From a virus (Duplodnaviria; Caudoviricetes), in the IMG/VR virus record IMGVR_UViG_3300027861_000043, positions 1 to 50,356 of that record: a stretch of DNA of 50,356 bases; one strand, 5' to 3'. Under the pieces are notes generated by a model. It had not been told where the DNA came from, searched no databases, and was given only the letters and a program-made list of their open reading frames with translations. The translations under genes were made by a program, and so were the position numbers. This document shows, in pieces, positions 1 through 50,356 of the stretch (positions are counted from its first letter, which is position 1; the number at the start of each line of letters is the position of its first letter).

Positions 1-1
1 T

Positions 2-18
2 GGGGCGTAGACTCGCGG
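2..18 (+). other. putative cosN (cohesive-end nicking site), lambda-like
   Basis: GGGGCGTAGACTCGCGG resembles the lambda left end GGGCGGCGACCTCGCGG; at the window edge directly upstream of a Nu1-like TerS and gpA-like TerL. Confidence 0.55.
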
Positions 19-35
19 TCTACACAAACTCAGCG

Positions 36-100
36 TAGGGGGTACAAATCGTACCTCCCTTGACTAACGTGTGACTAGGGGGTACGATTCTTACCCCCTA
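36..100. repeat. cosB-like paired inverted repeats (candidate TerS binding sites)
   Basis: TAGGGGGTAC at 36-45 and 76-85, each followed after 5 bp by an imperfect inverted copy (51-60 GTACCTCCCT, 91-100 TTACCCCCTA); 40-bp period. Confidence 0.6.
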
Positions 101-118
101 CATTAAGAGTTATAGAAA

Positions 119-331
119 ATGCTAATTGCCGGTGGGGAGAATTTAGAAAAAATAAAAATTCTAATCTCCCTTGCACATATCAAAAGTAATGAAATGAATA
201 ATGCCCTCATTGGTTATTACTGCCTTGGTGTGCGAGTGAAAATCGATAAGAGCAATTTCAAAAGATACCGAAAAAAATTAGAATCGGTGAACGACAAGGT
301 TAATCAATTGAAGGAATTAGACAATGAATAA
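119..331 (+). CDS. hypothetical protein (start uncertain)
   Basis: 70-aa ORF whose end overlaps the terS start; C-terminal half looks coiled-coil. Confidence 0.35.
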   Translation: MLIAGGENLEKIKILISLAHIKSNEMNNALIGYYCLGVRVKIDKSNFKRYRKKLESVNDKVNQLKELDNE

Positions 332-881
332 ACCGCCAATCCCACCAGTGCCATCCATACCGAAAAGAGGTGACGGACGAGGGAATAAACCAAGAGGTAA
401 AGGTAAGAAAGTTTCTCAAACTGAGCTGATGGCCTATCTTGGCGTTGCTGATAATTCAATTAAGAAATGGGTGAAACTCGGACTACCGCGACGAAAGGAA
501 AAGAACAGAGTTTATTACGACATCGGCGAAGTAATGAGATGGCGTATAGAGTGGGAAACCGAAGTCCTGAAAGATGAACTGGTTGAAGCTAGTAGAGGCA
601 ACAACGGTGACGCAATGACACCGCTACAAGCCAAACTAAGGAAAGAAGTAGCACAAGCATTAACGGCTGAATTAGACCTCGCAATCAAACGAGAGCAGGT
701 AGCCAACATTGATGACTTAATGGAAGAATTCAGCGAAGCATTAATTGAGGTCCGAGCAAAGTTGGTCAGCATGAGTTCAAGATTGGGCGGCATACTATCT
801 CATCAAGACGAAGAAGGTGTTGCTAAAATTTTAGATGGTGAAGTTTCCGATATGTTAGAGGCGTTGTCAGATTATGAATGA
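324..881 (+). CDS. terS: terminase small subunit (Nu1-like winged HTH)
   Basis: HTH segment VSQTELMAYLGVADNSIKKWVKLGLP..YDIGEVMRW, coiled coil AELDLA..EQV, immediately upstream of TerL. Confidence 0.9.
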   Translation: MNKPPIPPVPSIPKRGDGRGNKPRGKGKKVSQTELMAYLGVADNSIKKWVKLGLPRRKEKNRVYYDIGEVMRWRIEWETEVLKDELVEASRGNNGDAMTPLQAKLRKEVAQALTAELDLAIKREQVANIDDLMEEFSEALIEVRAKLVSMSSRLGGILSHQDEEGVAKILDGEVSDMLEALSDYE

Positions 882-2850
882 AGTAAGTGTGCTTGACACA
901 TCAAAAGAAGCAAAGAAAAAAATAGGCGCTATGATACGAGACATCATGAAAAAATGTCTATCACCACCACCTAAGTTAAATTTAGTTGAGTGGTCTGACA
1001 CGTTCAGATATCTCCCTGATAACTCTGCTGAAGCCGGTCGATGGAAAACCGACAGAGTAGAAGCTGCTCGTCAACCAATGCTCTCAGTGAGCGACCCTGA
1101 AGCACAGGAAGTAACAGTCATGAGTTGCATCCAATTTATGAAAACTGAGTTGATGCTGAACACAGCTTTATTTTATATGCACCAAGAACCATCACCAATA
1201 ATGTATGTCGCTCCAAAGTTAGAAACTGCTGCTGCTTGGTCAAAAGAACGACTGGTTAAATCTGTTCATGCGACTCCGGTCATCTCAGATATTTTTTCTC
1301 ACAACCGGAGAGGTGAAGGTAATACTATCACTCAAAAACAATTTGCCGGTGGACAGATTTCAATTGTGTCTGCTCGAAACCCGACTGACCTCGCAATGAG
1401 AGCGTGTCGAATAATGTTGTTCGATGAGTGCGACAAGTACCCGATTAATGTTGGTGCAGGAGAAGCAGGAAGCGGTGGTGAAGGAGACCCGATTACAGTT
1501 GCTTGGGGTCGTGCTACCACCTATGGTAAACGCGCTAAAAAAATCACAGCTTGCAGTCCTACGGTGGATGGTAAAAGTCGAATACAGCAGGAATATAATA
1601 ACTCAAATATGAGCGTTTATATTCAGCCTTGCCCTCATTGTAATCATAAGAAAGTTTTAACGTGGGTGGACGTATTAATCCCTCGTGACGAAAAGAAAAA
1701 CTTCATTCATAAAGACGCTGCAATTTGCTGTTCTGAATGCGGTGTATTGTGGACCGAAAGTGACCGACATAAATCAATCAGAAATGGTTATTGGGAAGCA
1801 ACGAAACCGGAGGTAACTTGGCATCATGGATATAAGGTTTCTTCGTTAGCATCTCCGTTCACACCCATTGCTGTTTTAGCGAAAGAATTTTCTGACGCTC
1901 AGAATAATCCTGAGAAATTAAAAGCGTTTTATAATACCCGAATGGCTGAAGTTTGGAGGGAGGTTGGTGAACAACCAGATTGGGAAAGACTATATGAACG
2001 ACGAGAGAATTTTGACCCGAAAGTTATACCGGATGGTGGGCTATTAATTACGTGCGGAATTGATGTTCAGAAAGACTTCATGTATTACGAAATTATGGCA
2101 TGGGGAAGGAAGAAGGAAAATTGGTCATTAGCGATTGGGACCATCGACGGAAATATTGAGGAAGAAGAAACCAAAGAACGATTGGCAGAATTCCTTGATA
2201 AATTATTAGTTAATACCAACGGTGTTAATGTGCCAATTATGAAGACTTGCATTGACTCCGGTTATAACACGAATGAGGTGTACAGTTTTTGTAGACAGTA
2301 TGGTTCTGCGACTGTTGTACCGGTAAAAGGTGAGGATAATTTAATGACACCTATCGGTACACCAACACTGGTTGATGTTACCGTATCAGGTAAGCGATTA
2401 TCGCGTGGAATGCAGCTATGGAAAGTTGGTTCTAGCGTGATTAAAGAGCAGATTTATCGATGGTTAAATGCTAAGAAACCAACCGACGAAGACCTGAAAA
2501 ATGGACGCACTTACCCCACTGGATATTGCCATTATCCACAATGGGATGAGGAATATTTCAAGCAATTAACAGCAGAAGTTTATACAAAAAAGACAGATAA
2601 TCGTGGATTTTTTAAATTTATTTGGGAAAAACTTAGAAAAGATAACCATTTTCTTGATTGTAGGGTGTACAACAGAGCTGCAAGTGCTATGCTTCAGATT
2701 GACCGGATGACTGAGGCAAATTGGGTTGAGTTGGAGGAAACTTATTCAGCTAACACTACCACTCCTGAGAAAGAAACAGTGAGAGAAGTCAGACCTGCCG
2801 GTAGGCAGAATATCCGTAAGAAAAGAACCTCAAATTGGATTAAACGATAA
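874..2850 (+). CDS. terL: terminase large subunit (lambda gpA family)
   Basis: Walker A-like SCIQFMKTE, Walker B MLFDECD, GDP..A..R, SPT, CPHC/CSEC zinc site, nuclease GIDVQ, IDSG, DNHFLDCRVY. Confidence 0.95.
   Translation: MNEVSVLDTSKEAKKKIGAMIRDIMKKCLSPPPKLNLVEWSDTFRYLPDNSAEAGRWKTDRVEAARQPMLSVSDPEAQEVTVMSCIQFMKTELMLNTALFYMHQEPSPIMYVAPKLETAAAWSKERLVKSVHATPVISDIFSHNRRGEGNTITQKQFAGGQISIVSARNPTDLAMRACRIMLFDECDKYPINVGAGEAGSGGEGDPITVAWGRATTYGKRAKKITACSPTVDGKSRIQQEYNNSNMSVYIQPCPHCNHKKVLTWVDVLIPRDEKKNFIHKDAAICCSECGVLWTESDRHKSIRNGYWEATKPEVTWHHGYKVSSLASPFTPIAVLAKEFSDAQNNPEKLKAFYNTRMAEVWREVGEQPDWERLYERRENFDPKVIPDGGLLITCGIDVQKDFMYYEIMAWGRKKENWSLAIGTIDGNIEEEETKERLAEFLDKLLVNTNGVNVPIMKTCIDSGYNTNEVYSFCRQYGSATVVPVKGEDNLMTPIGTPTLVDVTVSGKRLSRGMQLWKVGSSVIKEQIYRWLNAKKPTDEDLKNGRTYPTGYCHYPQWDEEYFKQLTAEVYTKKTDNRGFFKFIWEKLRKDNHFLDCRVYNRAASAMLQIDRMTEANWVELEETYSANTTTPEKETVREVRPAGRQNIRKKRTSNWIKR
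1025..1063 (+). repeat. 39-bp exact direct repeat, copy 1 (copy 2 at 38406-38444)
   Basis: CTGCTGAAGCCGGTCGATGGAAAACCGACAGAGTAGAAG in both places; both encode AEAGRWKTDRVE. Confidence 0.95.
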
Positions 2851-3044
2851 TGGCAACCAGACTAGAACTTGAAGAACTTAAATCAGCCTATGCTCGCGGT
2901 GTTTTGAAAGTACGTGAAGGCGATACATGGGTTGAATACAATTCAATGAAGGATATAAGAACTGCAATTTCCGACATTGAAAAAGAGCTATCTAATTCAG
3001 TGCCGAAAGGTAGTCGATTTGTTACCACCTCTAAAGGATATTAA
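2850..3044 (+). CDS. head-tail joining protein (gpW-like)
   Basis: 64 aa between TerL and portal; G..KV..GD..VEY.S..D pattern. Confidence 0.85.
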   Translation: MATRLELEELKSAYARGVLKVREGDTWVEYNSMKDIRTAISDIEKELSNSVPKGSRFVTTSKGY

Positions 3045-3046
3045 TC

Positions 3047-4546
3047 ATGAAAAATCCATTAGATGCTGTCATTAATTTCTTCTCCCCGCAAGCCGGTTTG
3101 ATTCGAGCTAAATCAAGAATGCAATTAGAAAATGCAGAGAGAAGCTATGACATCGCAAGTAAGAGCCGAAGAAACTCAGGTTGGTTTAGACCGGAAACTT
3201 CAGGCGCACAGGAGGCTTCCACAGCGTTCCGATTAGCAGCCAACACAGGACACGAATTAGTTAGAAATAATCCACTAGCCAAGCGAGCAAGAAACGTATG
3301 GGCGAGTAATGTTGTGGGTGGCGGTATTCAGTTGGAAGCAACTGGAATTTCTGATGCTAAATCGAAAAAGTTTAATGAAGCATGGGATGAATGGGCTGAA
3401 TCAACGGACATCGATTTTGAAGGTCATCATACGCTTTATGGGCTTCAGGATTTGTGGATGAAGACGGTTGTTGAAACCGGTGGTGTTTTCATTAGAAATC
3501 ACGTTAATAAAAGTAAGAAATTCCCGCTTCAATTACAGACCATTGAGCAGACATTTTTAGACAACTCTAAGAATGGAATAACAGAGAACGGAACACTGAT
3601 TGACGGTATCGAATATGATGCTCAAGGGCAGGTTCGAGGTTACTGGTTAAAATCCGAAGAAACTCACACGAAATTAGGTAAACCACCTAAGTCTAAATTC
3701 CACAAATCTTCTAAGATGATTCACATTTTTAGAAAAGACCGAGCAGGACAGCATTTAGGTATTACTTGGTTTCATGCAGTCGCTACTACGCTAAGAAATT
3801 ATAATACTTATCAAGATGCAAAATTGATGCAACAACAGATTGCGGCGTGTTTCGCATTGATTGTTGAAGAAGCTGAAACAGGGATGGGAGCGAATACCAC
3901 ATCAAGTGATTTACCCGACGAGATTCAACCGGCGATGGTTGAATATGTTAAGGCCGGTCAGAAAGTAACAACGGTAACTCCCCCTAAAGCTGACAACAGT
4001 AATAATTTTGATATCGCTATTAAAAGGGATATCGCTTCAGGATTAGATTTGACTTACGAGCAGTTGACAGGTGATTACTCGCTTGTCAATTTTGCATCAG
4101 GTCGAATGGGTAAATCAGAATTCTTCAACCAGTTAGATAATGTTCAGAAGAATTTAATGAAACCGGCGCTCGATAAGATTTTCCGATGGTTCTTAGATTT
4201 ATATGGAATCGGTAATGGAGTCAATGGCACATTCAAAGCTGACTGGACATTCCCACCAAGAGCTGCGGTAAATCCCCAAGAAGAATTCGATGTACTGATG
4301 AGCAAAGTTCGTCACGGAATGATGTCACCTACTAAGGCGGCTAAGATTCTCGGTGAGCGATTACCTCATATTATTGAGCAATGGAAAAAGGATAAGAAAT
4401 TATTCGGTGAGCTTCCATTCGACATTGACCCTTCTAAATTTGCTTCGACAGGAAATCAATTAGATGATAATGATGCAGCGAGTGGAAATAAAAAAGAAGA
4501 TTCTAAGAAAGAAGAAACCAAACCTAAAAAGAAAGAGGAAGAATAA
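3047..4546 (+). CDS. portal protein, lambda family
   Basis: LVRNNP, VVG.GI, GIEYD..G...GYW, IH.F...RAGQ..G, YEQLTGDYS.VNFASGR motifs. Confidence 0.95.
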   Translation: MKNPLDAVINFFSPQAGLIRAKSRMQLENAERSYDIASKSRRNSGWFRPETSGAQEASTAFRLAANTGHELVRNNPLAKRARNVWASNVVGGGIQLEATGISDAKSKKFNEAWDEWAESTDIDFEGHHTLYGLQDLWMKTVVETGGVFIRNHVNKSKKFPLQLQTIEQTFLDNSKNGITENGTLIDGIEYDAQGQVRGYWLKSEETHTKLGKPPKSKFHKSSKMIHIFRKDRAGQHLGITWFHAVATTLRNYNTYQDAKLMQQQIAACFALIVEEAETGMGANTTSSDLPDEIQPAMVEYVKAGQKVTTVTPPKADNSNNFDIAIKRDIASGLDLTYEQLTGDYSLVNFASGRMGKSEFFNQLDNVQKNLMKPALDKIFRWFLDLYGIGNGVNGTFKADWTFPPRAAVNPQEEFDVLMSKVRHGMMSPTKAAKILGERLPHIIEQWKKDKKLFGELPFDIDPSKFASTGNQLDDNDAASGNKKEDSKKEETKPKKKEEE

Positions 4547-4547
4547 T

Positions 4548-4976
4548 ATGAGTCGTGCGAAGTATGAGATACGAGGAACAGACAAGCATGGTTCAGGAGC
4601 CTATGGTGCATCAAGAGGTTCGAGAACACATAAAGGTGTAGATTTAATCACACTCAAAGACGAAATGATAGGTTCGTTCTGTTGTGGGGTAGTTACAAAA
4701 ATAGGCTATCCATATAATCCGATTAAACACCCTAATAAGGGTCATTTCCGATATGTTCAGGTGACAGATGTAGATGGGATAGCTGTACGTTCTTTTTATC
4801 TGAATCCACTAGTGGAAGTTGGTGATTTAGTGGAAGTTGGGAGTATAATAGGTCAAAGTCAAGATTTACTTGAAGTTTACGAAGGGATGACGCAACATAT
4901 TCATGTTGAAATAAAAAAGCAGGGTGAGTTTTTAAACCCTGTTGAATATTTGAGAAATAAACAATTTATCAATTAA
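4548..4976 (+). CDS. M23-family zinc peptidase (LECT2-like), probable endolysin
   Basis: HKGVD (HxxxD), HIH (HxH), NP..YL C-terminus; start moved from 4464 to ATG 4548 (GAGGA RBS, follows portal stop); heads the lysis cassette. Confidence 0.85.
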   Translation: MSRAKYEIRGTDKHGSGAYGASRGSRTHKGVDLITLKDEMIGSFCCGVVTKIGYPYNPIKHPNKGHFRYVQVTDVDGIAVRSFYLNPLVEVGDLVEVGSIIGQSQDLLEVYEGMTQHIHVEIKKQGEFLNPVEYLRNKQFIN

Positions 4977-4992
4977 CCGTTAGGAGAATATA

Positions 4993-5094
4993 ATGTTTCA
5001 TAAAATTGCAGGTGGAAACGGTAAGACTAAACCACCTAAAAAAACCGATTCAGCTAAAAACGTGAAGAAAACTAAAAAAACTTCACGAAAATAA
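4993..5094 (+). CDS. 33-aa basic peptide (not in ORF track)
   Basis: AGGAG RBS at 4982-4986; MFHKIAGGNGKTKPPKKTDSAKNVKKTKKTSRK; fills the gap between endolysin and membrane protein genes. Confidence 0.7.
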   Translation: MFHKIAGGNGKTKPPKKTDSAKNVKKTKKTSRK

Positions 5095-5103
5095 TCTCAA
5101 GTT

Positions 5104-5562
5104 ATGATTACAGCAATACTTATAACTTTAATTGGGGTATTATGTTTCACTAGAAGTAGTGAGAACAAGTATTCAATCATGGTTTTTGCCTCACTATGTT
5201 GGGTTTTTCAAGTCATTGGAAAATACATACCTGCTGAACATGGGGCATTTTATTATTTAGGTGCTGGAATAACAGATGTTTTAATAATTAAACTCTTGTG
5301 TAAAGTAAGGAAAGTAACACAATTAATTATAGACATACAAACAATATCCTTAATGTTCGTTTTTATCAATCTAATCGGATGGGTAATTTTTGAAGAAGGA
5401 TATAAATCAACACTTTATGATGCGGCCTGTAGTTCGCTATTTATAGTAACGATATTTGTTATATTAGATAAGGGAAGGAAAAATGAATTGGGAATCACTT
5501 CAGATGATTGCGGTGGGAATTTCTTTCGTCGCAGCAATCATTCAGGCAATTTTGGGCTGTAG
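5104..5562 (+). CDS. multi-pass (about 5 TM) membrane protein in lysis cassette
   Basis: about five hydrophobic segments, polar C-terminal tail. Confidence 0.75.
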   Translation: MITAILITLIGVLCFTRSSENKYSIMVFASLCWVFQVIGKYIPAEHGAFYYLGAGITDVLIIKLLCKVRKVTQLIIDIQTISLMFVFINLIGWVIFEEGYKSTLYDAACSSLFIVTIFVILDKGRKNELGITSDDCGGNFFRRSNHSGNFGL

Positions 5563-5588
5563 AAAAAACAAAATTAGGAGAGAATACG

Positions 5589-5852
5589 ATGAACTCATTG
5601 AAGCAAGTCGCAACAAACCTATTGCAAGAACCGAAAATAGCAGCAGCGGCGGCGACTAGTGTCGCAACAGCAGGTACAGGAGTTGCAACAGAATTAGCAT
5701 GGATTCCAGCAAATATAGGATGGGTGGCAAGCTTAATTGGAGCTATTGCAACAATAATTATTGTGACTCTATCAATTAAGAAGCACAGGTTAGAATATCG
5801 ATTGCTTAAAAATCGTTTAAAAATGCAAGAAAAACAACTTTTAGATGAGTAA
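5589..5852 (+). CDS. holin-like membrane protein
   Basis: AGGAG RBS at 5576-5580 favours ATG 5589; 1-2 TM segments then charged C-tail. Confidence 0.6.
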   Translation: MNSLKQVATNLLQEPKIAAAAATSVATAGTGVATELAWIPANIGWVASLIGAIATIIIVTLSIKKHRLEYRLLKNRLKMQEKQLLDE

Positions 5853-6090
5853 TATGAAAACTTCAATGCATATTAAATTTAAACAATATAGAGTGATATA
5901 TGTTGTTGTTACAGTGTTTTTCCTTTGGTTAGGGTATGATGCTTGGGAGTGGTTTAAAACTAATTCTGGTGGATTATCTCAGGCAGCCGCCGCAGGATTC
6001 ATATCGATTTACTTAGCAGTAATTGGCGCACTGAAATACATTCTTGAAAACCTACGTCAAGACAGTGAACATGATAAGGAAGACTTGTGA
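5845..6090 (+). CDS. holin-like 2-TM protein
   Basis: two TM segments, charged C-tail, directly upstream of spanins. Confidence 0.6.
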   Translation: MSNMKTSMHIKFKQYRVIYVVVTVFFLWLGYDAWEWFKTNSGGLSQAAAAGFISIYLAVIGALKYILENLRQDSEHDKEDL

Positions 6091-6569
6091 TAAGTACTAT
6101 TTTAGAATTTCTAGGGTTGGTTAAAAAGCTTTTTACCGGAGATTATGCCAAATATGGTGTTTATGCAGTTTTTATAATGTCCCTTTTAATAGGGGTGTGG
6201 TGGGTAACAGATAAATATGGCGATATGAAAGCTTTAGCAGTAGAACAAAAGGCACTTATCAATGTGCTGACAACTTCTAATGTTGAAGCGCAATTAGCAT
6301 TATCGAAAGTCATCGAAGAAAGAGATAGTCAGCGTAAATCGTATGATACCGCTCTGGCTAATCGTTCAGTTTTAGAATCAAGACTTGCATCTACAGTGAA
6401 GGAGAAAGACGATGCCCTTAAAGTATTTGAAAAAGAGTGTGGGCGCATCGAACGGCTCATGCAAAAGAAAGCGAGTCTTATTGTTCGCTATGCTAATCGT
6501 GCTACTAACAGGTTGCATGACGACTTCAGAGAAGCCACGCGAAGTGATTCGGACAGTGACAGTAACTGA
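6087..6569 (+). CDS. inner-membrane spanin (Rz-like)
   Basis: N-terminal TM then long coiled coil; overlaps a lipoprotein gene in another frame. Confidence 0.8.
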   Translation: MISTILEFLGLVKKLFTGDYAKYGVYAVFIMSLLIGVWWVTDKYGDMKALAVEQKALINVLTTSNVEAQLALSKVIEERDSQRKSYDTALANRSVLESRLASTVKEKDDALKVFEKECGRIERLMQKKASLIVRYANRATNRLHDDFREATRSDSDSDSN

Positions 6570-6795
6570 GAAGCAAGTCATTGTATGTCCTGATGCTCCT
6601 GAGTTAGTTTCTCCTGTATGGAAAGAAGTCATATTGGTGGTTGCTACTGCTGAAGATGGAATCAAGATATTCGGGCTTACTGAATCTCAATACAGAAATT
6701 TATCCATTAATACGCAGAATTCTTTAAAATCCATCAAAGATAGAAATGCAGTAATTGCATATTACCGTCAATGTATGGCTGACCATAACAAATGA
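6412..6795 (+). CDS. outer-membrane spanin (Rz1-like lipoprotein)
   Basis: basic n-region, hydrophobic h-region, lipobox LLTGC; CPDAP; C-terminal YYRQC; overlaps i-spanin. Confidence 0.8.
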   Translation: MPLKYLKKSVGASNGSCKRKRVLLFAMLIVLLTGCMTTSEKPREVIRTVTVTEKQVIVCPDAPELVSPVWKEVILVVATAEDGIKIFGLTESQYRNLSINTQNSLKSIKDRNAVIAYYRQCMADHNK

Positions 6796-7700
6796 TAAGT
6801 CACCCTAATACTACTTACCTTGTTTTACCTAATGCGGTAAATGACACCATTGATTCTAGGGACTCTTTAGTGTCTTCTGCTTGGCGTGTCGAAAACATAG
6901 TATTAGGTGTTAAATTTAATCTTGGGACCGGAACTAACACCTCTGATGTCGGTTATAACCCTTTCACTAAACGATTTGGATTCATTCGGAATAATTTTGG
7001 AACTGTTTCTGAAATAGCCGAAGCAGATATTGTCAATAGTGTTACTCAACCACCTATCATTAGAACAATAACACTTAATGGAATGTTCGGTGATGACTCA
7101 GAAGGATTGTCTGATGTTTTTCCTAACCTTCTCGAAGGAGGTTATGAGTTTTGGTCATGTATAGAAAACGGTGGAAGAACTTACGGGTATAATTTTCAAA
7201 TAACAGAATCCGAGATGTTCAGCGTTAGTGATATATCACTAACTGCACGTAGACAATTACAATTCGACCAGAATGCGGCTGATACAAACTTAGCAGGAGA
7301 GGGGATAGATTACAGCATAAAAGGTAACGAACTCCTGATGGTTAGAGAAGGTGGTCAACCAACTACTACTAAGAAAGTATATCTTGCATCAAGACCGACC
7401 GATAGAGATACTGATTATTCATATTCAGATGCTGAATTTAATCCGTCGAATCCCTTTGATGGTGAGAATGTAACCGGAGACTTATCTAGTTGTGCATTCC
7501 ATGAAGCTACTGGGCATTTATTGATTTTATCTGATACTGGAAATGCTGTTTATCAATATGACAGAAGTGGCACATTAATCTCCACATTAAGTCTTGGTGG
7601 ATTATTATTTCAACCTGAAGGTATTTGTATGCATGGTGACAACCTAGTAATAATGGGTGAAACCGATGAGTGCGCTTACTGTATTTACGTGGCTCCATAA
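6792..7700 (+). CDS. SdiA-regulated/YjiK-like beta-propeller protein
   Basis: repeated blades with DSEGL, GEGI, DLSS..F...TGHLLILSD, QPEGI motifs. Confidence 0.7.
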   Translation: MISHPNTTYLVLPNAVNDTIDSRDSLVSSAWRVENIVLGVKFNLGTGTNTSDVGYNPFTKRFGFIRNNFGTVSEIAEADIVNSVTQPPIIRTITLNGMFGDDSEGLSDVFPNLLEGGYEFWSCIENGGRTYGYNFQITESEMFSVSDISLTARRQLQFDQNAADTNLAGEGIDYSIKGNELLMVREGGQPTTTKKVYLASRPTDRDTDYSYSDAEFNPSNPFDGENVTGDLSSCAFHEATGHLLILSDTGNAVYQYDRSGTLISTLSLGGLLFQPEGICMHGDNLVIMGETDECAYCIYVAP

Positions 7701-7702
7701 AA

Positions 7703-10135
7703 ATGACTATTGAATTTGATGCAATATCATCGACATTAAATAATCAGTCTACACCGATTACTGTTTCACACACTGCGATAGGAATACCCGCTGCTGCGTG
7801 TGTTCAAATTATTGAGTCTGGAACAGCGTCAGATGATATTGACACAGTTACTTATGGTGGTATTACATTAAATCATATTGGAAGTTCTCCATTTTTAGGT
7901 ACAAATAATGAAGGTGGAACAATCCATCTCTATTTCTTAGGTAGTGGAGTACCGACTGGACAACAAGACGCAGTAATTACTCCCACATCTAGTGGTGGTC
8001 GCTCATGTAGTGTAATGACTCTGACAGCAGATGGAGATGTGGAAGTAAATACATCTTCAATGTTACTTGATACTAGCTCAATAACTAGTCCTAGTGTTTC
8101 TTTTGACATCGGTGGAGTTTCATCATTTGTCTATCAAGTATTCTATGGTGGTACAAGCGCGGTAACCGGAGTAACACCTTTAAATGATTGGACAGAGAGA
8201 TTAGAAGCTGATTTAAGTTCAAGTGTTGCAGGTGTCTACACCTATAATACTGTTGGCACAGTAAATATGAATTGTGGTTGGACCGGTCCGAATGATAACG
8301 CATTTATAACTTCAGTGGCTTTGACTGATGCAGCACCTCCGGTTGGTGTTAATATAACTAGTGTTAGTGATGGAACAGTTGAAATCGGAGAGTCTGGAAT
8401 CACTATTTCTGGAAATAGTTTTGAGGCAACTACCGGAGTTTTCATTATTAGTCCGACTGATGACATTAATGACTCTAGGGCGGTCATAGTAGTCACTAAT
8501 AGTTGGAACAATACTACTATAACTGCTGATATACCTTCAGATTTTTCAATGCTGTATGGCACTAGATATGCTTTTGTAATAACTGATAGTCTGGAAGAAA
8601 ATGCAGCAGGTAAAGGGTTCAGTTTAATACCTCCTGCGGGTAATGATTATGTAGTCATTAAGGCTCAGAACCAACTCGGAGTATTGAAAGGGGTAACTGA
8701 TGTAGAAATAGGAGAAGACCAGATAGAATACTCCACTACCACTTCAGGCGGTGGTGATGTGTACATGAGTGTTTCAGGATATTATCGTATCGATTTTACC
8801 GGAACTGCTCCTGTTTCTGACACTATGAACATACGGCTTGGAGACTCTAACACTCAGTCGTGGACAAGAGATTCTGCTGAATCATATTATATGGGACCAC
8901 CTGTTGCAGTTGGTGACTATCCTTCTACTATTGCCGCGCTTGGTCCAAATCATAGTTGGGCTTTTGATGGTGATGTTAATGACAGTGTAGGTTCTGCAAA
9001 TGGAACTAATGTTGGGTGCATATTAACCGATGGCCCATTGTGTAGAGATACAACAAACAGTCTAACAACGAACACAACAACAGATAGAGTTTCCATTCCA
9101 ACTACCGCTGATATAAATAATTCTGCACAAACAAGGAAGATTATCGCAGGATGGTTTATGGCGAATAATATTAATGCTCCACCTAAAAGAATTTATGGAG
9201 AAGGGACTAATGTAACTGCATTTCAGTTTGTTTGTGCCTACGGTAATAATTTAATGTTTGAATGTGTTGAAGCAAGTTTCAATGTTCAAGTTTACGGTCT
9301 TGCGGCTATACCTAATCGAATCTATCATCTGTGCGGAGTATTTGAAGGAAGTGGTTTCGGAAACACTGTAGATTTTTATGTTGATGGGGTAATACAATCA
9401 GCAGCTTCGCCAGAAAACAGACAACCAAATAGTGTAGATTTAGATGCTAGAGGGGTTGGTGAATTTGGTGACCCCGCAGGGACAGTTGGTGTTGGTGGAG
9501 ATGTAGTTTTATTGGGCGCTCCTACAAACGGAAGATATAACCGATGGAATAGTTGGAATGGCGTTTCTCTTACTCCAACTCAAATAAGAGAAGAATTATT
9601 TGAGAAAGGTGCAATACCAGATGTCACAGTGACAGACCAATTAAGTCTTGATGCATTAGCAAACACTGTTAGACCAAATGTTCCGCTTTGCATTTTTGTC
9701 GATGATACTGAAGATTTAACACTGACAGCAGATAACATTACTTTCGACCCATTGGCAAGTATCCACGTGCAATATGCAGGATTCGGAGTATTAACGTGGA
9801 TAAATACTAACGGCTCAAATGCAAGCATTGGTAGTACTCAAAATTCAGGAACCATTGTTTTTGAGAATCCTGTTTCCTTGACAATCAATGGGGTAATTGA
9901 TGGAGCAGAGATTAGAATTTATAATGATGAAATACCTGACGATAATCGATATAATACGGAACTTGGCGGGGTTGAATCAAACTCAGGAACGACTTTTGTT
10001 CTTTCCCATTCAGGGGAGTCTAATGATATAGTTATTCAAATGATTGCGAATGGTTATGAAGAATTAATACAGAATTTCGCCTTAGATTCAACTAATCAAA
10101 CAATAACTCTATTTCCTAATGTGGAGACAAATTAG
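7703..10135 (+). CDS. large virion-type protein: IPT/TIG-like + LamG (concanavalin A-like) + shared C-terminal domain
   Basis: ITISGNSF..SWNNTTIT, HSWAFDGD..D..G, YHLCGVF..FYVDG; paralog of next gene; start moved from 7670 to ATG 7703 after the upstream stop. Confidence 0.75.
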   Translation: MTIEFDAISSTLNNQSTPITVSHTAIGIPAAACVQIIESGTASDDIDTVTYGGITLNHIGSSPFLGTNNEGGTIHLYFLGSGVPTGQQDAVITPTSSGGRSCSVMTLTADGDVEVNTSSMLLDTSSITSPSVSFDIGGVSSFVYQVFYGGTSAVTGVTPLNDWTERLEADLSSSVAGVYTYNTVGTVNMNCGWTGPNDNAFITSVALTDAAPPVGVNITSVSDGTVEIGESGITISGNSFEATTGVFIISPTDDINDSRAVIVVTNSWNNTTITADIPSDFSMLYGTRYAFVITDSLEENAAGKGFSLIPPAGNDYVVIKAQNQLGVLKGVTDVEIGEDQIEYSTTTSGGGDVYMSVSGYYRIDFTGTAPVSDTMNIRLGDSNTQSWTRDSAESYYMGPPVAVGDYPSTIAALGPNHSWAFDGDVNDSVGSANGTNVGCILTDGPLCRDTTNSLTTNTTTDRVSIPTTADINNSAQTRKIIAGWFMANNINAPPKRIYGEGTNVTAFQFVCAYGNNLMFECVEASFNVQVYGLAAIPNRIYHLCGVFEGSGFGNTVDFYVDGVIQSAASPENRQPNSVDLDARGVGEFGDPAGTVGVGGDVVLLGAPTNGRYNRWNSWNGVSLTPTQIREELFEKGAIPDVTVTDQLSLDALANTVRPNVPLCIFVDDTEDLTLTADNITFDPLASIHVQYAGFGVLTWINTNGSNASIGSTQNSGTIVFENPVSLTINGVIDGAEIRIYNDEIPDDNRYNTELGGVESNSGTTFVLSHSGESNDIVIQMIANGYEELIQNFALDSTNQTITLFPNVETN

Positions 10136-12399
10136 TGGCTATTACATTTATTGATAGTGATGTTGTTGATTCTGCTGCTGCATTAAATATATCTTTTGCT
10201 ATTCCAGCGGGAGCTATAGCTGGTGATTTCATGATTGCGTTTGTTAAGCAATCAGAAAATACCAGTCAGCAAACTTGGGATGACGATGGTGGAGGCGGCA
10301 ACGGATGGATTCAGTTATATTATAATAGAACAACAGGTGGTCGTGACCAAGAAACCTCAATTTATTATAAAATTCATTCAGGTTCAGAATCAAATCCAAC
10401 ATTTACTTGGTGGGGTGGAGGTACAACTTCTGAGCCGATTTCAGGTTCATTGTTAGTCTATCGAGGTGTAGACACTGTAACTCCTATTGCAGATAGTAAT
10501 TTCATGGAGGCGCAGAATGATGCTAATCCACCTAATCCAAGTGTAACCATTGCGAAATCATCTAATGCTGTAGTTGTTTTTCATGCAGCCACGCATGATG
10601 ATATATCTGCTGTATCTCAACCTACCGGATATACCTTAAGGACTCAAGTTTGGAATGGGGTAAACGATGACCATCGAAATCATTTTACTGCGGATTTAAT
10701 TGGTGGGTTTTCTGTCGGTACTTATTCCCCCCCAGATTGGCAACATAGTGTGCTAAACACCACGCCGGAATATCACACTTATTCTATTGCAATACAAGAG
10801 CCATCACTGATTGGAATTTCATCTCCTGCAAGTTCATCGAAAATTAATTGGGGAGACAATGCGGTAGGGATAACAGGCTTTGGATTTGGAGCTGTTCAAA
10901 ATTCAGGAAAGGTAGAATTTTGGTCAGACACTATCGGAACTATTAAGCAGGTTCAAACTGTAAATTCTTGGGCAGATGGGTCAATTGAAATTGATACGGT
11001 TCAAGGCTCTCTCAGTAATGACACTTCTAACTATCTCGTTGTGACTAATGATAATGGCGATGTAACTACTACAGTAAGGATAATTTTCGGATTAATACCT
11101 TATCAAGACTTAGTTATCTCGCTGAGTCCTGACCATTTTTGGTCATTTAATGGTGATTATAATGATACGGGTGTAGGTGGAGCAATAAGGGATGCAACAA
11201 CCGGAGTGGTTGGAACTCACCCTTGGATTTCTAATATTGCAGAGGATGCCACTCAGTCGATGCAGTTTGATGACATTTTAGACCGCAGAGAAATTGTAGA
11301 TAGTCCATATATGAACGTGACCATTAGTGCTAAAGAAAGAACTATGGCAGGGTGGATTATGCTAGGGGGAGTTCAGAAATCAATGGCTGCAATATGGAAA
11401 GAAGGCGGGGGAGTTCAGAATTTAGCGTTTTTAACTGGATTAGGAAATGTTCTCCTTGCTCAACTTGCAGATGTTGCAGGTTCAAGGGATAATGTTCAGG
11501 CAATAGCTGAAATTAGATTAACTCCTTTTCGACCATATCATATTTGCCTTAGATATAGTCATCTTGAAACAACAAAAGAGATGAGACTGTATGTTGACGG
11601 TGAGGAACAGCCTTTATCCTTGACAGACGGAAATCCAATGGTTTTAGGAATCTTTGATTCTCATGGTGGAGATGTGACTTGGGGTAATAGTGATAATAAC
11701 TTAGAAATGGGTACGGTTGATGTTGCGTTTTCAGGGCAGGAAGATTGTGCATATCAACACTGGTGTTCTTGGTCTGACAATTCTCCCAATAGTGGAGCAT
11801 TAGAAAAAGTAACAGAAATAAGAGATGTGTTATTCAGAAGGGGAGCATTACCTAAGTACACGATAACTTCAGACACCGAAGTAAATATGCAAGCAGCCTT
11901 AGATGTGTTAGGGACTATTGAAGTTGAAGATTACCCTCTTGGAATAAGAGTTGAAGCACCATCTGGCGGTGCTAATTTAACACTTACTGCTACAGGTATT
12001 ACATTTAACCCCAGAACCACCATGCAATTAGAATGGAGAGGTGTAGGGCAATTAACCTACGTGGTTTCGTCAAATAGTGAACTAGATGAGAGTAAGCTTT
12101 ATTCTTCCGGTGGAGGGACTATAATCATTGAACGACCTGCTAGTTTAACCATAAATGGATTAATAGTTAATTCTGAAGTAAGGATATATGACGATGATGG
12201 AGTTTCTAACTCTTTTGGAACAGAACTAGATGGTGTAGAATCTAATCCAAGTAATGAGTATATCTATTCTCATGCTGGTATAATTAATGGTATCATAGTT
12301 CAAATTATGGTAGACGGGTATGTAGAAATTAAAATTCCTTTGGTTTTAGGAAGTACCGACCAGACACTAACAATAACTCCTGTAGTGGAAGAAAACTAA
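10135..12399 (+). CDS. large virion-type protein: IPT/TIG-like + LamG + shared C-terminal domain
   Basis: GTG start overlapping upstream stop; ITGFGFG..SWADGSIEI, HFWSFNGD, YHICLRY..LYVDG; C-terminal ~170 aa aligns with upstream paralog. Confidence 0.75.
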   Translation: MAITFIDSDVVDSAAALNISFAIPAGAIAGDFMIAFVKQSENTSQQTWDDDGGGGNGWIQLYYNRTTGGRDQETSIYYKIHSGSESNPTFTWWGGGTTSEPISGSLLVYRGVDTVTPIADSNFMEAQNDANPPNPSVTIAKSSNAVVVFHAATHDDISAVSQPTGYTLRTQVWNGVNDDHRNHFTADLIGGFSVGTYSPPDWQHSVLNTTPEYHTYSIAIQEPSLIGISSPASSSKINWGDNAVGITGFGFGAVQNSGKVEFWSDTIGTIKQVQTVNSWADGSIEIDTVQGSLSNDTSNYLVVTNDNGDVTTTVRIIFGLIPYQDLVISLSPDHFWSFNGDYNDTGVGGAIRDATTGVVGTHPWISNIAEDATQSMQFDDILDRREIVDSPYMNVTISAKERTMAGWIMLGGVQKSMAAIWKEGGGVQNLAFLTGLGNVLLAQLADVAGSRDNVQAIAEIRLTPFRPYHICLRYSHLETTKEMRLYVDGEEQPLSLTDGNPMVLGIFDSHGGDVTWGNSDNNLEMGTVDVAFSGQEDCAYQHWCSWSDNSPNSGALEKVTEIRDVLFRRGALPKYTITSDTEVNMQAALDVLGTIEVEDYPLGIRVEAPSGGANLTLTATGITFNPRTTMQLEWRGVGQLTYVVSSNSELDESKLYSSGGGTIIIERPASLTINGLIVNSEVRIYDDDGVSNSFGTELDGVESNPSNEYIYSHAGIINGIIVQIMVDGYVEIKIPLVLGSTDQTLTITPVVEEN

Positions 12400-12400
12400 T

Positions 12401-12736
12401 ATGAAAGATTTAATAGAATTACAAAATTGTAATATGCACCAACTTACTTCTAATGCAGGTAAATCAGATTGGCAAATTCGGGAAAACATTACAGATAATA
12501 TATTAGATGTTTTACCTAACACCATATCTGATAGAGATATTTTTGCAATCGTTAAGTTTGCAAGGAAATTTGAACTGAAAGCATTTAATGTAGGTATTGA
12601 TTTCGGTAAGAAGAAAGGAACTGCACCATTGCATGATGAAATACGTTATTTAAAAGAACAGCTTGCAGCATCTATTGAACATAGCGATAAACTTGCAAAT
12701 AAACTTGAAGAATTATTAATTAATGATGAGGTATAA
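12401..12736 (+). CDS. hypothetical protein with C-terminal coiled coil
   Basis: 111-aa ORF tightly packed in the operon. Confidence 0.7.
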   Translation: MKDLIELQNCNMHQLTSNAGKSDWQIRENITDNILDVLPNTISDRDIFAIVKFARKFELKAFNVGIDFGKKKGTAPLHDEIRYLKEQLAASIEHSDKLANKLEELLINDEV

Positions 12737-12739
12737 AAA

Positions 12740-14218
12740 ATGTCTATTATAGATTTATCGAATTACGCTACAAGCTTAGTTCAAAGCAGTCAAGGTCGCT
12801 CGGGTACTCCTGACGGTAATATTTTCTTCAATACTGCTAGTGGTCTTTGGGAGGCAATCACAGTCGAAGAATTAGCAACTATCGATTTAACTAGTGTAGG
12901 CGGTGGAGCATCTGACCCTAATCCACTGTCTCAACAGGACGGAATTAAACTTGAAGCAGCTTATGCTTTTGAAAATCAAGAACGTGCCTCAGATGAAGTA
13001 CTTCGTGGATTTGATAGATTTATTAAGGGTTCGTTTAAGTTCGCGGGAGCATATAATTTTGTAAACTCTCGTAAGCCTTCTACTCAAGCAGATAGAGACA
13101 TCTTACGTGGTTCTGGATGGTCAGAGCTTGCAAGTGATGGTGGTACTGATAGAATTTATTTTGGTGCAAAAGGACTGTCAAATATCGAACCTGCTTCTCA
13201 GCCATATAACCAATTATCTGCTGGTGGCGCTCCTACTGATTTCGCTAAAGCGGGTCAATTTGATGAAGCCGTTCAAGTGTTCGGTTCAACTGCAAATACC
13301 CCTACTGATTCAGGAGCTGGTGATTTCGATACAAGAGACTATATGGCTGTATCGGTGAGAACTTTTGGTCAAAATTATGACCGGAAAGAAACTACTACTG
13401 ATTTAGGTATCGCAGAACTAGGCGGGTATTCAACAGGTTTCGCAGTAAATGAGTCACCGCATAATACTTCGGGTAATTATATCCTTGCTGATGTTTATGG
13501 GGGTTCGCAGATTTCTCCTTGGACTTCGATGGGACTTGAAGAATTAGATAGTCCTCAGTCTGAATCAGGGTTCAATGAAGTTGATGGAAACTTTACTTGG
13601 GTTTTAAATAACAGCAGTAGCGGAACACTTGATGAATGTGTTGCTTTCTTAGATGCTTTATCACAAACAGATGATGATATTAATGACCATGCTAGTAATA
13701 CAACTAATGGTAAGCGTGTTGGTACGTTCTATAGTTATAATGGTGCAGGTCAAGTTGTATTCGATAGTCCATTTTCAGGTCAAGGACTGTTTGTTGAACA
13801 AGTTCCAGTAGCAGATGAACAACGATGTGTATTCACTGATGATGCGTCAGGAGTTAAAACTAGACCGTTCTCCGTTGCCTTAGAAGCGACCCTTGGTTCA
13901 GTGGCTAAAGCAGATGTTAATGCTTGGTATCATTGCTTCTTCGCTGCTGCATACAATACTGGTGGTGCAGTAACTGTTCGGAATTCTTCGGCAGGAGATA
14001 TTAAAGGTCTTGCTAGTACTTCTGATGGAAACAATAAAATCATTGAATCGTTTGATTATGATGGTGATACTGTTGGTGGAAGCGCAGGAACAGATAAAGA
14101 TTGTGTTTTTCTGTGTGAAGGTGATGGTGGTGCTACTCAAGCTAAGACTTTGTTTACTATATCCAGAACGACCACAGTTGCTTTCTCTTGCTCCCCTGCT
14201 GCTGAAACCAATGTTTAA
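12740..14218 (+). CDS. putative structural protein (acidic, G/S/T/D-rich)
   Basis: GAGG RBS, beta-rich virion-like composition, ends PAAETNV. Confidence 0.7.
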   Translation: MSIIDLSNYATSLVQSSQGRSGTPDGNIFFNTASGLWEAITVEELATIDLTSVGGGASDPNPLSQQDGIKLEAAYAFENQERASDEVLRGFDRFIKGSFKFAGAYNFVNSRKPSTQADRDILRGSGWSELASDGGTDRIYFGAKGLSNIEPASQPYNQLSAGGAPTDFAKAGQFDEAVQVFGSTANTPTDSGAGDFDTRDYMAVSVRTFGQNYDRKETTTDLGIAELGGYSTGFAVNESPHNTSGNYILADVYGGSQISPWTSMGLEELDSPQSESGFNEVDGNFTWVLNNSSSGTLDECVAFLDALSQTDDDINDHASNTTNGKRVGTFYSYNGAGQVVFDSPFSGQGLFVEQVPVADEQRCVFTDDASGVKTRPFSVALEATLGSVAKADVNAWYHCFFAAAYNTGGAVTVRNSSAGDIKGLASTSDGNNKIIESFDYDGDTVGGSAGTDKDCVFLCEGDGGATQAKTLFTISRTTTVAFSCSPAAETNV

Positions 14219-14220
14219 TC

Positions 14221-14784
14221 GTGACAATAATAGCTAACATAGACGGTGCTACCCGTAGAGTGTTCCTACATCAAGATACTGTAGGAACATCTTTGCACCC
14301 AATTGACATCTATCATGAGATGCGTTCATTACGTGCCTCGGATGAAACTTTGCGATATTGGGATTTATATATGAAAGCAGACGGTAATGTATCGAAAGGT
14401 GGAGGAAAATTCACTGAAAGATATGTTACCTTGCTTGATGGAACTAGAATTGTTCCATACGATTCTAGTCAAAACTTGACTATTACAGGTACAATAATAA
14501 CCGACGATGGGCAAGAAGGTCCGGCAGCTTTTGATAAGTCATTACTTTCTCCAACAACCTCAGTGGATATAACTTATGTTCCACCTCAAGTTGAAGTAAT
14601 TGAAGTGTTAATTGCGGGAGGATTATCACCGGAGCAAGCAACAATGTTATCTGAGCTATGGAAGATAGCAGGATTAGATGTTGATAATCCTTTGACAATA
14701 AGTCAAGTTAGCAAGGTTGTAGACACAGTTAATTTATTATTCTCAGGAGATGGTGAAAACAATTTGACTGTGACGAGGCAATAA
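14221..14784 (+). CDS. putative structural protein
   Basis: GTG start, beta-rich N-terminal domain, EQA.ML.ELWKIAGLD..NPLT segment. Confidence 0.65.
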   Translation: MTIIANIDGATRRVFLHQDTVGTSLHPIDIYHEMRSLRASDETLRYWDLYMKADGNVSKGGGKFTERYVTLLDGTRIVPYDSSQNLTITGTIITDDGQEGPAAFDKSLLSPTTSVDITYVPPQVEVIEVLIAGGLSPEQATMLSELWKIAGLDVDNPLTISQVSKVVDTVNLLFSGDGENNLTVTRQ

Positions 14785-14990
14785 TGGACCTTTTAGCGAT
14801 TGCAACAGAAGGATATTTAACTAAGCCTAGTGGTGGAGTTGGAGAAGACCGGACATTCTATAGTCCGTTTGAAAGCGCGATAACTGAAAATATGTCAAGT
14901 AAAATTGTTGAAACATTATCAAGTAATGTTTCCGGTAATCAATTAAGTTCAGGCATTAAAACTTACGCAAAATCACAGGTGACAAAATGA
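14784..14990 (+). CDS. hypothetical protein
   Basis: translationally coupled (TAATG) 68-aa ORF. Confidence 0.6.
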   Translation: MDLLAIATEGYLTKPSGGVGEDRTFYSPFESAITENMSSKIVETLSSNVSGNQLSSGIKTYAKSQVTK

Positions 14991-15361
14991 GCAAACCAGA
15001 AATAACAACAGGTGACGATGCGGTACTAATGCACGAACTGACTAAATATGACAAAGACCTGAAGCAACAGGTGACTTTTAATATTCCTGATACGGCTACT
15101 GTGAAGACTAGAATTATAGCAGCCGACCACAGCGAAGCTTATAGCGAATCAGTGGTTCAGTCTGACCTAACTGCGGGTGCGGATTGGCCTAATTCACTAG
15201 TTGCAGTAGTACTTGATTCAACCATCACATCTGAGATTTTAAGCAAGTCAGTGTTGTGGAAGAATGGCAGAGTAAATGCTAAAATTGAAACTCAAGTTGA
15301 CGATGGAGGCAAAACCACATGGTTTGCAAGCGTTGTCATGATTAAAGGCTTGGTTGAATGA
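14987..15361 (+). CDS. hypothetical beta-sandwich protein (possible adaptor)
   Basis: ATGA-coupled; last gene of the insert before the capsid promoter. Confidence 0.6.
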   Translation: MSKPEITTGDDAVLMHELTKYDKDLKQQVTFNIPDTATVKTRIIAADHSEAYSESVVQSDLTAGADWPNSLVAVVLDSTITSEILSKSVLWKNGRVNAKIETQVDDGGKTTWFASVVMIKGLVE

Positions 15362-15365
15362 TGGC

Positions 15366-15394
15366 TTGCATTAAATGTATTTGTGTACGATAAT
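15366..15394 (+). promoter_or_regulatory. sigma70-like promoter for capsid/tail genes
   Basis: TTGCAT-N17-GATAAT in the only intergenic gap before the capsid gene. Confidence 0.5.
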
Positions 15395-15417
15395 CAGCAG
15401 AAATAAAGGGTTAAACG

Positions 15418-17481
15418 ATGTTCATACGAAAAGCGGCAATACCAAATACGAGAGTTCAAGGCAGCTTTCGACCTGAGACTGTTAATCTGGAAGAAAGAAC
15501 TATGGAGATAGTTTTTACTACTGGACAAAGCGGTAGACGTTATGATTTTTATAATGACGTAGAATACCTTGAAGAATTAGAAGTTACCCCTGACGCGGTT
15601 CGTACAGACCGATTAGACAAAGGATTATCAGTTATTGATAATCATGATACCTTTAGAGGTGTCGATGGAGTTTTCGGAATTACTGAAGATTATCGATTTG
15701 AAAACGGTACATTAATCGGTACTGCTCGTTTCGGTGCTGATGAAGATTCAGATAAAAAATTCACTAAAGCAGCCGATGGTATTTTACGACACGTATCACT
15801 CGGTTACAAAGTCCACAAATTTCAAAAATTTAGAGGAATGAATGGAGACTTAGATACCTATCGAGCAGTCGATTGGGAACCTACTGAATTGTCATTCACA
15901 CCTGTATCTTTTGAAACAACTAACGGTGTTCGTGCTGAACAACGTAAATTAAACGATGTCGAAATAGAGGAATTTATCATGACACCAGAACAATTAGCTC
16001 GATTACGAGCATTACAGGGTTCAGCAACTAGAACGGCTGACGAAGATAAGGAGTTGATTAAACTTCTTGAAATGCAAACTAGGGCTGCTGCTCCTGTTAT
16101 TGACCCTACACCGGCTCCTGCTGCTCCTGTAGCTCGCGCTATCGAACCTGTTCCTGCTCCTGTAGTTCCGAGCATTAATGTTGCTGACGTTCGTAGTTCC
16201 GAACGTGGTCAGCTCAGTCCTATGATTGAAGCTGCTCAAAAAGCAGGTATTCAACAGGATTTTGCAATTCGAGCTTTCAATGAAGGTAAATCAATTGATG
16301 AGTTCCGAACTATGGTTATTGATGAGTTAGGAAACAAAGACAGCACTCAGATTGTATCTGTTGCGGGTACGGCTTTGAATTCCGACGAACGTGCTGACCA
16401 AAAAGAAACTCTCATCAATGATGCAGTTTCTTCGTTGTTACATCGAACTGGTAGCAATATCGAACTGACTAACGGTATTCGTCAGTTTAGCGGGATGACA
16501 CTACTCGATATGGGTCGTGATTTCGTTGAAGCATCTGGTATTAATACTCGTGGTATGTCGAGACAAGCGATTGCTCAACGTGCTTTCCATACGACTTCTG
16601 ATTTCCCTGTTATTCTTGAGAATGTAATGAACAAGAATTTACAATCAGCGTATCAAGAAACACCGCAAACTTTTAAAGACTTAGGTCGTAGAAGTACTGT
16701 GAATGATTTCAGAGAGAAACACGTTATATCAATGGGTGATGCTCCAAATCTACTTCCTTTAGGTGAACATGGCGAATACAAAGCCGGTACGTTCGGTGAA
16801 GGTAAAGAAAAGTACAGCATTGCTACTTACGCTCGTAAGATTGGAGTGACACGTGAGTCATTAATTAACGATGATATGTCTGCTCTTGACCGTCTACCTG
16901 CAATGTTTGGTGCAGCCGGTTCACGCCTTGAGTCGAATATTGTTTGGGGATTATTGCTTGGGTTTGATTTCTTTAAAAACATTCCTGCTGTTCATTTAAT
17001 GAATGATGGTAAAACATTATATCATGCTGACCACGGTAATCTTTTAACCGGCGGCGGTTCGGTGTTTGGTGAAACTGCACTTTCTGATTTGAGAATGTTA
17101 GGCCGACAAGCTAAAACTCTTGATGGCAACTACATGAACATTAATTTCAACAATCTAGTTCTTCCTTACGAGTTAGAAACTGCTGCTGAAAAACTTCTTG
17201 TTCAGAACTTCAATCCTGTTACTTCTGCAACCACTAACCCATTCCAAGGCAAATTCCAGTCTCGCGTTGAACCACGTTTGAGTGCTGTAAGTACAACTGC
17301 TTGGTATGCGTTCTCTAATGAAGCTGATACTTTCGAGTATAGCTACTTAGCGGGCGAAGAAGAAATGATGACTGAGGTCAACACACATACTGATGTCGAT
17401 GGAATGGAAGTTAAAGTCCGTAAAGACTTCGGTGCAGGTTTAATTGATTATCGCGCAATGGCTAAGTCTGACGGTGCATAA
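15418..17481 (+). CDS. prohead protease-major capsid protein fusion (HK97-type protease + linker/scaffold + capsid)
   Basis: IDNH, GILRHVSLGY, WEPTELS protease motifs; Pro/Ala linker; TTSDFP, DFR, GEYK.G, INDD capsid motifs. Confidence 0.92.
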   Translation: MFIRKAAIPNTRVQGSFRPETVNLEERTMEIVFTTGQSGRRYDFYNDVEYLEELEVTPDAVRTDRLDKGLSVIDNHDTFRGVDGVFGITEDYRFENGTLIGTARFGADEDSDKKFTKAADGILRHVSLGYKVHKFQKFRGMNGDLDTYRAVDWEPTELSFTPVSFETTNGVRAEQRKLNDVEIEEFIMTPEQLARLRALQGSATRTADEDKELIKLLEMQTRAAAPVIDPTPAPAAPVARAIEPVPAPVVPSINVADVRSSERGQLSPMIEAAQKAGIQQDFAIRAFNEGKSIDEFRTMVIDELGNKDSTQIVSVAGTALNSDERADQKETLINDAVSSLLHRTGSNIELTNGIRQFSGMTLLDMGRDFVEASGINTRGMSRQAIAQRAFHTTSDFPVILENVMNKNLQSAYQETPQTFKDLGRRSTVNDFREKHVISMGDAPNLLPLGEHGEYKAGTFGEGKEKYSIATYARKIGVTRESLINDDMSALDRLPAMFGAAGSRLESNIVWGLLLGFDFFKNIPAVHLMNDGKTLYHADHGNLLTGGGSVFGETALSDLRMLGRQAKTLDGNYMNINFNNLVLPYELETAAEKLLVQNFNPVTSATTNPFQGKFQSRVEPRLSAVSTTAWYAFSNEADTFEYSYLAGEEEMMTEVNTHTDVDGMEVKVRKDFGAGLIDYRAMAKSDGA

Positions 17482-17489
17482 TTAATGGC

Positions 17490-17508
17490 TCCCCTGCTAG
17501 TCAGGGGA
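17490..17508 (+). terminator. hairpin after capsid gene (weak terminator or mRNA stabiliser)
   Basis: TCCCCTG-ctagt-CAGGGGA, T-run delayed. Confidence 0.4.
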
Positions 17509-17545
17509 ATCACTCATTTTTAAATTTATTCAGAGGAATAAACCA

Positions 17546-17872
17546 ATGAAAAACTATATTCAAGAAGGAAAGACGGTCACACTGACTGCGGCAGCAGATG
17601 TTGCTTCAGGTGACATTGCAATAGTCGGTTCACTCTACTCAGTTGCAACCGGTACTGTCGCATCTGGGGATGAGTTTGAAGGAATCACAGAAGGCGTTTA
17701 TGAGTTTACTAAAACGACTGCTGATGCTCCCGCTCAAGGTGCTGCTGCTTATTGGGATGATACAGAGAAAGAAGTGACTGTAGCAACCAGTGGTAACACG
17801 CTCATAGGTAAGTTCATGAAGGCTTACATTAATGGCGATACCCTTGCTCAAGTTCGATTGAACGCACAGTAA
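17546..17872 (+). CDS. DUF2190-family capsid cement/decoration protein
   Basis: MKNYIQEG..V, EGVY..K, AYWD, GNT.IG, V.LN. Confidence 0.85.
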   Translation: MKNYIQEGKTVTLTAAADVASGDIAIVGSLYSVATGTVASGDEFEGITEGVYEFTKTTADAPAQGAAAYWDDTEKEVTVATSGNTLIGKFMKAYINGDTLAQVRLNAQ

Positions 17873-17874
17873 GC

Positions 17875-18189
17875 ATGAGTTACAAAGATGTAATTACAGC
17901 GGCATCTAGGGTGGTTAATTCCGTCCTAGGTGTCCGTTGTGACTATGAACATAGAGATGGTACATTCACCAGTGATATCCTTATTTCGATTAATAGAAAT
18001 CGAGAAGTAAAAGGTGATTTTGGAATAATAGCCGGTTCGTATATTGAGGTTTCTATTCTAAAGTCAGACATTGACAAAGTAAGACCGGATGACCGGTTTA
18101 TCGATGAAGATGGTCAGACCTATGAAATAACTGAGATGGTTAAAGATACTACTGCAAAATGGTATGCAAGCGTTATTGAGATTTTCTAA
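17875..18189 (+). CDS. head-tail joining/closure protein
   Basis: position after DUF2190; size and beta-rich pattern. Confidence 0.65.
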   Translation: MSYKDVITAASRVVNSVLGVRCDYEHRDGTFTSDILISINRNREVKGDFGIIAGSYIEVSILKSDIDKVRPDDRFIDEDGQTYEITEMVKDTTAKWYASVIEIF

Positions 18190-18806
18190 TGGGAACCTTT
18201 ACGACTAAGAACATCGATGTTCTTGTTGCGAAGATAAAGAACAAGCCGAAGACAGTAACGAAGGCTGCTCAGAATACGGTTAATAGAGCTGCTACTTTTG
18301 CAATGCGTGAATCGATTAAATTGATTACCCGCGAAAATAATTTAAGCGTTGCATACCTAGCAGGAAAGATGGAAGTTTCAGCAAGAGCTTCCAGAACGAA
18401 TTTAAGAGCAAAAGTTAAGGCGCAAGACAGAAGGACATTGTTGAGTAGATATCCTTTTAGTGAAACCTCAGATGGTGTTAGAGTTTCAGTGAAAAGAGGT
18501 TCTAGCAAGTTCATCAAGAACGCCAAAGCAATAAAATTAAGAAGTGGTAATGGTGTCGGTATTGCTCTGAGAAATAAAGATTTTTATAGGTACTTGAAAT
18601 CAACAGTACCTATAAAATCAACTAAGCGAGCAGCCAAGACAGCGGAAGCATTAATTAAGTCAGTAGGCAAACCTCGCGGTTGGCACGTTTTACATGGAGC
18701 AAGTGTGAATCAGATGTTCACAGAGAAGCGACAAGAAATCGCGCCACAACTGAATCGGTTCATGACTAAGAATTTTTTAGAAGAATTTAAGAGATTAGAT
18801 AAGTGA
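18189..18806 (+). CDS. minor tail/neck protein (gpZ-like)
   Basis: very basic, AA..TVNRAA, LHGASV.QMF; position. Confidence 0.65.
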   Translation: MGTFTTKNIDVLVAKIKNKPKTVTKAAQNTVNRAATFAMRESIKLITRENNLSVAYLAGKMEVSARASRTNLRAKVKAQDRRTLLSRYPFSETSDGVRVSVKRGSSKFIKNAKAIKLRSGNGVGIALRNKDFYRYLKSTVPIKSTKRAAKTAEALIKSVGKPRGWHVLHGASVNQMFTEKRQEIAPQLNRFMTKNFLEEFKRLDK

Positions 18807-19267
18807 CAATAATTGATACCATAATGCAAGATGATATTATCTCTAACTTAGAGACATTAACTATTGCTGAAGGATTCACTAAAGACGTTTCAGTTTTAGA
18901 CGGATACATGGTTCATTATGCTAAAGATTTACTTGAAAGAAATGACGGTATAGGCTTTCCTTGTGTTGCGGTGCAACCACAGTCTGATAATGTTCAACCA
19001 AACCAAAGTCAAGACAAAGGGAAAGTTACAAGAATTGTAAAAGTGATTGGAGCTGTCGATGCTACTGACAAATCAAAAGTCAATGCGGATATCAACCAAT
19101 TAGTTTATGATGTGAGAAAGGTGTTATCGATTGATAAGTACGATAACAATTCAAAGGCAGAATCAATTACATTAGGTGGGGTCGAATACGCACTACCTGA
19201 TAAGCAAGAACAATATGCTTACTTTGAGATGTCAGTAAATATAAATTATGTGGAGCAATGGAAATAA
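18803..19267 (+). CDS. tail terminator protein (gpU-like)
   Basis: L..I....GF..D, FPCVAV, final INYVE; position. Confidence 0.65.
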   Translation: MTIIDTIMQDDIISNLETLTIAEGFTKDVSVLDGYMVHYAKDLLERNDGIGFPCVAVQPQSDNVQPNQSQDKGKVTRIVKVIGAVDATDKSKVNADINQLVYDVRKVLSIDKYDNNSKAESITLGGVEYALPDKQEQYAYFEMSVNINYVEQWK

Positions 19268-19587
19268 TGTTAAAAAAAATTACCCCCAACAGAAATAATT
19301 GTATTGTCAGAATTATTGACAATGAAGAAAAGATGGGACGGTTTGTTGTAGCCGACTCTGCAAAAGAGAAATCGACACTGGCCGAAGTGATGATACCGCC
19401 TGAATTTAGTTATCATCAAAATGGCGATTTAAAAGATTCTATACTTAAGGTTGGAATGACGGTAAGATTACCGAAAGGAAAGTGCGGTACGGGAATGCCT
19501 GAAGCACCGGAAGGTGAAGAATGGCTTTGTGTCGCGGAAGATGTTATTGAATATATAATCACTGAGGTACAAAACGATGGCGAATAA
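19267..19587 (+). CDS. groES: GroES/Cpn10-like co-chaperonin
   Basis: KITPNRNNCIVR, EEKMGRFVVADSAKEKST.AEV, NGD...ILKVG.TV, EEWLCVAEDVI align with GroES (IRPLHDRVIVK, ETKSAGGIVL.GSA..KST.GEV, KVGD.V, EE.LI..E.DI); TAATG-coupled start. Confidence 0.8.
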   Translation: MLKKITPNRNNCIVRIIDNEEKMGRFVVADSAKEKSTLAEVMIPPEFSYHQNGDLKDSILKVGMTVRLPKGKCGTGMPEAPEGEEWLCVAEDVIEYIITEVQNDGE

Positions 19588-19807
19588 TAAACCCGAAACT
19601 CCTGAAGTTGAAACTCCTGAAGTCGAAACTCCTGAAGTCGAAGAAAAAATTTCAAACCCTAAAGAAAAAATTTCAAACCCTAAAGAAAAAGTAGTGAAGT
19701 TTTGTGAGCGATGTATGTTCGCAGGGAAAGAAATGAACAAAGGCGATGTACTCACCGTAACTAACGACCAAGCCAAAGGTTTAAAAGCCCGAAAGCTGAT
19801 TAAGTAA
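19577..19807 (+). CDS. small protein with tandem repeats
   Basis: (ETPEV)x3 and (EKISNPK)x2, then a short KGD.L.V...QA..L....LI module. Confidence 0.7.
   Translation: MANNKPETPEVETPEVETPEVEEKISNPKEKISNPKEKVVKFCERCMFAGKEMNKGDVLTVTNDQAKGLKARKLIK
19595..19690 (+). repeat. tandem repeats 15 bp x3 and 21 bp x2+
   Basis: GAAACTCCTGAAGTY x3; RAAGAAAAAATTTCAAACCCT x2. Confidence 0.9.
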
Positions 19808-19841
19808 TTTTAATTTTTTTAACCATTAAGAGGATAGACCG

Positions 19842-20576
19842 ATGCCAAGCTATTTAGGTAAAGGAACAATTTACGTTGAAGAAGTAGGAGCCAACAAAGG
19901 TCTTCTTTCTCTGGGTAATTGTTCAGAATTAAACCTTGCCTTCAATGAAGACAAGAAAGAACAGAAAGATTTTGAAGATGCCGGTGGAGCAGTAATTGAT
20001 ACCGTATCTCGAATCGATTCAGTAGTTGCCTCTGTAACTGCATTAAATCTATCTGCTGACAATGTTGCTCTTGCCCTTCGAGGTATTGTGAATGCTGTTG
20101 CCGGTGGAGCCGTTTCTGCGGAACCTCAAACTGCGTATGACTTAGCATTCATTCCGTTTGATACGTTGCCCGATATGGACCAATCCGTTACAGTCAATGG
20201 TTCAGGTGGTACACCAACTTATGTTGCCGGTACTGATTATGAACTGAAGAACGGCGGTATTAAGATTGTTGCCGGTTCAGGTATTGCAGATGCAACCGCT
20301 CTTGAAATTGACTATACTACCGCAGCATCTTATGATGTTGAAGGTCTAGCTGCTTCAGGAAAAGAATACAGAGTTGTATTTGATGGATTGAACGAAGCAG
20401 ATAGCGGTAAGCCTGTACTGGTTACTTGTCATCGAGTGAAGTTTAACCCAACTCAAGCATTAGCTTTGATTTCAGATGAGTTTGCTGATTTACCTTTATC
20501 TTTCGATATTCTGAAAGATACAAGTATTGTTGGCGCTACCAAGTCGAAGTTTGTTAAAATTCAGGTTAATCAATAA
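19842..20576 (+). CDS. major tail tube protein
   Basis: SYLGKG.IY, LGNCSEL, GLNEADSGKPV.V, LALISDEF; GAGG RBS; followed by terminator. Confidence 0.85.
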   Translation: MPSYLGKGTIYVEEVGANKGLLSLGNCSELNLAFNEDKKEQKDFEDAGGAVIDTVSRIDSVVASVTALNLSADNVALALRGIVNAVAGGAVSAEPQTAYDLAFIPFDTLPDMDQSVTVNGSGGTPTYVAGTDYELKNGGIKIVAGSGIADATALEIDYTTAASYDVEGLAASGKEYRVVFDGLNEADSGKPVLVTCHRVKFNPTQALALISDEFADLPLSFDILKDTSIVGATKSKFVKIQVNQ

Positions 20577-20606
20577 TTATTAATTTACCTCAATTTTTAT
20601 ACTGAG

Positions 20607-20634
20607 AAAGGGGTATTAATTTACCCCTTTTTTT
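20607..20634 (+). terminator. rho-independent terminator between tail tube and tape measure
   Basis: AAAGGGGTA-ttaatt-TACCCCTTT then TTTT. Confidence 0.8.
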
Positions 20635-20647
20635 ATGGAGAAATGTA

Positions 20648-23600
20648 ATGCCTATCAGTGAAGAAATCGTAGAACTCATAATTGACGCTAAGAACCTTTC
20701 AGATAAAGAATTGAGAGAAGCGGCAGTAAGTCTTGAAAAGCTAGGCAAGACAGCGGACAAAACCGAAAAAGAATTAGACCAACTAACCATTAGTCAGAAG
20801 AACCTTGAACGGTTCATAGAACTCGAAAACACTATTAGAGCTTTAAGTGTTGAGACTGCGAAGTCTGAAGTGAGAAATAAAGAATACGCTAAAAGCGTTA
20901 ATGCTACCGGTGAAGCAACTGAGTCACAACGAATTCAAATAATCAATAATCGAAAAGCATTATCTGAACAAAACAAAGCCCTTAGAAGTCAACAAAAAGA
21001 ATATAAGACATTAGAGGAAACATTAAAATCAGCCGGTGTTAATACTCGGACGTTCAATGCTAGTCTGAAAAAAACTAGAGAAGAATTGACTAAGAATGAA
21101 TTAAAACTTAAAAACATCAACAAGCAATATTCTCAATCTGTTTCGTCGTTGAAGAAATTAACTGCTGCTGAAAAAGAAGCACAAGCAATCCAGAAACAAA
21201 TCAATCAAGAAAAGAAAGAATCTGCTGAAGCAGACTTGCGAGCCAGAAATGAAATTCGCAGAGTCAATAAAGCAATTAAAGATTATGAGATTGAATTACG
21301 AAAATTAAACAAACAATTACGACAAGGTAAAATTAGTAAGGCTGATTTCATTGCAGGGGAAAAACGACTAAGGACTCAGTTGAAATTAACTGAGCTTCAA
21401 GTTAAAAGAACTAATGCCGCATTGACCTCTGAAGGCTCTCCTTTCAAAAAACGAATCAAGAGTACGGATGCACTAACTAAAGTCACCAGAAGACTAGCGC
21501 AAGCCTACACAGTGGTTATTGCTGCTCAGAAGGCGGCAGCAGCAGTTGGTGCTTCAGTAAAAGGGTATGGCGAATTAGAAGCAGCAGTTACTAAGGTTGA
21601 GAAAACTACTAGTCTCACTAAAGACCAATTGCAAGGAATGACTGAACAGCTTCAAATAATGGCAAAAGATGTTACGCCAACTGCTGCTAATGAGTTGTTA
21701 AGATATGCTGAAATTGCAGGACAGTTAGGCGCTGAAGGTTCGGAAGATATTCTGAGAATCGCAGCAGCCGCAGATGCCCTTCAATTATCTACAGATTTAG
21801 CCGGTGATGAAGCAGTAACTTTATTATCTAGAATGCTTAAAATGACTCAGGAAGGATTACCTGCAATTGATAATCTTTCATCGAGCATTGTTGAATTAGG
21901 TAACACATTCGCAGCCAGTGAAAGCGAAATAACCCAGATGACTAAAGAAGTCATAACAGGTACTACCTCCATTAATTTAGGTTCAGCAGCAGCAGCCGGT
22001 TTCGCGGCAACATTAAAAGAGATGGGTCAGACAGGAGAGCGTTCGCGTTCTTCACTATTCAAAATGTCTCAAGCAATAAAATCTGCTGCTGTGAATGGTG
22101 GTGAAGATTTAAAAAATCTTGCAGCCATCACTAAATTAACTGGTGAAGAAATAGATGAAGCATTAGGTGAAAAACCAGAACAGGTTTTAATTGCGTTCGT
22201 AGAAGGTCTGAAGAAAGTAAAAGATGAAGGTGGTTTAGTATCTCAAGAGCTTCAGAAATTTGGAATTACTGGTGTTGAAGCAACTAGCGTTATCGAAGTA
22301 TTAGCTGACCAGACAGACAGACTTAAAGAAGCAGTTAGCGCGTCAAGTCAAGCTTATGCTGACGGTGATAAACACATCAAGGAAGCAATCAAAGCTTACG
22401 CGAATCAAGATGCTAAAATTGGAAGATTGGCAAATAAGTTTACTGAACTTAAAACCAAAGTAGGTGAAGCTTTTGCTGACGAAACCAATCAAGCGGTAGA
22501 TGCCCTTAGTGGAGCTTTAGATGGTCAGTCAGAGAATGTGATTGTCCTTGCTGAAAATATGGCTGACTTAGGTGAAGGGATATTTGAAGTGTTACAGCAG
22601 ATGGAAGAATGGGCTGAATCAATAGGAATATTCGATGCTGTAGGATTTGTATTATTAAACATCAAAAAAGCATTCAACGATATTCAAATCTTGATTGACC
22701 AGAACACAATTAGAATTTTGGAATTCAGAAAAGTTTGGAATGCACTATGGAGAGATTCGGAAGAATTTATAGAACTAACACAAAGACAGGAAGAACTTGA
22801 AGAACGAATTGCAGGCAATAGAAAAGACAGAGCAAATGCTGTTGCTCGGTTGAACGGGCAAAGTTCAGCAAGCTACGAAGATTTATTAGAAGTCGTTGAG
22901 AAGAATGCCGATGCAGTATCTCGATTAAGCGATGAAGAAAAAGAACAGATAGAAAACGCGACGAAACTTTTAGGGTTCAAAGAAAACACCGATGCTGCGT
23001 ATAGAAAATTAACTGCTTCCATTATTGAGCAGGTTAGAAATCTAGAAGCCGAAGAAGCACTGAAGAAAAAAATATCCAATGAAGAAAAAGCCATTACTGA
23101 GGCTCAAGAAAAACGAGTTTCACAGCAGAGAAAATTAAACGCTCTGACTATTGAGGCTGTGAGAAACAACGGAGACCTTGAAGGTAAGCTGAATGCTTTG
23201 AAACTTTCTGTTGAAGAAGGTTACATTACTTGGGATGAGTATTTAGAAAAACAAAAACAAGTAATGGACGCTAAGAAAGCTGCTATTCCAATCATAAAGG
23301 AAATTGCAGAAAAAACTAAAGATACAGCAGTAGCCAATGAAGAAGCCAGTAAGTCAGCACAAGGACTGGTTGATTCTATTCGGGAACAGAAAAAAGAAAT
23401 AAGCGACCTTCGAGGTGAACTTAAAGCAACATCTCGAAACGCAAAAGAATATGCTGATGTTCAAAGGGAGCTTGCGAGGGCAACTAAGCAATTAGTTGAA
23501 GATGAAAAAGAGTTAGCTACAACTCGCAAGCTAGAAAAGAAAACTTTGAATGAGTTATTCATCATTCAATCTGCACATCTTTTAGAAGTTCAAAAATTAG

Positions 23601-24658
23601 ACGCTGCGTATAAGGCGGGAAGAATTTCAGTTGAAGAATACAAAATAAAATCTGAAGAACTTTCATTTAAAACTAAATTTCTGAACGATGCGATTGGTGA
23701 AAATACTTCTATAATTGAGAGGAATGCAGAAACTTTAGATGAAGGAAATGACGTACTTCAAGAACGAATAAAATTAATGAGAGAGTGGTTAGGATTGGAC
23801 TCTCCCGAAGAAGATGATGATATTGATGATACTGAGGAAATGGCACAGGCAGTTTCATTATGGGCTATCGCTCAGAATCGATTGAATAAAGAATTAGATT
23901 TCACTGATTTAACCATTGATGAATTGAAAGAGGCATCTAAGGAGCTTAACAAAGAATGGAAGCACGTTAGAACAACAGCCGGTGGATGGTGGGATGATTT
24001 AAAGCGACTCAATAATGAAGCTGTTCGACGAGAGCAGAGCATCATTAAAGAAACGATTCAACTAAAGAAGCTAGAAGAACAAGTTGCCAGTGGTTCATTA
24101 ACCATGAGGGAGCTTGACAGGGCTGCTAAAAGTGCTGTATTCAGTTTCAAAGCATTAGGTGATGAACAGCTTGCTCCATTAAGGGCTGCTATACGCGCTG
24201 CTAAGGCTGAGTTTCAAGACCTATCAGATACTATCAATGATTCGTTTGCTGACGTTGAAGACCGGTTAGACGCGATTCTCGGTAACGAACAGGACATTGT
24301 TAAGCGAAAATTCAAACGTGAAATGGATGAGCTGTTAGAATTGCTTGATAGAGCTAAAGAATCAGGCGATAATAAATTAATCCAGAAAATCAATGAAGCC
24401 ATTAGAAGTCTAAAGAAAGCACAAGATTTAGAGTTTAAAGATCAGTTTGGAACGAACAACACTCGTTCAGCAACACAGCAACAAGAAACCCCATCTACCG
24501 GCATAGGTGGTGGACCTTCATCTGCTCAAATTGTCACTGTAAATCTTAATTTTGCAGGAACGACAAGTTCATTTAATTTTGCCGACCAAGCAAGTGCAGA
24601 TTCATTTATTGCTGCAATGGAATCATTACAAGAAATTAATTCACAAGGTATAGGCTAA
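20648..24658 (+). CDS. tail tape measure protein
   Basis: 1336 aa, helical/coiled-coil, TP901-type core (V.KTT, AE.AGQLG, LGN.FAASESEI). Confidence 0.92.
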   Translation: MPISEEIVELIIDAKNLSDKELREAAVSLEKLGKTADKTEKELDQLTISQKNLERFIELENTIRALSVETAKSEVRNKEYAKSVNATGEATESQRIQIINNRKALSEQNKALRSQQKEYKTLEETLKSAGVNTRTFNASLKKTREELTKNELKLKNINKQYSQSVSSLKKLTAAEKEAQAIQKQINQEKKESAEADLRARNEIRRVNKAIKDYEIELRKLNKQLRQGKISKADFIAGEKRLRTQLKLTELQVKRTNAALTSEGSPFKKRIKSTDALTKVTRRLAQAYTVVIAAQKAAAAVGASVKGYGELEAAVTKVEKTTSLTKDQLQGMTEQLQIMAKDVTPTAANELLRYAEIAGQLGAEGSEDILRIAAAADALQLSTDLAGDEAVTLLSRMLKMTQEGLPAIDNLSSSIVELGNTFAASESEITQMTKEVITGTTSINLGSAAAAGFAATLKEMGQTGERSRSSLFKMSQAIKSAAVNGGEDLKNLAAITKLTGEEIDEALGEKPEQVLIAFVEGLKKVKDEGGLVSQELQKFGITGVEATSVIEVLADQTDRLKEAVSASSQAYADGDKHIKEAIKAYANQDAKIGRLANKFTELKTKVGEAFADETNQAVDALSGALDGQSENVIVLAENMADLGEGIFEVLQQMEEWAESIGIFDAVGFVLLNIKKAFNDIQILIDQNTIRILEFRKVWNALWRDSEEFIELTQRQEELEERIAGNRKDRANAVARLNGQSSASYEDLLEVVEKNADAVSRLSDEEKEQIENATKLLGFKENTDAAYRKLTASIIEQVRNLEAEEALKKKISNEEKAITEAQEKRVSQQRKLNALTIEAVRNNGDLEGKLNALKLSVEEGYITWDEYLEKQKQVMDAKKAAIPIIKEIAEKTKDTAVANEEASKSAQGLVDSIREQKKEISDLRGELKATSRNAKEYADVQRELARATKQLVEDEKELATTRKLEKKTLNELFIIQSAHLLEVQKLDAAYKAGRISVEEYKIKSEELSFKTKFLNDAIGENTSIIERNAETLDEGNDVLQERIKLMREWLGLDSPEEDDDIDDTEEMAQAVSLWAIAQNRLNKELDFTDLTIDELKEASKELNKEWKHVRTTAGGWWDDLKRLNNEAVRREQSIIKETIQLKKLEEQVASGSLTMRELDRAAKSAVFSFKALGDEQLAPLRAAIRAAKAEFQDLSDTINDSFADVEDRLDAILGNEQDIVKRKFKREMDELLELLDRAKESGDNKLIQKINEAIRSLKKAQDLEFKDQFGTNNTRSATQQQETPSTGIGGGPSSAQIVTVNLNFAGTTSSFNFADQASADSFIAAMESLQEINSQGIG

Positions 24659-25047
24659 TGACATTAGATGACGGTTCAACGACGATAACCCTGCCTGACT
24701 CAATGGAATGGTCAGATGAATTTGAATGGTCAGATGTCAAGCAGGAGATAACTAAGACGATTGGCGGGGGAATGGTGGTTGAAGAAGCCACAGTTGCCGC
24801 AGGAAGGCCGATTACATTAGTTTCAGGCGAACAGGTGTGGGTACTCAAATCAGTCTTAGATTCGCTTCTAACGCTGATTAACACCGTCGATAAGACATAC
24901 ACTCTGACCATGCCTGATTTAAGCACCCACACAGTTATATTTGACAGAACTTCAGGTTCGCCCTATAGTGCAAAACCAGTTTGGCGAAAATTCACTCATG
25001 AAGCTACTGATTATTTTACGCTAACCCTCAGACTGACAAAGGTTTAA
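24658..25047 (+). CDS. distal tail-type protein
   Basis: LP....W.DEF.W, GRPITL; directly after TMP. Confidence 0.7.
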   Translation: MTLDDGSTTITLPDSMEWSDEFEWSDVKQEITKTIGGGMVVEEATVAAGRPITLVSGEQVWVLKSVLDSLLTLINTVDKTYTLTMPDLSTHTVIFDRTSGSPYSAKPVWRKFTHEATDYFTLTLRLTKV

Positions 25048-25048
25048 C

Positions 25049-28000
25049 ATGACAATTTTAAATAATGATATCAAGATTTATCAAGCCCAAGACAATACCG
25101 ATAATGATTCTGGGGGCGGTAGTCGAACCTCAGTTGAGATTGTCGATGGCGATGTTAATAACCTATTTCCAGACATTTCCCGTATCGACACCGTATCAGG
25201 TGATGTGTCTCTTAGAAAAGTATTCCCAACAGTAGTCACAACCAATCGAGATTTATACTACGGCGCTCACGCTATGATTCGTAAGAATCCTACTGATGCG
25301 AATGTCAGTGCGTTATTATTTCATACTGATAGTCCTCACGATAAACGAATTGAGGCTCAAGACAAAATCGAGTCGTATGTGATTGCTAGTTATGAGGAAG
25401 AATTTTATCTTTACGGTAATCATGTAGCAGGAGCGAAATCGGTAACGTGGTTGCAGCTAATTACATCTACACCTCCTTCAGTTGGTGAAATTTATATGCT
25501 TCGTGATGCAGACAATGTGACCGAACAATTCGTTCGTGTTTCAAGTGTTGATTCGCAAAACATTAATTTAGTTCACACAACCGGAAGCAATAATCCAATT
25601 ACTTACACTCGACGAAGAATTATTTGCGAAATTGAACAACCGTTAGATGTTGCTTTTGTCGGTTCTGATTTCGCACCTTCAGGTCAGCAAGCAAATACTG
25701 CAACAACTTTTGCTACTCAGATTGCCGATGCTGCAAAATTCTACGGAACAAAAACTTTAGATGTTAATGCAACCAATGGGGACCAAGTAATTACGGTTGA
25801 TAGCATTTATGAACAAGTTGTTCCTGCCTCTGTCACTCAAACACCAATCGTAAACGCTGATGCAGTTGTCGATGGTTTAGCAATATTGCCGACCGGAAAA
25901 ACAGTCAGTATCACATTGACTGGTGCGACATTGAATGCTGGTGATACAGTCAGCCTTCCTCATGCTGTTGTTCCTAATTCCATGACTCAAGTTTTGAATT
26001 CAAACTATGGTGATGACGGAATAGGAAACATTATTCAAATTTCTTCCGGTAATATCTACGGTACGATTGATTATAAAACCGGCATAATGGTGTTCACCGA
26101 TAATCTTGGCACAGGTGGTACAGCAGAATATGAAATCGCTAATGCGATGGAGGCTGCTACAGAATTCACTAATGGCACTTTAATTACTCAAGGTAATCAG
26201 AATTTAGTTTATGTTCAAAATTTAAGTCCTCGCCCTTCTCAAACTGATTTATATATTGACTATCGAAGTAACGGTAAGTGGTATCGAATCACATCAAACG
26301 CTGACGGAACTTTAGGTCAAGATGCAAACATTGGAGCAGGAACAGTTTCAGACAATGGAGATGGCACAGGAACAGTTTCATTAACTTTAGGTGCAATTCC
26401 CGACATTGATTCAACTATTATTTATTCTTGGGGTTCTGCTGATAGATTTACTCATCACGTAGAAGAACGAACAATCAATAGTCAGACAACTACCATTCCT
26501 GAAATTTCTACTCGATACATTAAAATAGATTTAGCTGACGGAGACATTGACCCTCTGACTTTTGTAATGCAGCTATATGATGTTACGGATAGCGCACTAG
26601 TAAATATTACAGCAGACATTGAAGGTAATTTGATTGATGCTTCAGCTACTAGAGCGATATCAGGGGAATTGGATTTTGTTAATGGAACTGTCTACATTGA
26701 AGATGTCAGTAGTAGTTCGAGATTTCCAAATCTTCAGGCTGTCGGTCAGAACATTATTATTGATTACGATACTCTCACTACGGCTGTTTCTGACCCCCAT
26801 GAAATAAAAGCAAATATTGCTAGTAAAACTCCTACCGGTGGAGAAGTGACTGCTTCAGAAGACACTGGAACAGGAACAATTACATTTAATCTTGGTGAAG
26901 CAATCACTGACAGAGCTTCAGTGATTATTAGTATGCCGATTGTAACTTCAGAATTTAATGATTGGGGTGGTGTAACACCATCATATCGAGGCATTGAATA
27001 TGAGTTACTTTTACGCTCTGATGCAGCAGGTAATTTACACCATGTAGGTGCAACTATCTACGGTGTGATTACTGGAACAGTTGCGTTAAATGGTGACGTA
27101 TCAATCACATTAATTAAAAACACTCATCGAGAAAATAATCCTGCTTACGCTGGTTCTTTCGGAAGTGAGCCAAAGTATTTAACCATTACTGATTCTTACT
27201 ACACTATTGCTGATATGGATTTTAGTTTTCAATATCGCGTTGATGCGCCTCTTGGTGGAGTAACGCGAACAGCGGCAACTCAGGTTGACGATACTGCTGA
27301 AAATTTATTGAAGTACGTCATTAATGCAGTTGGTGGAATCACCGGAGAAGTCGCTTTCAATTTCTTAGTTCAAACTACAACCAGTGAAACTTATTTATTC
27401 TACAGTGAAGGTAGTAATATTTATCATGATTATGATGCGGCAACAGGTGTTGGAATTCAGGTAGGGAGCATTGTCAAGAATACAGGTGTCATCACTTTAG
27501 ATTATATGTTTAAGCCAAGTACAATGTATTTAGATTTCCAAGCGTTATTCACTGATGAAGTTGAAATAGTTGAGTACGATACGGGAACTTATACTGCTCC
27601 GTTTAGAAATGTTGTTTTCAAGACAGCAGCAACCAAGTTATCAACCGGTAGTTTTCAACTGAGATATGAGTCAGAAAATGGTTCTCAATCGGCAACGACT
27701 GATGCCAACGGTGTAATTACCGGAACTGACATTGACTCAGGGACTTCTTATGTTGATTCAATAACCGGCATGGCTTCAATTGATTTCACAGCAGATGTAT
27801 TAGCTCAAAGTTTAAGATACGATGCGGTTGCTGAATCGTCACTACCTCTTGACCCTGACCTACTCGGATTGGACCCTGTTAGATTACCGATAGATGGTCG
27901 TGTACCGGTTTTCACAGCAGGAGGGCATATTGTTATATTCAATGAGGTAACTACTGCTACGACAAACGCCACACCTCTTGCTGACGATGTAGAGACATTA

Positions 28001-28750
28001 GCTCGGTCAGGACAGGCGTACATTGAAGTAATCGATGTTAATGGTAAACGATTAGACCCTACTCAATATGTTGCAGATAAAGTCGCAGGAACAGTTACTT
28101 TCAATAATCCTTTAACTCTTGAAGATAAATATGCGGTTGCTCTTACCGGACCATTTTCAGTAGTTGATAGAATCGAAGATATGTTGCTTGCAACTGAAGT
28201 ACAAATCAACGGTTTGATTTCCCTTTCTGCGCCTCTTGCTCACGATTATACTGCGGGCATAACTAAGGTTGCCAGTAGTCTCGTTTGGGGTGATACCGGC
28301 GCAAGAGTTTATAATTATTTCTCTCAGGAAATTTGGGATAGTGGTAATCCTGCATGGTCAGATGTCCTTATAGGTGACCCAACGACTTCACAATATGATG
28401 AAATCAATTATCCAATTCAAACTGACAACCAGTCAAGCACCTCCGGTCGATGGGCTATAATTTTCAAAAGCACAACCACAGTTGATGTCGTAGAAGAAAA
28501 GCTTGGAGTGGTTGAAGCAGGGGTGAGTATTTCAGTTGATGATGTTGCCCCAATTAATCCTGCTACCGGCAATCCTTATTTCACAATGGATAAAGATGGA
28601 TTCGGCGCAGGTTGGGTGACTAATAATGTTATCAGAATTAATACAGATTCAGGCGATAACAATATGTGGGTTATCCGAACAGTTAAGTCGGGCGCACTCA
28701 CTGAGTCAATCGACGATATTGTTCTTGAAATCAGGGGAGATGCTAACTAA
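25049..28750 (+). CDS. large tail tip/baseplate protein
   Basis: DIK...Q..TD...GGG, NNLFPDISR.D...G.V.LRK, LGLDPVRLP.DGRVP, APINP.TG.PYF, RGDAN end. Confidence 0.8.
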   Translation: MTILNNDIKIYQAQDNTDNDSGGGSRTSVEIVDGDVNNLFPDISRIDTVSGDVSLRKVFPTVVTTNRDLYYGAHAMIRKNPTDANVSALLFHTDSPHDKRIEAQDKIESYVIASYEEEFYLYGNHVAGAKSVTWLQLITSTPPSVGEIYMLRDADNVTEQFVRVSSVDSQNINLVHTTGSNNPITYTRRRIICEIEQPLDVAFVGSDFAPSGQQANTATTFATQIADAAKFYGTKTLDVNATNGDQVITVDSIYEQVVPASVTQTPIVNADAVVDGLAILPTGKTVSITLTGATLNAGDTVSLPHAVVPNSMTQVLNSNYGDDGIGNIIQISSGNIYGTIDYKTGIMVFTDNLGTGGTAEYEIANAMEAATEFTNGTLITQGNQNLVYVQNLSPRPSQTDLYIDYRSNGKWYRITSNADGTLGQDANIGAGTVSDNGDGTGTVSLTLGAIPDIDSTIIYSWGSADRFTHHVEERTINSQTTTIPEISTRYIKIDLADGDIDPLTFVMQLYDVTDSALVNITADIEGNLIDASATRAISGELDFVNGTVYIEDVSSSSRFPNLQAVGQNIIIDYDTLTTAVSDPHEIKANIASKTPTGGEVTASEDTGTGTITFNLGEAITDRASVIISMPIVTSEFNDWGGVTPSYRGIEYELLLRSDAAGNLHHVGATIYGVITGTVALNGDVSITLIKNTHRENNPAYAGSFGSEPKYLTITDSYYTIADMDFSFQYRVDAPLGGVTRTAATQVDDTAENLLKYVINAVGGITGEVAFNFLVQTTTSETYLFYSEGSNIYHDYDAATGVGIQVGSIVKNTGVITLDYMFKPSTMYLDFQALFTDEVEIVEYDTGTYTAPFRNVVFKTAATKLSTGSFQLRYESENGSQSATTDANGVITGTDIDSGTSYVDSITGMASIDFTADVLAQSLRYDAVAESSLPLDPDLLGLDPVRLPIDGRVPVFTAGGHIVIFNEVTTATTNATPLADDVETLARSGQAYIEVIDVNGKRLDPTQYVADKVAGTVTFNNPLTLEDKYAVALTGPFSVVDRIEDMLLATEVQINGLISLSAPLAHDYTAGITKVASSLVWGDTGARVYNYFSQEIWDSGNPAWSDVLIGDPTTSQYDEINYPIQTDNQSSTSGRWAIIFKSTTTVDVVEEKLGVVEAGVSISVDDVAPINPATGNPYFTMDKDGFGAGWVTNNVIRINTDSGDNNMWVIRTVKSGALTESIDDIVLEIRGDAN

Positions 28751-29628
28751 TGACTATTCGCTTATTTAGTTCAGAAGATGTCGGCGCTCCTGCTCTCGGA
28801 CAAACAGCAGGGGATTTCATAACCATACTTCGGGCTTGTCTCGTCGATGGTTATGGAACACGAACGGCTCAAGGTTGGTCAATGCCTTACAGTAATTTAC
28901 CGGAACAGGCGGCGTTTCAAACGGTCGGCGGTAACGATGTATTACGAGTTAATAATGAGAACTATCAGTACGCTCATTTAACCGCATACGCCAGTATGTC
29001 AGATATTGATACTGGCGTTGAACCTTATCCCGATAATGCTGCTGACTTAGCAGTTAATCAATTTTGGAGAACAGGGATTAGAGGTTCGTCAAATACGTTT
29101 TATGGTAAGTGGTGGGTAATCAGCGATGATGAGTGGTTTTATTTTTACGCGCCACATGACACAGCTACACCTTCTGACCCTATGGGTTTTTTCTTCGGAC
29201 AGTATGATTGTATTGAGCCGACCTTTACGGCGAACTATGTACTCACTGGATATTCTGCTACTGAAACAACAGTTTCAACCTCGTCAGTGGAAAATGGATT
29301 ATTCGCTGAAGCAGATTTATGGTGTCGCAGAGATTATAGAAATATCGCAGGTTTCAGACTTGATGCAAGGAGAGATTTTGAAGCTGTAAACTATCAGTAT
29401 CCAAGTAGGCTAACTGGTTCGATTGCTTGGGAACGTGTAAAGATTCGTTCTGATTTCGCTCCGTATGATTATTACGGTACATTTCCTGAGTATTATCGAG
29501 CAATGACAACTTCTGATTATGATTTATCCCCTATGGGTGCATTAATTACTATCAACGGTGATAACTATTTACAGATGACACAGAGTACAAATGTTATTGC
29601 CGTTAAATATGATGTTGCGGTAGGTTAG
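28750..29628 (+). CDS. tail-associated protein
   Basis: S.D.GAP.L....G..I.IL.ACLV.GYG...GW N-terminus typical of tail proteins. Confidence 0.7.
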   Translation: MTIRLFSSEDVGAPALGQTAGDFITILRACLVDGYGTRTAQGWSMPYSNLPEQAAFQTVGGNDVLRVNNENYQYAHLTAYASMSDIDTGVEPYPDNAADLAVNQFWRTGIRGSSNTFYGKWWVISDDEWFYFYAPHDTATPSDPMGFFFGQYDCIEPTFTANYVLTGYSATETTVSTSSVENGLFAEADLWCRRDYRNIAGFRLDARRDFEAVNYQYPSRLTGSIAWERVKIRSDFAPYDYYGTFPEYYRAMTTSDYDLSPMGALITINGDNYLQMTQSTNVIAVKYDVAVG

Positions 29629-29630
29629 TA

Positions 29631-30857
29631 ATGAGTGTTGATAATCTGCTGAATTTTAATGGAGTAAACGGAACTCAGGTTTTTACTGATGATGGGGATT
29701 CTCCGCTTACATTTACTGCTACTGATGCGACTCCCGTATTAGACACCAGTGAGAAACAATTCGGTTCAGCAAGCGTATCGTTTGACGGTAATGGTTATTT
29801 AACCAGTGGTGCCATTTCAATTCCTGATACGTGGACATTAGAAGGGTGGATAAAACTAGCTGATTACTCAGGCAATGGAACTCGCCAGTATTCATTTTTT
29901 GGATTTAGAGATTTAAATAATGGAGCAGTTTCTAACTTTTTCGGAATAGGATTATCGTCGGCAAGATATTTTGAATATTATGATTCATTCAGTAGAATCA
30001 CCGAAGGAAAAGCAGCATCTTTAGATTGGACTCATATTGCGATAACTTGCGATGATAAAAAAATAAGATTGTTTGTCAATGGAACACAACAATCGACTCA
30101 AGCAGCTAGTCATGTTAGTACTGCTGATTTTTCCAATGTTTCTTTTGAAATCATGGCAGCAAGTAATTCATCGGTTTCTGAACATTTATCGGGTCACATT
30201 GATGCTGTCAGATTTACTCCAAATGAAATATTATTCAGTGCTGTTTCTCACAGAGACTTTCCATTCTCAGAGCCGACAACTACAACCTCACCACCACCTG
30301 ACCCAAACGATAATTTCATTGCTGGTGAACCTATTGTTTTAGACTCAGTAGATAATTTACCTATTAAATTCAAGTTCGATGGTGATTTTGTTGTGGGTAC
30401 AGGAAGTAGCGAAGGTGGTGGACCGGAAACTGACCCAACAAGTACTAATATTATTTCAGGTAATGTAAAGAAATTAGGGTTGCCGTTTGGTGCAAGAGTC
30501 GTTGTTGTTTCCGTGGGGGTAACTCCTGAAGTCGTTGGTTCAGGAACCTCAGATGATATTACTGGTGATTACTCAATTGATGTCTACCCTTACGTAAGTG
30601 AATGTTTAATTTATGTCGCACCGGACTATGGCAATGAATTTACAGCAGATGCATTCGTCGGAGCAGGACAGGTTATTCATCCGACTATTCCTAATCGATA
30701 TATCTATGTGGCTCAAGCCGGTGGAACAGTCGGTGGTGTGGAACCTACGTGGCCTACTGAGGGTCAGATTGCATCTGGTGGTGTTACGTTCGATACAGTA
30801 GGTCTTCACCGACCTCTAATGAATGGATTTGTTAAGCCGGTAGTCACGCCGATATGA
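29631..30857 (+). CDS. LamG-domain tail fibre/receptor-binding protein
   Basis: LL.FNG.NG...F.D, FG..S..FDG, WT.EGW, WTHIA, LFVNG, G.ID..R; C-terminal EPTWPT module. Confidence 0.75.
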   Translation: MSVDNLLNFNGVNGTQVFTDDGDSPLTFTATDATPVLDTSEKQFGSASVSFDGNGYLTSGAISIPDTWTLEGWIKLADYSGNGTRQYSFFGFRDLNNGAVSNFFGIGLSSARYFEYYDSFSRITEGKAASLDWTHIAITCDDKKIRLFVNGTQQSTQAASHVSTADFSNVSFEIMAASNSSVSEHLSGHIDAVRFTPNEILFSAVSHRDFPFSEPTTTTSPPPDPNDNFIAGEPIVLDSVDNLPIKFKFDGDFVVGTGSSEGGGPETDPTSTNIISGNVKKLGLPFGARVVVVSVGVTPEVVGSGTSDDITGDYSIDVYPYVSECLIYVAPDYGNEFTADAFVGAGQVIHPTIPNRYIYVAQAGGTVGGVEPTWPTEGQIASGGVTFDTVGLHRPLMNGFVKPVVTPI

Positions 30858-32584
30858 CCGAGTTAATTGCAATTTCATTAGGTGGAAGCTACGGCAAAGG
30901 CTCACCGATAGATAATGATTTTAAAATCTCATGGGCGCTTCATGAGACAATAGATGTTTCTAGTTCATTGCCGATAACTACGGGAACACCGGTTGATACT
31001 GGAATCAAATATCAATATGAGCATGGTAGCTTTAAAAGTTTTTTTATCAATGGCGGGTTGGTTTGGGATAGACTGGATGAATTGAACAGTAGCGTCAAAG
31101 GAATCAAGGCCGGTATTAAAATTAATCCCTCAGTGAATAGCGGATATTCTTGGGATAGATTGGATGAATTACATTCTTCAGTATTAGGTGTTAAGTCCGG
31201 TACTACTCCGGTAGAAACAGATGGTAAATTTGAATTTAATTTGGTAGACGTTCAATATGATAAACCAAATCCGAATCTTCAGTATCGCTATCTACCAACG
31301 AGTGATTTCGTCATTGGTAGCGAGCTAGTTACGTTTACGACTGATTTTATTCAACCAGTGGATTTAACGGCAATTAGAACTCGCTTATCGCCGGTTGGTT
31401 CAGGAACACAATTTCCGTGGAGCCGAACGAGAATTGTTGATATCTATCAGGCTTTGAATTATGGTTATTCCATTAATAATTTTTTAGTTGGGGGTTCTGT
31501 CAGAACTGATTATCCAGTTGATGATGATGCAATAAACCCACCCGTTGACCCACCAACAGTAGCAGAGGTAGTGAGAATCGTGAACATCGTTAATGTGGTT
31601 AAATTACCTGAGCGAACGCCGATTGATTTCGTAGACTTTACGTTAGCGACTGACTTAGATTCAATCGCATGGGTAGTCAATTTTACTATTGGCTCTCAGG
31701 CATCTTTAGACATTCTGAAACCGACCGGCTTAACAACCGTTGAAGTTGAAATAAATGTCAATGGTGAATTGTTTGTCTGCTTCATCGGTCGAACTAAGAC
31801 AGTCATATCGGCTGACCCTAGTGGGATGCCTAAAAAATCGTGGAAGTGTACCGGATGGTCAGCAATTAAAACACTAGCTCACCCTTACACTAAGAAACGC
31901 TCTCATACTGAAACGTCGAGCAGTACACCATCTGGGTTACTGAACGATGAATTGACCGGTACAGGCGTCACAGGAGCTTGGAACAGCGTTTCATGGACTA
32001 TCCCTGCCAACGTATTCACCTACCTTGAGAAATCGCCACTAGCGGCTATCGCGGAGCTTGCTGAGTCGGTAGGTGCAGTAGTCATCCCTCATGCTTCAGA
32101 TAAATCTCTGACCATTGAGCCGTACTACCCTGTCTCACCTTGGGATTGGGATATTACGACTGCTGATTATAATATGAATGAAACAGAGTTCTATTCGATG
32201 GACACCGAATGGATTCCCAAGCAGGCTCCTGATTCAATTTATGTTTACGGCGAAGAAACCGGTGGGGTAGCAGTTAAATGTGTCAAGAACGGTACAGCAG
32301 GGATTCTAACGCTACCTACTGTCGTGAACAAATACATTACCGATACTGTTGCAGGGACCGAACGAGGAAGAATAGAAGTAGCTAAGGCTGCTTTCAAAGA
32401 AATCATTCCGGTAACTACCTACGTTGATGCGACTGATGGAATTATTAAACCTCAATCATTACTGTCAATTACCCCGCTATCTGGGAGTACATGGAAAGGC
32501 ATGGTTATTGGTACTTCAATCAGCATTAAACGCGTAGGAACTGCGGTTGTTCAGGCACTTCAAATAGAGAGGCATTACGACTAA
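30854..32584 (+). CDS. tail tip/hub protein
   Basis: position; internal 29-aa repeat WDRLDEL.SSV.G.K.G; YPVSPWDW. Confidence 0.7.
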   Translation: MTELIAISLGGSYGKGSPIDNDFKISWALHETIDVSSSLPITTGTPVDTGIKYQYEHGSFKSFFINGGLVWDRLDELNSSVKGIKAGIKINPSVNSGYSWDRLDELHSSVLGVKSGTTPVETDGKFEFNLVDVQYDKPNPNLQYRYLPTSDFVIGSELVTFTTDFIQPVDLTAIRTRLSPVGSGTQFPWSRTRIVDIYQALNYGYSINNFLVGGSVRTDYPVDDDAINPPVDPPTVAEVVRIVNIVNVVKLPERTPIDFVDFTLATDLDSIAWVVNFTIGSQASLDILKPTGLTTVEVEINVNGELFVCFIGRTKTVISADPSGMPKKSWKCTGWSAIKTLAHPYTKKRSHTETSSSTPSGLLNDELTGTGVTGAWNSVSWTIPANVFTYLEKSPLAAIAELAESVGAVVIPHASDKSLTIEPYYPVSPWDWDITTADYNMNETEFYSMDTEWIPKQAPDSIYVYGEETGGVAVKCVKNGTAGILTLPTVVNKYITDTVAGTERGRIEVAKAAFKEIIPVTTYVDATDGIIKPQSLLSITPLSGSTWKGMVIGTSISIKRVGTAVVQALQIERHYD

Positions 32585-32811
32585 TGGCTAACGCATTTAA
32601 TAGATTTCAATCACTAGTTGGAACAAATTCAATCGACGTAGTAACGATTACCGGTAACAACGGTGATGGAACCAGTAATGCTACTACGCTTGCAGGAGAC
32701 CCGATTACTGTCAAAGGTGAATCGGTTTCTTCGGGGAATAACGCATTTATCAGGGGTGGTGAGATAATTCGGTCTGCTCCTAACTTGACACCTACACAAG
32801 TTAGTATATAA
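32584..32811 (+). CDS. small tail protein
   Basis: N.F.RF..L, V.G..V..G..AFIR.G.I...APNL. Confidence 0.7.
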   Translation: MANAFNRFQSLVGTNSIDVVTITGNNGDGTSNATTLAGDPITVKGESVSSGNNAFIRGGEIIRSAPNLTPTQVSI

Positions 32812-32835
32812 TTTGAGTCCTCCTTATGTTGTATT

Positions 32836-32861
32836 AACCCTCTTAATTGAGGGTTTTTTTT
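32836..32861 (+). terminator. rho-independent terminator ending the late operon
   Basis: AACCCTC-ttaatt-GAGGGTT followed by T-run. Confidence 0.85.
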
Positions 32862-32923
32862 GTCCGGTGATTAAATCAGTGTTTCAGGGGTGGTTCACTG
32901 ATGGCTCACTAATCACCGGACAA
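32860..32923. repeat. long nested inverted repeat
   Basis: TTGTCCGGTGATTA/TAATCACCGGACAA 14-bp perfect stem with inner ATCAGTG/CACTGAT stem. Confidence 0.85.
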
Positions 32924-33073
32924 CTGCTTTCTTATTTCGTTCAATTTCTTTGTGTTAATTTCACTTCTAGTCAGACATCGAGGTGGGTCATTATCTTTAA
33001 CGTCCCACGACTTACCGCAACAATGACATTGCCATTCGTCTTGATATTTGATTGCGTTCCGATGAATATTCAT
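32909..33073 (-). CDS. 54-aa zinc-finger-like protein (not in ORF track)
   Basis: MNIHRNAIKYQDEWQCHCCGKSWDVKDNDPPRCLTRSEINTKKLNEIRKQLSGD; TAATG-coupled to upstream gene. Confidence 0.7.
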   Translation of the reverse strand: MNIHRNAIKYQDEWQCHCCGKSWDVKDNDPPRCLTRSEINTKKLNEIRKQLSGD

Positions 33074-33264
33074 TAGTGACCCCTCTTGCGTTTATCGATG
33101 GCCGCAAATGGGTCAATGACTTTATTCATTTCCCGCGACTTGATAATGAATAGTTTTTCTCGAACGCTGCATTCTAATTTATTCAGCTTGACAGCTATGT
33201 CACGCACTGAGAAACCTTGCTCATCTAATTCCATTACTGCTTCTTTAAATTCATCTGATGTCAT
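33073..33264 (-). CDS. small HTH protein
   Basis: GFSVRDIAVKLNKLECSVREKL; GAGG RBS. Confidence 0.7.
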   Translation of the reverse strand: MTSDEFKEAVMELDEQGFSVRDIAVKLNKLECSVREKLFIIKSREMNKVIDPFAAIDKRKRGH

Positions 33265-33273
33265 AATTACCTC

Positions 33274-35292
33274 TTAGTTTAGTAAAAGTGGGTCAACGAG
33301 TTTCTTAGTCTCCCCAATATAATAATCATAGTCAATTGTTGTCACATCAAAATCTTTCATATCAGTGCAGTCAGTAACAAACACATCTTTGTCGATTCCG
33401 ATTTCTCGCGGAGGCATTTCGCTTAACTCTGGAAAAGCAACCGGTTTAAATTTACCTGACTTCGGCTGCTTACCGTGAGTAACGACTTGATATTCTCCGG
33501 TATCTTCGTGCTGATAGTGGTCTCCGGTGTCCCACTTGTCGATTTGAGTTTGAGTATGTGGCATTGTTTTAATTAACTTACCACCATCGACACTCGCATA
33601 GTAGCGGCTAATATTCTGAAGCGGTTGTCTGTTTTCACCTTTCACTAATTCTAGTTTTGATGAGCGCGGTACTTTCGTTCGTAACATGAAATCTAAATAA
33701 TTAACATGGTTCTGGATAAATTTACGAATGCTCTTACCTTCAACTAAAGCAGCCGAAGCAGCCTTGGCTACCACAACAGCACTTTGATTTTTATGCCATG
33801 CTAATTCTCTGGTTTGCGGATTGTCAATCGACAACTCATAAGCATACGCGCCGATACGTTTGACATATCCATCGGTTGTAACTGCCAGATAAGAATTAAC
33901 ATCTCGAATAGCCATCATTGAATATTCAGCTTCCTCAAGTTCGAGACTGGTTATTTCTTCCCACCACTTCCACAGAGAGTTAGCGTGTTCTCGATATTCC
34001 TTTGGACACAGGAAAGTTAAACCATCTGTGTTAATCTGAACCATCTTCAGGTCTGGTATTTTCATTAAGTGTTCAGCGAGCATACAAAGTAAAAGCTGAC
34101 CGTTGATAGTTATGCTCATCGTGAATTTCTGGTCTAAGAAACAGCTAAATAAATTTGATGAGTTACCGAAAACAGAATTCAATGCTAGCTTGAGCATTGA
34201 ATTTTCAGCAGTCTTTTTCGCATAACTCTTACGTTGATTGTAAACGTCTTGATAGATGTCGCAGAAACGCTCTGTTAGGTGTTCTGGATAGAATCGGCTA
34301 CCAATAGCAAGGTTAGGGTAGTAGCTCGCTACGTCCCAATCTAGGAGGTCGTGAGTATCAGAATTTCGTACTACTTTCTTTTTCAGGCTACCGTGAATTC
34401 CTCCCGCTCCGAAGTCAAATTGAAACCCATCGAGGGTAGCGTGTAAGTCATTAAAGAATCCTTTCAGGGAAAGTAAACCTGTTTTATCGAATTCATTAAT
34501 TACTGATGATTTTAGAAAATTAAGAACCTCTTGAAATTCAGGACGCTCAAATTCAACGTATGGCAGAATGACTTCGGCTATTTTGATTTCTTCTCTGAAG
34601 GTCTGATTTAACTCACCGTTTATTTTCTTAGGGATTCCATGTTTTTCTAATTCCATAATAAAATATTCTGAACCAATCTTAGAATCACTGAAGTTCGTGA
34701 AATTCCTACGATGTTTTGCTGATAGCTTATCTCTGAAATCAATCATTGGTTGCGTATAACCTCTGAATTTTTCAGTCTCCCTTGTGTCATGACCGTTGTA
34801 CGCTAATATCTCTCTTGATTGCTCATAAGTTAATGGCTTTAACGGGTCATAGGGTAAGTCTTTGATTGTCGGTGAGCGCATATTAAATTCAATCATTTTC
34901 AATGAGGTCATTTTTGCTCGATTATCGAAATGGTGAATTTTAAATAAATCAACCTGCGGAATATGATGTTTGTTCTCATAGATTACATGAGGATTAAACT
35001 GGTGAATTTTCCCGTCAGCAAAATAAGCCTGTGATTTTTTATAAAGTGATTGATAAGATGCTACGCCTAATGAATCAATAAAATGATGTAATAACATATA
35101 ATCGTAAGCAGCATTATTAAACCCCACCATACGATGTTTGAATGTTTTCAAACCCATTAAGAAATCCATGAATTTCTTTCGGTCATCGTGCCATTCTGAT
35201 ATTTCAAATATGAAAGACCTCCTGTTATCCAGAACGGCATAACAGGAAAAGAAATTCGGGTAGCACTCTAAATCGTATGAGAAGTCAGCCAT
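33274..35292 (-). CDS. family B DNA polymerase with 3'-5' exonuclease
   Basis: YDLE (ExoI), GFN..YD (ExoII), YN..D (ExoIII), DVASYYP, KLALNS.FG, NTDG. Confidence 0.92.
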   Translation of the reverse strand: MADFSYDLECYPNFFSCYAVLDNRRSFIFEISEWHDDRKKFMDFLMGLKTFKHRMVGFNNAAYDYMLLHHFIDSLGVASYQSLYKKSQAYFADGKIHQFNPHVIYENKHHIPQVDLFKIHHFDNRAKMTSLKMIEFNMRSPTIKDLPYDPLKPLTYEQSREILAYNGHDTRETEKFRGYTQPMIDFRDKLSAKHRRNFTNFSDSKIGSEYFIMELEKHGIPKKINGELNQTFREEIKIAEVILPYVEFERPEFQEVLNFLKSSVINEFDKTGLLSLKGFFNDLHATLDGFQFDFGAGGIHGSLKKKVVRNSDTHDLLDWDVASYYPNLAIGSRFYPEHLTERFCDIYQDVYNQRKSYAKKTAENSMLKLALNSVFGNSSNLFSCFLDQKFTMSITINGQLLLCMLAEHLMKIPDLKMVQINTDGLTFLCPKEYREHANSLWKWWEEITSLELEEAEYSMMAIRDVNSYLAVTTDGYVKRIGAYAYELSIDNPQTRELAWHKNQSAVVVAKAASAALVEGKSIRKFIQNHVNYLDFMLRTKVPRSSKLELVKGENRQPLQNISRYYASVDGGKLIKTMPHTQTQIDKWDTGDHYQHEDTGEYQVVTHGKQPKSGKFKPVAFPELSEMPPREIGIDKDVFVTDCTDMKDFDVTTIDYDYYIGETKKLVDPLLLN

Positions 35293-35296
35293 TAAA

Positions 35297-35737
35297 TTAA
35301 AACTCCTGTAATTTAATGGCTGCTTGAATACTCATGATTGCTTCTTCCCAATCTTGCTTTTGAGATTTAACGCCTCGGTTTCCACCATCAAGTAATTTTT
35401 TTATTGCATGACCGATGGCTTGGTCCTTCACATCGAATGCTTTTAAAGCAGCATATACGTCGATGCAATGTACGGTTTCACCGGATGGTGTATTAACCTC
35501 AATAGTCTTAACCATTCGGTGATAGCGAGATAGTCGTTCTTCAACTTTTGCCGGTTTAATTTCAGGCATAGGTGTATCAGAAGAAGACTTAGGTAATTGA
35601 GATTCATACGGTGGAAAACTCGCTACTGGTTTAGGAGTATGAGGTACTACTTTCGATGGTTCAGCACAAAAAGGACATTCATGATATGTTGACGAATTAT
35701 ATGCTTTCATACAAGTATTACAAATTTTAGTTTTCAT
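35297..35737 (-). CDS. DUF3310-like (T7 gp1.7-related) protein with N-terminal CxxC..CxxC
   Basis: DVY..L.AF.V...AI.HAIKKLL..G.RG.K...QD..EA. Confidence 0.6.
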   Translation of the reverse strand: MKTKICNTCMKAYNSSTYHECPFCAEPSKVVPHTPKPVASFPPYESQLPKSSSDTPMPEIKPAKVEERLSRYHRMVKTIEVNTPSGETVHCIDVYAALKAFDVKDQAIGHAIKKLLDGGNRGVKSQKQDWEEAIMSIQAAIKLQEF

Positions 35738-37394
35738 TTTTTATTTTCTCCAATAAGTTGAGTGATTCTCTTTCTGAGAGTGTTTGAGCCTTTAAAATAT
35801 TAACTTTAAAAGTTCGTTCAAAAAATAGCTGAGTAGTTTTAACGTCCCAATTATTCTTAGTACCTGTGTCATGACACCATTGCTGCATCTGAGTTCTTAA
35901 TTGTGTCTGTGCAAATTGTCTTTTAACGTGGTTATTAACCGCAGAATTCACAACCATGCTTTTCATGTTCGCCTTCATCATATTACTTCGTAAGCGAGCA
36001 GGGTTTAAATCAACCTTATCTCTCTGCTTTAAAATCGTGTCAATAAATTCTACGTTCATTTCAACCAAGTCAGTCTTATCGACAATCAACTGCTTCATCG
36101 CTTCGTTGGTTTCTTCTTTCGTTTCTTCATGAGTACATTCAGGACATACAAATCGTGAGCGAACAGTCGGTGTATAAAATGCAAAACATTCAGGGCATAT
36201 TCTACCGCTCGGTAATTCATTATCGCCTGTTTTCTTTTTGCCTCGCTCCAATGTCCATTCTGGGTCATCATGTGGCGCACCATAAATACAATGACGAGAA
36301 ACATTACCGACTTGATCAATTAAAATGCCGAAATCTTTACCTTCAAACGGACGGAGTAAACGACCGAATTGCTGCTTGAATAAAGAATAGCTTTCAGTTT
36401 TTCGTAACATGATGACGCAACTGACAGCAGGGCAATCATACCCCTCCCCAAAAAGGTCGCAATTTACGAGATTTTTTATTGACCCTAATTTAAATTCAGT
36501 GAGTGCTTTGATTCTTTCCGGTAATGGCGTTTTAGAACTCAAGGCTACTGATGGTATTCCTGCTCGATTAAATTCGTCAGCAACGTGTTCAGCATGAGCA
36601 ATGTTTACAGTGAACGTGATTGTTTGTAGACCGGAAGCTAATCGTAAATATTGTTGAACTGTATCGCCGGTGATATCTGCTCGGTCTGTTCGTTCGGCTA
36701 ATTGCTTCTGATTGAATTCGCCATTCTTTGTGATTCGCAATCCAGACACATCGAGTAATTGTGGAGGTACGAAAATTTTATATGCTGATAAATTTCCGGT
36801 TGTAATTAATTCACCCATCGTCGAGCCGACTATCATCTCATCGAATACGCCATCATAGTCACGACCTAAGCCTTGCTTGTCTGAACGTATCGGGGTGGCG
36901 GTTACTCCTAATCCTATTGCATTCGGAAACGCTGAAACACACTTACCCCATTTATTTTCTTTCAAACAGTGATGTGCTTCATCGAGCATCCAGACTTTTA
37001 TTAGTGGTAATATTTCATCGAGTACACCAGATTCTAGTCGTCGTGTGAACGTATCGACTGACGCGATAGTAACGTGAGAACCTTCATTATGATATGAGTC
37101 ACCATGCTTAATGTGATTCGCATTAGCGGTATCTCTAACGGTATGTTTTGCGGCAATGAATCCGTGATGAACACCCATTAAACATAAGGCATCGGATATC
37201 TGAGAAATTAAAACGTCACGGTGAGCAAAAATAATAACTCGTTCTTTGTTAGCAAGAGCATTTTTTGCAAACTCAGATTTAATAATTGTCTTACCTGCGC
37301 CAGTTGGTTCAACCAATAGAAGATTTGTGTGCTTCTTCCACCCTTGGTAAACTTTGTCAACTGAGGATTGCTGATAATCGCGGAGAGTTATCAC
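35727..37394 (-). CDS. SF2 DEAH-box DNA helicase with C-terminal zinc ribbon
   Basis: LRDYQ, PTGAGKT, DEAHH, TATP, EGYDCP, QQFGRLLR, CPEC x2. Confidence 0.93.
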   Translation of the reverse strand: MITLRDYQQSSVDKVYQGWKKHTNLLLVEPTGAGKTIIKSEFAKNALANKERVIIFAHRDVLISQISDALCLMGVHHGFIAAKHTVRDTANANHIKHGDSYHNEGSHVTIASVDTFTRRLESGVLDEILPLIKVWMLDEAHHCLKENKWGKCVSAFPNAIGLGVTATPIRSDKQGLGRDYDGVFDEMIVGSTMGELITTGNLSAYKIFVPPQLLDVSGLRITKNGEFNQKQLAERTDRADITGDTVQQYLRLASGLQTITFTVNIAHAEHVADEFNRAGIPSVALSSKTPLPERIKALTEFKLGSIKNLVNCDLFGEGYDCPAVSCVIMLRKTESYSLFKQQFGRLLRPFEGKDFGILIDQVGNVSRHCIYGAPHDDPEWTLERGKKKTGDNELPSGRICPECFAFYTPTVRSRFVCPECTHEETKEETNEAMKQLIVDKTDLVEMNVEFIDTILKQRDKVDLNPARLRSNMMKANMKSMVVNSAVNNHVKRQFAQTQLRTQMQQWCHDTGTKNNWDVKTTQLFFERTFKVNILKAQTLSERESLNLLEKIKNEN

Positions 37395-37594
37395 TATTTA
37401 CGAACCTCATAATCACCGTCAAGGTTCATTTCGATAATGGTGTCATCAATGCGATATTTAGTGTGAGTGAAAGAACACTCGGTTGCGTGAAATTCTTCAA
37501 TGAGATTCTTACGTTTTTGAATAAGTTTATTCATGCCGTAACGAGATAGTTTATTGATTCGTTTGCAAAATAATTCTGCTTTATTGTTATTCAT
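37394..37594 (-). CDS. hypothetical protein
   Basis: AGGAG RBS favours ATG 37594; coupled to helicase. Confidence 0.65.
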   Translation of the reverse strand: MNNNKAELFCKRINKLSRYGMNKLIQKRKNLIEEFHATECSFTHTKYRIDDTIIEMNLDGDYEVRK

Positions 37595-37605
37595 TTTCAC
37601 TCCTG

Positions 37606-37809
37606 TTATTTTGTGTTGGTGTATTTTTCACAATTACTCTCGCGCTCTTGCGACGACTCGAAAAAACCGTAAGACCAGTAGTCTTCAAATCCACAGGTCA
37701 AACATTTCGTTTTAGCCTCGCAAGCATGACCGTTAACAGTATCAACCAATTCAACATCGTTAGTCTCACCGCATCGGTTGCAAGACTCTAAAACGTGATA
37801 CTCAATCAT
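37606..37809 (-). CDS. small zinc-ribbon protein
   Basis: CNRC..CLTC; flanked by 17-bp RBS-containing direct repeats. Confidence 0.7.
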   Translation of the reverse strand: MIEYHVLESCNRCGETNDVELVDTVNGHACEAKTKCLTCGFEDYWSYGFFESSQERESNCEKYTNTK

Positions 37810-37833
37810 TATTCACCCCTGTTATTTTAAGAA

Positions 37834-38221
37834 GGTGTTCAGAGACAGGAGTTGAACCTGTAATCAAAGCCTTAATAGTCACCACAACCTAGATGGAGTC
37901 GAACCATATTTCTCTACCGCAGACTGAACATTAATTAGTGAGGTGGAGTTAGTAAAAGGCTCAATCATTAGCCGGATTTAAACCGATTCACTAACCTACC
38001 CACAGCAATTTTATATGCTGCGGTTATAACTCCACCTCTAAGGGAATCACACCCTCTATATTGGTTAATCTTTAAATGCGCCAACTGGCATTATCATCTC
38101 ATCGTCTTGGGAGTGACACCACATCATTATACTGTCCAATATAATGACAGTGTAAACACTGACTCGCTTATCGTTGGAGGGCAGCTAACCCCACCTCGGA
38201 ACTAAGTTCAACCGCCAACGA
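37834..38221 (-). ncRNA. structured leader/ncRNA cluster with tRNA T-loop-like hairpins
   Basis: no long ORF; closed domains 37836-37930, 37940-38038, 38171-38221; six GG-T-N6-CC hairpins; begins ~6 nt after a -10 box. Confidence 0.65.
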
Positions 38222-38226
38222 AATTA

Positions 38227-38254
38227 ATCATACACTAAATAAAAATAATTTCAA
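38227..38254 (-). promoter_or_regulatory. leftward sigma70-like promoter
   Basis: TTGAAA-N16-TATGAT on minus strand. Confidence 0.6.
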
Positions 38255-38261
38255 ATATTAT

Positions 38262-38289
38262 TTTACATTCTTTGAAAATCATGTATGAT
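38262..38289 (+). promoter_or_regulatory. rightward sigma70-like promoter
   Basis: TTTACA-N16-TATGAT. Confidence 0.6.
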
Positions 38290-38338
38290 GCACACTCTCA
38301 CAACGAGAAACTAAACAATCCAATATGAGGAAAACATT

Positions 38339-39142
38339 ATGGAATTAGGAATACTAGAACGGATAGAAGCCAAGTTAGATAAATTGCTTGGTGCTGAATC
38401 TGCCCCTGCTGAAGCCGGTCGATGGAAAACCGACAGAGTAGAAGTTGCTGCCCCAGAATTAACACCCACTGTTGAAGTACAACCAGAATTACCAGTAGAG
38501 GAATCGAAAGGCTCTGGAATGCTCGATGACGGTGGTTATGAGTGGGATGAGCGCATTCATTCATCTAACAAGAAGAAGACTGCTAAGGGTATCTGGACAA
38601 GACGGAGAGGTATAGATGACTCATTGTATAACCAAGTGATTGCGGAGCAGACAATTAACCCACCAGAAGGTTCGGAAGAAGCAGACATTAATGCTCTGGA
38701 TGTTCCAGAAGCACCATCGGTTCCAACACCTCCTGCTCCACCTTCACCATCGGTTCCAACACCTCCTGCGGTAAAACCTGAAGACGAACTTAAGAAAAAA
38801 GTTATGGCTTCAATTGCAAACTTAACAACGCGCTTTGGTGTAGATTTTGACAAGGTGATTGCTCAACTTCCTGACAACGTAAAAAGCTTTGATGCACTTG
38901 ACTCAAGTAAGTATCAAGAAGTGAGTGTTGCAATGGAAGCTTGGGAAGGATGGTTAGATTTGTGTCAAGATGAAAATGTGACTATTCAAACAATCGGTGG
39001 TCAAGCAGGTATTGACGGAATGATTAGTATTTATAATCACTACAATAACTCAACGAACTTCAACCAGATTGACCCTTCTGAATTAAACAATGTTCATGAT
39101 TGTTTAATGGATTATCGTAAGAAGTGGGAAGCGGTTAAGTAA
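38339..39142 (+). CDS. acidic replication-operon protein with WDERIHS..K....G.W..RRG motif and Pro-rich linker
   Basis: GAGG RBS; motif seen by eye; carries the terL-derived 39-bp segment. Confidence 0.8.
   Translation: MELGILERIEAKLDKLLGAESAPAEAGRWKTDRVEVAAPELTPTVEVQPELPVEESKGSGMLDDGGYEWDERIHSSNKKKTAKGIWTRRRGIDDSLYNQVIAEQTINPPEGSEEADINALDVPEAPSVPTPPAPPSPSVPTPPAVKPEDELKKKVMASIANLTTRFGVDFDKVIAQLPDNVKSFDALDSSKYQEVSVAMEAWEGWLDLCQDENVTIQTIGGQAGIDGMISIYNHYNNSTNFNQIDPSELNNVHDCLMDYRKKWEAVK
38406..38444 (+). repeat. 39-bp exact direct repeat, copy 2 (copy 1 in terL)
   Basis: identical to 1025-1063; bracketed by CTGCCCC at 38400-38406 and 38448-38454. Confidence 0.95.
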
Positions 39143-39143
39143 G

Positions 39144-40277
39144 ATGGCTGAAATAGTTCACAGTCGATTCGGCGCATCTGGTTTCAGCAGAATTATTGCC
39201 TGTAATGGTGTGATTCGACAAACCAGACATTGCGTCAATGAATCAAACCCTGCTGCTGAACTTGGTACTGCTGCTCATGAAGCCGGTGAATTTGCATTGC
39301 GAATGGGTGTGAATGCTTTTGACTTATTAGATATTGAATTTAACGGTCATACCGTGGATGCTGCGATGGCTGAAGCGGTTCAACTCTATGTTGCTTTTAT
39401 TAGAAATATAGCGTTGGTAAATAATGTTAAACCAATGCTTGAAGTTAAAGTAATCATGCTATCAGTGCGTGAAGATGTTTTCGGTACTGCTGATTGCATT
39501 TTCATCATCGGTGACACCCTTCACGTGTATGATTACAAACATGGTTATGGAATTGTCGAAGTTAAAAATAATTCTCAAGCAACTTTTTATGGTGTTGCTG
39601 CTCTTGATACTTTTCAATTGTGGGACACTATTAAAACTGTTCGTACAGGAATTATTCAACCTCGCGCTGACCATGTTGACGGGTCCATTCGTCTTCATGA
39701 TTATACAATCGAAGAAATGAAGCAGCACCAGATTGTATTTAAAAATACAGTTGAAGCAGCATCAAATCCTAATGCACCACTTAACGCAGGAGAGCATTGT
39801 TTGTATTGTATGGCTTCCGGTTTTTGTAGACCTCGCATTGAAAGAACTATGAGTTTAGCGTATGGTGAAAAACCAGTTGAAACGCTGAATGAAAATGAAA
39901 TCATTGCAATGTTTAAAGAAGTACCGGCATTAAAAAGAAACATCGCTAGAATTGAAGAACGAGCATTAAGTCTTGCTCGTGACGGAAAGGAAATCGAGGA
40001 TTTCAAATTAGTGAGAGCTATCAAGCGAGCAAGTTGTTCTGATGAAAAACTATTTATTGAAGCGGCGAAAAAAAGCGGCATTGATAAATCCAAACTTTAT
40101 AATCTGAAATTAAAATCGATGACGGATTGTAAAAAAATTGTTGATAAGAAAGTCGTTGATGAATATTTCGTCAAACCGCCCGCGTCAACTACTTTAGTAA
40201 AAATGACTGACAAACGTGCTGCGGTATCTACCCGTCCATCGGCTGTCGGTAAATTCAAAAATGTAACGGAGAAATAA
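39144..40277 (+). CDS. DUF2800-like Cas4/PD-(D/E)XK exonuclease
   Basis: HS...AS...R...C, A..GT.AH, FGTAD, DYK.G, IIQPR, HC.YC....C. Confidence 0.85.
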   Translation: MAEIVHSRFGASGFSRIIACNGVIRQTRHCVNESNPAAELGTAAHEAGEFALRMGVNAFDLLDIEFNGHTVDAAMAEAVQLYVAFIRNIALVNNVKPMLEVKVIMLSVREDVFGTADCIFIIGDTLHVYDYKHGYGIVEVKNNSQATFYGVAALDTFQLWDTIKTVRTGIIQPRADHVDGSIRLHDYTIEEMKQHQIVFKNTVEAASNPNAPLNAGEHCLYCMASGFCRPRIERTMSLAYGEKPVETLNENEIIAMFKEVPALKRNIARIEERALSLARDGKEIEDFKLVRAIKRASCSDEKLFIEAAKKSGIDKSKLYNLKLKSMTDCKKIVDKKVVDEYFVKPPASTTLVKMTDKRAAVSTRPSAVGKFKNVTEK

Positions 40278-40280
40278 AAA

Positions 40281-41153
40281 ATGGCTAATGAAATTGTATT
40301 TACAGATGTGTTCAGATTGTCATACCCTCATTTAGAAAAACCTCAAGAGCCGCAAAATGCAGGTGAGGCCGCTAAATATGGTATTGCAATGATGTTCCCG
40401 CAGTCAGGTGTTTTACCTGTCAACAATCAACCAAGTACTACTGATTCAATATTCGCTGCTCTCGACAAATGCTGCATGGAGCAATGGAATATTAATTTTG
40501 CTCAGGCATCGGCTGAAGGTATGGGCGTTCAATTCCCACCGAAACGAAAAGACGGTAATACTGTTTTTGAAAAAGACGCGCAAGGTAATCCTATCGCCGG
40601 TCAGGTTAGTCCTAACTCTGCGAATATGTGGATTCTAACAGCGAAGAATATTGACCCAGTTGGTTGCTGTGACCCAACTGGTACAATTGATATCGCACCG
40701 AAAGATGTACTCGCCGGTTATTGGTGTTCAGCAGAATTAGAATGTGCTGCTTATGACAGTAAGAACGGTCGAGTTATTTCTATTAAAGTGTTGAATGTTC
40801 AACTGTGTTATAAAGATGAGGTGTTCGGCAACAAACGTGTAGCGACTCCTGCTTCGGCTTCATTCGCTAATCGTGCAATTGCTGATTCAAATATTGCACA
40901 AGGTTCTATTCAGCGAGTGGTTCCGAATCAAGTAACACCATCGGCTCCGTCAGTGCCGACACCTCCTGCTCCTACAGTGCCGACACCTCCTGCTCCTACA
41001 GTGCCGACACCTCCTGCTCCTACACCAACCACTCCGGTAATCATGAATGAAGGTCAGCCGACCTATGAAGCAATGATTGCTAATGGATGGACAGATGAGC
41101 AAATCATTACAGCAGGTTACGGTAAAGCTAACTACATGGACCCTGCGGGATGA
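40281..41153 (+). CDS. DUF2815-like single-stranded DNA-binding protein with Pro-rich tail
   Basis: RLSYP.L.KP, KY, KDG, AGY, NVQ...D...G; C-terminal TYE.MIA.GWTDEQ. Confidence 0.8.
   Translation: MANEIVFTDVFRLSYPHLEKPQEPQNAGEAAKYGIAMMFPQSGVLPVNNQPSTTDSIFAALDKCCMEQWNINFAQASAEGMGVQFPPKRKDGNTVFEKDAQGNPIAGQVSPNSANMWILTAKNIDPVGCCDPTGTIDIAPKDVLAGYWCSAELECAAYDSKNGRVISIKVLNVQLCYKDEVFGNKRVATPASASFANRAIADSNIAQGSIQRVVPNQVTPSAPSVPTPPAPTVPTPPAPTVPTPPAPTPTTPVIMNEGQPTYEAMIANGWTDEQIITAGYGKANYMDPAG
40951..41024 (+). repeat. 24-bp tandem repeat x3
   Basis: CAGTGCCGACACCTCCTGCTCCTA x3, encoding VPTPPAPT. Confidence 0.95.
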
Positions 41154-41569
41154 CACCGGAGCAACGGGCCTCTCAAGACGTTCGCCTTCGGGCGAGCCAA
41201 TGGGGAATGAAGTTGTTCAGGAACAATAGTGGGGTTCTCATGAATCCTGCTAATATTCCTGTCAGATTCGGATTAGGTAACGAGTCGAAAAGAATAAATA
41301 AAATAATTAAATCAAGCGATTTTATTGGTGTTTTTGCTGTCACTATTACACCAGAAATGGTCGGTAAGACAGTCGGTGTTTTTGCAGCCATTGAAGCTAA
41401 GGCTGATGGATTTGTTGAGCGGGAAGAATACCCTGAAGGCTCAAGAGAGAAAGCACAGAAAACATTTATTGATTTAGTAAAAACTCAAGGTGGACTAGCA
41501 GGTTTCGCAACCAATGCCAGTGACGTTGATAAACTCACAGAAACATATTTTAGCGGATTAATAAAATGA
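41150..41569 (+). CDS. VRR-NUC domain nuclease
   Basis: LFRNNSG, VRFGL, SSD.IG, F.AIE.K, Q..F...V...GG.AG. Confidence 0.85.
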   Translation: MTPEQRASQDVRLRASQWGMKLFRNNSGVLMNPANIPVRFGLGNESKRINKIIKSSDFIGVFAVTITPEMVGKTVGVFAAIEAKADGFVEREEYPEGSREKAQKTFIDLVKTQGGLAGFATNASDVDKLTETYFSGLIK

Positions 41570-41808
41570 CTAAAAAATCAGAAATAAAAAAGCGTTTGTT
41601 TGCTTACGAAGATAGGAATGCTGTTCACGTAGCAATGGTTAAACGTCAAAAGAAATTACAAGCACTGGTTGATATTCACGGAATCGAAAACGTGTGTCTT
41701 GCCGGTGGCTATGCTGAATCGACTTTGAGTCAGTACTTAAGAATGTCATCACCTAATATCGGAAAAGAAAATCTGGATAAAGCTATTCATATTTTGAAAG
41801 GATTATAA
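41566..41808 (+). CDS. small HTH-like DNA-binding protein
   Basis: GIENVCLAGGYAESTLSQYL. Confidence 0.6.
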   Translation: MTKKSEIKKRLFAYEDRNAVHVAMVKRQKKLQALVDIHGIENVCLAGGYAESTLSQYLRMSSPNIGKENLDKAIHILKGL

Positions 41809-41838
41809 TAATAATTTCCAACATTAGGGGATGCAATT

Positions 41839-44292
41839 ATGCAGTATGATTTAGAGCAAGTCAGGACTCACCTCGCGTTGTTATCAGGTGAAGAAAACTC
41901 ATTAGAAACCTTTCAACATTATTTTGACCCTGACGATTTACCCAAGCGAAAAGGTTTAGCAACTCATTTTACGAATCGGCTGAATGAAAGCCTTGATTAC
42001 CTTCTTGAGATGCAAAAACATCTTTGCGGTATTTATGTGACTGTCAATAAAACAGACGGTAAAGGCAGGAAAGAAAAAAACGTCATCGGCTATCGTAACT
42101 TTTTTGTTGATTATGATGATAGTACTGAGCCATCGTGGACAATACCCCCTACCTGTACGACTAAACGTGGACCGAGAAATGGTCATGGGTTCTTTCACGT
42201 TAAAGGGGAGTGCAGCAAGGAGGACTGGATTAGAGTACAGAAACATTTAATTATGTTCTACAAAACGGACCCTGTAATGACTGACCCACCTCGCGTGATT
42301 CGTGTAGCAGGGTTCTTACATTTAAAAGATTCTAAAAACCCCCAAATGTACCGGCTTGATATCATCAATAAAGATGTCTCCTATACTGTCGATGAAATGA
42401 TTGCTTCTATGCCTCTCAATGAGGCGCAACAGGAAGCCCTTGACGATTGGGTTAATCAGGAGTCGAGAGTGGACACAGGGACCGGATATGAAGCTAATGC
42501 TGCCCATAGTGTTAGGCTACTCAATTGGGCTAAGATTCAAGCGCCCGTAGCTGTCCGTGGAACCGGCTCTAAAACAGTCCTTGGTGTTGCAGGGTGGGCG
42601 CATGATTTAGGTATTCCCTTTGACGAAACTCAACAAGTCCTATGGGAACACTATAACCCTCGCTGTGAGCCTCCGTGGTCTGATGAACCCCATGAGAAGA
42701 CAGATTTCTTTGAGACTGTTAAACGGGCCTATACAGGCGCTCATAGTGCGGCAGGTTGTCGAACATTCAAACACGCTGTTCAACAGCGCAAGCTACCCCC
42801 TCGGACTGATGGGTGGACTGCACAACCTGAGATTCTTAGTTCTGATTCTCCTGACATCGATACGAGCGAACGCGACTATGGTCGAATGAGTAAAGATGAA
42901 GCTGTTAATGCTAAGAAAATGTTAGACGCTAAGACACCGGAGATGGAAGTTGCTATCATGTTCGATGGTTACGAATACAATGGTCGAGAAATCTATCGTG
43001 AGGATAAAATGTATTACCGGTATAACGGTAAAACTTATGAGTATGTTTCCGATGATATTATCAAAGCGGAAATTCAAAAGTTCTGGTATAAGGATAAACC
43101 GTCGAGTGGGAAAATTAACGGCGTTATTGAGTCTCATAAAAACCTAGTAACTCGTAGTGGATTGGCTAACGGTACATGGCTCAATCGAAAAGATTCTGAT
43201 GGTTCAAACTATTCAGTTTTTAATAATGGCATCGTTGACCTGTCACTTGAAAAACCAATTGTCATTCCTCATTCGTGGGCTTACTTTTCGTTTGCTAGTA
43301 AATCGTATGACTATGACCCCGAAGCTAAATGTCCTGTGTTCACACGTACAATAAATGATATGTTTGAGCATGACCCCGATAATACAGTTCTACTTTTAGA
43401 ATTCATCGGCTTGTTACTCACTCATGTTTTAAAATGGCAAAAATTCTTATTCTTAAAAGGTGTTCCTCGCGGCGGTAAGGGAGTCATAACCAATCTCATT
43501 CGTAAGTTAGTCGGTGAAGAAAACTGTGCTAACCCATCGCTTCAGGATATTGTTAAAGCGCCTATTCTTCATTCATTATCGACTAAATCAGTAGCATTCT
43601 GTGATGACGTTCGCTCACTACCAATGGGTATTCGAGATACCGTATTATCCAAACTGCTTCAGCTTACCGGTTGTGATGCTCAGACATTCGATGTTAAATT
43701 CAAGGGCGCTCAAACGTGCGTTATACCGGCGCGATATGTGATGAGTTCTAATGAGATTCCAGACTTCATTGATGCCTCTGGTGCTTTGCTTGCTAGAATG
43801 CTGCTAATCACGTTCGAGAAGTCCTACAGAGGTCGAGAAAACCTTACATTGGGCGATGACCTTGCTGCTGAACTATCTGGTATCTGTAACCTCGCTACGG
43901 CTGCTTATCGTGCTGCTGATAAACGTGGTCGATTTACTGAACCTGAGTCTAGTAAGATTGAAAAAGAAATTATGCGTACTGAGTTCTTCCCCCTTTCTAG
44001 TTTCGTTACTGACAATTGTGACCTCGAAGATGATAGCTTGGTGTCAGTAACGGACCTCTATAAATCTTATCTGGTTTATGCGTCAACGAATTCCGTTCGT
44101 ATGCCATACACTAAAACGAAATTATGCAAACAGCTTCGTAGTTCTGATTTAGCTTTGCGTATGGTTAGAAAAACGATTGACGGTAAGAAAGAAAACTACT
44201 TAATCGGTATTGAATTAAATCAAGAAGCAAGGGATATTATCAGTCTCGATAATGTTACGAACTTCCCAAACAGGAGAGAAAACAATGGTTAG
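41839..44292 (+). CDS. primase-helicase (RepB-like primase + D5/P4-type SF3 helicase)
   Basis: FVDYD, H.F, D..R.IR..GF.H.K primase motifs; N.RC.PPW; F.NG..DL; Walker A GVPRGGKG, Walker B FCDD, SSN. Confidence 0.9.
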   Translation: MQYDLEQVRTHLALLSGEENSLETFQHYFDPDDLPKRKGLATHFTNRLNESLDYLLEMQKHLCGIYVTVNKTDGKGRKEKNVIGYRNFFVDYDDSTEPSWTIPPTCTTKRGPRNGHGFFHVKGECSKEDWIRVQKHLIMFYKTDPVMTDPPRVIRVAGFLHLKDSKNPQMYRLDIINKDVSYTVDEMIASMPLNEAQQEALDDWVNQESRVDTGTGYEANAAHSVRLLNWAKIQAPVAVRGTGSKTVLGVAGWAHDLGIPFDETQQVLWEHYNPRCEPPWSDEPHEKTDFFETVKRAYTGAHSAAGCRTFKHAVQQRKLPPRTDGWTAQPEILSSDSPDIDTSERDYGRMSKDEAVNAKKMLDAKTPEMEVAIMFDGYEYNGREIYREDKMYYRYNGKTYEYVSDDIIKAEIQKFWYKDKPSSGKINGVIESHKNLVTRSGLANGTWLNRKDSDGSNYSVFNNGIVDLSLEKPIVIPHSWAYFSFASKSYDYDPEAKCPVFTRTINDMFEHDPDNTVLLLEFIGLLLTHVLKWQKFLFLKGVPRGGKGVITNLIRKLVGEENCANPSLQDIVKAPILHSLSTKSVAFCDDVRSLPMGIRDTVLSKLLQLTGCDAQTFDVKFKGAQTCVIPARYVMSSNEIPDFIDASGALLARMLLITFEKSYRGRENLTLGDDLAAELSGICNLATAAYRAADKRGRFTEPESSKIEKEIMRTEFFPLSSFVTDNCDLEDDSLVSVTDLYKSYLVYASTNSVRMPYTKTKLCKQLRSSDLALRMVRKTIDGKKENYLIGIELNQEARDIISLDNVTNFPNRRENNG

Positions 44293-44512
44293 ATTTATAA
44301 GTAAAATAAACTCAGGAGAGAATGTTAGCGGCATTCAATCTGTGAACATGGACCTCGTTAGACTCGTTGCGCTTGATGAACCAAGTAATACAATAAATAT
44401 TTACTTCAGTGGTGGCGGTCCTGATATGAGTTGGAACTTTGAGACTAGAGATGAAATGTATGAGATGTTTGTGTTGATGACGAAATATGTACCCCCTATA
44501 AAAGCGGGGTAG
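44285..44512 (+). CDS. hypothetical protein
   Basis: AGGAG RBS favours the internal ATG (MVRFISK...). Confidence 0.65.
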   Translation: MVRFISKINSGENVSGIQSVNMDLVRLVALDEPSNTINIYFSGGGPDMSWNFETRDEMYEMFVLMTKYVPPIKAG

Positions 44513-44516
44513 TTTT

Positions 44517-44693
44517 CTACTTAATTATCTTCTTGCAATTGGTCCCATCTTTTGTACATGAAAAACAATTTCCTGAAGGGTAACAAATAACATTCTTGTG
44601 ACCCTTTGTGGAAGCAAATGTAACCGGTGTGTACCAAGTCGCAACAGCTAATGCTATTACAGATATTACAGTAAATGGTTTACTTTTCTTCAT
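44517..44693 (-). CDS. 58-aa secreted 4-Cys cationic peptide (not in ORF track)
   Basis: GGAG RBS; MKKSKPFTVISVIALAVATWYTPVTFA|STKGHKNVICYPSGNCFSCTKDGTNCKKIIK. Confidence 0.7.
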   Translation of the reverse strand: MKKSKPFTVISVIALAVATWYTPVTFASTKGHKNVICYPSGNCFSCTKDGTNCKKIIK

Positions 44694-44741
44694 TTTATTT
44701 CTCCAATTTTGCCATCAAAGTCCGGTGATGGCTTCCGGTTG

Positions 44742-44942
44742 TTATTCTTTCTTTTTGATAAAACATACATAGCAACGCTCCTTATACCCGCCATAATCCC
44801 ATTCCCCATTAACTGCTTCGCACCAGTCGTCAAAATAGTCTGGGTGATTATCATCTTCTTTGTTGAACTGATAGAATGTAACAAGATACCACCCATCATT
44901 TTTAGCTCTAACCTCTAAGGCTCTTAGTTTTTCTGAGTTCAT
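44742..44942 (-). CDS. hypothetical protein
   Basis: AGGA RBS favours the MNSEKL start at 44942. Confidence 0.6.
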   Translation of the reverse strand: MNSEKLRALEVRAKNDGWYLVTFYQFNKEDDNHPDYFDDWCEAVNGEWDYGGYKERCYVCFIKKKE

Positions 44943-44949
44943 CAACTCT

Positions 44950-45066
44950 CTATTCCTTATTGTTGGTTGCTTCTTTAACAGCCCATTCCCACAACTCAGA
45001 TTGATTCTGGCCCATATATTCGCTTTCAAATAACTTAATGGCTTTTTTAGCTTGTTGGTATGTCAT
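44950..45066 (-). CDS. 38-aa hypothetical protein (not in ORF track)
   Basis: MTYQQAKKAIKLFESEYMGQNQSELWEWAVKEATNNKE; ATGA-coupled, AGGA RBS. Confidence 0.55.
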   Translation of the reverse strand: MTYQQAKKAIKLFESEYMGQNQSELWEWAVKEATNNKE

Positions 45067-45323
45067 AATCTATTCCTTATTACAATCTCATAACAACTAT
45101 CACAAACATGAACCACATTTTCATCACCAACAGGTTCACCATACAAACTTTCGTATTCAGTCTCCAACTCTTTCTGAGTCACAGTCGATTGAAGTATCTG
45201 GTCGCAACCTTCGCAAGTAAATTCGTGCGATTTCTTTAACCTGTTGATTTCAGCCTTTTCCCATTCTTCAAAATCTCTGTTCGATTCAGCTAACATTCTT
45301 CTGTTACCGTTAAAATAATTCAT
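45063..45323 (-). CDS. small zinc-binding protein
   Basis: CEGC..CDSC; start MNYFNG at 45323 coupled to upstream small ORF. Confidence 0.65.
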   Translation of the reverse strand: MNYFNGNRRMLAESNRDFEEWEKAEINRLKKSHEFTCEGCDQILQSTVTQKELETEYESLYGEPVGDENVVHVCDSCYEIVIRNRL

Positions 45324-45463
45324 GACACTAATACCCCTATGGCTTTCTTCTTTCTGGTTAAGTAAAAATCTAGCATTCGTTGACCTTCGCAAATCGATAC
45401 AGTGTCAATATGAACCATTCGCTTTACGACTTTATTCCATCGCAGGATTCGTAGTTTGTTCAT
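45320..45463 (-). CDS. 47-aa basic hypothetical protein (not in ORF track)
   Basis: MNKLRILRWNKVVKRMVHIDTVSICEGQRMLDFYLTRKKKAIGVLVS; ATGA overlaps at both ends. Confidence 0.55.
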   Translation of the reverse strand: MNKLRILRWNKVVKRMVHIDTVSICEGQRMLDFYLTRKKKAIGVLVS

Positions 45464-45708
45464 ACTGTTATCCTCGTTAATGTTGCATTGTGTTCACTGT
45501 ATATCGGTCCATAATAAACACCTTCAAACCACGGTGAATCCCAATATCTTGCTTGAAGTATTCTGAGTCGAGTAAGTATGTCGATACGTTCAACCATTCG
45601 CTCTAATTCTAGCTTATAATCAAACTGAGCGTGTAAGGTTAATTCGGTGCAAGTTCCTATTTTTATACCACAAACAGAAATCGTTCCTTCTCCTAAGTGC
45701 TTATTCAT
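45460..45708 (-). CDS. hypothetical protein
   Basis: coupled ORF in leftward accessory operon. Confidence 0.6.
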   Translation of the reverse strand: MNKHLGEGTISVCGIKIGTCTELTLHAQFDYKLELERMVERIDILTRLRILQARYWDSPWFEGVYYGPIYSEHNATLTRITV

Positions 45709-45926
45709 CGTCCTGCTCCCATTCCAATATCGGAGAGTGTTACCCCGTAGGGCATCATCTGCAATTCTAATGACTTAAAATGCTTGCTGAATGTTAGGCT
45801 GCGAAGGTATTCAACCGGCTTACGTTTAGTCACAACCACTTCGGCTATACGCTTGTCATCCAAATACACTCGAACGTAACTCTCGTTGCCTGTTACTGCG
45901 TGTGTGCCTGTTACTTTTATACTCAT
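45705..45926 (-). CDS. hypothetical protein
   Basis: AGGAG RBS, TAATG-coupled. Confidence 0.65.
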   Translation of the reverse strand: MSIKVTGTHAVTGNESYVRVYLDDKRIAEVVVTKRKPVEYLRSLTFSKHFKSLELQMMPYGVTLSDIGMGAGR

Positions 45927-46399
45927 TACTGCTTACTCCTACTCTCGTTAATTTCTTCATTGAGTTTGTGATACATTTCATTAAAATTAATGAAATCTCT
46001 ACCTTCAGGGTTGGAAAATCGAATTCCGTATTTAGAATGGTCCACAAGTTCTTTCGCCTTATTTAAAGAGCAACCTAAAATTTCAGGCATATCTTTAGTC
46101 TTCACCCCCCTATCGACTAGCTCTTTAAATAATCTGTAAGTTAGGTGTTTAGCTTTCAAACGATAGAAATTCTTCCATTTAACTGCCTTGCTCCATTTCA
46201 ACTTATAAGTTTTACCATCATTGTTTAAAGATTCAGTACCGCTTTTGATTTGCCTTTTAGTTGTAGTGATATCAGTCTTAATTTTATAAAGTTCAAATTC
46301 AATTTCTTCTTTCTTCGACATCAAACCTTTCAGTTCTTTTTCCTTCGTTTCTTTAAAATCGTCAGTACTCATTACTGCTTACTCCTACTCTCGTTAATT
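45920..46399. repeat. 34-bp exact direct repeats (45920-45953, 46366-46399) flanking gene 45926-46372
   Basis: minus strand AATTAACGAGAGTAGGAGTAAGCAGTAATGAGTA twice; both upstream proteins end INESRSKQ. Confidence 0.95.
45926..46372 (-). CDS. basic protein, coiled coil + possible HTH
   Basis: RGVKTKDMPEILGCSLNKAKELV. Confidence 0.65.
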   Translation of the reverse strand: MSTDDFKETKEKELKGLMSKKEEIEFELYKIKTDITTTKRQIKSGTESLNNDGKTYKLKWSKAVKWKNFYRLKAKHLTYRLFKELVDRGVKTKDMPEILGCSLNKAKELVDHSKYGIRFSNPEGRDFINFNEMYHKLNEEINESRSKQ

Positions 46400-46851
46400 A
46401 ATGTATCGATACACTCAATCATTCCGTCGATGAGGGCTATTTCTCCCTGCTCGACGCTCGCTATCCAGTACCGAACTGAATCGTGCTTACGGCTCAAATC
46501 TCGAAGCTTGAGAGGTATCGAAACACCCCCCGCTTCAGGTGTAGTGAATTGTTCATCAAGAATACCCCTCCTATCTAAGCTGTCGAATATACCCTTTTTA
46601 TTCATGAATTTATCTCCATTATTAAAATCGTGCGATAACCCTGTCCTTAATGCTTTTAATATAACACTTTCAACATCCACTTGTGTTCTTAAATTAAAAT
46701 CTAAACATAGTTTTTTTAAATAATCTTGAGATATCTTGCGTAGCTCGGTGGCTGTGACGTTCGTGCGGCGGGACTTGCCTACCTGATAGCCACGATTGGT
46801 TAAGCATTCAATTAAGCTTTCATCTGATATTAAATTTAATGAGCCGTTCAT
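46372..46851 (-). CDS. hypothetical protein, first gene of leftward accessory operon
   Basis: AAGGA RBS, downstream of consensus promoter. Confidence 0.7.
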   Translation of the reverse strand: MNGSLNLISDESLIECLTNRGYQVGKSRRTNVTATELRKISQDYLKKLCLDFNLRTQVDVESVILKALRTGLSHDFNNGDKFMNKKGIFDSLDRRGILDEQFTTPEAGGVSIPLKLRDLSRKHDSVRYWIASVEQGEIALIDGMIECIDTLINESRSKQ

Positions 46852-46885
46852 GGTTATTTATTTCCTTATTTGTTGGTGTAAGTGG

Positions 46886-46915
46886 ATTATATACAGGTCC
46901 ACTTATTAATGTCAA
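46886..46915 (-). promoter_or_regulatory. consensus sigma70 promoter overlapped by TAAGTGGA boxes
   Basis: TTGACA-N18-TATAAT on minus strand. Confidence 0.75.
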
Positions 46916-46959
46916 CTACTTTAAGTGGACCGTTAGTAATTTTTTGTACAATTTAGGGG

Positions 46960-47445
46960 GAGAGGACAAAAGTTTGGGAAAACGGACAAAAACTTTTGTC
47001 CTCCTTAAGTCTATGATTTATAACAGTTTTTCGGGTTTTTTGAGGTTGAGAGGACAAAAGTTAAAATAAAATATTTAAAATTTGGGGTAATGAAATCAAT
47101 AGCTTAGAGGTGAAAAGGACAAAAGGACACAAAATAAGGCTGTTTTGGGGTGCAGCTCTGTAGCTCCACAGCCACAGCCAGTACTAAGCTACAGTTACTA
47201 TATAAATACTAGTATATCTTTATAATAAGTAGTATATTTTGTGTCCTTTTGTCCTTTTGCCTTGTAAGTCATTGATTTATAAAGCCCAAATTTTAAATAT
47301 TATTTTTGGTTTTTGTCCAAACTTTTGTCCTCTTGCTCTGTAAGTTATTGATTTTACAGGGTAATTCGGGCTTTTTGCCTTAAAGTGCAACTTTTGTCCT
47401 CTTAGAGCAACTTTTGTCCTTTCGACCTCTAAGTCATTGATTTAT
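46960..47445. other. putative replication origin: iterons, IHF boxes, AT-rich core
   Basis: about 12 AGGACAAAAG-like iterons, mostly converging on AT-rich 47195-47240; 24-bp perfect inverted repeat 47113-47136/47235-47258; four exact WATCAAN4TTR sites. Confidence 0.75.
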
Positions 47446-47677
47446 AAGGCCCAAATAAAATATTTTAAATTTGGGTATTTTAAGTGGATTTCAGGGTAAA
47501 TGAGAATTGCTCCATTAAAGGACACATATTTCCACTGGTTGAAGATAAAATGAGATTTGAAAGTAAAAATAAGTGGACTTTGACCTAAAAATAAATTTGA
47601 CAAGTGGATTTTGTTTGTGTTACCGCGTGTGCGCGTTCTATTTATAGAAAGTTTTTAAAAATAAGTGGATTATTTAA

Positions 47678-47705
47678 TTGCTAAGTGGATTATTTATGCT
47701 ATAGT
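47678..47705 (+). promoter_or_regulatory. rightward promoter with extended -10
   Basis: TTGCTA-N16-TATAGT with TGn; TAAGTGGATTATTTA direct repeats at 47662 and 47682. Confidence 0.65.
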
Positions 47706-47740
47706 TACCATATCGCTTAGGAAAACAACGGGAACGAAAA

Positions 47741-47923
47741 ATGAGCAAACTACAAGATATAATTACTAAACTGAATAAGCTTGAAAATGAATTGTGGAAT
47801 GTAACAAACTCTAAATCATTATCAAGGGGACAGAAAGTAATTCAAAGCGAGCGTATTAAATTGAAGATAAGAAAGGTTAAGCGAGTCAGAGACATTGCAC
47901 TAGCTGACTGGTCAGAGGAATAA
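47741..47923 (+). CDS. small basic helical protein
   Basis: GGA RBS; first gene after promoter. Confidence 0.65.
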   Translation: MSKLQDIITKLNKLENELWNVTNSKSLSRGQKVIQSERIKLKIRKVKRVRDIALADWSEE

Positions 47924-47927
47924 GAAA

Positions 47928-48356
47928 ATGATAGTAACTGAGAGAGCTATAGCCATATTTGATAACATGTACAGCGGTACTTGGCGATCTGAGTCTGTAC
48001 CTCTTGGTCAGATGGAAGATTGGCAAGATGAGGTAACTACGCTATATATTGAGAGAGCGCTCAGTGTGTACTTGCAAGAGACAGGTAACAGCTTGCCTGT
48101 TTACCCTGATAGCGATTGTGAGCATGAGCTTGATTGCTATTACTACCACTTGGAAGCTATAGAGAATACAGCTGAAGATTATTTTAAAGATAGATACCCT
48201 GATTTTGTTATCGATAGTAACACGCAGGTTGTCACATTGTGTAACTACAAAGGCGAAGGTGAGTGTATATCTTTACTTGAGCTATCAGAGAGTTTACCTA
48301 TCTACGTGTCAAAACGAGAGAGCTATGACTATAAACTTAGAGGAATAAGAGAATGA
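47928..48356 (+). CDS. acidic hypothetical protein
   Basis: GAGG RBS; D/E/Y-rich; flanked by 18-bp near-identical RBS repeats. Confidence 0.7.
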   Translation: MIVTERAIAIFDNMYSGTWRSESVPLGQMEDWQDEVTTLYIERALSVYLQETGNSLPVYPDSDCEHELDCYYYHLEAIENTAEDYFKDRYPDFVIDSNTQVVTLCNYKGEGECISLLELSESLPIYVSKRESYDYKLRGIRE

Positions 48357-48604
48357 CTAAATCACAATTTAAAAAGGCTTACCGTCAAGCGCGAAAATTA
48401 ATATATGTAAACGGTATGAGTTCTTTGCAGCCTTTACTTGATATTGGATTTACTAAAATTCAAGCGTTGGATTTAATTTTTCCAACTTTAAAAGCTGCAA
48501 ATGTCGGTTATTCGATTTTGATTGAACAACCAACTTTAAAATCAAATCTTAAAAACGGCAAACTATATGTTTATGGCGCGCCTGTAAATTTATTCAACTA
48601 TTAG
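48353..48604 (+). CDS. hypothetical protein
   Basis: GAGG RBS; MTKSQFKKAY..ARK start. Confidence 0.7.
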   Translation: MTKSQFKKAYRQARKLIYVNGMSSLQPLLDIGFTKIQALDLIFPTLKAANVGYSILIEQPTLKSNLKNGKLYVYGAPVNLFNY

Positions 48605-48616
48605 GAATTAAATAAA

Positions 48617-48751
48617 ATGAGCAAATTAATTATGAACAAATTAATCATGAAAAGAAACGCGGCAAATTATAACCCAAAAATGAGCTGGAAAGTGCGCTTA
48701 AATCTCGCTGTTTATTCAGCGCCTAAAAAATCAAACTTAAATTTTAAATAA
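48617..48751 (+). CDS. 44-aa basic peptide (not in ORF track)
   Basis: AGGA RBS; MSKLIMNKLIMKRNAANYNPKMSWKVRLNLAVYSAPKKSNLNFK; 15-bp tandem duplication at the start. Confidence 0.55.
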   Translation: MSKLIMNKLIMKRNAANYNPKMSWKVRLNLAVYSAPKKSNLNFK

Positions 48752-48765
48752 GGAATAAAATTATC

Positions 48766-49245
48766 ATGAATAGATACACCCAGAAAGATTATCAAAACGA
48801 GCTAACCGGAATCAATAAGCGTTTAGCGTGGGATTTATCACTTGAATTTGTTGGTTATGGTGGTCGTTATAATATGACCTATTCAGACCGTTATGTATTG
48901 CTAGATGATGGTGAGTTATCAGATTATGGTTGTATTGAATGCGGTACGCCTCGTGAGGCTTTATTAGGTGCTTATCGTTTGACAAGCGATGCAAAAAGGA
49001 ATAACAAAATAACACGCGAACAGGCTAAACAACTAGCTTATATTTTTGGGGTTGATTTTGATTTAGATTTTTATCAGCATAGATTAGAGGTTTCTGAATT
49101 ACTTTTAAATTTGGCTAAAGCTTCTAAGTATAGAAAGCCTCGAAATGCTAACGGCTCAACCGCTCGTTACTTTTACGAACATTTAAACAAGCGAGTAAAA
49201 GTAAAAATGCACTACAACGTTAAATCATTGAATGACGAGGTTTAA
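48766..49245 (+). CDS. hypothetical protein with YRKP.NANGS.ARYF motif
   Basis: AGGA RBS; two-part protein. Confidence 0.75.
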   Translation: MNRYTQKDYQNELTGINKRLAWDLSLEFVGYGGRYNMTYSDRYVLLDDGELSDYGCIECGTPREALLGAYRLTSDAKRNNKITREQAKQLAYIFGVDFDLDFYQHRLEVSELLLNLAKASKYRKPRNANGSTARYFYEHLNKRVKVKMHYNVKSLNDEV

Positions 49246-49249
49246 AATT

Positions 49250-49756
49250 ATGAAAAAAATCACAAGAGAAGGTAAGACTCAATTTATTTTTAAATTAGTT
49301 GATGAGAACGAGCCACTAAAAAAAGATAAAAGCTTTAAATTTTTTATTAATCATCCAAAGTTGAAAACTAATAAAAGCTATTGTTTAATTGCTGAATATT
49401 TAGATTCTATTGGTATGAATAATGAATCTGAATTCATAAAATCACATCAATATGATACGTTAAAAATCATATTAGATGTGGCTTATAGATGTTGGTTGCC
49501 ATCAGCAAAAACTTATAAATTTAATGAATTATTTAATGATACCAAACACAGTATGAAAGTTAAATTAAAAGAATTTATAACCGAGCAAGGATATATATAT
49601 GGTGATGATTATGAAAAACTCTATTTTGAAATTATCACGCCAAACGGTTCTAAATCTTCATTTTTACATTATAAATATCAACAAATTATCGGCGGTCGTA
49701 AATTATGTAAAATTGATTTAGAATCTTTTAAAAATTCTGGTATTTATCAAAGATAA
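49250..49756 (+). CDS. hypothetical protein
   Basis: GAGG RBS favours ATG 49250; very AT-rich. Confidence 0.7.
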   Translation: MKKITREGKTQFIFKLVDENEPLKKDKSFKFFINHPKLKTNKSYCLIAEYLDSIGMNNESEFIKSHQYDTLKIILDVAYRCWLPSAKTYKFNELFNDTKHSMKVKLKEFITEQGYIYGDDYEKLYFEIITPNGSKSSFLHYKYQQIIGGRKLCKIDLESFKNSGIYQR

Positions 49757-49801
49757 ATAACCCCCGCCACCATTGGCAGAAAATAAAAGGATAAAATTAT
49801 T

Positions 49802-50170
49802 ATGAGCATAGAAAAAGATATTATTATTGAAGATTTTAAAACCGCTTTAATTTGGCAAGATGAAAATCTAGACGAATATCAAGATTGTGAATTGTCATAT
49901 AGTGCAATAGAAAAAATTGAACAAACATGCTGTATATTTTTGGCGTGTGTGTCGATGGATAAGCAAGCAACAATCGAAGCAACAAACCACGATATTGTCG
50001 GACATGATTTAGCATTGCAAATGTTGGGTCATGGGGTTGGATTTTGGGAACAAAAAGAAACTAAAACACTAGATACAATTTTAAATATGTTATTAGATAT
50101 GAAGGCAATCAAACCTTTTCATTTATACTATGATGATGACGATAAGAAATTAGATTGGGATATTGTTTAA
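49802..50170 (+). CDS. acidic protein with GHD..L...GHG.GFW motif
   Basis: AGGA RBS; I recall this motif from phage early-region proteins of unknown function. Confidence 0.75.
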   Translation: MSIEKDIIIEDFKTALIWQDENLDEYQDCELSYSAIEKIEQTCCIFLACVSMDKQATIEATNHDIVGHDLALQMLGHGVGFWEQKETKTLDTILNMLLDMKAIKPFHLYYDDDDKKLDWDIV

Positions 50171-50171
50171 A

Positions 50172-50273
50172 ATGGAATGGTTAATAGTATTGAGCTTTTT
50201 CTTTTTTCCTAATTTATCGATTTACCTTTTAATTTGGTATATTTGGAAAGTCTATTTACAATCGGATGATTGA
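50172..50273 (+). CDS. 33-aa hydrophobic membrane peptide (not in ORF track)
   Basis: MEWLIVLSFFFFPNLSIYLLIWYIWKVYLQSDD; ends just before the terminator. Confidence 0.55.
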   Translation: MEWLIVLSFFFFPNLSIYLLIWYIWKVYLQSDD

Positions 50274-50278
50274 ATATT

Positions 50279-50303
50279 AAAACCGCTTATATAGCGGTTT
50301 TTT
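50279..50303 (+). terminator. rho-independent terminator
   Basis: AAAACCGCT-tatat-AGCGGTTTT then TT. Confidence 0.85.
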
Positions 50304-50318
50304 ATTGCCTTCTATATA

Positions 50319-50356
50319 AGGGGGTATCACACACACATACGTATCACACACACACA
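50319..50356 (+). repeat. AGGGGGTA box plus GTAT(CA)n direct repeat at the right end
   Basis: AGGGGGTA matches the left-end motif; GTATCACACACACA at 50324-50337 and 50341-50354. Confidence 0.7.

Follow-up and report, generated by a model that had tools for sequence, protein, structure and literature searches.

The window analysed here, a complete tailed-phage genome of 50,356 bp from seawater (uncultured), raises the question of how a proteome can come to lack the Pro-Gly dipeptide altogether. Pro-Gly is spelled solely CCN-GGN, and the preliminary description, made from the letters alone, had attributed its absence to selection by a host restriction system directed against CCNGG. A megablast search with 11.5 kb of the window against deposited phages gave no match, and the only runs found to contain its DNA were seawater or marine metagenomes; the nearest cultured relatives infect Shewanella. 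For the protein counts, 61 CDS were chosen greedily (15,885 aa in total). The features discussed below are collected in Table 1.

The words CCAGG, CCTGG, CCCGG and CCGGG are all absent from the 50,356 bases, leaving both strands free of CCNGG. The Markov expectation for CCNGG in the window was 72.5 at order 0, 65.8 at order 1, 80.0 at order 2 and 54.4 at order 3; the expectations for CCWGG (42.9) and CCSGG (23.0) are likewise set against zero. The comparison with a Markov count suggested in the preliminary description thus came out at 0 versus 54-80, and its remark that CCGG itself is common was borne out by 117 copies. Not one of these 117 is preceded by C or followed by G (35.5 expected). 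As CCGG is abundant but never flanked in this way, what is avoided is specifically CCSGG/CCNGG, and this does not follow from any avoidance of CCGG. When all palindromic patterns of four, five and six bases were ranked by depletion, CCNGG was second and only GATC was depleted more strongly (3 copies versus 172-189 expected). Other Type II-like palindromes have been purged too: besides GATC, these are TTCGAA (0 versus about 20 expected) and GGCC (16 versus 42-69). Enzyme names attached to sites of the CCNGG kind are ScrFI, SsoII, Ecl18kI, EcoRII, NciI and BcnI.

GATC and CCWGG, the two most depleted words, are methylation motifs in some bacteria, and such a pair could in principle be produced by errors of sequencing or assembly, such as bases systematically misread where a motif is methylated. 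The coding density is 95%, however, with long unbroken ORFs, and all 31-mers sampled from positions 874-10800 were seen again (share 1.00) in contigs assembled independently from one seawater metagenome run; since this run may itself be the source sample, the match demonstrates reproducibility from reads rather than independence. The same state was found in six further contigs from different records (L005-L008, L016 and G001), CCWGG is avoided in two cultured, deposited phages, and the amino-acid replacements in the TerL and portal alignments are conservative and common to several contigs. An artefact is therefore so improbable that it can practically be set aside.

At the protein level, the 61 CDS contain no Pro-Gly at all, where their amino-acid composition predicts 40.0; this extends to the whole set the absence that the preliminary description had noticed in the large ORFs, where dozens were due. 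Control counts were close to or somewhat below expectation in the Shewanella-phage relatives (L001, 36 observed/38.3 expected; L002, 32/41.7) and above it in lambda (41/36.7), and Pro-Gly is not generally missing from non-avoiding relatives. A zero in place of about 40 is also what selection against the dipeptide itself would give, through ribosome stalling at Pro motifs or a host protease, with the DNA word being lost secondarily. This is extremely unlikely, because CCNGG is also missing where it does not spell Pro-Gly: the counts in the other two frames are 0 and 0, far from the 11.7 and 20.2 obtained from 100 synonymous-codon shuffles; a count near expectation here would, by the preliminary description, have refuted its reading. 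The absence outside the Pro-Gly frame (0 versus 31.9), together with that from the CCGG flanks, shows that the target is the DNA word rather than the dipeptide. In close kin, moreover, Pro-Gly is present in normal numbers but as CCS-GGN (36/36 in L001, 30/32 in L002), a pattern that is a DNA-level signature. The mirror dipeptide Gly-Pro is also low in the window (12 versus 40.0 expected). Its scarcity was considered as a fossil of past GGNCC avoidance and this was rejected, Gly-Pro being scarce by nature (observed/expected 13/36.7 in lambda and 44/108.6 in non-avoiding relatives); the window has about as many out-of-frame GGNCC as expected (13 + 11 versus 10.8 + 13.6).

Table 1. Features of the window, with residues at Pro-Gly (PG) columns and the state in relatives (AG, Ala-Gly; SG, Ser-Gly).
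Feature	Position	Strand	Basis or state in relatives
Whole genome, CCNGG-free on both strands, 117 CCGG	1..50356		Word counts
Large terminase (TerL), GpA ATPase and nuclease domains	874..2850	+	Pfam; 30 relatives aligned
TerL 54-55 Ala-Gly (GCC GGT) in SAEAGRW	1033..1038	+	PG in only 7 relatives; AG/SG in non-avoiding
TerL 158-159 Ala-Gly (GCC GGT), QKQF-AG-GQ	1345..1350	+	PG in 24/25 PG-permitting relatives
Portal protein, lambda family	3047..4546	+	Pfam
Portal 233-234 Ala-Gly (GCA GGA)	3743..3748	+	PG in 19/24 PG-permitting relatives
Portal 295-296 Pro-Ala (CCG GCG)	3929..3934	+	PG in L001, L002 and 5 more relatives
Portal 410-411 Pro-Gln (CCC CAA)	4274..4279	+	PG in L001, L002
M23 peptidase (ORF 4464-4976) 140-141 Glu-Gly	4881..4886	+	Aligned to LECT2 Pro-Gly
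Major tail protein homologue 47-48 Ala-Gly (GCC GGT)	19980..19985	+	PG in L001, L002; AG in G001
DNA polymerase 606-607 His-Gly	33472..33477	-	PG in L001, L002
DNA polymerase 150-151 Pro-Leu	34840..34845	-	PG in L001, L002
DUF2800 / PD-(D/E)XK nuclease 21-22 Asn-Gly (CNG)	39204..39209	+	CPG in L001, L002
Enc34-type ssDNA-binding protein 207-208 Gln-Gly	40899..40904	+	PG in L001, L002
Primase (D5_N/DUF5906) 157-158 Ala-Gly (GCA GGG)	42307..42312	+	PG in L001, L002; AG in G001
Primase 305-306 Ala-Gly (GCA GGT)	42751..42756	+	PG in L001, L002; SG in G001

Eleven Pro-Gly columns are common to L001 and L002. The window keeps none of them, having Ala-Gly at five and other pairs at six, while control dipeptides (Pro-first or Gly-last) were kept at 197/548 (Fisher p = 0.0099, a test on 11 sites only, with relatives 35-63% identical). 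At such identities the ancestral state can be relied on only with the agreement of many outgroups, as at TerL 158 and portal 233. TerL 158-159, which the preliminary description had not listed, is on the alignment the strongest case of apparent replacement. Ala-Gly stands at this position in L005, L007, L008 and L016 also. TerL found no match among solved structures; lambda gpA (25% identity) has Asn-Gly there and not Pro-Gly, so the conservation of Pro-Gly at TerL 158 is confined to this subfamily. Two lineages that are separate in the TerL tree both show the Pro-to-Ala change at TerL 158.

The motifs named in the preliminary description fared unevenly. Loss of Pro-Gly agrees with the relatives for the primase RVAGF (RAPGT in 2/2) and the DUF2800 CNG (CPG in 2/2), and with the closest solved homologue, LECT2, for the M23 VYEG (VYPG). 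The portal QPAM corresponds to EPGM in seven relatives, but non-avoiding high-GC relatives have EAGM, ESGM or EKGM. For TerL SAEAGRW the proposed loss did not hold: non-avoiding high-GC relatives have AG (13/16) or SG (3/16), Pro-Gly is found only in 7/9 of the CCWGG-only avoiders, and the ancestral state at TerL 54-55 is ambiguous. Nor is there Pro-Gly in relatives at the DUF2800 LNAGEHC (AG there also), the helicase RPFEGK (RVIEGK or RVIDGK) or the portal KAG (no Pro-Gly among relatives), while the sole homologue of the spanin-like KASLI comes from a CCNGG-free phage. Alignment with homologues thus confirms the loss at several conserved positions and removes it from the list where non-avoiding relatives lack Pro-Gly too.

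The relatives form a graded series. A scan of viral contigs with the helicase alone found nothing, and G001 was recovered by an alignment-based scan that followed this single-protein scan. L001 and L002, which are cultured and deposited, avoid only CCWGG (1 versus 54 and 4 versus 48 expected, respectively). In the tree (G001,(L008,(window,(L005,(L006,L007))))), with support 100/99, all members of the window clade are CCNGG-free or nearly so, at a divergence reaching 66% TerL identity. G001, complete at 49,012 bp, has exactly one CCNGG (CCAGG), and this single site encodes the TerL Pro-Gly conserved in 24/25 PG-permitting relatives. An AU test against a single clade of the seven CCNGG-free rows rejected it (p = 0.013; the branch of L016 is long, and the grouping was chosen after the first tree had been seen), which suggests that the CCNGG-free state of L016 may have arisen in parallel. 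G001, L008 and L016 avoid CCWGG plus CCGG, and the sets of avoided sites vary between close relatives (GATC, CCGG, GGNCC). With sister lineages avoiding CCWGG alone and these three avoiding CCWGG and CCGG, separate specificities clearly exist in the hosts of the group. The dipeptide counts are Pro-Gly 0 in the window, Gly-Pro 2 versus 38 in L001, and Pro-Gly 1 with Gly-Pro 0 in G001; the lineages differ in the dipeptide lost, which is Pro-Gly, Gly-Pro or both.

High-GC relatives show no avoidance, and two of them lie in Marinobacterium chromosomes. This fits the published trend, reported in the available text of PMC8410138, that temperate phages avoid sites less. A scan of genome contigs with TerL gave only relatives of 56-57% identity, in two Marinobacterium genomes and a gammaproteobacterial MAG. 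The bearers of these prophage kin were considered as hosts and rejected, since the kin belong to the non-avoiding high-GC branch.

The observations are very probably explained by a complete marine phage genome of about 50 kb from whose lineage host Type II restriction has removed every CCNGG, leaving a proteome without Pro-Gly. Host Type II restriction would select against CCNGG in phage DNA, and a genome that lacks the sites, methylated or not, offers such an enzyme nothing to cut. Where the site falls in either of two reading frames, a silent substitution could remove it; in the remaining frame it spells Pro-Gly, for which no codon pair other than CCN-GGN exists, and the site can be lost only through an amino-acid change. 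Since CCSGG has been lost as well, a switch of Pro codon is closed as an escape and Pro-Gly itself is gone. A conserved Pro-Gly would mostly become Ala-Gly, which takes one base change (CCN to GCN).

The depletion, its indifference to frame, its extent across the clade and the replacements are direct observations; that restriction enzymes were the selective agent, and which ones, is inferred. One CCNGG enzyme is slightly favoured over a pair of enzymes, one for CCWGG and one for CCSGG, and the sequence fits either. Of the selection proposed in the preliminary description, the purge at the DNA level and the forced replacements stand; the single ScrFI/SsoII-type system does not stand alone, as the two-enzyme combination fits equally. 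LlaMI, a PF09562-type endonuclease, presumably cuts CCNGG; PF09562 (RE_LlaMI) was found in 0/401 sampled genomes from the class of a Marinobacterium genome, a result that is uninformative because control genomes were equally silent.

Methylation alone might also erode the word: were a host or phage C5-methyltransferase to methylate CCNGG, deamination of 5-methylcytosine would turn it into CTNGG or CCNAG, and the C-5 cytosine methylase annotated in L001 indicates that cytosine methylation occurs in the phage group. The products of inner-C deamination, CTNGG and CCNAG, are however depleted in the window (136 versus 211.6, ratio 0.64), and the commonest replacement, Pro to Ala (5/11), is a C-to-G transversion at the outer C. 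No DNA methyltransferase family matched among the 40 window ORFs compared with Pfam (the roughly 22 left out are all shorter than 110 aa), and decay by itself would neither reach exactly zero in 50 kb nor spare 117 CCGG. Mutational decay is accordingly a very unlikely cause.

Three large ORFs (7670-10135, 10135-12399 and 12740-14218; 821, 754 and 492 aa), in a block missing from L001 and L002, matched no Pfam or PHROG family and may possibly hide an unrecognised methyltransferase or nuclease. They leave some room for self-avoidance, with a phage-encoded CCNGG nuclease degrading the host DNA while the phage, having no sites, is immune. Yet the three ORFs carry no nuclease signature, only one of the three has a counterpart in CCNGG-free relatives such as G001 (29% identity), and a turnover of host enzymes accounts for the variable sets of avoided sites among close relatives better than a single phage gene does. 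Such a nuclease has little to recommend it and is about as improbable as decay; purging by host restriction is preferred to both.

Avoidance of Type II sites in virulent dsDNA phages is established (Sharp, 1986; Karlin, 1992; Rocha, 2001; as cited in the available text of PMC8410138), and restriction-site avoidance in phages is the subject of Rusinov et al. (2018) (PMC6286503), where the accessible text calls CCNGG a common Type II site. Like such phages, the window has short palindromic words far below Markov expectation, several at once, with prophage relatives unaffected. Avoidance appears as synonymous codon choice in the available part of PMC8410138, whereas in the window one frame permits no synonymous removal of the word and the dipeptide is lost; the terms 'amino acid', 'codon' and 'synonymous' are absent from the accessible text of PMC6286503. 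Phage K and the Rosenblumvirus phages lack GGNCC (Sau96I) and GATC (Sau3AI), as recorded in the available text of PMC6346686, which is silent there on any protein effect. Our counts for phage K, made on its first 50 kb, were 0 versus 32.9 expected for GGNCC and 0 versus 16.9 for the mirror dipeptide Gly-Pro. The effect is that of the window, a five-base NN-N-NN word wholly absent and a dipeptide gone, but with another word and dipeptide and, for the staphylococcal phages, with known hosts and enzymes.

In Lactococcus phage sk1, whose host species we take to carry ScrFI, a cutter of CCNGG, the same word is depleted (3 versus 22.0 expected) and Pro-Gly is at 1 versus 11.0; there the genome is smaller and the purge incomplete, while that of the window is total and clade-wide. 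The loss of Pro-Gly in the window is thus clear, but it is a side effect to be expected from the known deletion of restriction sites by phages, with the same effect in phage K and sk1. No paper on dipeptide loss through site avoidance was found in the full-text literature searched (subscription journals, older papers and supplements lay outside its scope), and we make no claim that it is unpublished.

Site avoidance is usually a matter of silent codon choice, and the window is its limit case: where a dipeptide can be spelled only by the avoided word, phage proteins are edited directly by host defence, conserved motifs in the terminase, portal, primase and nuclease among them. It is quite possible, though somewhat less likely than not, that host enzymes whose sites pair two four-fold-degenerate codon stems about a free base (CCNGG = Pro-Gly, GGNCC = Gly-Pro) impose 'forbidden dipeptides' on phage proteomes, with this marine phage group as a natural experiment; as part of the same reading, the G001-type lineage perhaps accepts one restriction site to keep one essential Pro-Gly. 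The relatives provide internal controls that rarely occur together (a switch of Pro codon, loss of the dipeptide, and a single site at the most conserved dipeptide), and through them the trade-off between escape from restriction and protein function becomes measurable. For annotation and homology searches, motif-based recognition of these proteins should not count on Pro-Gly. If the effect is general and undescribed, gaps in dipeptide usage could reveal past or present host defences and gauge the protein cost of anti-restriction.

CCNGG was missing from the window in all four of its forms, alongside 117 copies of CCGG. The counts expected for CCNGG under Markov models of order 0, 1, 2 and 3 were 72.5, 65.8, 80.0 and 54.4, respectively. 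A Poisson-tail ranking of depletion, covering every palindromic 4-mer and 6-mer and every 5-mer of the form XYNY'X', put CCNGG second, behind GATC (3 observed, 172–189 expected). Pro-Gly can only be encoded as CCN-GGN. It was counted in 61 greedily chosen CDS (15 885 aa, 95% of the genome), which contained none against a composition-based expectation of 40.0. This expectation is realistic, judging from the counts in phage lambda (41 versus 36.7), in the deposited genomes of two cultured Shewanella-phage relatives, L001 (36 versus 38.3) and L002 (32 versus 41.7), and in the pooled non-avoiding relatives (85 versus 108.6).

The target of the purge is the DNA word and not the dipeptide. In 100 shuffles, with all protein sequences and the genome codon usage held fixed, the two frames that do not encode Pro-Gly gave 11.7 and 20.2 copies of CCNGG; the window had 0 and 0. 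Outside Pro-Gly frames the word was thus far from expectation, in agreement with the avoidance proposed in the preliminary description, and, since CCNGG is absent whatever the frame, the dipeptide itself is excluded as the object of selection. CCSGG (S = C or G) is itself a target, and its loss does not follow from avoidance of CCGG, because none of the 117 CCGG sites carried a 5' C or a 3' G (35.5 expected from flanking-base frequencies). CCGG itself was in excess (61.5–92.8 expected), mainly in codon phase NCC-GGN (72 versus 33.1 under synonymous shuffling) and flanked mainly by 5' A (67) and 3' T (65). A sequencing or assembly artefact is excluded: the ORFs are intact, other contigs and cultured relatives show the state again, and it is reproducible from reads.

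Relatives were compared using 28 IMG/VR loci found via TerL, six found via the helicase alignment and the two deposited genomes. Three states of avoidance were observed. Avoidance was absent from the high-GC relatives, two of which sit within Marinobacterium chromosomes. Nine low-GC relatives, L001 and L002 among them, avoided only CCWGG (W = A or T), with 1 copy versus 54.4 expected in L001 and 4 versus 47.8 in L002; CCSGG was in excess in both (86 versus 30.4 and 101 versus 32.7). Their Pro-Gly is spelled CCS-GGN at 36 of 36 positions in L001 and 30 of 32 in L002, which is a codon-switch escape from CCWGG. By frame, CCSGG numbered 36/22/24 in L001 (9.3/5.2/8.2 expected) and 30/28/35 in L002 (7.8/4.6/8.2 expected), about a threefold over-representation in every frame of both; codon switching accounts for the excess in the Pro-Gly frame but not in the other two. 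L001 also carries a C-5 cytosine methylase gene.

The clade of the window, with topology (G001,(L008,(window,(L005,(L006,L007))))) and support 100/99, was free of CCNGG except for one site in the basal relative G001. The full G001 genome (49 012 bp, rated as complete) contained CCWGG once (47–51 expected), no CCSGG (26–28), no CCGG (61–67), no GGNCC (65–75), one Pro-Gly (40.1) and no Gly-Pro (40.1). Five short CCNGG-free loci, when pooled, had neither Pro-Gly nor Gly-Pro (29.3 expected for each). The loss of GGNCC and Gly-Pro in G001 is a mirror effect, seen also in L001, with four GGNCC (about 84 expected) and two Gly-Pro (38.3 expected). Gly-Pro is scarce by nature (13 versus 36.7 in lambda), yet less extremely than in G001 and L001. 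CCGG was also absent from G001, L008 and a further IMG/VR locus, L016; avoidance of CCWGG and CCGG suffices as an explanation for these three but not for the window.

Pro-Gly was common to L001 and L002 in 11 alignment columns, none of which kept it in the window. Ala-Gly stood at five of them (residues 54 and 158 of TerL, 47 of a tail protein, 157 and 305 of the primase), and Pro-Ala, Pro-Gln, Pro-Leu, His-Gly, Asn-Gly and Gln-Gly at one each. As a control, conserved dipeptides with Pro first or Gly last were retained in 197 of 548 cases (versus 0/11; Fisher p = 0.0099). The commonest change at a lost Pro-Gly was a transversion in which the outer C became G. This change, together with the depletion of the deamination products CTNGG and CCNAG (0.64 of expectation), makes erosion of CCNGG by 5-methylcytosine deamination unlikely.

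TerL 158 is the best-rooted replacement. It is Pro-Gly in 24 of the 25 relatives that permit the dipeptide; the window, L005, L007, L008 and L016 have Ala-Gly there. G001 retains Pro-Gly here, and this codon pair is the sole CCNGG in its 49 kb. The pattern reads as a trade-off, in which one lineage would bear a single cuttable site for the sake of the residue pair and the other would have given up the proline. L016 was placed elsewhere in the tree, and an AU test rejected its union with the clade of the window (p = 0.013); its branch is long, so a parallel Pro-to-Ala change there is no more than likely. Portal residue 233 is a second case: 19 of 24 relatives have Pro-Gly there, and the window has Ala-Gly.

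The overall conclusion of the preliminary description stands, although several of the 'family motifs' that it listed as having lost Pro-Gly are not real. Alignment with relatives bore out primase RVAGF and DUF2800 CNG, and portal QPAM in part only. M23 VYEG aligned to VYPG of vertebrate LECT2, the chains of which were the best match among solved structures (E = 1.5e-11), with bacterial SpoIIQ behind. For TerL SAEAGRW, 13 of 16 non-avoiding relatives also had Ala-Gly; no loss was confirmed among relatives for DUF2800 LNAGEHC, helicase RPFEGK or portal KAG.

In four respects the pattern is that of classic Type II restriction-site avoidance: CCNGG is a palindrome, further palindromes have been purged from the window along with it (TTCGAA, 0 versus about 20; GGCC, 16 versus 42–69), the chromosomal (prophage) relatives show no avoidance and no methyltransferase was recognised in 40 ORFs scanned with Pfam. 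The agent may have been either one CCNGG enzyme or a CCWGG enzyme together with a CCSGG enzyme; separate pressures of both kinds are clearly present among the hosts of the phage group. That the phage itself encodes the nuclease and avoids its site is only distantly conceivable, the three large ORFs without family assignment being the point in its favour.

Six-base palindromes at 0 or 1 where 7–28 were expected were TTCGAA, CATATG, GTTAAC, AACGTT, GTATAC, CTGCAG, GCATGC, TGCGCA and GAGCTC. GATC is retained at many sites in the closest relatives (85–86% TerL identity; observed/expected 13/20.4 in L005, 15/26.6 in L006 and 12/16.0 in L007), so its purge is much younger than that of CCNGG. At 25 GATC positions of these loci, the window differed synonymously in 14 and by an amino-acid change in 11.

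The window is the entire virus record (50 356 bp, G+C 39.1%, completeness rated 100%); its features are listed in the table. Among the best three of 763 matched records of deposited phages, TerL identity was 63% to Vibrio phage 1.050.O (the record of which gives Shewanella as host), 61.5% to Shewanella phage 1/44 and 58.8% to Pseudoalteromonas phage B8b. Only seawater or marine metagenome runs contained the DNA of the window. The 8.7 kb block has no counterpart in L001 and L002, and G001 shares only its 492 aa ORF (29% identity). Both genes read the 44 bp repeat in frame, which gives the peptide AEAGRWKTDRVE in both proteins; this peptide lies within an N-terminal TerL segment conserved in all relatives and is confined to TerL in G001, L001 and L002.

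Features of the window
Feature	Position	Strand	Remarks
Small and large terminase, lambda-family portal, capsid-protease fusion			Pfam, PHROGs
Tape-measure protein and tail genes			
DNA polymerase		Reverse relative to structural genes	PHROG 1252
SF2 helicase		Opposite, as DNA polymerase	
DUF2800/PD-(D/E)XK nuclease			
Enc34-type ssDNA-binding protein; D5-type primase			
44 bp repeat, terL copy	1025-1068		
M23-peptidase ORF	4464-4976		Small; overlaps end of portal gene
Block of about 8.7 kb	6087-14784		Between portal/M23 genes and capsid gene; three large ORFs (821, 754, 492 aa) with neither Pfam nor PHROG match; 302 aa protein with SdiA-regulated domain
44 bp repeat, second copy	38406-38449		43/44 identity
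ORF containing second copy	38339-39142		267 aa, without known function

Phages from which a five-base NN-N-NN word has gone completely are already on record: GGNCC is described in PMC6346686 as missing from all Rosenblumvirus phages. The protein-level effect seen in the window was also found in two classic phages, K (GGNCC 0 versus 32.9 and Gly-Pro 0 versus 16.9 in its first 50 kb) and sk1 (CCNGG 3 versus 22.0; Pro-Gly 1 versus 11.0). Site avoidance is framed as synonymous in a portion of the review PMC8410138. Full-text literature searches, the coverage of which stops short of subscription journals, found no paper on dipeptide loss via site avoidance, and the protein consequence appears to be under-described in the searchable literature. 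For this known type of avoidance, the window and its relatives form an unusually clean comparative series.

Follow-up and report, generated by a model that had tools for sequence, protein, structure and literature searches.

A LECT2-type M23 zinc protein as candidate endolysin of an uncultivated marine siphovirus

M23 enzymes rank among the chief sources of engineered antibacterial lysins, and the standard account of their mechanism has two catalytic histidines. The cytokine LECT2 has been connected with sepsis, liver disease and amyloidosis, and we know of no purpose for its M23 fold. A small protein encoded just after the portal gene of an uncultivated phage resembles LECT2 and carries a tyrosine where M23 peptidases have one of their two catalytic histidines, which raises the question of what such a protein does for a phage. 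The window analysed here comprises 50,356 nucleotides and is the whole of the IMG/VR virus record IMGVR_UViG_3300027861_000043 (completeness rating 100%). We put the probability at about 0.68 that the gene at 4548–4976 encodes the endolysin of this complete, uncultivated marine siphovirus. Support for the LECT2-type endolysin reading is drawn only from sequence, structure prediction and gene context.

The order and identity of the genes are those of a siphovirus. Genes for the small and large terminase are followed by the portal gene, and a protease-capsid fusion, a decoration protein, neck proteins, a major tail protein, a tape measure protein and a replication module are also present. Terminase, portal and capsid are 51–62% identical to their counterparts in Shewanella phage 1/44, which points to a marine gammaproteobacterium as the host. 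The prohead protease and the major capsid protein share one 687-aa ORF (15418–17481, + strand; phrog_4523), as in the annotation of Shewanella phage 1/44. In that phage the gene after the portal (L001, 10737–11219) encodes 160 aa that end in a hydrophobic segment and lack an M23 domain, so the slot behind the portal varies among related phages. Between the spanins and the capsid gene, the window carries an 8.6-kb block (6792–15361, + strand) of seven ORFs (302, 821, 754, 111, 492, 187 and 124 aa) with no PHROG match; Pfam assigns the first ORF an SdiA-regulated beta-propeller-like domain (E 3.8e-12) and otherwise gives only one sub-cut-off match, PRAI, at 14221–14784. The block looks like inserted cargo, since the portal-capsid gap in Shewanella phage 1/44 is only ∼2 kb.

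The portal gene ends with a TAA at 4544–4546, and the M23 gene starts 1 nt downstream. Its longest ORF opens at 4464, within the portal gene. We prefer ATG 4548 as the probable start because of the GAGGA motif and the portal stop that precede it and because all 31 relatives in alignment A1 start 3–24 residues ahead of the conserved arginine of the N-terminal loop. The resulting product (Table 1) has no signal peptide or hydrophobic N terminus. Its sole cysteines are Cys44 and Cys45, and a C-x4-C pair is absent. Pfam Peptidase_M23 (PF01551) matches with an E-value of 1.4e-7 (32 bits; the cut-off is 28.7), PHROGs returns weak matches only, led by the 'metallo-endopeptidase' family phrog_7767 (E 3.5e-8), and three family members gave no NCBIfam match above a cut-off. 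AlphaFold, run on an alignment of 32 relatives, yields a model with a pLDDT of 96.2 and a pTM of 0.89. The protein is a member of the M23 fold, and the two zinc motifs by which a review defines M23, H(x)nD and HxH, are present as His28-x3-Asp32 and His117-x-His119.

Table 1. Features of the M23 gene, its product and the neighbouring genes (nucleotide positions refer to the window, residue numbers to the 142-aa protein)
Feature	Position	Strand	Description
Shine-Dalgarno-like GAGGA	4535..4539	+	8 nt 5' of ATG 4548; sequence reading
LECT2-type M23 zinc protein, candidate endolysin	4548..4976	+	142 aa, single M23-fold domain, without hydrophobic segment
N-terminal loop residues	Arg9, Asp12, Gly15, Gly17, Ala21, Arg23		142-aa protein
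HxxxD motif	His28, Asp32		142-aa protein
Mid-protein key residues	Arg81, Tyr84		142-aa protein
HxHxE motif	His117, His119, Glu121		142-aa protein
Basic ORF	4993..5094	+	33 aa, one third Lys/Arg; own AGGAG upstream; between M23 gene and first membrane protein; gene status uncertain
Membrane protein, holin/antiholin candidate	5104..5562	+	152 aa, five hydrophobic segments; phrog_15451 (unknown function)
Membrane protein, holin candidate	5589..5852	+	87 aa, clear membrane segment; phrog_13707 (unknown function)
Holin candidate	5845..6090	+	81 aa; hydrophobic segment 49–67, weaker one ∼17–35 (hand reading)
i-spanin	6087..6569	+	N-terminal membrane segment and long charged periplasmic part; phrog_739, Rz-like, E 8.9e-6
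o-spanin	6412..6795	+	Lipoprotein, lipobox LLTGC; phrog_812, Rz-like, E 1.6e-8

The genes downstream suggest a lysis cassette: by context the protein would be an endolysin, a predicted wall-hydrolase fold that adjoins spanins recognized by PHROG matches and holin candidates recognized by topology. The two spanin genes overlap, the o-spanin being read in a different frame. A holin-annotated family is matched by none of the membrane proteins encoded between 5104 and 6090, and the 81-aa protein has no family match. For the phrog_13707 protein the listed ORF opens at TTG 5508; ATG 5589 is the likelier start, and the version that begins there spans the entire phrog_13707 match. An earlier note, made from the DNA letters alone, had placed the M23 gene 'beside holins and spanins'. 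The spanins are borne out by family matches, and the holins are candidates by membrane topology and position only. The same note saw in the protein the sole muralytic candidate of the genome, and in agreement with this, no other wall hydrolase is recognized by Pfam or PHROGs among 51 other ORFs scanned, seven of which, those in 6792–15361, gave no informative family match and might include a novel lysin.

Which M23 proteins does the candidate resemble most? A phmmer search of 177,635 distinct PDB sequences places human LECT2 (5b0h, 9non) at the top (E 1.4e-11, 47.8 bits, query residues 3–122) and SpoIIQ second (E 2.4e-4). With a profile made from 32 relatives, LECT2 reaches 81.7 bits (E 4.4e-22), any other solved M23 protein no more than 35.5 bits, and LytM and lysostaphin 22–27 bits. 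Foldseek ranks LECT2 (5B0H) first in the PDB (TM 0.77/0.82, r.m.s.d. 2.5, 28% identity), with lysostaphin, LytM, EnpA and EnvC as runners-up at TM 0.66–0.69; there are 52 PDB matches at E ≤ 0.001, and the listed ones are overwhelmingly M23/LytM-domain chains. In the ESM Atlas a chordate LECT2-like cluster is the third structural neighbour (TM 0.78). Because LECT2 tops the PDB sequence, profile and Foldseek rankings, the likeness is specific to LECT2 and goes beyond general M23 likeness; the close resemblance claimed in the earlier note is far above chance. All four phage strings quoted there are found in the translation of 4548–4976 (+ strand; residues 7–33, 81–87, 105–121 and 130–135), and the LECT2 strings given there match the PDB chain where aligned apart from one residue, a Val and not an Ile after 'GVD' (V40); the C-terminal 'DPTAYL' falls beyond the aligned stretches.

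The likeness extends to details of the domain. In LECT2 as in the phage protein, an R..D..G.G...A.R loop runs directly into HxGxD, an FY motif puts a tyrosine at the catalytic-histidine position, and a 'YPGI' stretch and HxHxE are present. The LECT2 zinc ion is held by His35, Asp39 and His120 (PMC8039541), and these residues align with His28, Asp32 and His119 of the phage protein. The phage protein has the features of a LECT2-type M23 subfamily, namely LECT2 as its closest characterised relative, the N-terminal loop and Tyr84; we found no curated model for such a subfamily. Human LECT2 departs from the phage protein at Gly24, Lys51, Gly53, Arg68, Tyr69, Arg81 (a lysine in LECT2) and Gln105, seven positions that are kept in 263–279 of 281 family members.

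Does the FY signature mark the loss of an active site or a different one? The alignments confirm that the signature, with its tyrosine at the place of the catalytic histidine, is common to LECT2 and the phage protein. The second catalytic histidine of M23, that of Y-x-H, is one that we take to be LytM His260. Tyr84 aligns with the histidine of Y-x-H in the active-type M23 chains 9gy1 and 9k2v and falls in the same SpoIIQ column; against LytM, tyrosine and histidine come to lie one column apart. We counted conservation after aligning 281 family members to the model of the family; one query had enriched this sample for the C-x4-C pair. Tyr84, His28, Asp32, Arg23 and Gly15 are present in all 281, His119 in 280, and His117 and Arg81 in 279 each; the N-terminal loop residues (R..D..G.G...A.R, residues 9–23) are invariant in alignment A1. 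A histidine at position 84 occurs in 0/281 relatives; the second catalytic histidine of M23 is missing from all of them.

This absence favours a lysis factor that is not a peptidase and that, after holin release, activates host amidases in the manner of EnvC and NlpD or just binds peptidoglycan. A review places M23 folds with an incomplete catalytic set, LECT2 included, among interaction proteins, and EnvC LytM domains are among the structural matches of the phage protein (TM 0.68). We nevertheless regard such a factor as unlikely. The zinc ligands His28, Asp32 and His119, together with His117, are invariant or nearly so, whereas non-catalytic members are described in the review as being without the full catalytic set and/or zinc. 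The strict conservation of Tyr84, Arg81, Arg23 and Asp12 suits an active site better than a docking surface, and no solved activator scores near the phage protein by sequence. Invariance of the zinc ligands, Tyr84, Arg81, Arg23 and Asp12 is typical of an enzyme and speaks for a functional active site.

The residue pattern is that of a large group of proteins. An exhaustive profile search over 1.84 billion representatives gave 8633 matches at E ≤ 0.001, of which 1642 reach ≤ 1e-10 and 217 reach ≤ 1e-30. The best 150 of the 8633 all score at least 131 bits, well above the score expected for LECT2; most are 126–170 aa long, and ∼15 are longer (178–488 aa), mostly with the domain at the C terminus. 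Longer proteins of 283–488 aa with a C-terminal LECT2-type domain include P0117, P0120, P0128, P0176 and the product of L046 (3350–4438). The ESM Atlas clusters nearest to the phage protein are labelled 69–100% viral; a further search of the atlas without M23 clusters returned unnamed clusters only. Source annotations for the family read only 'M23 family metallopeptidase' or 'MepM/NlpD'. The phage protein belongs to a large, mostly viral and generically named family. Word-indexed searches (32 of 36 and 48 of 50 candidates passed, plus the best 120 of 623 from 1055 candidates) held no row named LECT2; their rows were prokaryotic or viral-type family members only, in the largest search among the best 120 of 623. 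Precomputed tables attach the label PF26482 (DUF8155) to some relatives; six relatives tested, three of them so labelled, had no Pfam match to PF26482, and our literature search found no paper that names it.

Among 50,697 phage records, tblastn with the 142-aa protein matched two records of Salicola phage CGphi29 (44% identity) and a single faecal contig, and nothing else. The CGphi29 protein (L002, 4839–5402) is annotated as a 187-aa 'hypothetical protein' with a poly-Arg start far upstream of the conserved arginine; an internal Met ∼46 residues in would give a 141-aa form like the relatives, and the protein has the LECT2-like C-x4-C pair. The top BFVD match, a 187-aa unnamed viral protein (TM 0.89), is judging by its length presumably the same Salicola phage protein. 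In CGphi29, a cultured carrier of the family, a 62-aa membrane ORF comes next after the M23 gene, along with a 56-aa ORF with an Rz-like spanin match (E 5.9e-9).

We asked whether the linkage to lysis genes recurs among relatives. The 40 IMG/VR loci examined hold an intact gene in 37 cases (L029, L036 and L040 were dropped), which form 27 groups at 85% identity. A small same-strand membrane ORF lies within 1 kb of the M23 gene at 21 of the 27 loci, compared with 0/6 control anchors in a very small control, and it is absent at the other 6. The neighbour tally comprises 155 ORFs, of which the 123 on the same strand were scanned. The commonest neighbour family is the holin family phrog_3427 (6 of the 123 proteins), and the others include portal families (3, 3 and 1), terminases and Q-like antiterminators (2). 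At L035 relatives of the five-segment membrane protein (33% identity over 150 aa) and of the phrog_13707 protein adjoin the M23 gene in a different order, and for none of the TerL, portal and capsid proteins of the window could a match be detected at this locus. The phrog_13707 protein of L035 also matches the holin family phrog_4237 (E 6.5e-7), and phrog_13707 is for this reason probably holin-related. Seven loci in bacterial genomes have mixed contexts; at L046 the open frame with the match is 362 aa long, and at L047 the gene is isolated among opposite-strand ORFs. The scan that found them used one strict peptide pattern, so they say little about bacterial range.

The position of the gene also invites another reading, in which the protein is a virion- or head-associated wall hydrolase that serves entry and is encoded in the head module after the portal. 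The start 1 nt past the portal stop and the portal families beside relatives would fit this, and so would three of the six loci that have no membrane ORF within 1 kb (L010, L011 and L032), at which the gene is directly upstream of a ∼700-aa ORF; at L010 and L011 it is in addition downstream of a ∼480–500-aa ORF, and from ORF sizes only the three contexts may be head modules, so that the gene does not always occupy a typical lysis cassette. M23 domains do occur in phage tail and ejection proteins, according to the review and to 9k2v. Known virion M23 domains, however, sit in large proteins (9k2v has 1058 aa), and here the domain is a bare 142 aa. Membrane proteins and spanins follow directly downstream, the same linkage is seen on unrelated backbones, and a virion role would leave the genome without a recognisable endolysin. 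A function in entry is improbable on this evidence.

How would such an endolysin act? The bare M23 zinc protein would accumulate in the cytoplasm, as it has no signal or membrane segment. The holin, at least one of the three membrane proteins encoded downstream, would give it access to the wall, where the M23 protein would cut peptide cross-links of the peptidoglycan; we infer here the catalysis, the bond that is cut and the identity of the holin. The overlapping spanin pair would then disrupt the outer membrane. In the active site, zinc would be held by His28, Asp32 and His119, with His117 retained, and Tyr84 would replace the second catalytic histidine, for example in transition-state stabilisation. 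A literature search found no assayed member of the Tyr-type family, LECT2 being the only relative that has been studied.

The same residues have been regarded as defects in LECT2. According to a review, no mammalian protein other than LECT2 belongs to M23, and its fold is degenerate in that it is without the catalytic histidine, with an N-terminal loop that protrudes from the active centre; LECT2 is further described as being without a known peptidase substrate (PMC5504477). Seen beside the phage protein, these supposed defects look like standard equipment of a large family of phage lysis enzymes. A more far-reaching proposal is that the tyrosine for histidine, the N-terminal loop and in part the C-x4-C pair are the design of a large clade of active phage endolysins, and that an early animal acquired such a gene from a phage or bacterium, which gave rise to LECT2. 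We hold this to be possible and lean against it. LECT2 is not confined to vertebrates, since C. elegans has an orthologue, which has two tandem M23 domains (PMC5079751), and a transfer into animals would agree with the much greater diversity of the phage family compared with one animal gene family. A profile of the subset with the Cys pair scores LECT2 at 92.1 bits and one of the subset without it at 83.8 bits. We do not take this as a sign that LECT2 nests inside one phage subclade, the gap of ∼8 bits being about what two matched cysteines give by our own rough estimate. A full-text search turned up no publication that connects LECT2 with lysins of phages or bacteria, and a 2026 paper lists LECT2 among cytokine HMMs with bacterial hits. 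The earlier note had proposed an active Tyr-type clade in phages that may be related to the origin of animal LECT2. What stands of it is the LECT2 likeness, the tyrosine at the catalytic-histidine place, the lysis cassette and the spread of these features through the clade (sequence, Foldseek, 281 members); activity and origin are kept here as conditional.

Should the proposal be true, Tyr-type M23 catalysis would be a second, undescribed active-site solution in the family, and LECT2 may still recognise peptidoglycan fragments. A large phage clade with a tyrosine for one histidine that appears to do the job of an endolysin would widen the known chemistry, and it would supply small single-domain lysins for Gram-negative hosts. 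A horizontal origin and the binding of wall fragments could both be put to a direct test if LECT2 owes its odd features to phage-type wall enzymes.

The phage protein and LECT2 proper differ in their setting. LECT2 has a signal peptide and three disulfides and is a secreted animal ligand; the phage protein is without signal peptide or disulfide pair and is encoded in what appears to be a lysis cassette. The C-x4-C pair of LECT2 occurs in 57/281 relatives and not in the 142-aa protein, and worm LECT-2 has two tandem domains where the phage protein has one. These differences bear on a third alternative, a role that has nothing to do with the host wall, such as a cytokine-like action on a eukaryote or on other cells. 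It is suggested by the nearest characterised relative, which is a signalling protein. The missing signal peptide and Cys pair, the location in the lysis cassette of a marine phage, and the seven family-conserved positions at which human LECT2 differs make such a role very improbable.

The lysostaphin/LytM M23B endopeptidases have the same fold and the same zinc motifs, HxxxD and HxH, and they and the phage protein are both putative cutters of cell-wall peptides. They have the histidine of Y-x-H where the phage protein has tyrosine, and compared with them the phage protein has an extra conserved N-terminal loop and no wall-binding domain; sequences of the lysostaphin/LytM type score only 27–40 bits against the family profiles. 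EnvC and NlpD, catalytically inactive LytM factors which according to the review act through protein-protein interactions, share the M23 fold and an incomplete catalytic set with the phage protein; the review describes non-catalytic members as short of the full catalytic set and/or zinc, and in the family of the phage protein the zinc ligands are invariant. Two small phage M23 proteins have been tested in vitro, MMPphg from Meiothermus phage MMP17 and TSPphg from Thermus phage TSP4 (166 aa, M23 domain). Like the phage protein, they are candidate lysins for Gram-negative hosts, and tblastn with the 142-aa protein returned neither of them. MMPphg digests the host cell wall, is stimulated by zinc and retains Tyr161-x-His163, which makes it a His-type M23 protein (PMC7448439). 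For Leptospira prophages, too, a paper suggests that the endolysin is an M23 protein with holins and spanins as its neighbours.

What the first reader, a model, noticed from the sequence alone, without database searches (positions are those of the whole stretch)
37834..38221. Array of tRNA T-loop-like hairpins forming a multi-domain RNA ahead of the helicase-polymerase operon
Seen on the minus strand, starting ~6 nt after a -10 box: six GG-T-N6-CC hairpins with 7-nt loops: TTAGCTG (38179-38191), TGTCACT (38110-38120, weak stem), TGTGATT (38041-38055), TTTAAAT (37973-37985), TTCGACT (37893-37907), TTCAACT (37845-37861). The last two are canonical T-loops. They sit in closed domains: TCGTTGG/CCAACGA (38171-38221), a 12-bp stem (37940-38038) and TGTTCAG/CTGAACA (37836-37930), which ends ...ACACC like an acceptor end but holds two T-arms and no recognisable anticodon arm. 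Known: T-loops are recognised by RNase P/Z and pair up in T-box and RNase P RNAs to bind tRNA elbows; phages P4 and P1 use processed tRNA-like RNAs (CI, C4) to control transcription. Inference: an undescribed tRNA-mimic RNA cassette acting as a regulatory leader or as decoys against tRNA-targeting defences.
Basis: partly seen in the sequence, partly recalled or inferred. Interest (0 to 1): 0.82.

Follow-up and report, generated by a model that had tools for sequence, protein, structure and literature searches.

The report
tRNA-like modules in phage leader
A marine phage carries, between a conserved early promoter and its replication genes, a 390-base insert built from tRNA-like pieces that are not tRNAs, one of which belongs to a group of odd tRNA-like genes seen in other phages; what it does is still open.

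Summary
Six GGT-N6-CC hairpin motifs lie on the minus strand within 343 nt, against 69 on both strands of the 50-kb window. Five fit the T-loop signature GGTNNNANTCC, and the window's only two exact GGTTCRANTCC sites lie 47 nt apart here. ARAGORN, Rfam and direct tRNA and tmRNA model searches find nothing, so these are not tRNA genes or mildly decayed copies.

The block is the 5' leader of the leftward replication operon (Zn-ribbon ORF, helicase, DNA polymerase). It starts about 6 nt after the -10 box of a divergent promoter whose 40-nt core is identical in two relatives. None of 9 related phages has the block; their leaders are 40-350 nt.

Domain 3 (37836-37929) is a diverged member of a tRNA-like family found in other phages, several inside tRNA clusters. 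The family has an acceptor stem, an internal 4-bp hairpin with a UUCGANU loop, a TAGG.T.TGGT box, a T-arm and an A discriminator. A model built without the window scores domain 3 at 37 bits.

Domain 2 is exceptionally stable (z -6.9). The other hairpins are not supported by folding. Best reading: a laterally acquired, remodelled cassette of tRNA-like genes, now an RNA leader and probably cut by tRNA-processing enzymes. Any decoy or regulatory role is untested.

The parts
38227..38254 (-). Leftward promoter-like site, TTGAAA-16-TATGAT. The predicted transcript start is near 38220.
   Evidence: It lies inside a 40-nt block (38230-38269) that is identical in the window, L002 and L128 and recognisable in Vibrio phages L145 and L146.
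38171..38221 (-). Domain 1: a 51-nt element closed by the 7-bp stem TCGTTGG/CCAACGA. It holds hairpin 1 (GGG-UUAGCUG-CCC, 38191-38179), which directly abuts the 3' strand of the closing stem.
   Evidence: I9. Folding is not better than shuffles (z -1.20).
38186..38197 (-). 12-mer copy a, GAGGTGGGGTTA. It is complementary to copy c.
   Evidence: (D4, I5). The a:c pairs reach probability 0.92-0.94 over the first 7 pairs in the full-leader ensemble.
38110..38120 (-). Hairpin 2 motif GGTGTCACTCC. The loop UGUCACU has the U1-A5 signature; the stem is only 2 bp.
   Evidence: Pair probability 0.00.
38076..38091 (-). D-arm-like hairpin ATGC-CAGTTGGC-GCAT: a 4-bp stem and an 8-nt loop containing AGTTGG. 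It ends 19 nt upstream of hairpin 3.
   Evidence: Read. The likeness to a D-arm rests on recalled tRNA consensus and was not tested statistically.
38040..38056 (-). Hairpin 3: GAGGG-UGUGAUU-CCCUU, 5 pairs including one G-U.
   Evidence: Pair probability 0.07.
37940..38038 (-). Domain 2: a Y-shaped element. Its perfect 12-bp closing stem joins copy b (38038-38027) to copy c (37951-37940). Inside are an 8-bp hairpin (38023-38000) and a long hairpin that competes with hairpin 4.
   Evidence: -43.1 kcal/mol, z -6.93 as minus-strand RNA, against -35.4 kcal/mol, z -5.08 for the plus strand. Several pairs are G-U only on the minus strand. (I4).
37972..37986 (-). Hairpin 4: UCGG-UUUAAAU-CCGG. The T-loop consensus is kept except for C56 changed to U.
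   Evidence: It is not part of the minimum-energy fold of domain 2.
37836..37930 (-). Domain 3: an anticodon-less tRNA-like element.
- Acceptor strand GUUCAG (37929-37924) pairs with CUGAAC (37842-37837), or 7 bp as TGTTCAG/CTGAACA.
- D-like hairpin at 37923-37911.
- Internal T-like hairpin, box and T-arm (listed separately).
- 1-2 extra nt before the 3' acceptor strand.
- A37836 sits in the discriminator position and is followed by CC.
   Evidence: Model R1, built without the window, matches 37929-37836 end to end at 37 bits, E 4e-8 (rough); the next hit in the window scores 13.4 bits. Alignment. No hit by ARAGORN or RF00005.
37893..37907 (-).
   Evidence: The 4-bp stem covaries across relatives: AU/UA here, CG/CG in L150, UA/UA in the L032 type, UA/CG in the L026 type.
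37877..37891 (-). Box TAGGTTGTGGTGACT.
   Evidence: It matches L150 and L155 (TAGGTTGTGGTAACT) at 14 of 15 positions, nine of which the search pattern had fixed. The L032 type reads TAGGATATGGT.
37845..37861 (-).
   Evidence: Together with the 3' strand it matches tRNA-like genes of L063 at 24 of 27 positions with a 1-nt gap.
37606..37809 (-). First gene of the operon: a 67-aa zinc-ribbon protein, with its Shine-Dalgarno sequence AGGGGUGA at 37820-37813. It is not part of the insert.
   Evidence: phrog_2993. Homologous first genes in Vibrio phages L148 and L141; homologues P0001 and P0002.

Best explanation
The 390-nt block (38221-37834, minus strand) is a lineage-specific insert between a deeply conserved early promoter and the first gene of the leftward replication operon. 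It is made of sequence derived from tRNA-like genes, not of tRNA genes.

Its 3' module (domain 3) is a diverged copy of a phage tRNA-like RNA type that lacks a normal anticodon arm. The module has an acceptor stem, an internal 4-bp T-loop-like hairpin, a conserved box, a true T-arm, A in the discriminator position and CC. The upstream part holds four more T-loop-like hairpins at tRNA-gene spacing and one very stable Y-shaped domain.

Shown: the anatomy, the statistics, absence from relatives, kinship of domain 3, and no match to known RNA families.

Inferred:
- The block was acquired laterally from a phage cluster of tRNA and tRNA-like genes and then remodelled.
- It is transcribed as the 5' leader.
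- Its acceptor/T-arm modules, domain 3 above all, are recognised by host tRNA-maturation enzymes: RNase P 5' of G37929 and a 3' endonuclease after A37836. That would release about 95-nt tRNA-like RNA(s) and leave the operon mRNA starting about 25 nt before the ORF67 start codon.

Whether the released RNAs act further, as decoys or regulators, is open.
For: Statistics of the tRNA signature:
- 5 of the window's 12 GGTNNNANTCC sites and both of its GGTTCRANTCC sites lie here on one strand.
- Spacings of 67-79 nt resemble a tRNA gene period.

Not canonical tRNA:
- ARAGORN finds 0 genes.
- Rfam finds 0 matches at gathering score and only 3 chance-level hits of 15-16 bits at E<=10.
- RF00005 and RF00023 give 0 matches at E<=10 in the whole record, while the controls ring in 14 of 14 genomes.

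Leader position: the promoter site ends at 38227, there is no ORF of 40 aa or more inside the block, and the operon genes follow.

Insert: the 40-nt promoter core is identical in L002 and L128, but their leaders diverge right after the -10 box. 0 of 9 relatives have the array.

Kinship of domain 3:
- A pattern taken from its interior found 14 viral loci, forming two types.
- Outside the two T-loop motifs, domain 3 is more like the L032, L020 and L026 elements than shuffled controls are (z 3.6, 3.3, 3.1).
- Model R1, built from 9 relatives without the window, scores domain 3 at 37 bits. Matches at ARAGORN-called tRNA genes in 10 control loci score at most about 30 bits (L064 30.6; L104 29.5).
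- The internal hairpin stem covaries.
- L150, L026 and others sit inside ARAGORN-called tRNA clusters.

RNA-level structure on the transcribed strand: domain 2 has z -6.93 and relies on G-U pairs that exist only on the minus strand.

Both acceptor-like stems abut a T-like hairpin, as in tRNA. My hand estimate of the chance of each is about 0.01.

RNase P is reported to cut non-tRNA substrates, including phage C4 RNA and mRNAs (PMC11143913, passages read).
Against: - No relative carries the block, so no covariation exists for domains 1 and 2 or hairpins 1-4. Conservation under selection is not shown.
- The kinship evidence is partly circular. The relatives were retrieved with patterns taken from the window, so the R1 E-value overstates independence.
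- Domain 3 departs from its relatives at the junction that RNase P and other tRNA enzymes read. There are 1-2 extra nt between the T-stem and the acceptor strand, and a U-U mismatch at the innermost acceptor pair (alignment).
- The tRNA-like fold of domain 3 (-14.6 to -16.6 kcal/mol) is 4-6 kcal/mol worse than its minimum-energy fold.
- Hairpins 2-6 have low pair probabilities in the leader ensemble.
- Hairpins 1-4 have non-canonical loops.
- No tRNA-processing, repair or Ro60 gene was found in the phage (30 proteins scanned, not every ORF).
Confidence: 0.45

Rival explanations
1. Neutral relic. The block is a decaying remnant of a laterally acquired tRNA / tRNA-like gene cluster. It is merely tolerated in the leader and has no present RNA function.
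For: - It is absent from 0 of 9... that is, none of the 9 relatives has it.
- No unit reaches even E<=10 with the tRNA model.
- Hairpins 1-4 have degenerate loops and weak stems.
- Domain 3 has an irregular acceptor/T junction and, compared with L150, lacks the segment between the D-arm and the internal hairpin.
- Domains 1 and 3 fold no better than shuffles.
- The spacing resembles tandem tRNA genes.
Against: - Random decay should erode all features alike. Yet 5 of 6 loops keep GGT...A.TCC, and two perfect 7-bp acceptor-like stems still abut T-like hairpins, while the anticodon arms are wholly gone.
- A perfect 12-bp stem, three exact 12-mer copies and z -6.9 for domain 2 are not what a decayed tRNA looks like.
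- 390 nt of junk inside the leader of an essential operon is unusual for a 50-kb phage whose relatives have leaders of 40-350 nt.
Confidence: 0.3
2. Cis-acting riboregulator. The leader switches between two folds: local domains (b:c stem, domain 3 closed) and a long-range helix (38212-38186 with 37951-37922) that opens domains 2 and 3. The switch would set expression of the operon. The T-loops would serve as tertiary-contact or protein-binding modules, not as tRNA mimics.
For: - The three exact copies of GAGGTGGRGTTA in the window are all here: two direct and one inverted.
- In the ensemble the a:c helix has probability 0.92-0.94 against 0.06 for b:c, although b:c is the nearer and perfect partner.
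- The complementarity extends to UUGAAC:GUUCAG, the 5' acceptor strand of domain 3 (minimum-energy fold).
- The relatives L002 and L128 carry a different leader device at the same place, a hairpin plus an intrinsic terminator. So leader-level control of this operon is plausible.
Against: - No terminator follows the switch. Only one weak terminator-like site exists, at 38161-38148.
- The predicted sequestration of the ORF67 Shine-Dalgarno sequence by the T-arm (probability 0.99) is not special. 53 of 300 dinucleotide shuffles of the upstream 108 nt do the same at 0.9 or more.
- No ligand or factor is indicated, and no comparative support exists.
Confidence: 0.13
3. DNA-level element. The repeats and palindromes are protein-binding sites, such as a replication origin or operators in the middle of the replication module, and the T-loop likeness is incidental.
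For: - The block lies between divergent replication operons next to a conserved bidirectional promoter.
- There are three 12-mer copies and AT-rich inverted repeats.
- The plus strand also folds better than shuffles (z -4.16).
Against: - Two exact 11-nt T-arm consensus sites and kinship of domain 3 with tRNA-like genes are hard to explain as binding sites.
- All six motifs share the orientation of transcription.
- Domain 2 is better as minus-strand RNA because of G-U pairs.
- Relatives replicate without the block.
Confidence: 0.07

Closest known systems
Canonical tRNA genes and phage tRNA clusters (Rfam tRNA model)
   Same: T-arm consensus GGTTCRANTCC twice; acceptor-like 7-bp stems abutting T-like hairpins; A then CC after the 3' strand of domain 3; unit spacing of 67-79 nt; relatives of domain 3 lie in tRNA clusters.
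   Different: No cloverleaf: no anticodon arm, an irregular acceptor/T junction, and no hit by ARAGORN or RF00005 even at E<=10.
Irregular or allo-tRNA-like polycistrons from metagenomes and metatranscriptomes (review PMC7609411; passages read)
   Same: Tandem, non-canonical tRNA-like units with extra or missing loops. These could not be aminoacylated by E. coli enzymes, and their function is unknown.
   Different: Those units are described with 8/4 or 9/4 acceptor/T geometry and an anticodon arm. Here the anticodon arm is missing and an internal T-loop-like hairpin is present. No sequence comparison was possible.
tRNA-like domain of tmRNA
   Same: Acceptor stem plus T-arm without an anticodon arm.
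   Different: No tag reading frame and no pseudoknots. ARAGORN and RF00023 find nothing. Two T-like hairpins sit inside one acceptor stem.
Bacterial and phage YrlA (Y RNA-like) tRNA mimics (PMC4201824; passages read)
   Same: A non-coding RNA with T- and D-arm-like hairpins and no anticodon function. YrlA is a substrate of tRNA enzymes, including RNase P and CCA addition.
   Different: YrlA lies next to a Ro60 (TROVE) gene and has a Ro-binding stem. No TROVE gene is in this phage and there is no Rfam hit.
P1/P7 C4 and P4 CI leader-derived RNAs
   Same: Small RNAs cut out of the leader of the operon they control. C4 is an RNase P substrate (PMC11143913), and CI/seqA are antisense regulators (PMC3632133). 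As I recall the P4 literature, P4 has repeated complementary boxes in a leader upstream of replication genes.
   Different: No Rfam match to any family in this region. Here the order of the boxes is direct, direct, inverted. No integrase or immunity genes turned up among the proteins scanned. These RNAs are not known to me to carry T-loops.
tRNA gene fragments left by integrative elements (PMC9897764; search listing and abstract start only)
   Same: Partial tRNA-like sequences with T-arm and acceptor parts that annotation tools misjudge.
   Different: Such fragments are 3' ends of host tRNAs at att sites. Here no integrase was seen, and no exact match of the double T-arm was found in 185,579 species genomes. 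The 5' acceptor strand is also present.

Membership tests
tRNA (RF00005 / ARAGORN) | Cloverleaf with D-arm, anticodon arm, T-arm and a 7-bp acceptor stem, scoring above the model threshold | tested here: not met
   ARAGORN finds 0 genes in the window. RF00005 gives 0 matches at E<=10 with 4 candidates scored; the control rings in 14 of 14 genomes. No tRNA hit at E<=10 in 37600-38500.
tRNA (RF00005 / ARAGORN) | T-arm with the GGTTCRANTCC consensus | tested here: met
   Two exact sites, at 37905-37895 and 37858-37848.
tRNA (RF00005 / ARAGORN) | Acceptor 3' strand directly follows the T-stem | tested here: not met
   1-2 extra nt (CU, 37844-37843) lie between CCUGU and the acceptor strand.
tmRNA (RF00023 / ARAGORN) | tRNA-like domain plus tag reading frame and pseudoknots | tested here: not met
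   ARAGORN finds none. RF00023 gives 0 matches at E<=10.
T-box leader, P1 C4 / P4 CI, IsrK, GOLLD, ROOL and all other Rfam 15 families | Match to the family covariance model | tested here: not met
   0 matches at gathering score over the window. At E<=10 over 37600-38500 there are only three hits of 15-16 bits, to two snoRNA families and one lncRNA family.
YrlA / bacterial Y RNA | Encoded beside a Ro60 (TROVE) gene | tested here: not met
   PF05731 gives 0 matches at E<=1 in the whole record.
Phage tRNA-like RNAs with an internal T-like hairpin (defined here; model R1) | End-to-end match to a model built from 9 members without the window | tested here: met
   37 bits, model positions 1-91, at 37929-37836; the next hit in the window scores 13.4 bits. 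Matches at ARAGORN-called tRNA genes in 10 control loci score at most about 30 bits. Caveat: the members were found with patterns taken from the window.
Phage tRNA-like RNAs with an internal T-like hairpin (defined here; model R1) | Internal 4-bp hairpin with a UUCGANU loop and a mismatched fifth pair | tested here: met
   Window: U-C mismatch, then AU, UA, GC, GC. Same layout in L150, and in the L032 and L026 types, with compensatory changes in pairs 2 and 3. L020 keeps only three pairs.
Phage tRNA-like RNAs with an internal T-like hairpin (defined here; model R1) | Canonical 7-bp acceptor stem flush with the T-stem, and location in a tRNA cluster | tested here: not met
   The window has 6 pairs plus an insertion and no tRNA gene anywhere in the genome. 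The members have flush 7-bp stems, and L150 and L026 lie among tRNAs.
RNase P / tRNA-processing substrate | Cleavage at the 5' end of the acceptor stem; Psi55 and m5U54 in the T-loops | not testable with these tools
   Needs in vitro cleavage or RNA from infected cells.

The most novel reading that the evidence does not exclude
The leader is a polycistron of anticodon-less tRNA mimics (acceptor/T-arm modules). The host tRNA-maturation machinery excises them early in infection, and they act in trans. They could be decoys for immunity nucleases or transferases that attack tRNA acceptor ends or elbows, or sponges for T-arm-binding enzymes. Domain 3 would represent an undescribed, widespread family of phage tRNA-like RNAs with an internal T-loop hairpin.
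Probability: 0.15. Interest if true: 0.8.

Novelty: new variant of a known kind. Interest (0 to 1): 0.55.

Why it matters
Phage tRNA genes are usually read as codon-usage or anti-defence supplements. This case is different: tRNA-like modules that cannot decode are placed in the leader of a replication operon of a phage with no tRNA genes. One of them is related to a conserved, unannotated type of tRNA-like gene in other phages.

If the modules are processed and active, they would add a class of phage RNAs that use the tRNA-maturation pathway for something other than translation. They would also be a concrete test case for tRNA-mimic decoys against tRNA-targeting immunity. If the block is a relic, it documents lateral capture of tRNA-cluster sequence into a regulatory region.

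Tried and rejected
- **Expression data.** The look-up of sequencing runs listed one DNA run, possibly the source sample. No RNA holder is listed.
- **Homologues of the whole block.** blastn against 50,697 phage records found no match. The domain 2 pattern found 0 hits in viral contigs. The exact double T-arm pattern found 0 hits in species genomes.
- **Link to ORF67.** The five viral loci with ORF67 homologues have no T-like array upstream. ORF67-like first genes occur in relatives without the block. So the ORF is not part of a mobile cassette with the array, as I first thought. No ORF67 relative was found in species genomes.
- **"Two T-arms in one acceptor stem" as a general class.** 35 of 116 distinct double-T sites in viral contigs are enclosed by a 7-bp stem, against 11, 6, 5, 1 and 4 in decoy searches. 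The set is mixed, though. ARAGORN reads some as type II tRNA-Ser(CGA), with the first 'T-arm' as the anticodon arm (L018, L064). Only the subfamily found is clearly related to the window.
- **Reading hairpin 5 as a CGA anticodon arm.** Possible in form, but the loop has C at position 37, the stem has 4 bp, and L150 has a separate CGA-containing hairpin upstream. Left open.
- **Shine-Dalgarno masking by the T-arm.** Predicted but not above the shuffle background: 53 of 300 shuffles. Rejected as evidence.
- **Recent tandem duplication of the units.** Pairwise unit alignments give z of 3.6 or less, and the best pair overlaps itself. Rejected.
- **Small ORFs in the block.** The 38-aa and 32-aa frames, and the 29-aa and 20-aa frames I read by eye, have no support.
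- **Literature.** Six searches found no description of phage tRNA-like RNAs with an internal T-loop hairpin or of T-loop arrays in phage leaders. Paper supplements are closed. The 10,006 candidate viral RNAs of PMC10690425 are listed there and may include the domain 3 family.
Full report
**Context.** The window is a complete 50,356-bp virus record. It encodes a lambda-type terminase and portal and a capsid protein, and a replication module arranged as two divergent operons.
- Leftward (minus strand): a 67-aa zinc-ribbon ORF (37809-37606, phrog_2993), a 68-aa ORF, an SF2 helicase (37394-35727), a 146-aa protein and a DNA polymerase (35292-33274).
- Rightward: a 267-aa protein that related records annotate as RecT-like, a DUF2800 exonuclease, an Enc34-type ssDNA-binding protein, an endonuclease and a D5-type primase.

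The helicase is 40-50% identical to those of siphophages of Pseudoalteromonas, Shewanella, Vibrio and Aeromonas. The finding lies in the 529-bp gap between the two operons (37810-38338).

**The observation.** The clustering is far beyond chance.
- GGTNNNNNNCC occurs 69 times on both strands of the window, six of them on the minus strand between 37848 and 38190.
- The tighter T-loop signature GGTNNNANTCC occurs 12 times (3.9 expected; 0 of 100 shuffles reach 12), five of them here.
- The full T-arm consensus GGTTCRANTCC occurs twice in the window, both here and 47 nt apart (0.11 expected).
- Start-to-start spacings are 70, 67, 69, 79 and 47 nt. The first four resemble the period of tandem tRNA genes.
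- A sigma-70-like promoter (TTGAAA-16-TATGAT) ends at 38227, 5 nt before the first closing stem. Its divergent twin lies at 38262-38289.

**What it is not.**
- ARAGORN finds no tRNA or tmRNA in the window.
- Rfam 15 gives no match at gathering score. At E<=10 over 37600-38500 it gives only three 15-16-bit hits to snoRNA and lncRNA families.
- The tRNA and tmRNA models searched directly against the record give nothing at E<=10, while the same searches ring in 14 of 14 control genomes.
- There is no Ro60/TROVE gene.

So the block is neither a set of tRNA genes nor a set of lightly damaged ones, and it belongs to no curated RNA family.

**Folding.**
- As RNA, the whole 396-nt block folds somewhat better than shuffles on both strands: z -2.76 on the minus strand and -4.16 on the plus strand.
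- By domain, only domain 2 (37938-38040) stands out: -43.1 kcal/mol, z -6.93, 0 of 200 shuffles as good. It is better as minus-strand RNA than as plus-strand RNA (-35.4 kcal/mol, z -5.08), because several pairs are G-U only on the minus strand.
- Domain 1 (z -1.20), the stretch 38040-38170 (z -0.91) and domain 3 (z +0.46) are unremarkable.
- In the ensemble of the full leader, the T-like hairpins have pair probabilities of 0.00-0.11, with hairpin 1 at 0.65.
- The tRNA-like fold of domain 3 costs 4-6 kcal/mol relative to its minimum-energy fold.

Nearest-neighbour energies often fail to recover tRNA folds (general knowledge).

**A repeat system.**
- The 12-mer GAGGTGGRGTTA has exactly three perfect copies in the window, all in this block. 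Copies a (38197-38186) and b (38038-38027) are direct. Copy c (37951-37940) is inverted.
- b:c is the perfect closing stem of domain 2. Even so, the full-length ensemble prefers a:c (0.92-0.94 against 0.06).
- The a:c helix extends over 38212-38186 and 37951-37922, and takes in the 5' acceptor strand of domain 3 (fold).
- Two mutually exclusive global folds are therefore possible.
- The T-arm of domain 3 is also predicted to mask the ORF67 Shine-Dalgarno sequence. This is not above background: 53 of 300 shuffled upstream sequences mask it equally well.

**Relatives lack the block.**
- Two uncultured relatives, L002 and L128, have exonucleases 70% and 69% identical to the window's. They share a 40-nt promoter core (38230-38269) identical to the window's, but diverge from it right after the -10 box. 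Their leaders of about 110-130 nt carry a small conserved hairpin and an intrinsic terminator.
- Seven GenBank relatives have gaps of 40-347 bp with no array.
- In all, 0 of 9 relatives have the block.
- The zinc-ribbon first gene is not part of it. Similar first genes occur in Vibrio phage relatives, and five other phages with ORF67 homologues have no array upstream.
- The block is therefore a lineage-specific insert of about 390 nt between the transcription start and the first ribosome-binding site.

**Domain 3 has kin.**
- A scan of viral contigs for two T-arm motifs 26-46 nt apart gave more than 118 loci. Of 116 distinct sites, 35 are enclosed by a 7-bp stem placed as a tRNA acceptor stem, against 11, 6, 5, 1 and 4 in decoy searches.
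- That set is mixed. ARAGORN reads some as type II tRNA-Ser(CGA), taking the first hairpin as the anticodon arm.
- Outside the T-loop motifs, domain 3 resembles only one subset: L032, L020 and L026 (z 3.6, 3.3, 3.1).
- A pattern from its interior (GGTTCGACTCC, 2-5 nt, TAGGNTNTGGT) then found 14 viral loci. Twelve are L032-type genes of 90-91 nt, nearly identical across contigs of 7.6-271 kb. Two are a 110-nt L150 type.
- The L150 box TAGGTTGTGGTAACT matches the window's at 14 of 15 positions, nine of which the pattern had fixed.
- All share one layout: an acceptor stem, a 4-bp hairpin with a UUCGANU loop and a mismatched fifth pair, the box, a true T-arm, and A in the discriminator position. 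In most members the A is followed by C.
- The two outer pairs of the internal hairpin covary: AU/UA, CG/CG, UA/UA, UA/CG.
- L150 lies between tRNA-Phe and tRNA-Tyr genes, and L026 lies in a cluster of nine tRNA genes.
- Rfam recognises only the acceptor and T-arm of the L032 element (31.3 bits; the interior is skipped). It finds nothing at the L026, L088, L099, L120 or L020 elements.
- A covariance model built from nine members without the window matches 37929-37836 end to end at 37 bits (E about 4e-8, rough). The next hit in the window scores 13.4 bits.
- In ten control loci, matches at ARAGORN-called tRNA genes score at most about 30 bits. Higher scores fall at other tRNA-like genes, most of them carrying the L032/L026-type acceptor and T-arm.
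- The members were found with patterns drawn from the window, so the E-value overstates independence. The full-length register, the acceptor strand and the spacing were not in the patterns.
- The window's copy is aberrant. It has six acceptor pairs, then a U-U mismatch and an extra nucleotide before the T-stem. It also lacks the segment that L150 has between the D-arm and the internal hairpin.

**The upstream units.**
- Hairpins 2-4 keep the U1-A5 and UCC features of T-loops but not U55-C56.
- A D-arm-like hairpin (38091-38076, loop CAGTTGGC) ends 19 nt upstream of hairpin 3.
- Domain 1 is a 51-nt three-way junction whose 7-bp stem abuts hairpin 1.
- None resembles the domain 3 family or another unit.

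**Interpretation.** The best-supported reading is that a piece of a phage tRNA / tRNA-like gene cluster was captured between the promoter and the first gene, and was then remodelled.
- *Against a purely neutral relic:* T-loop signatures and flush, perfect acceptor-like stems survive selectively while the anticodon arms are gone entirely. Domain 2 is extremely stable and strand-specific. The 12-mer system is exact. And 390 nt is a large cost in the leader of an essential operon.
- *For a relic:* the block is absent from all relatives, the upstream hairpins are poor, and the junction in domain 3 is damaged.
- *My commitment:* with moderate confidence, the block is an expressed leader whose acceptor/T-arm modules are handled by tRNA-maturation enzymes. 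RNase P is known to cut tRNA-like and non-tRNA substrates, including phage C4 RNA and mRNAs (PMC11143913, passages read). Such cuts would release tRNA-like RNAs and trim the operon mRNA.
- A trans role as a decoy, or a cis role as a switch, remains possible and untested.

**Novelty.** tRNA-like elements, tRNA mimics and irregular tRNA-like polycistrons are known kinds (PMC7609411, PMC4201824; passages read). I found no description of a T-loop array in a phage operon leader, or of the domain 3 family, in Rfam or in six literature searches. Supplementary lists of candidate viral RNAs (PMC10690425) could not be read and may include the family.

Noticed in passing
window 38230-38269 (and 38290-38310): A 40-nt core of the divergent promoter region is 100% identical in the window, L002 and L128, although their proteins are only 48-70% identical. 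It is still recognisable in Vibrio phages L145 and L146. A nearby CTCG...CGAG inverted repeat is also conserved in L002, L125, L126 and L128. This is probably a shared operator/promoter unit of this phage group.
   Followed up: partly
L002 3774-3890 (minus strand); L128 3933-4060 (minus strand): In the two closest relatives, the leader of the same operon holds a small hairpin with a conserved loop. The stem changes CCCG/CGGG to CTTG/CAGG, one pair compensated and one turned to G-U. An intrinsic terminator follows just before the first gene. This suggests an attenuator, an antitermination site or a small RNA.
   Followed up: no
L026, L032, L038, L063, L083, L088 (coordinates): Large marine phage contigs carry many tRNA-like genes that share an almost identical acceptor stem and T-arm but have very different interiors. 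Some have a Leu-type D-arm and odd anticodons by ARAGORN; some have interiors of more than 100 nt. They look like one tRNA scaffold reused for many RNAs.
   Followed up: partly
L097 1655-1773; L098 10641-10756; L090 3081-3176: tRNA-like genes of 96-119 nt sit inside big tRNA clusters and end in an encoded ACCA. L097 has a D-arm, a tetraloop hairpin where the anticodon arm should be, an extra T-arm-like hairpin and two further hairpins. ARAGORN does not call them.
   Followed up: no
L120 1397-1489, 2622-3029, 4608-5023: One viral contig holds, within 4 kb, a tRNA-like element with two T-like hairpins, a GOLLD RNA (317 bits) and a tmRNA (57 bits).
   Followed up: no
L146 (MW824411.1) locus 1020-1219; L148 (PQ284950.1) locus 1025-1088: Stretches of two GenBank Vibrio phages annotated as intergenic contain CxxC...CxxC zinc-ribbon reading frames upstream of the helicase. 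The L148 gene matches ORF67 by blastn.
   Followed up: partly
window 37838-37818 and 37622-37602; 37970-37960, 37811-37801 and 32461-32451: The translation-initiation regions of ORF67 and the next ORF are 81% identical over 21 nt (ACACC..AAAATAACAGG). The 11-mer TAATGATTGAG, which spans the ORF67 start codon, recurs exactly inside domain 2 and once more at 32461-32451.
   Followed up: no
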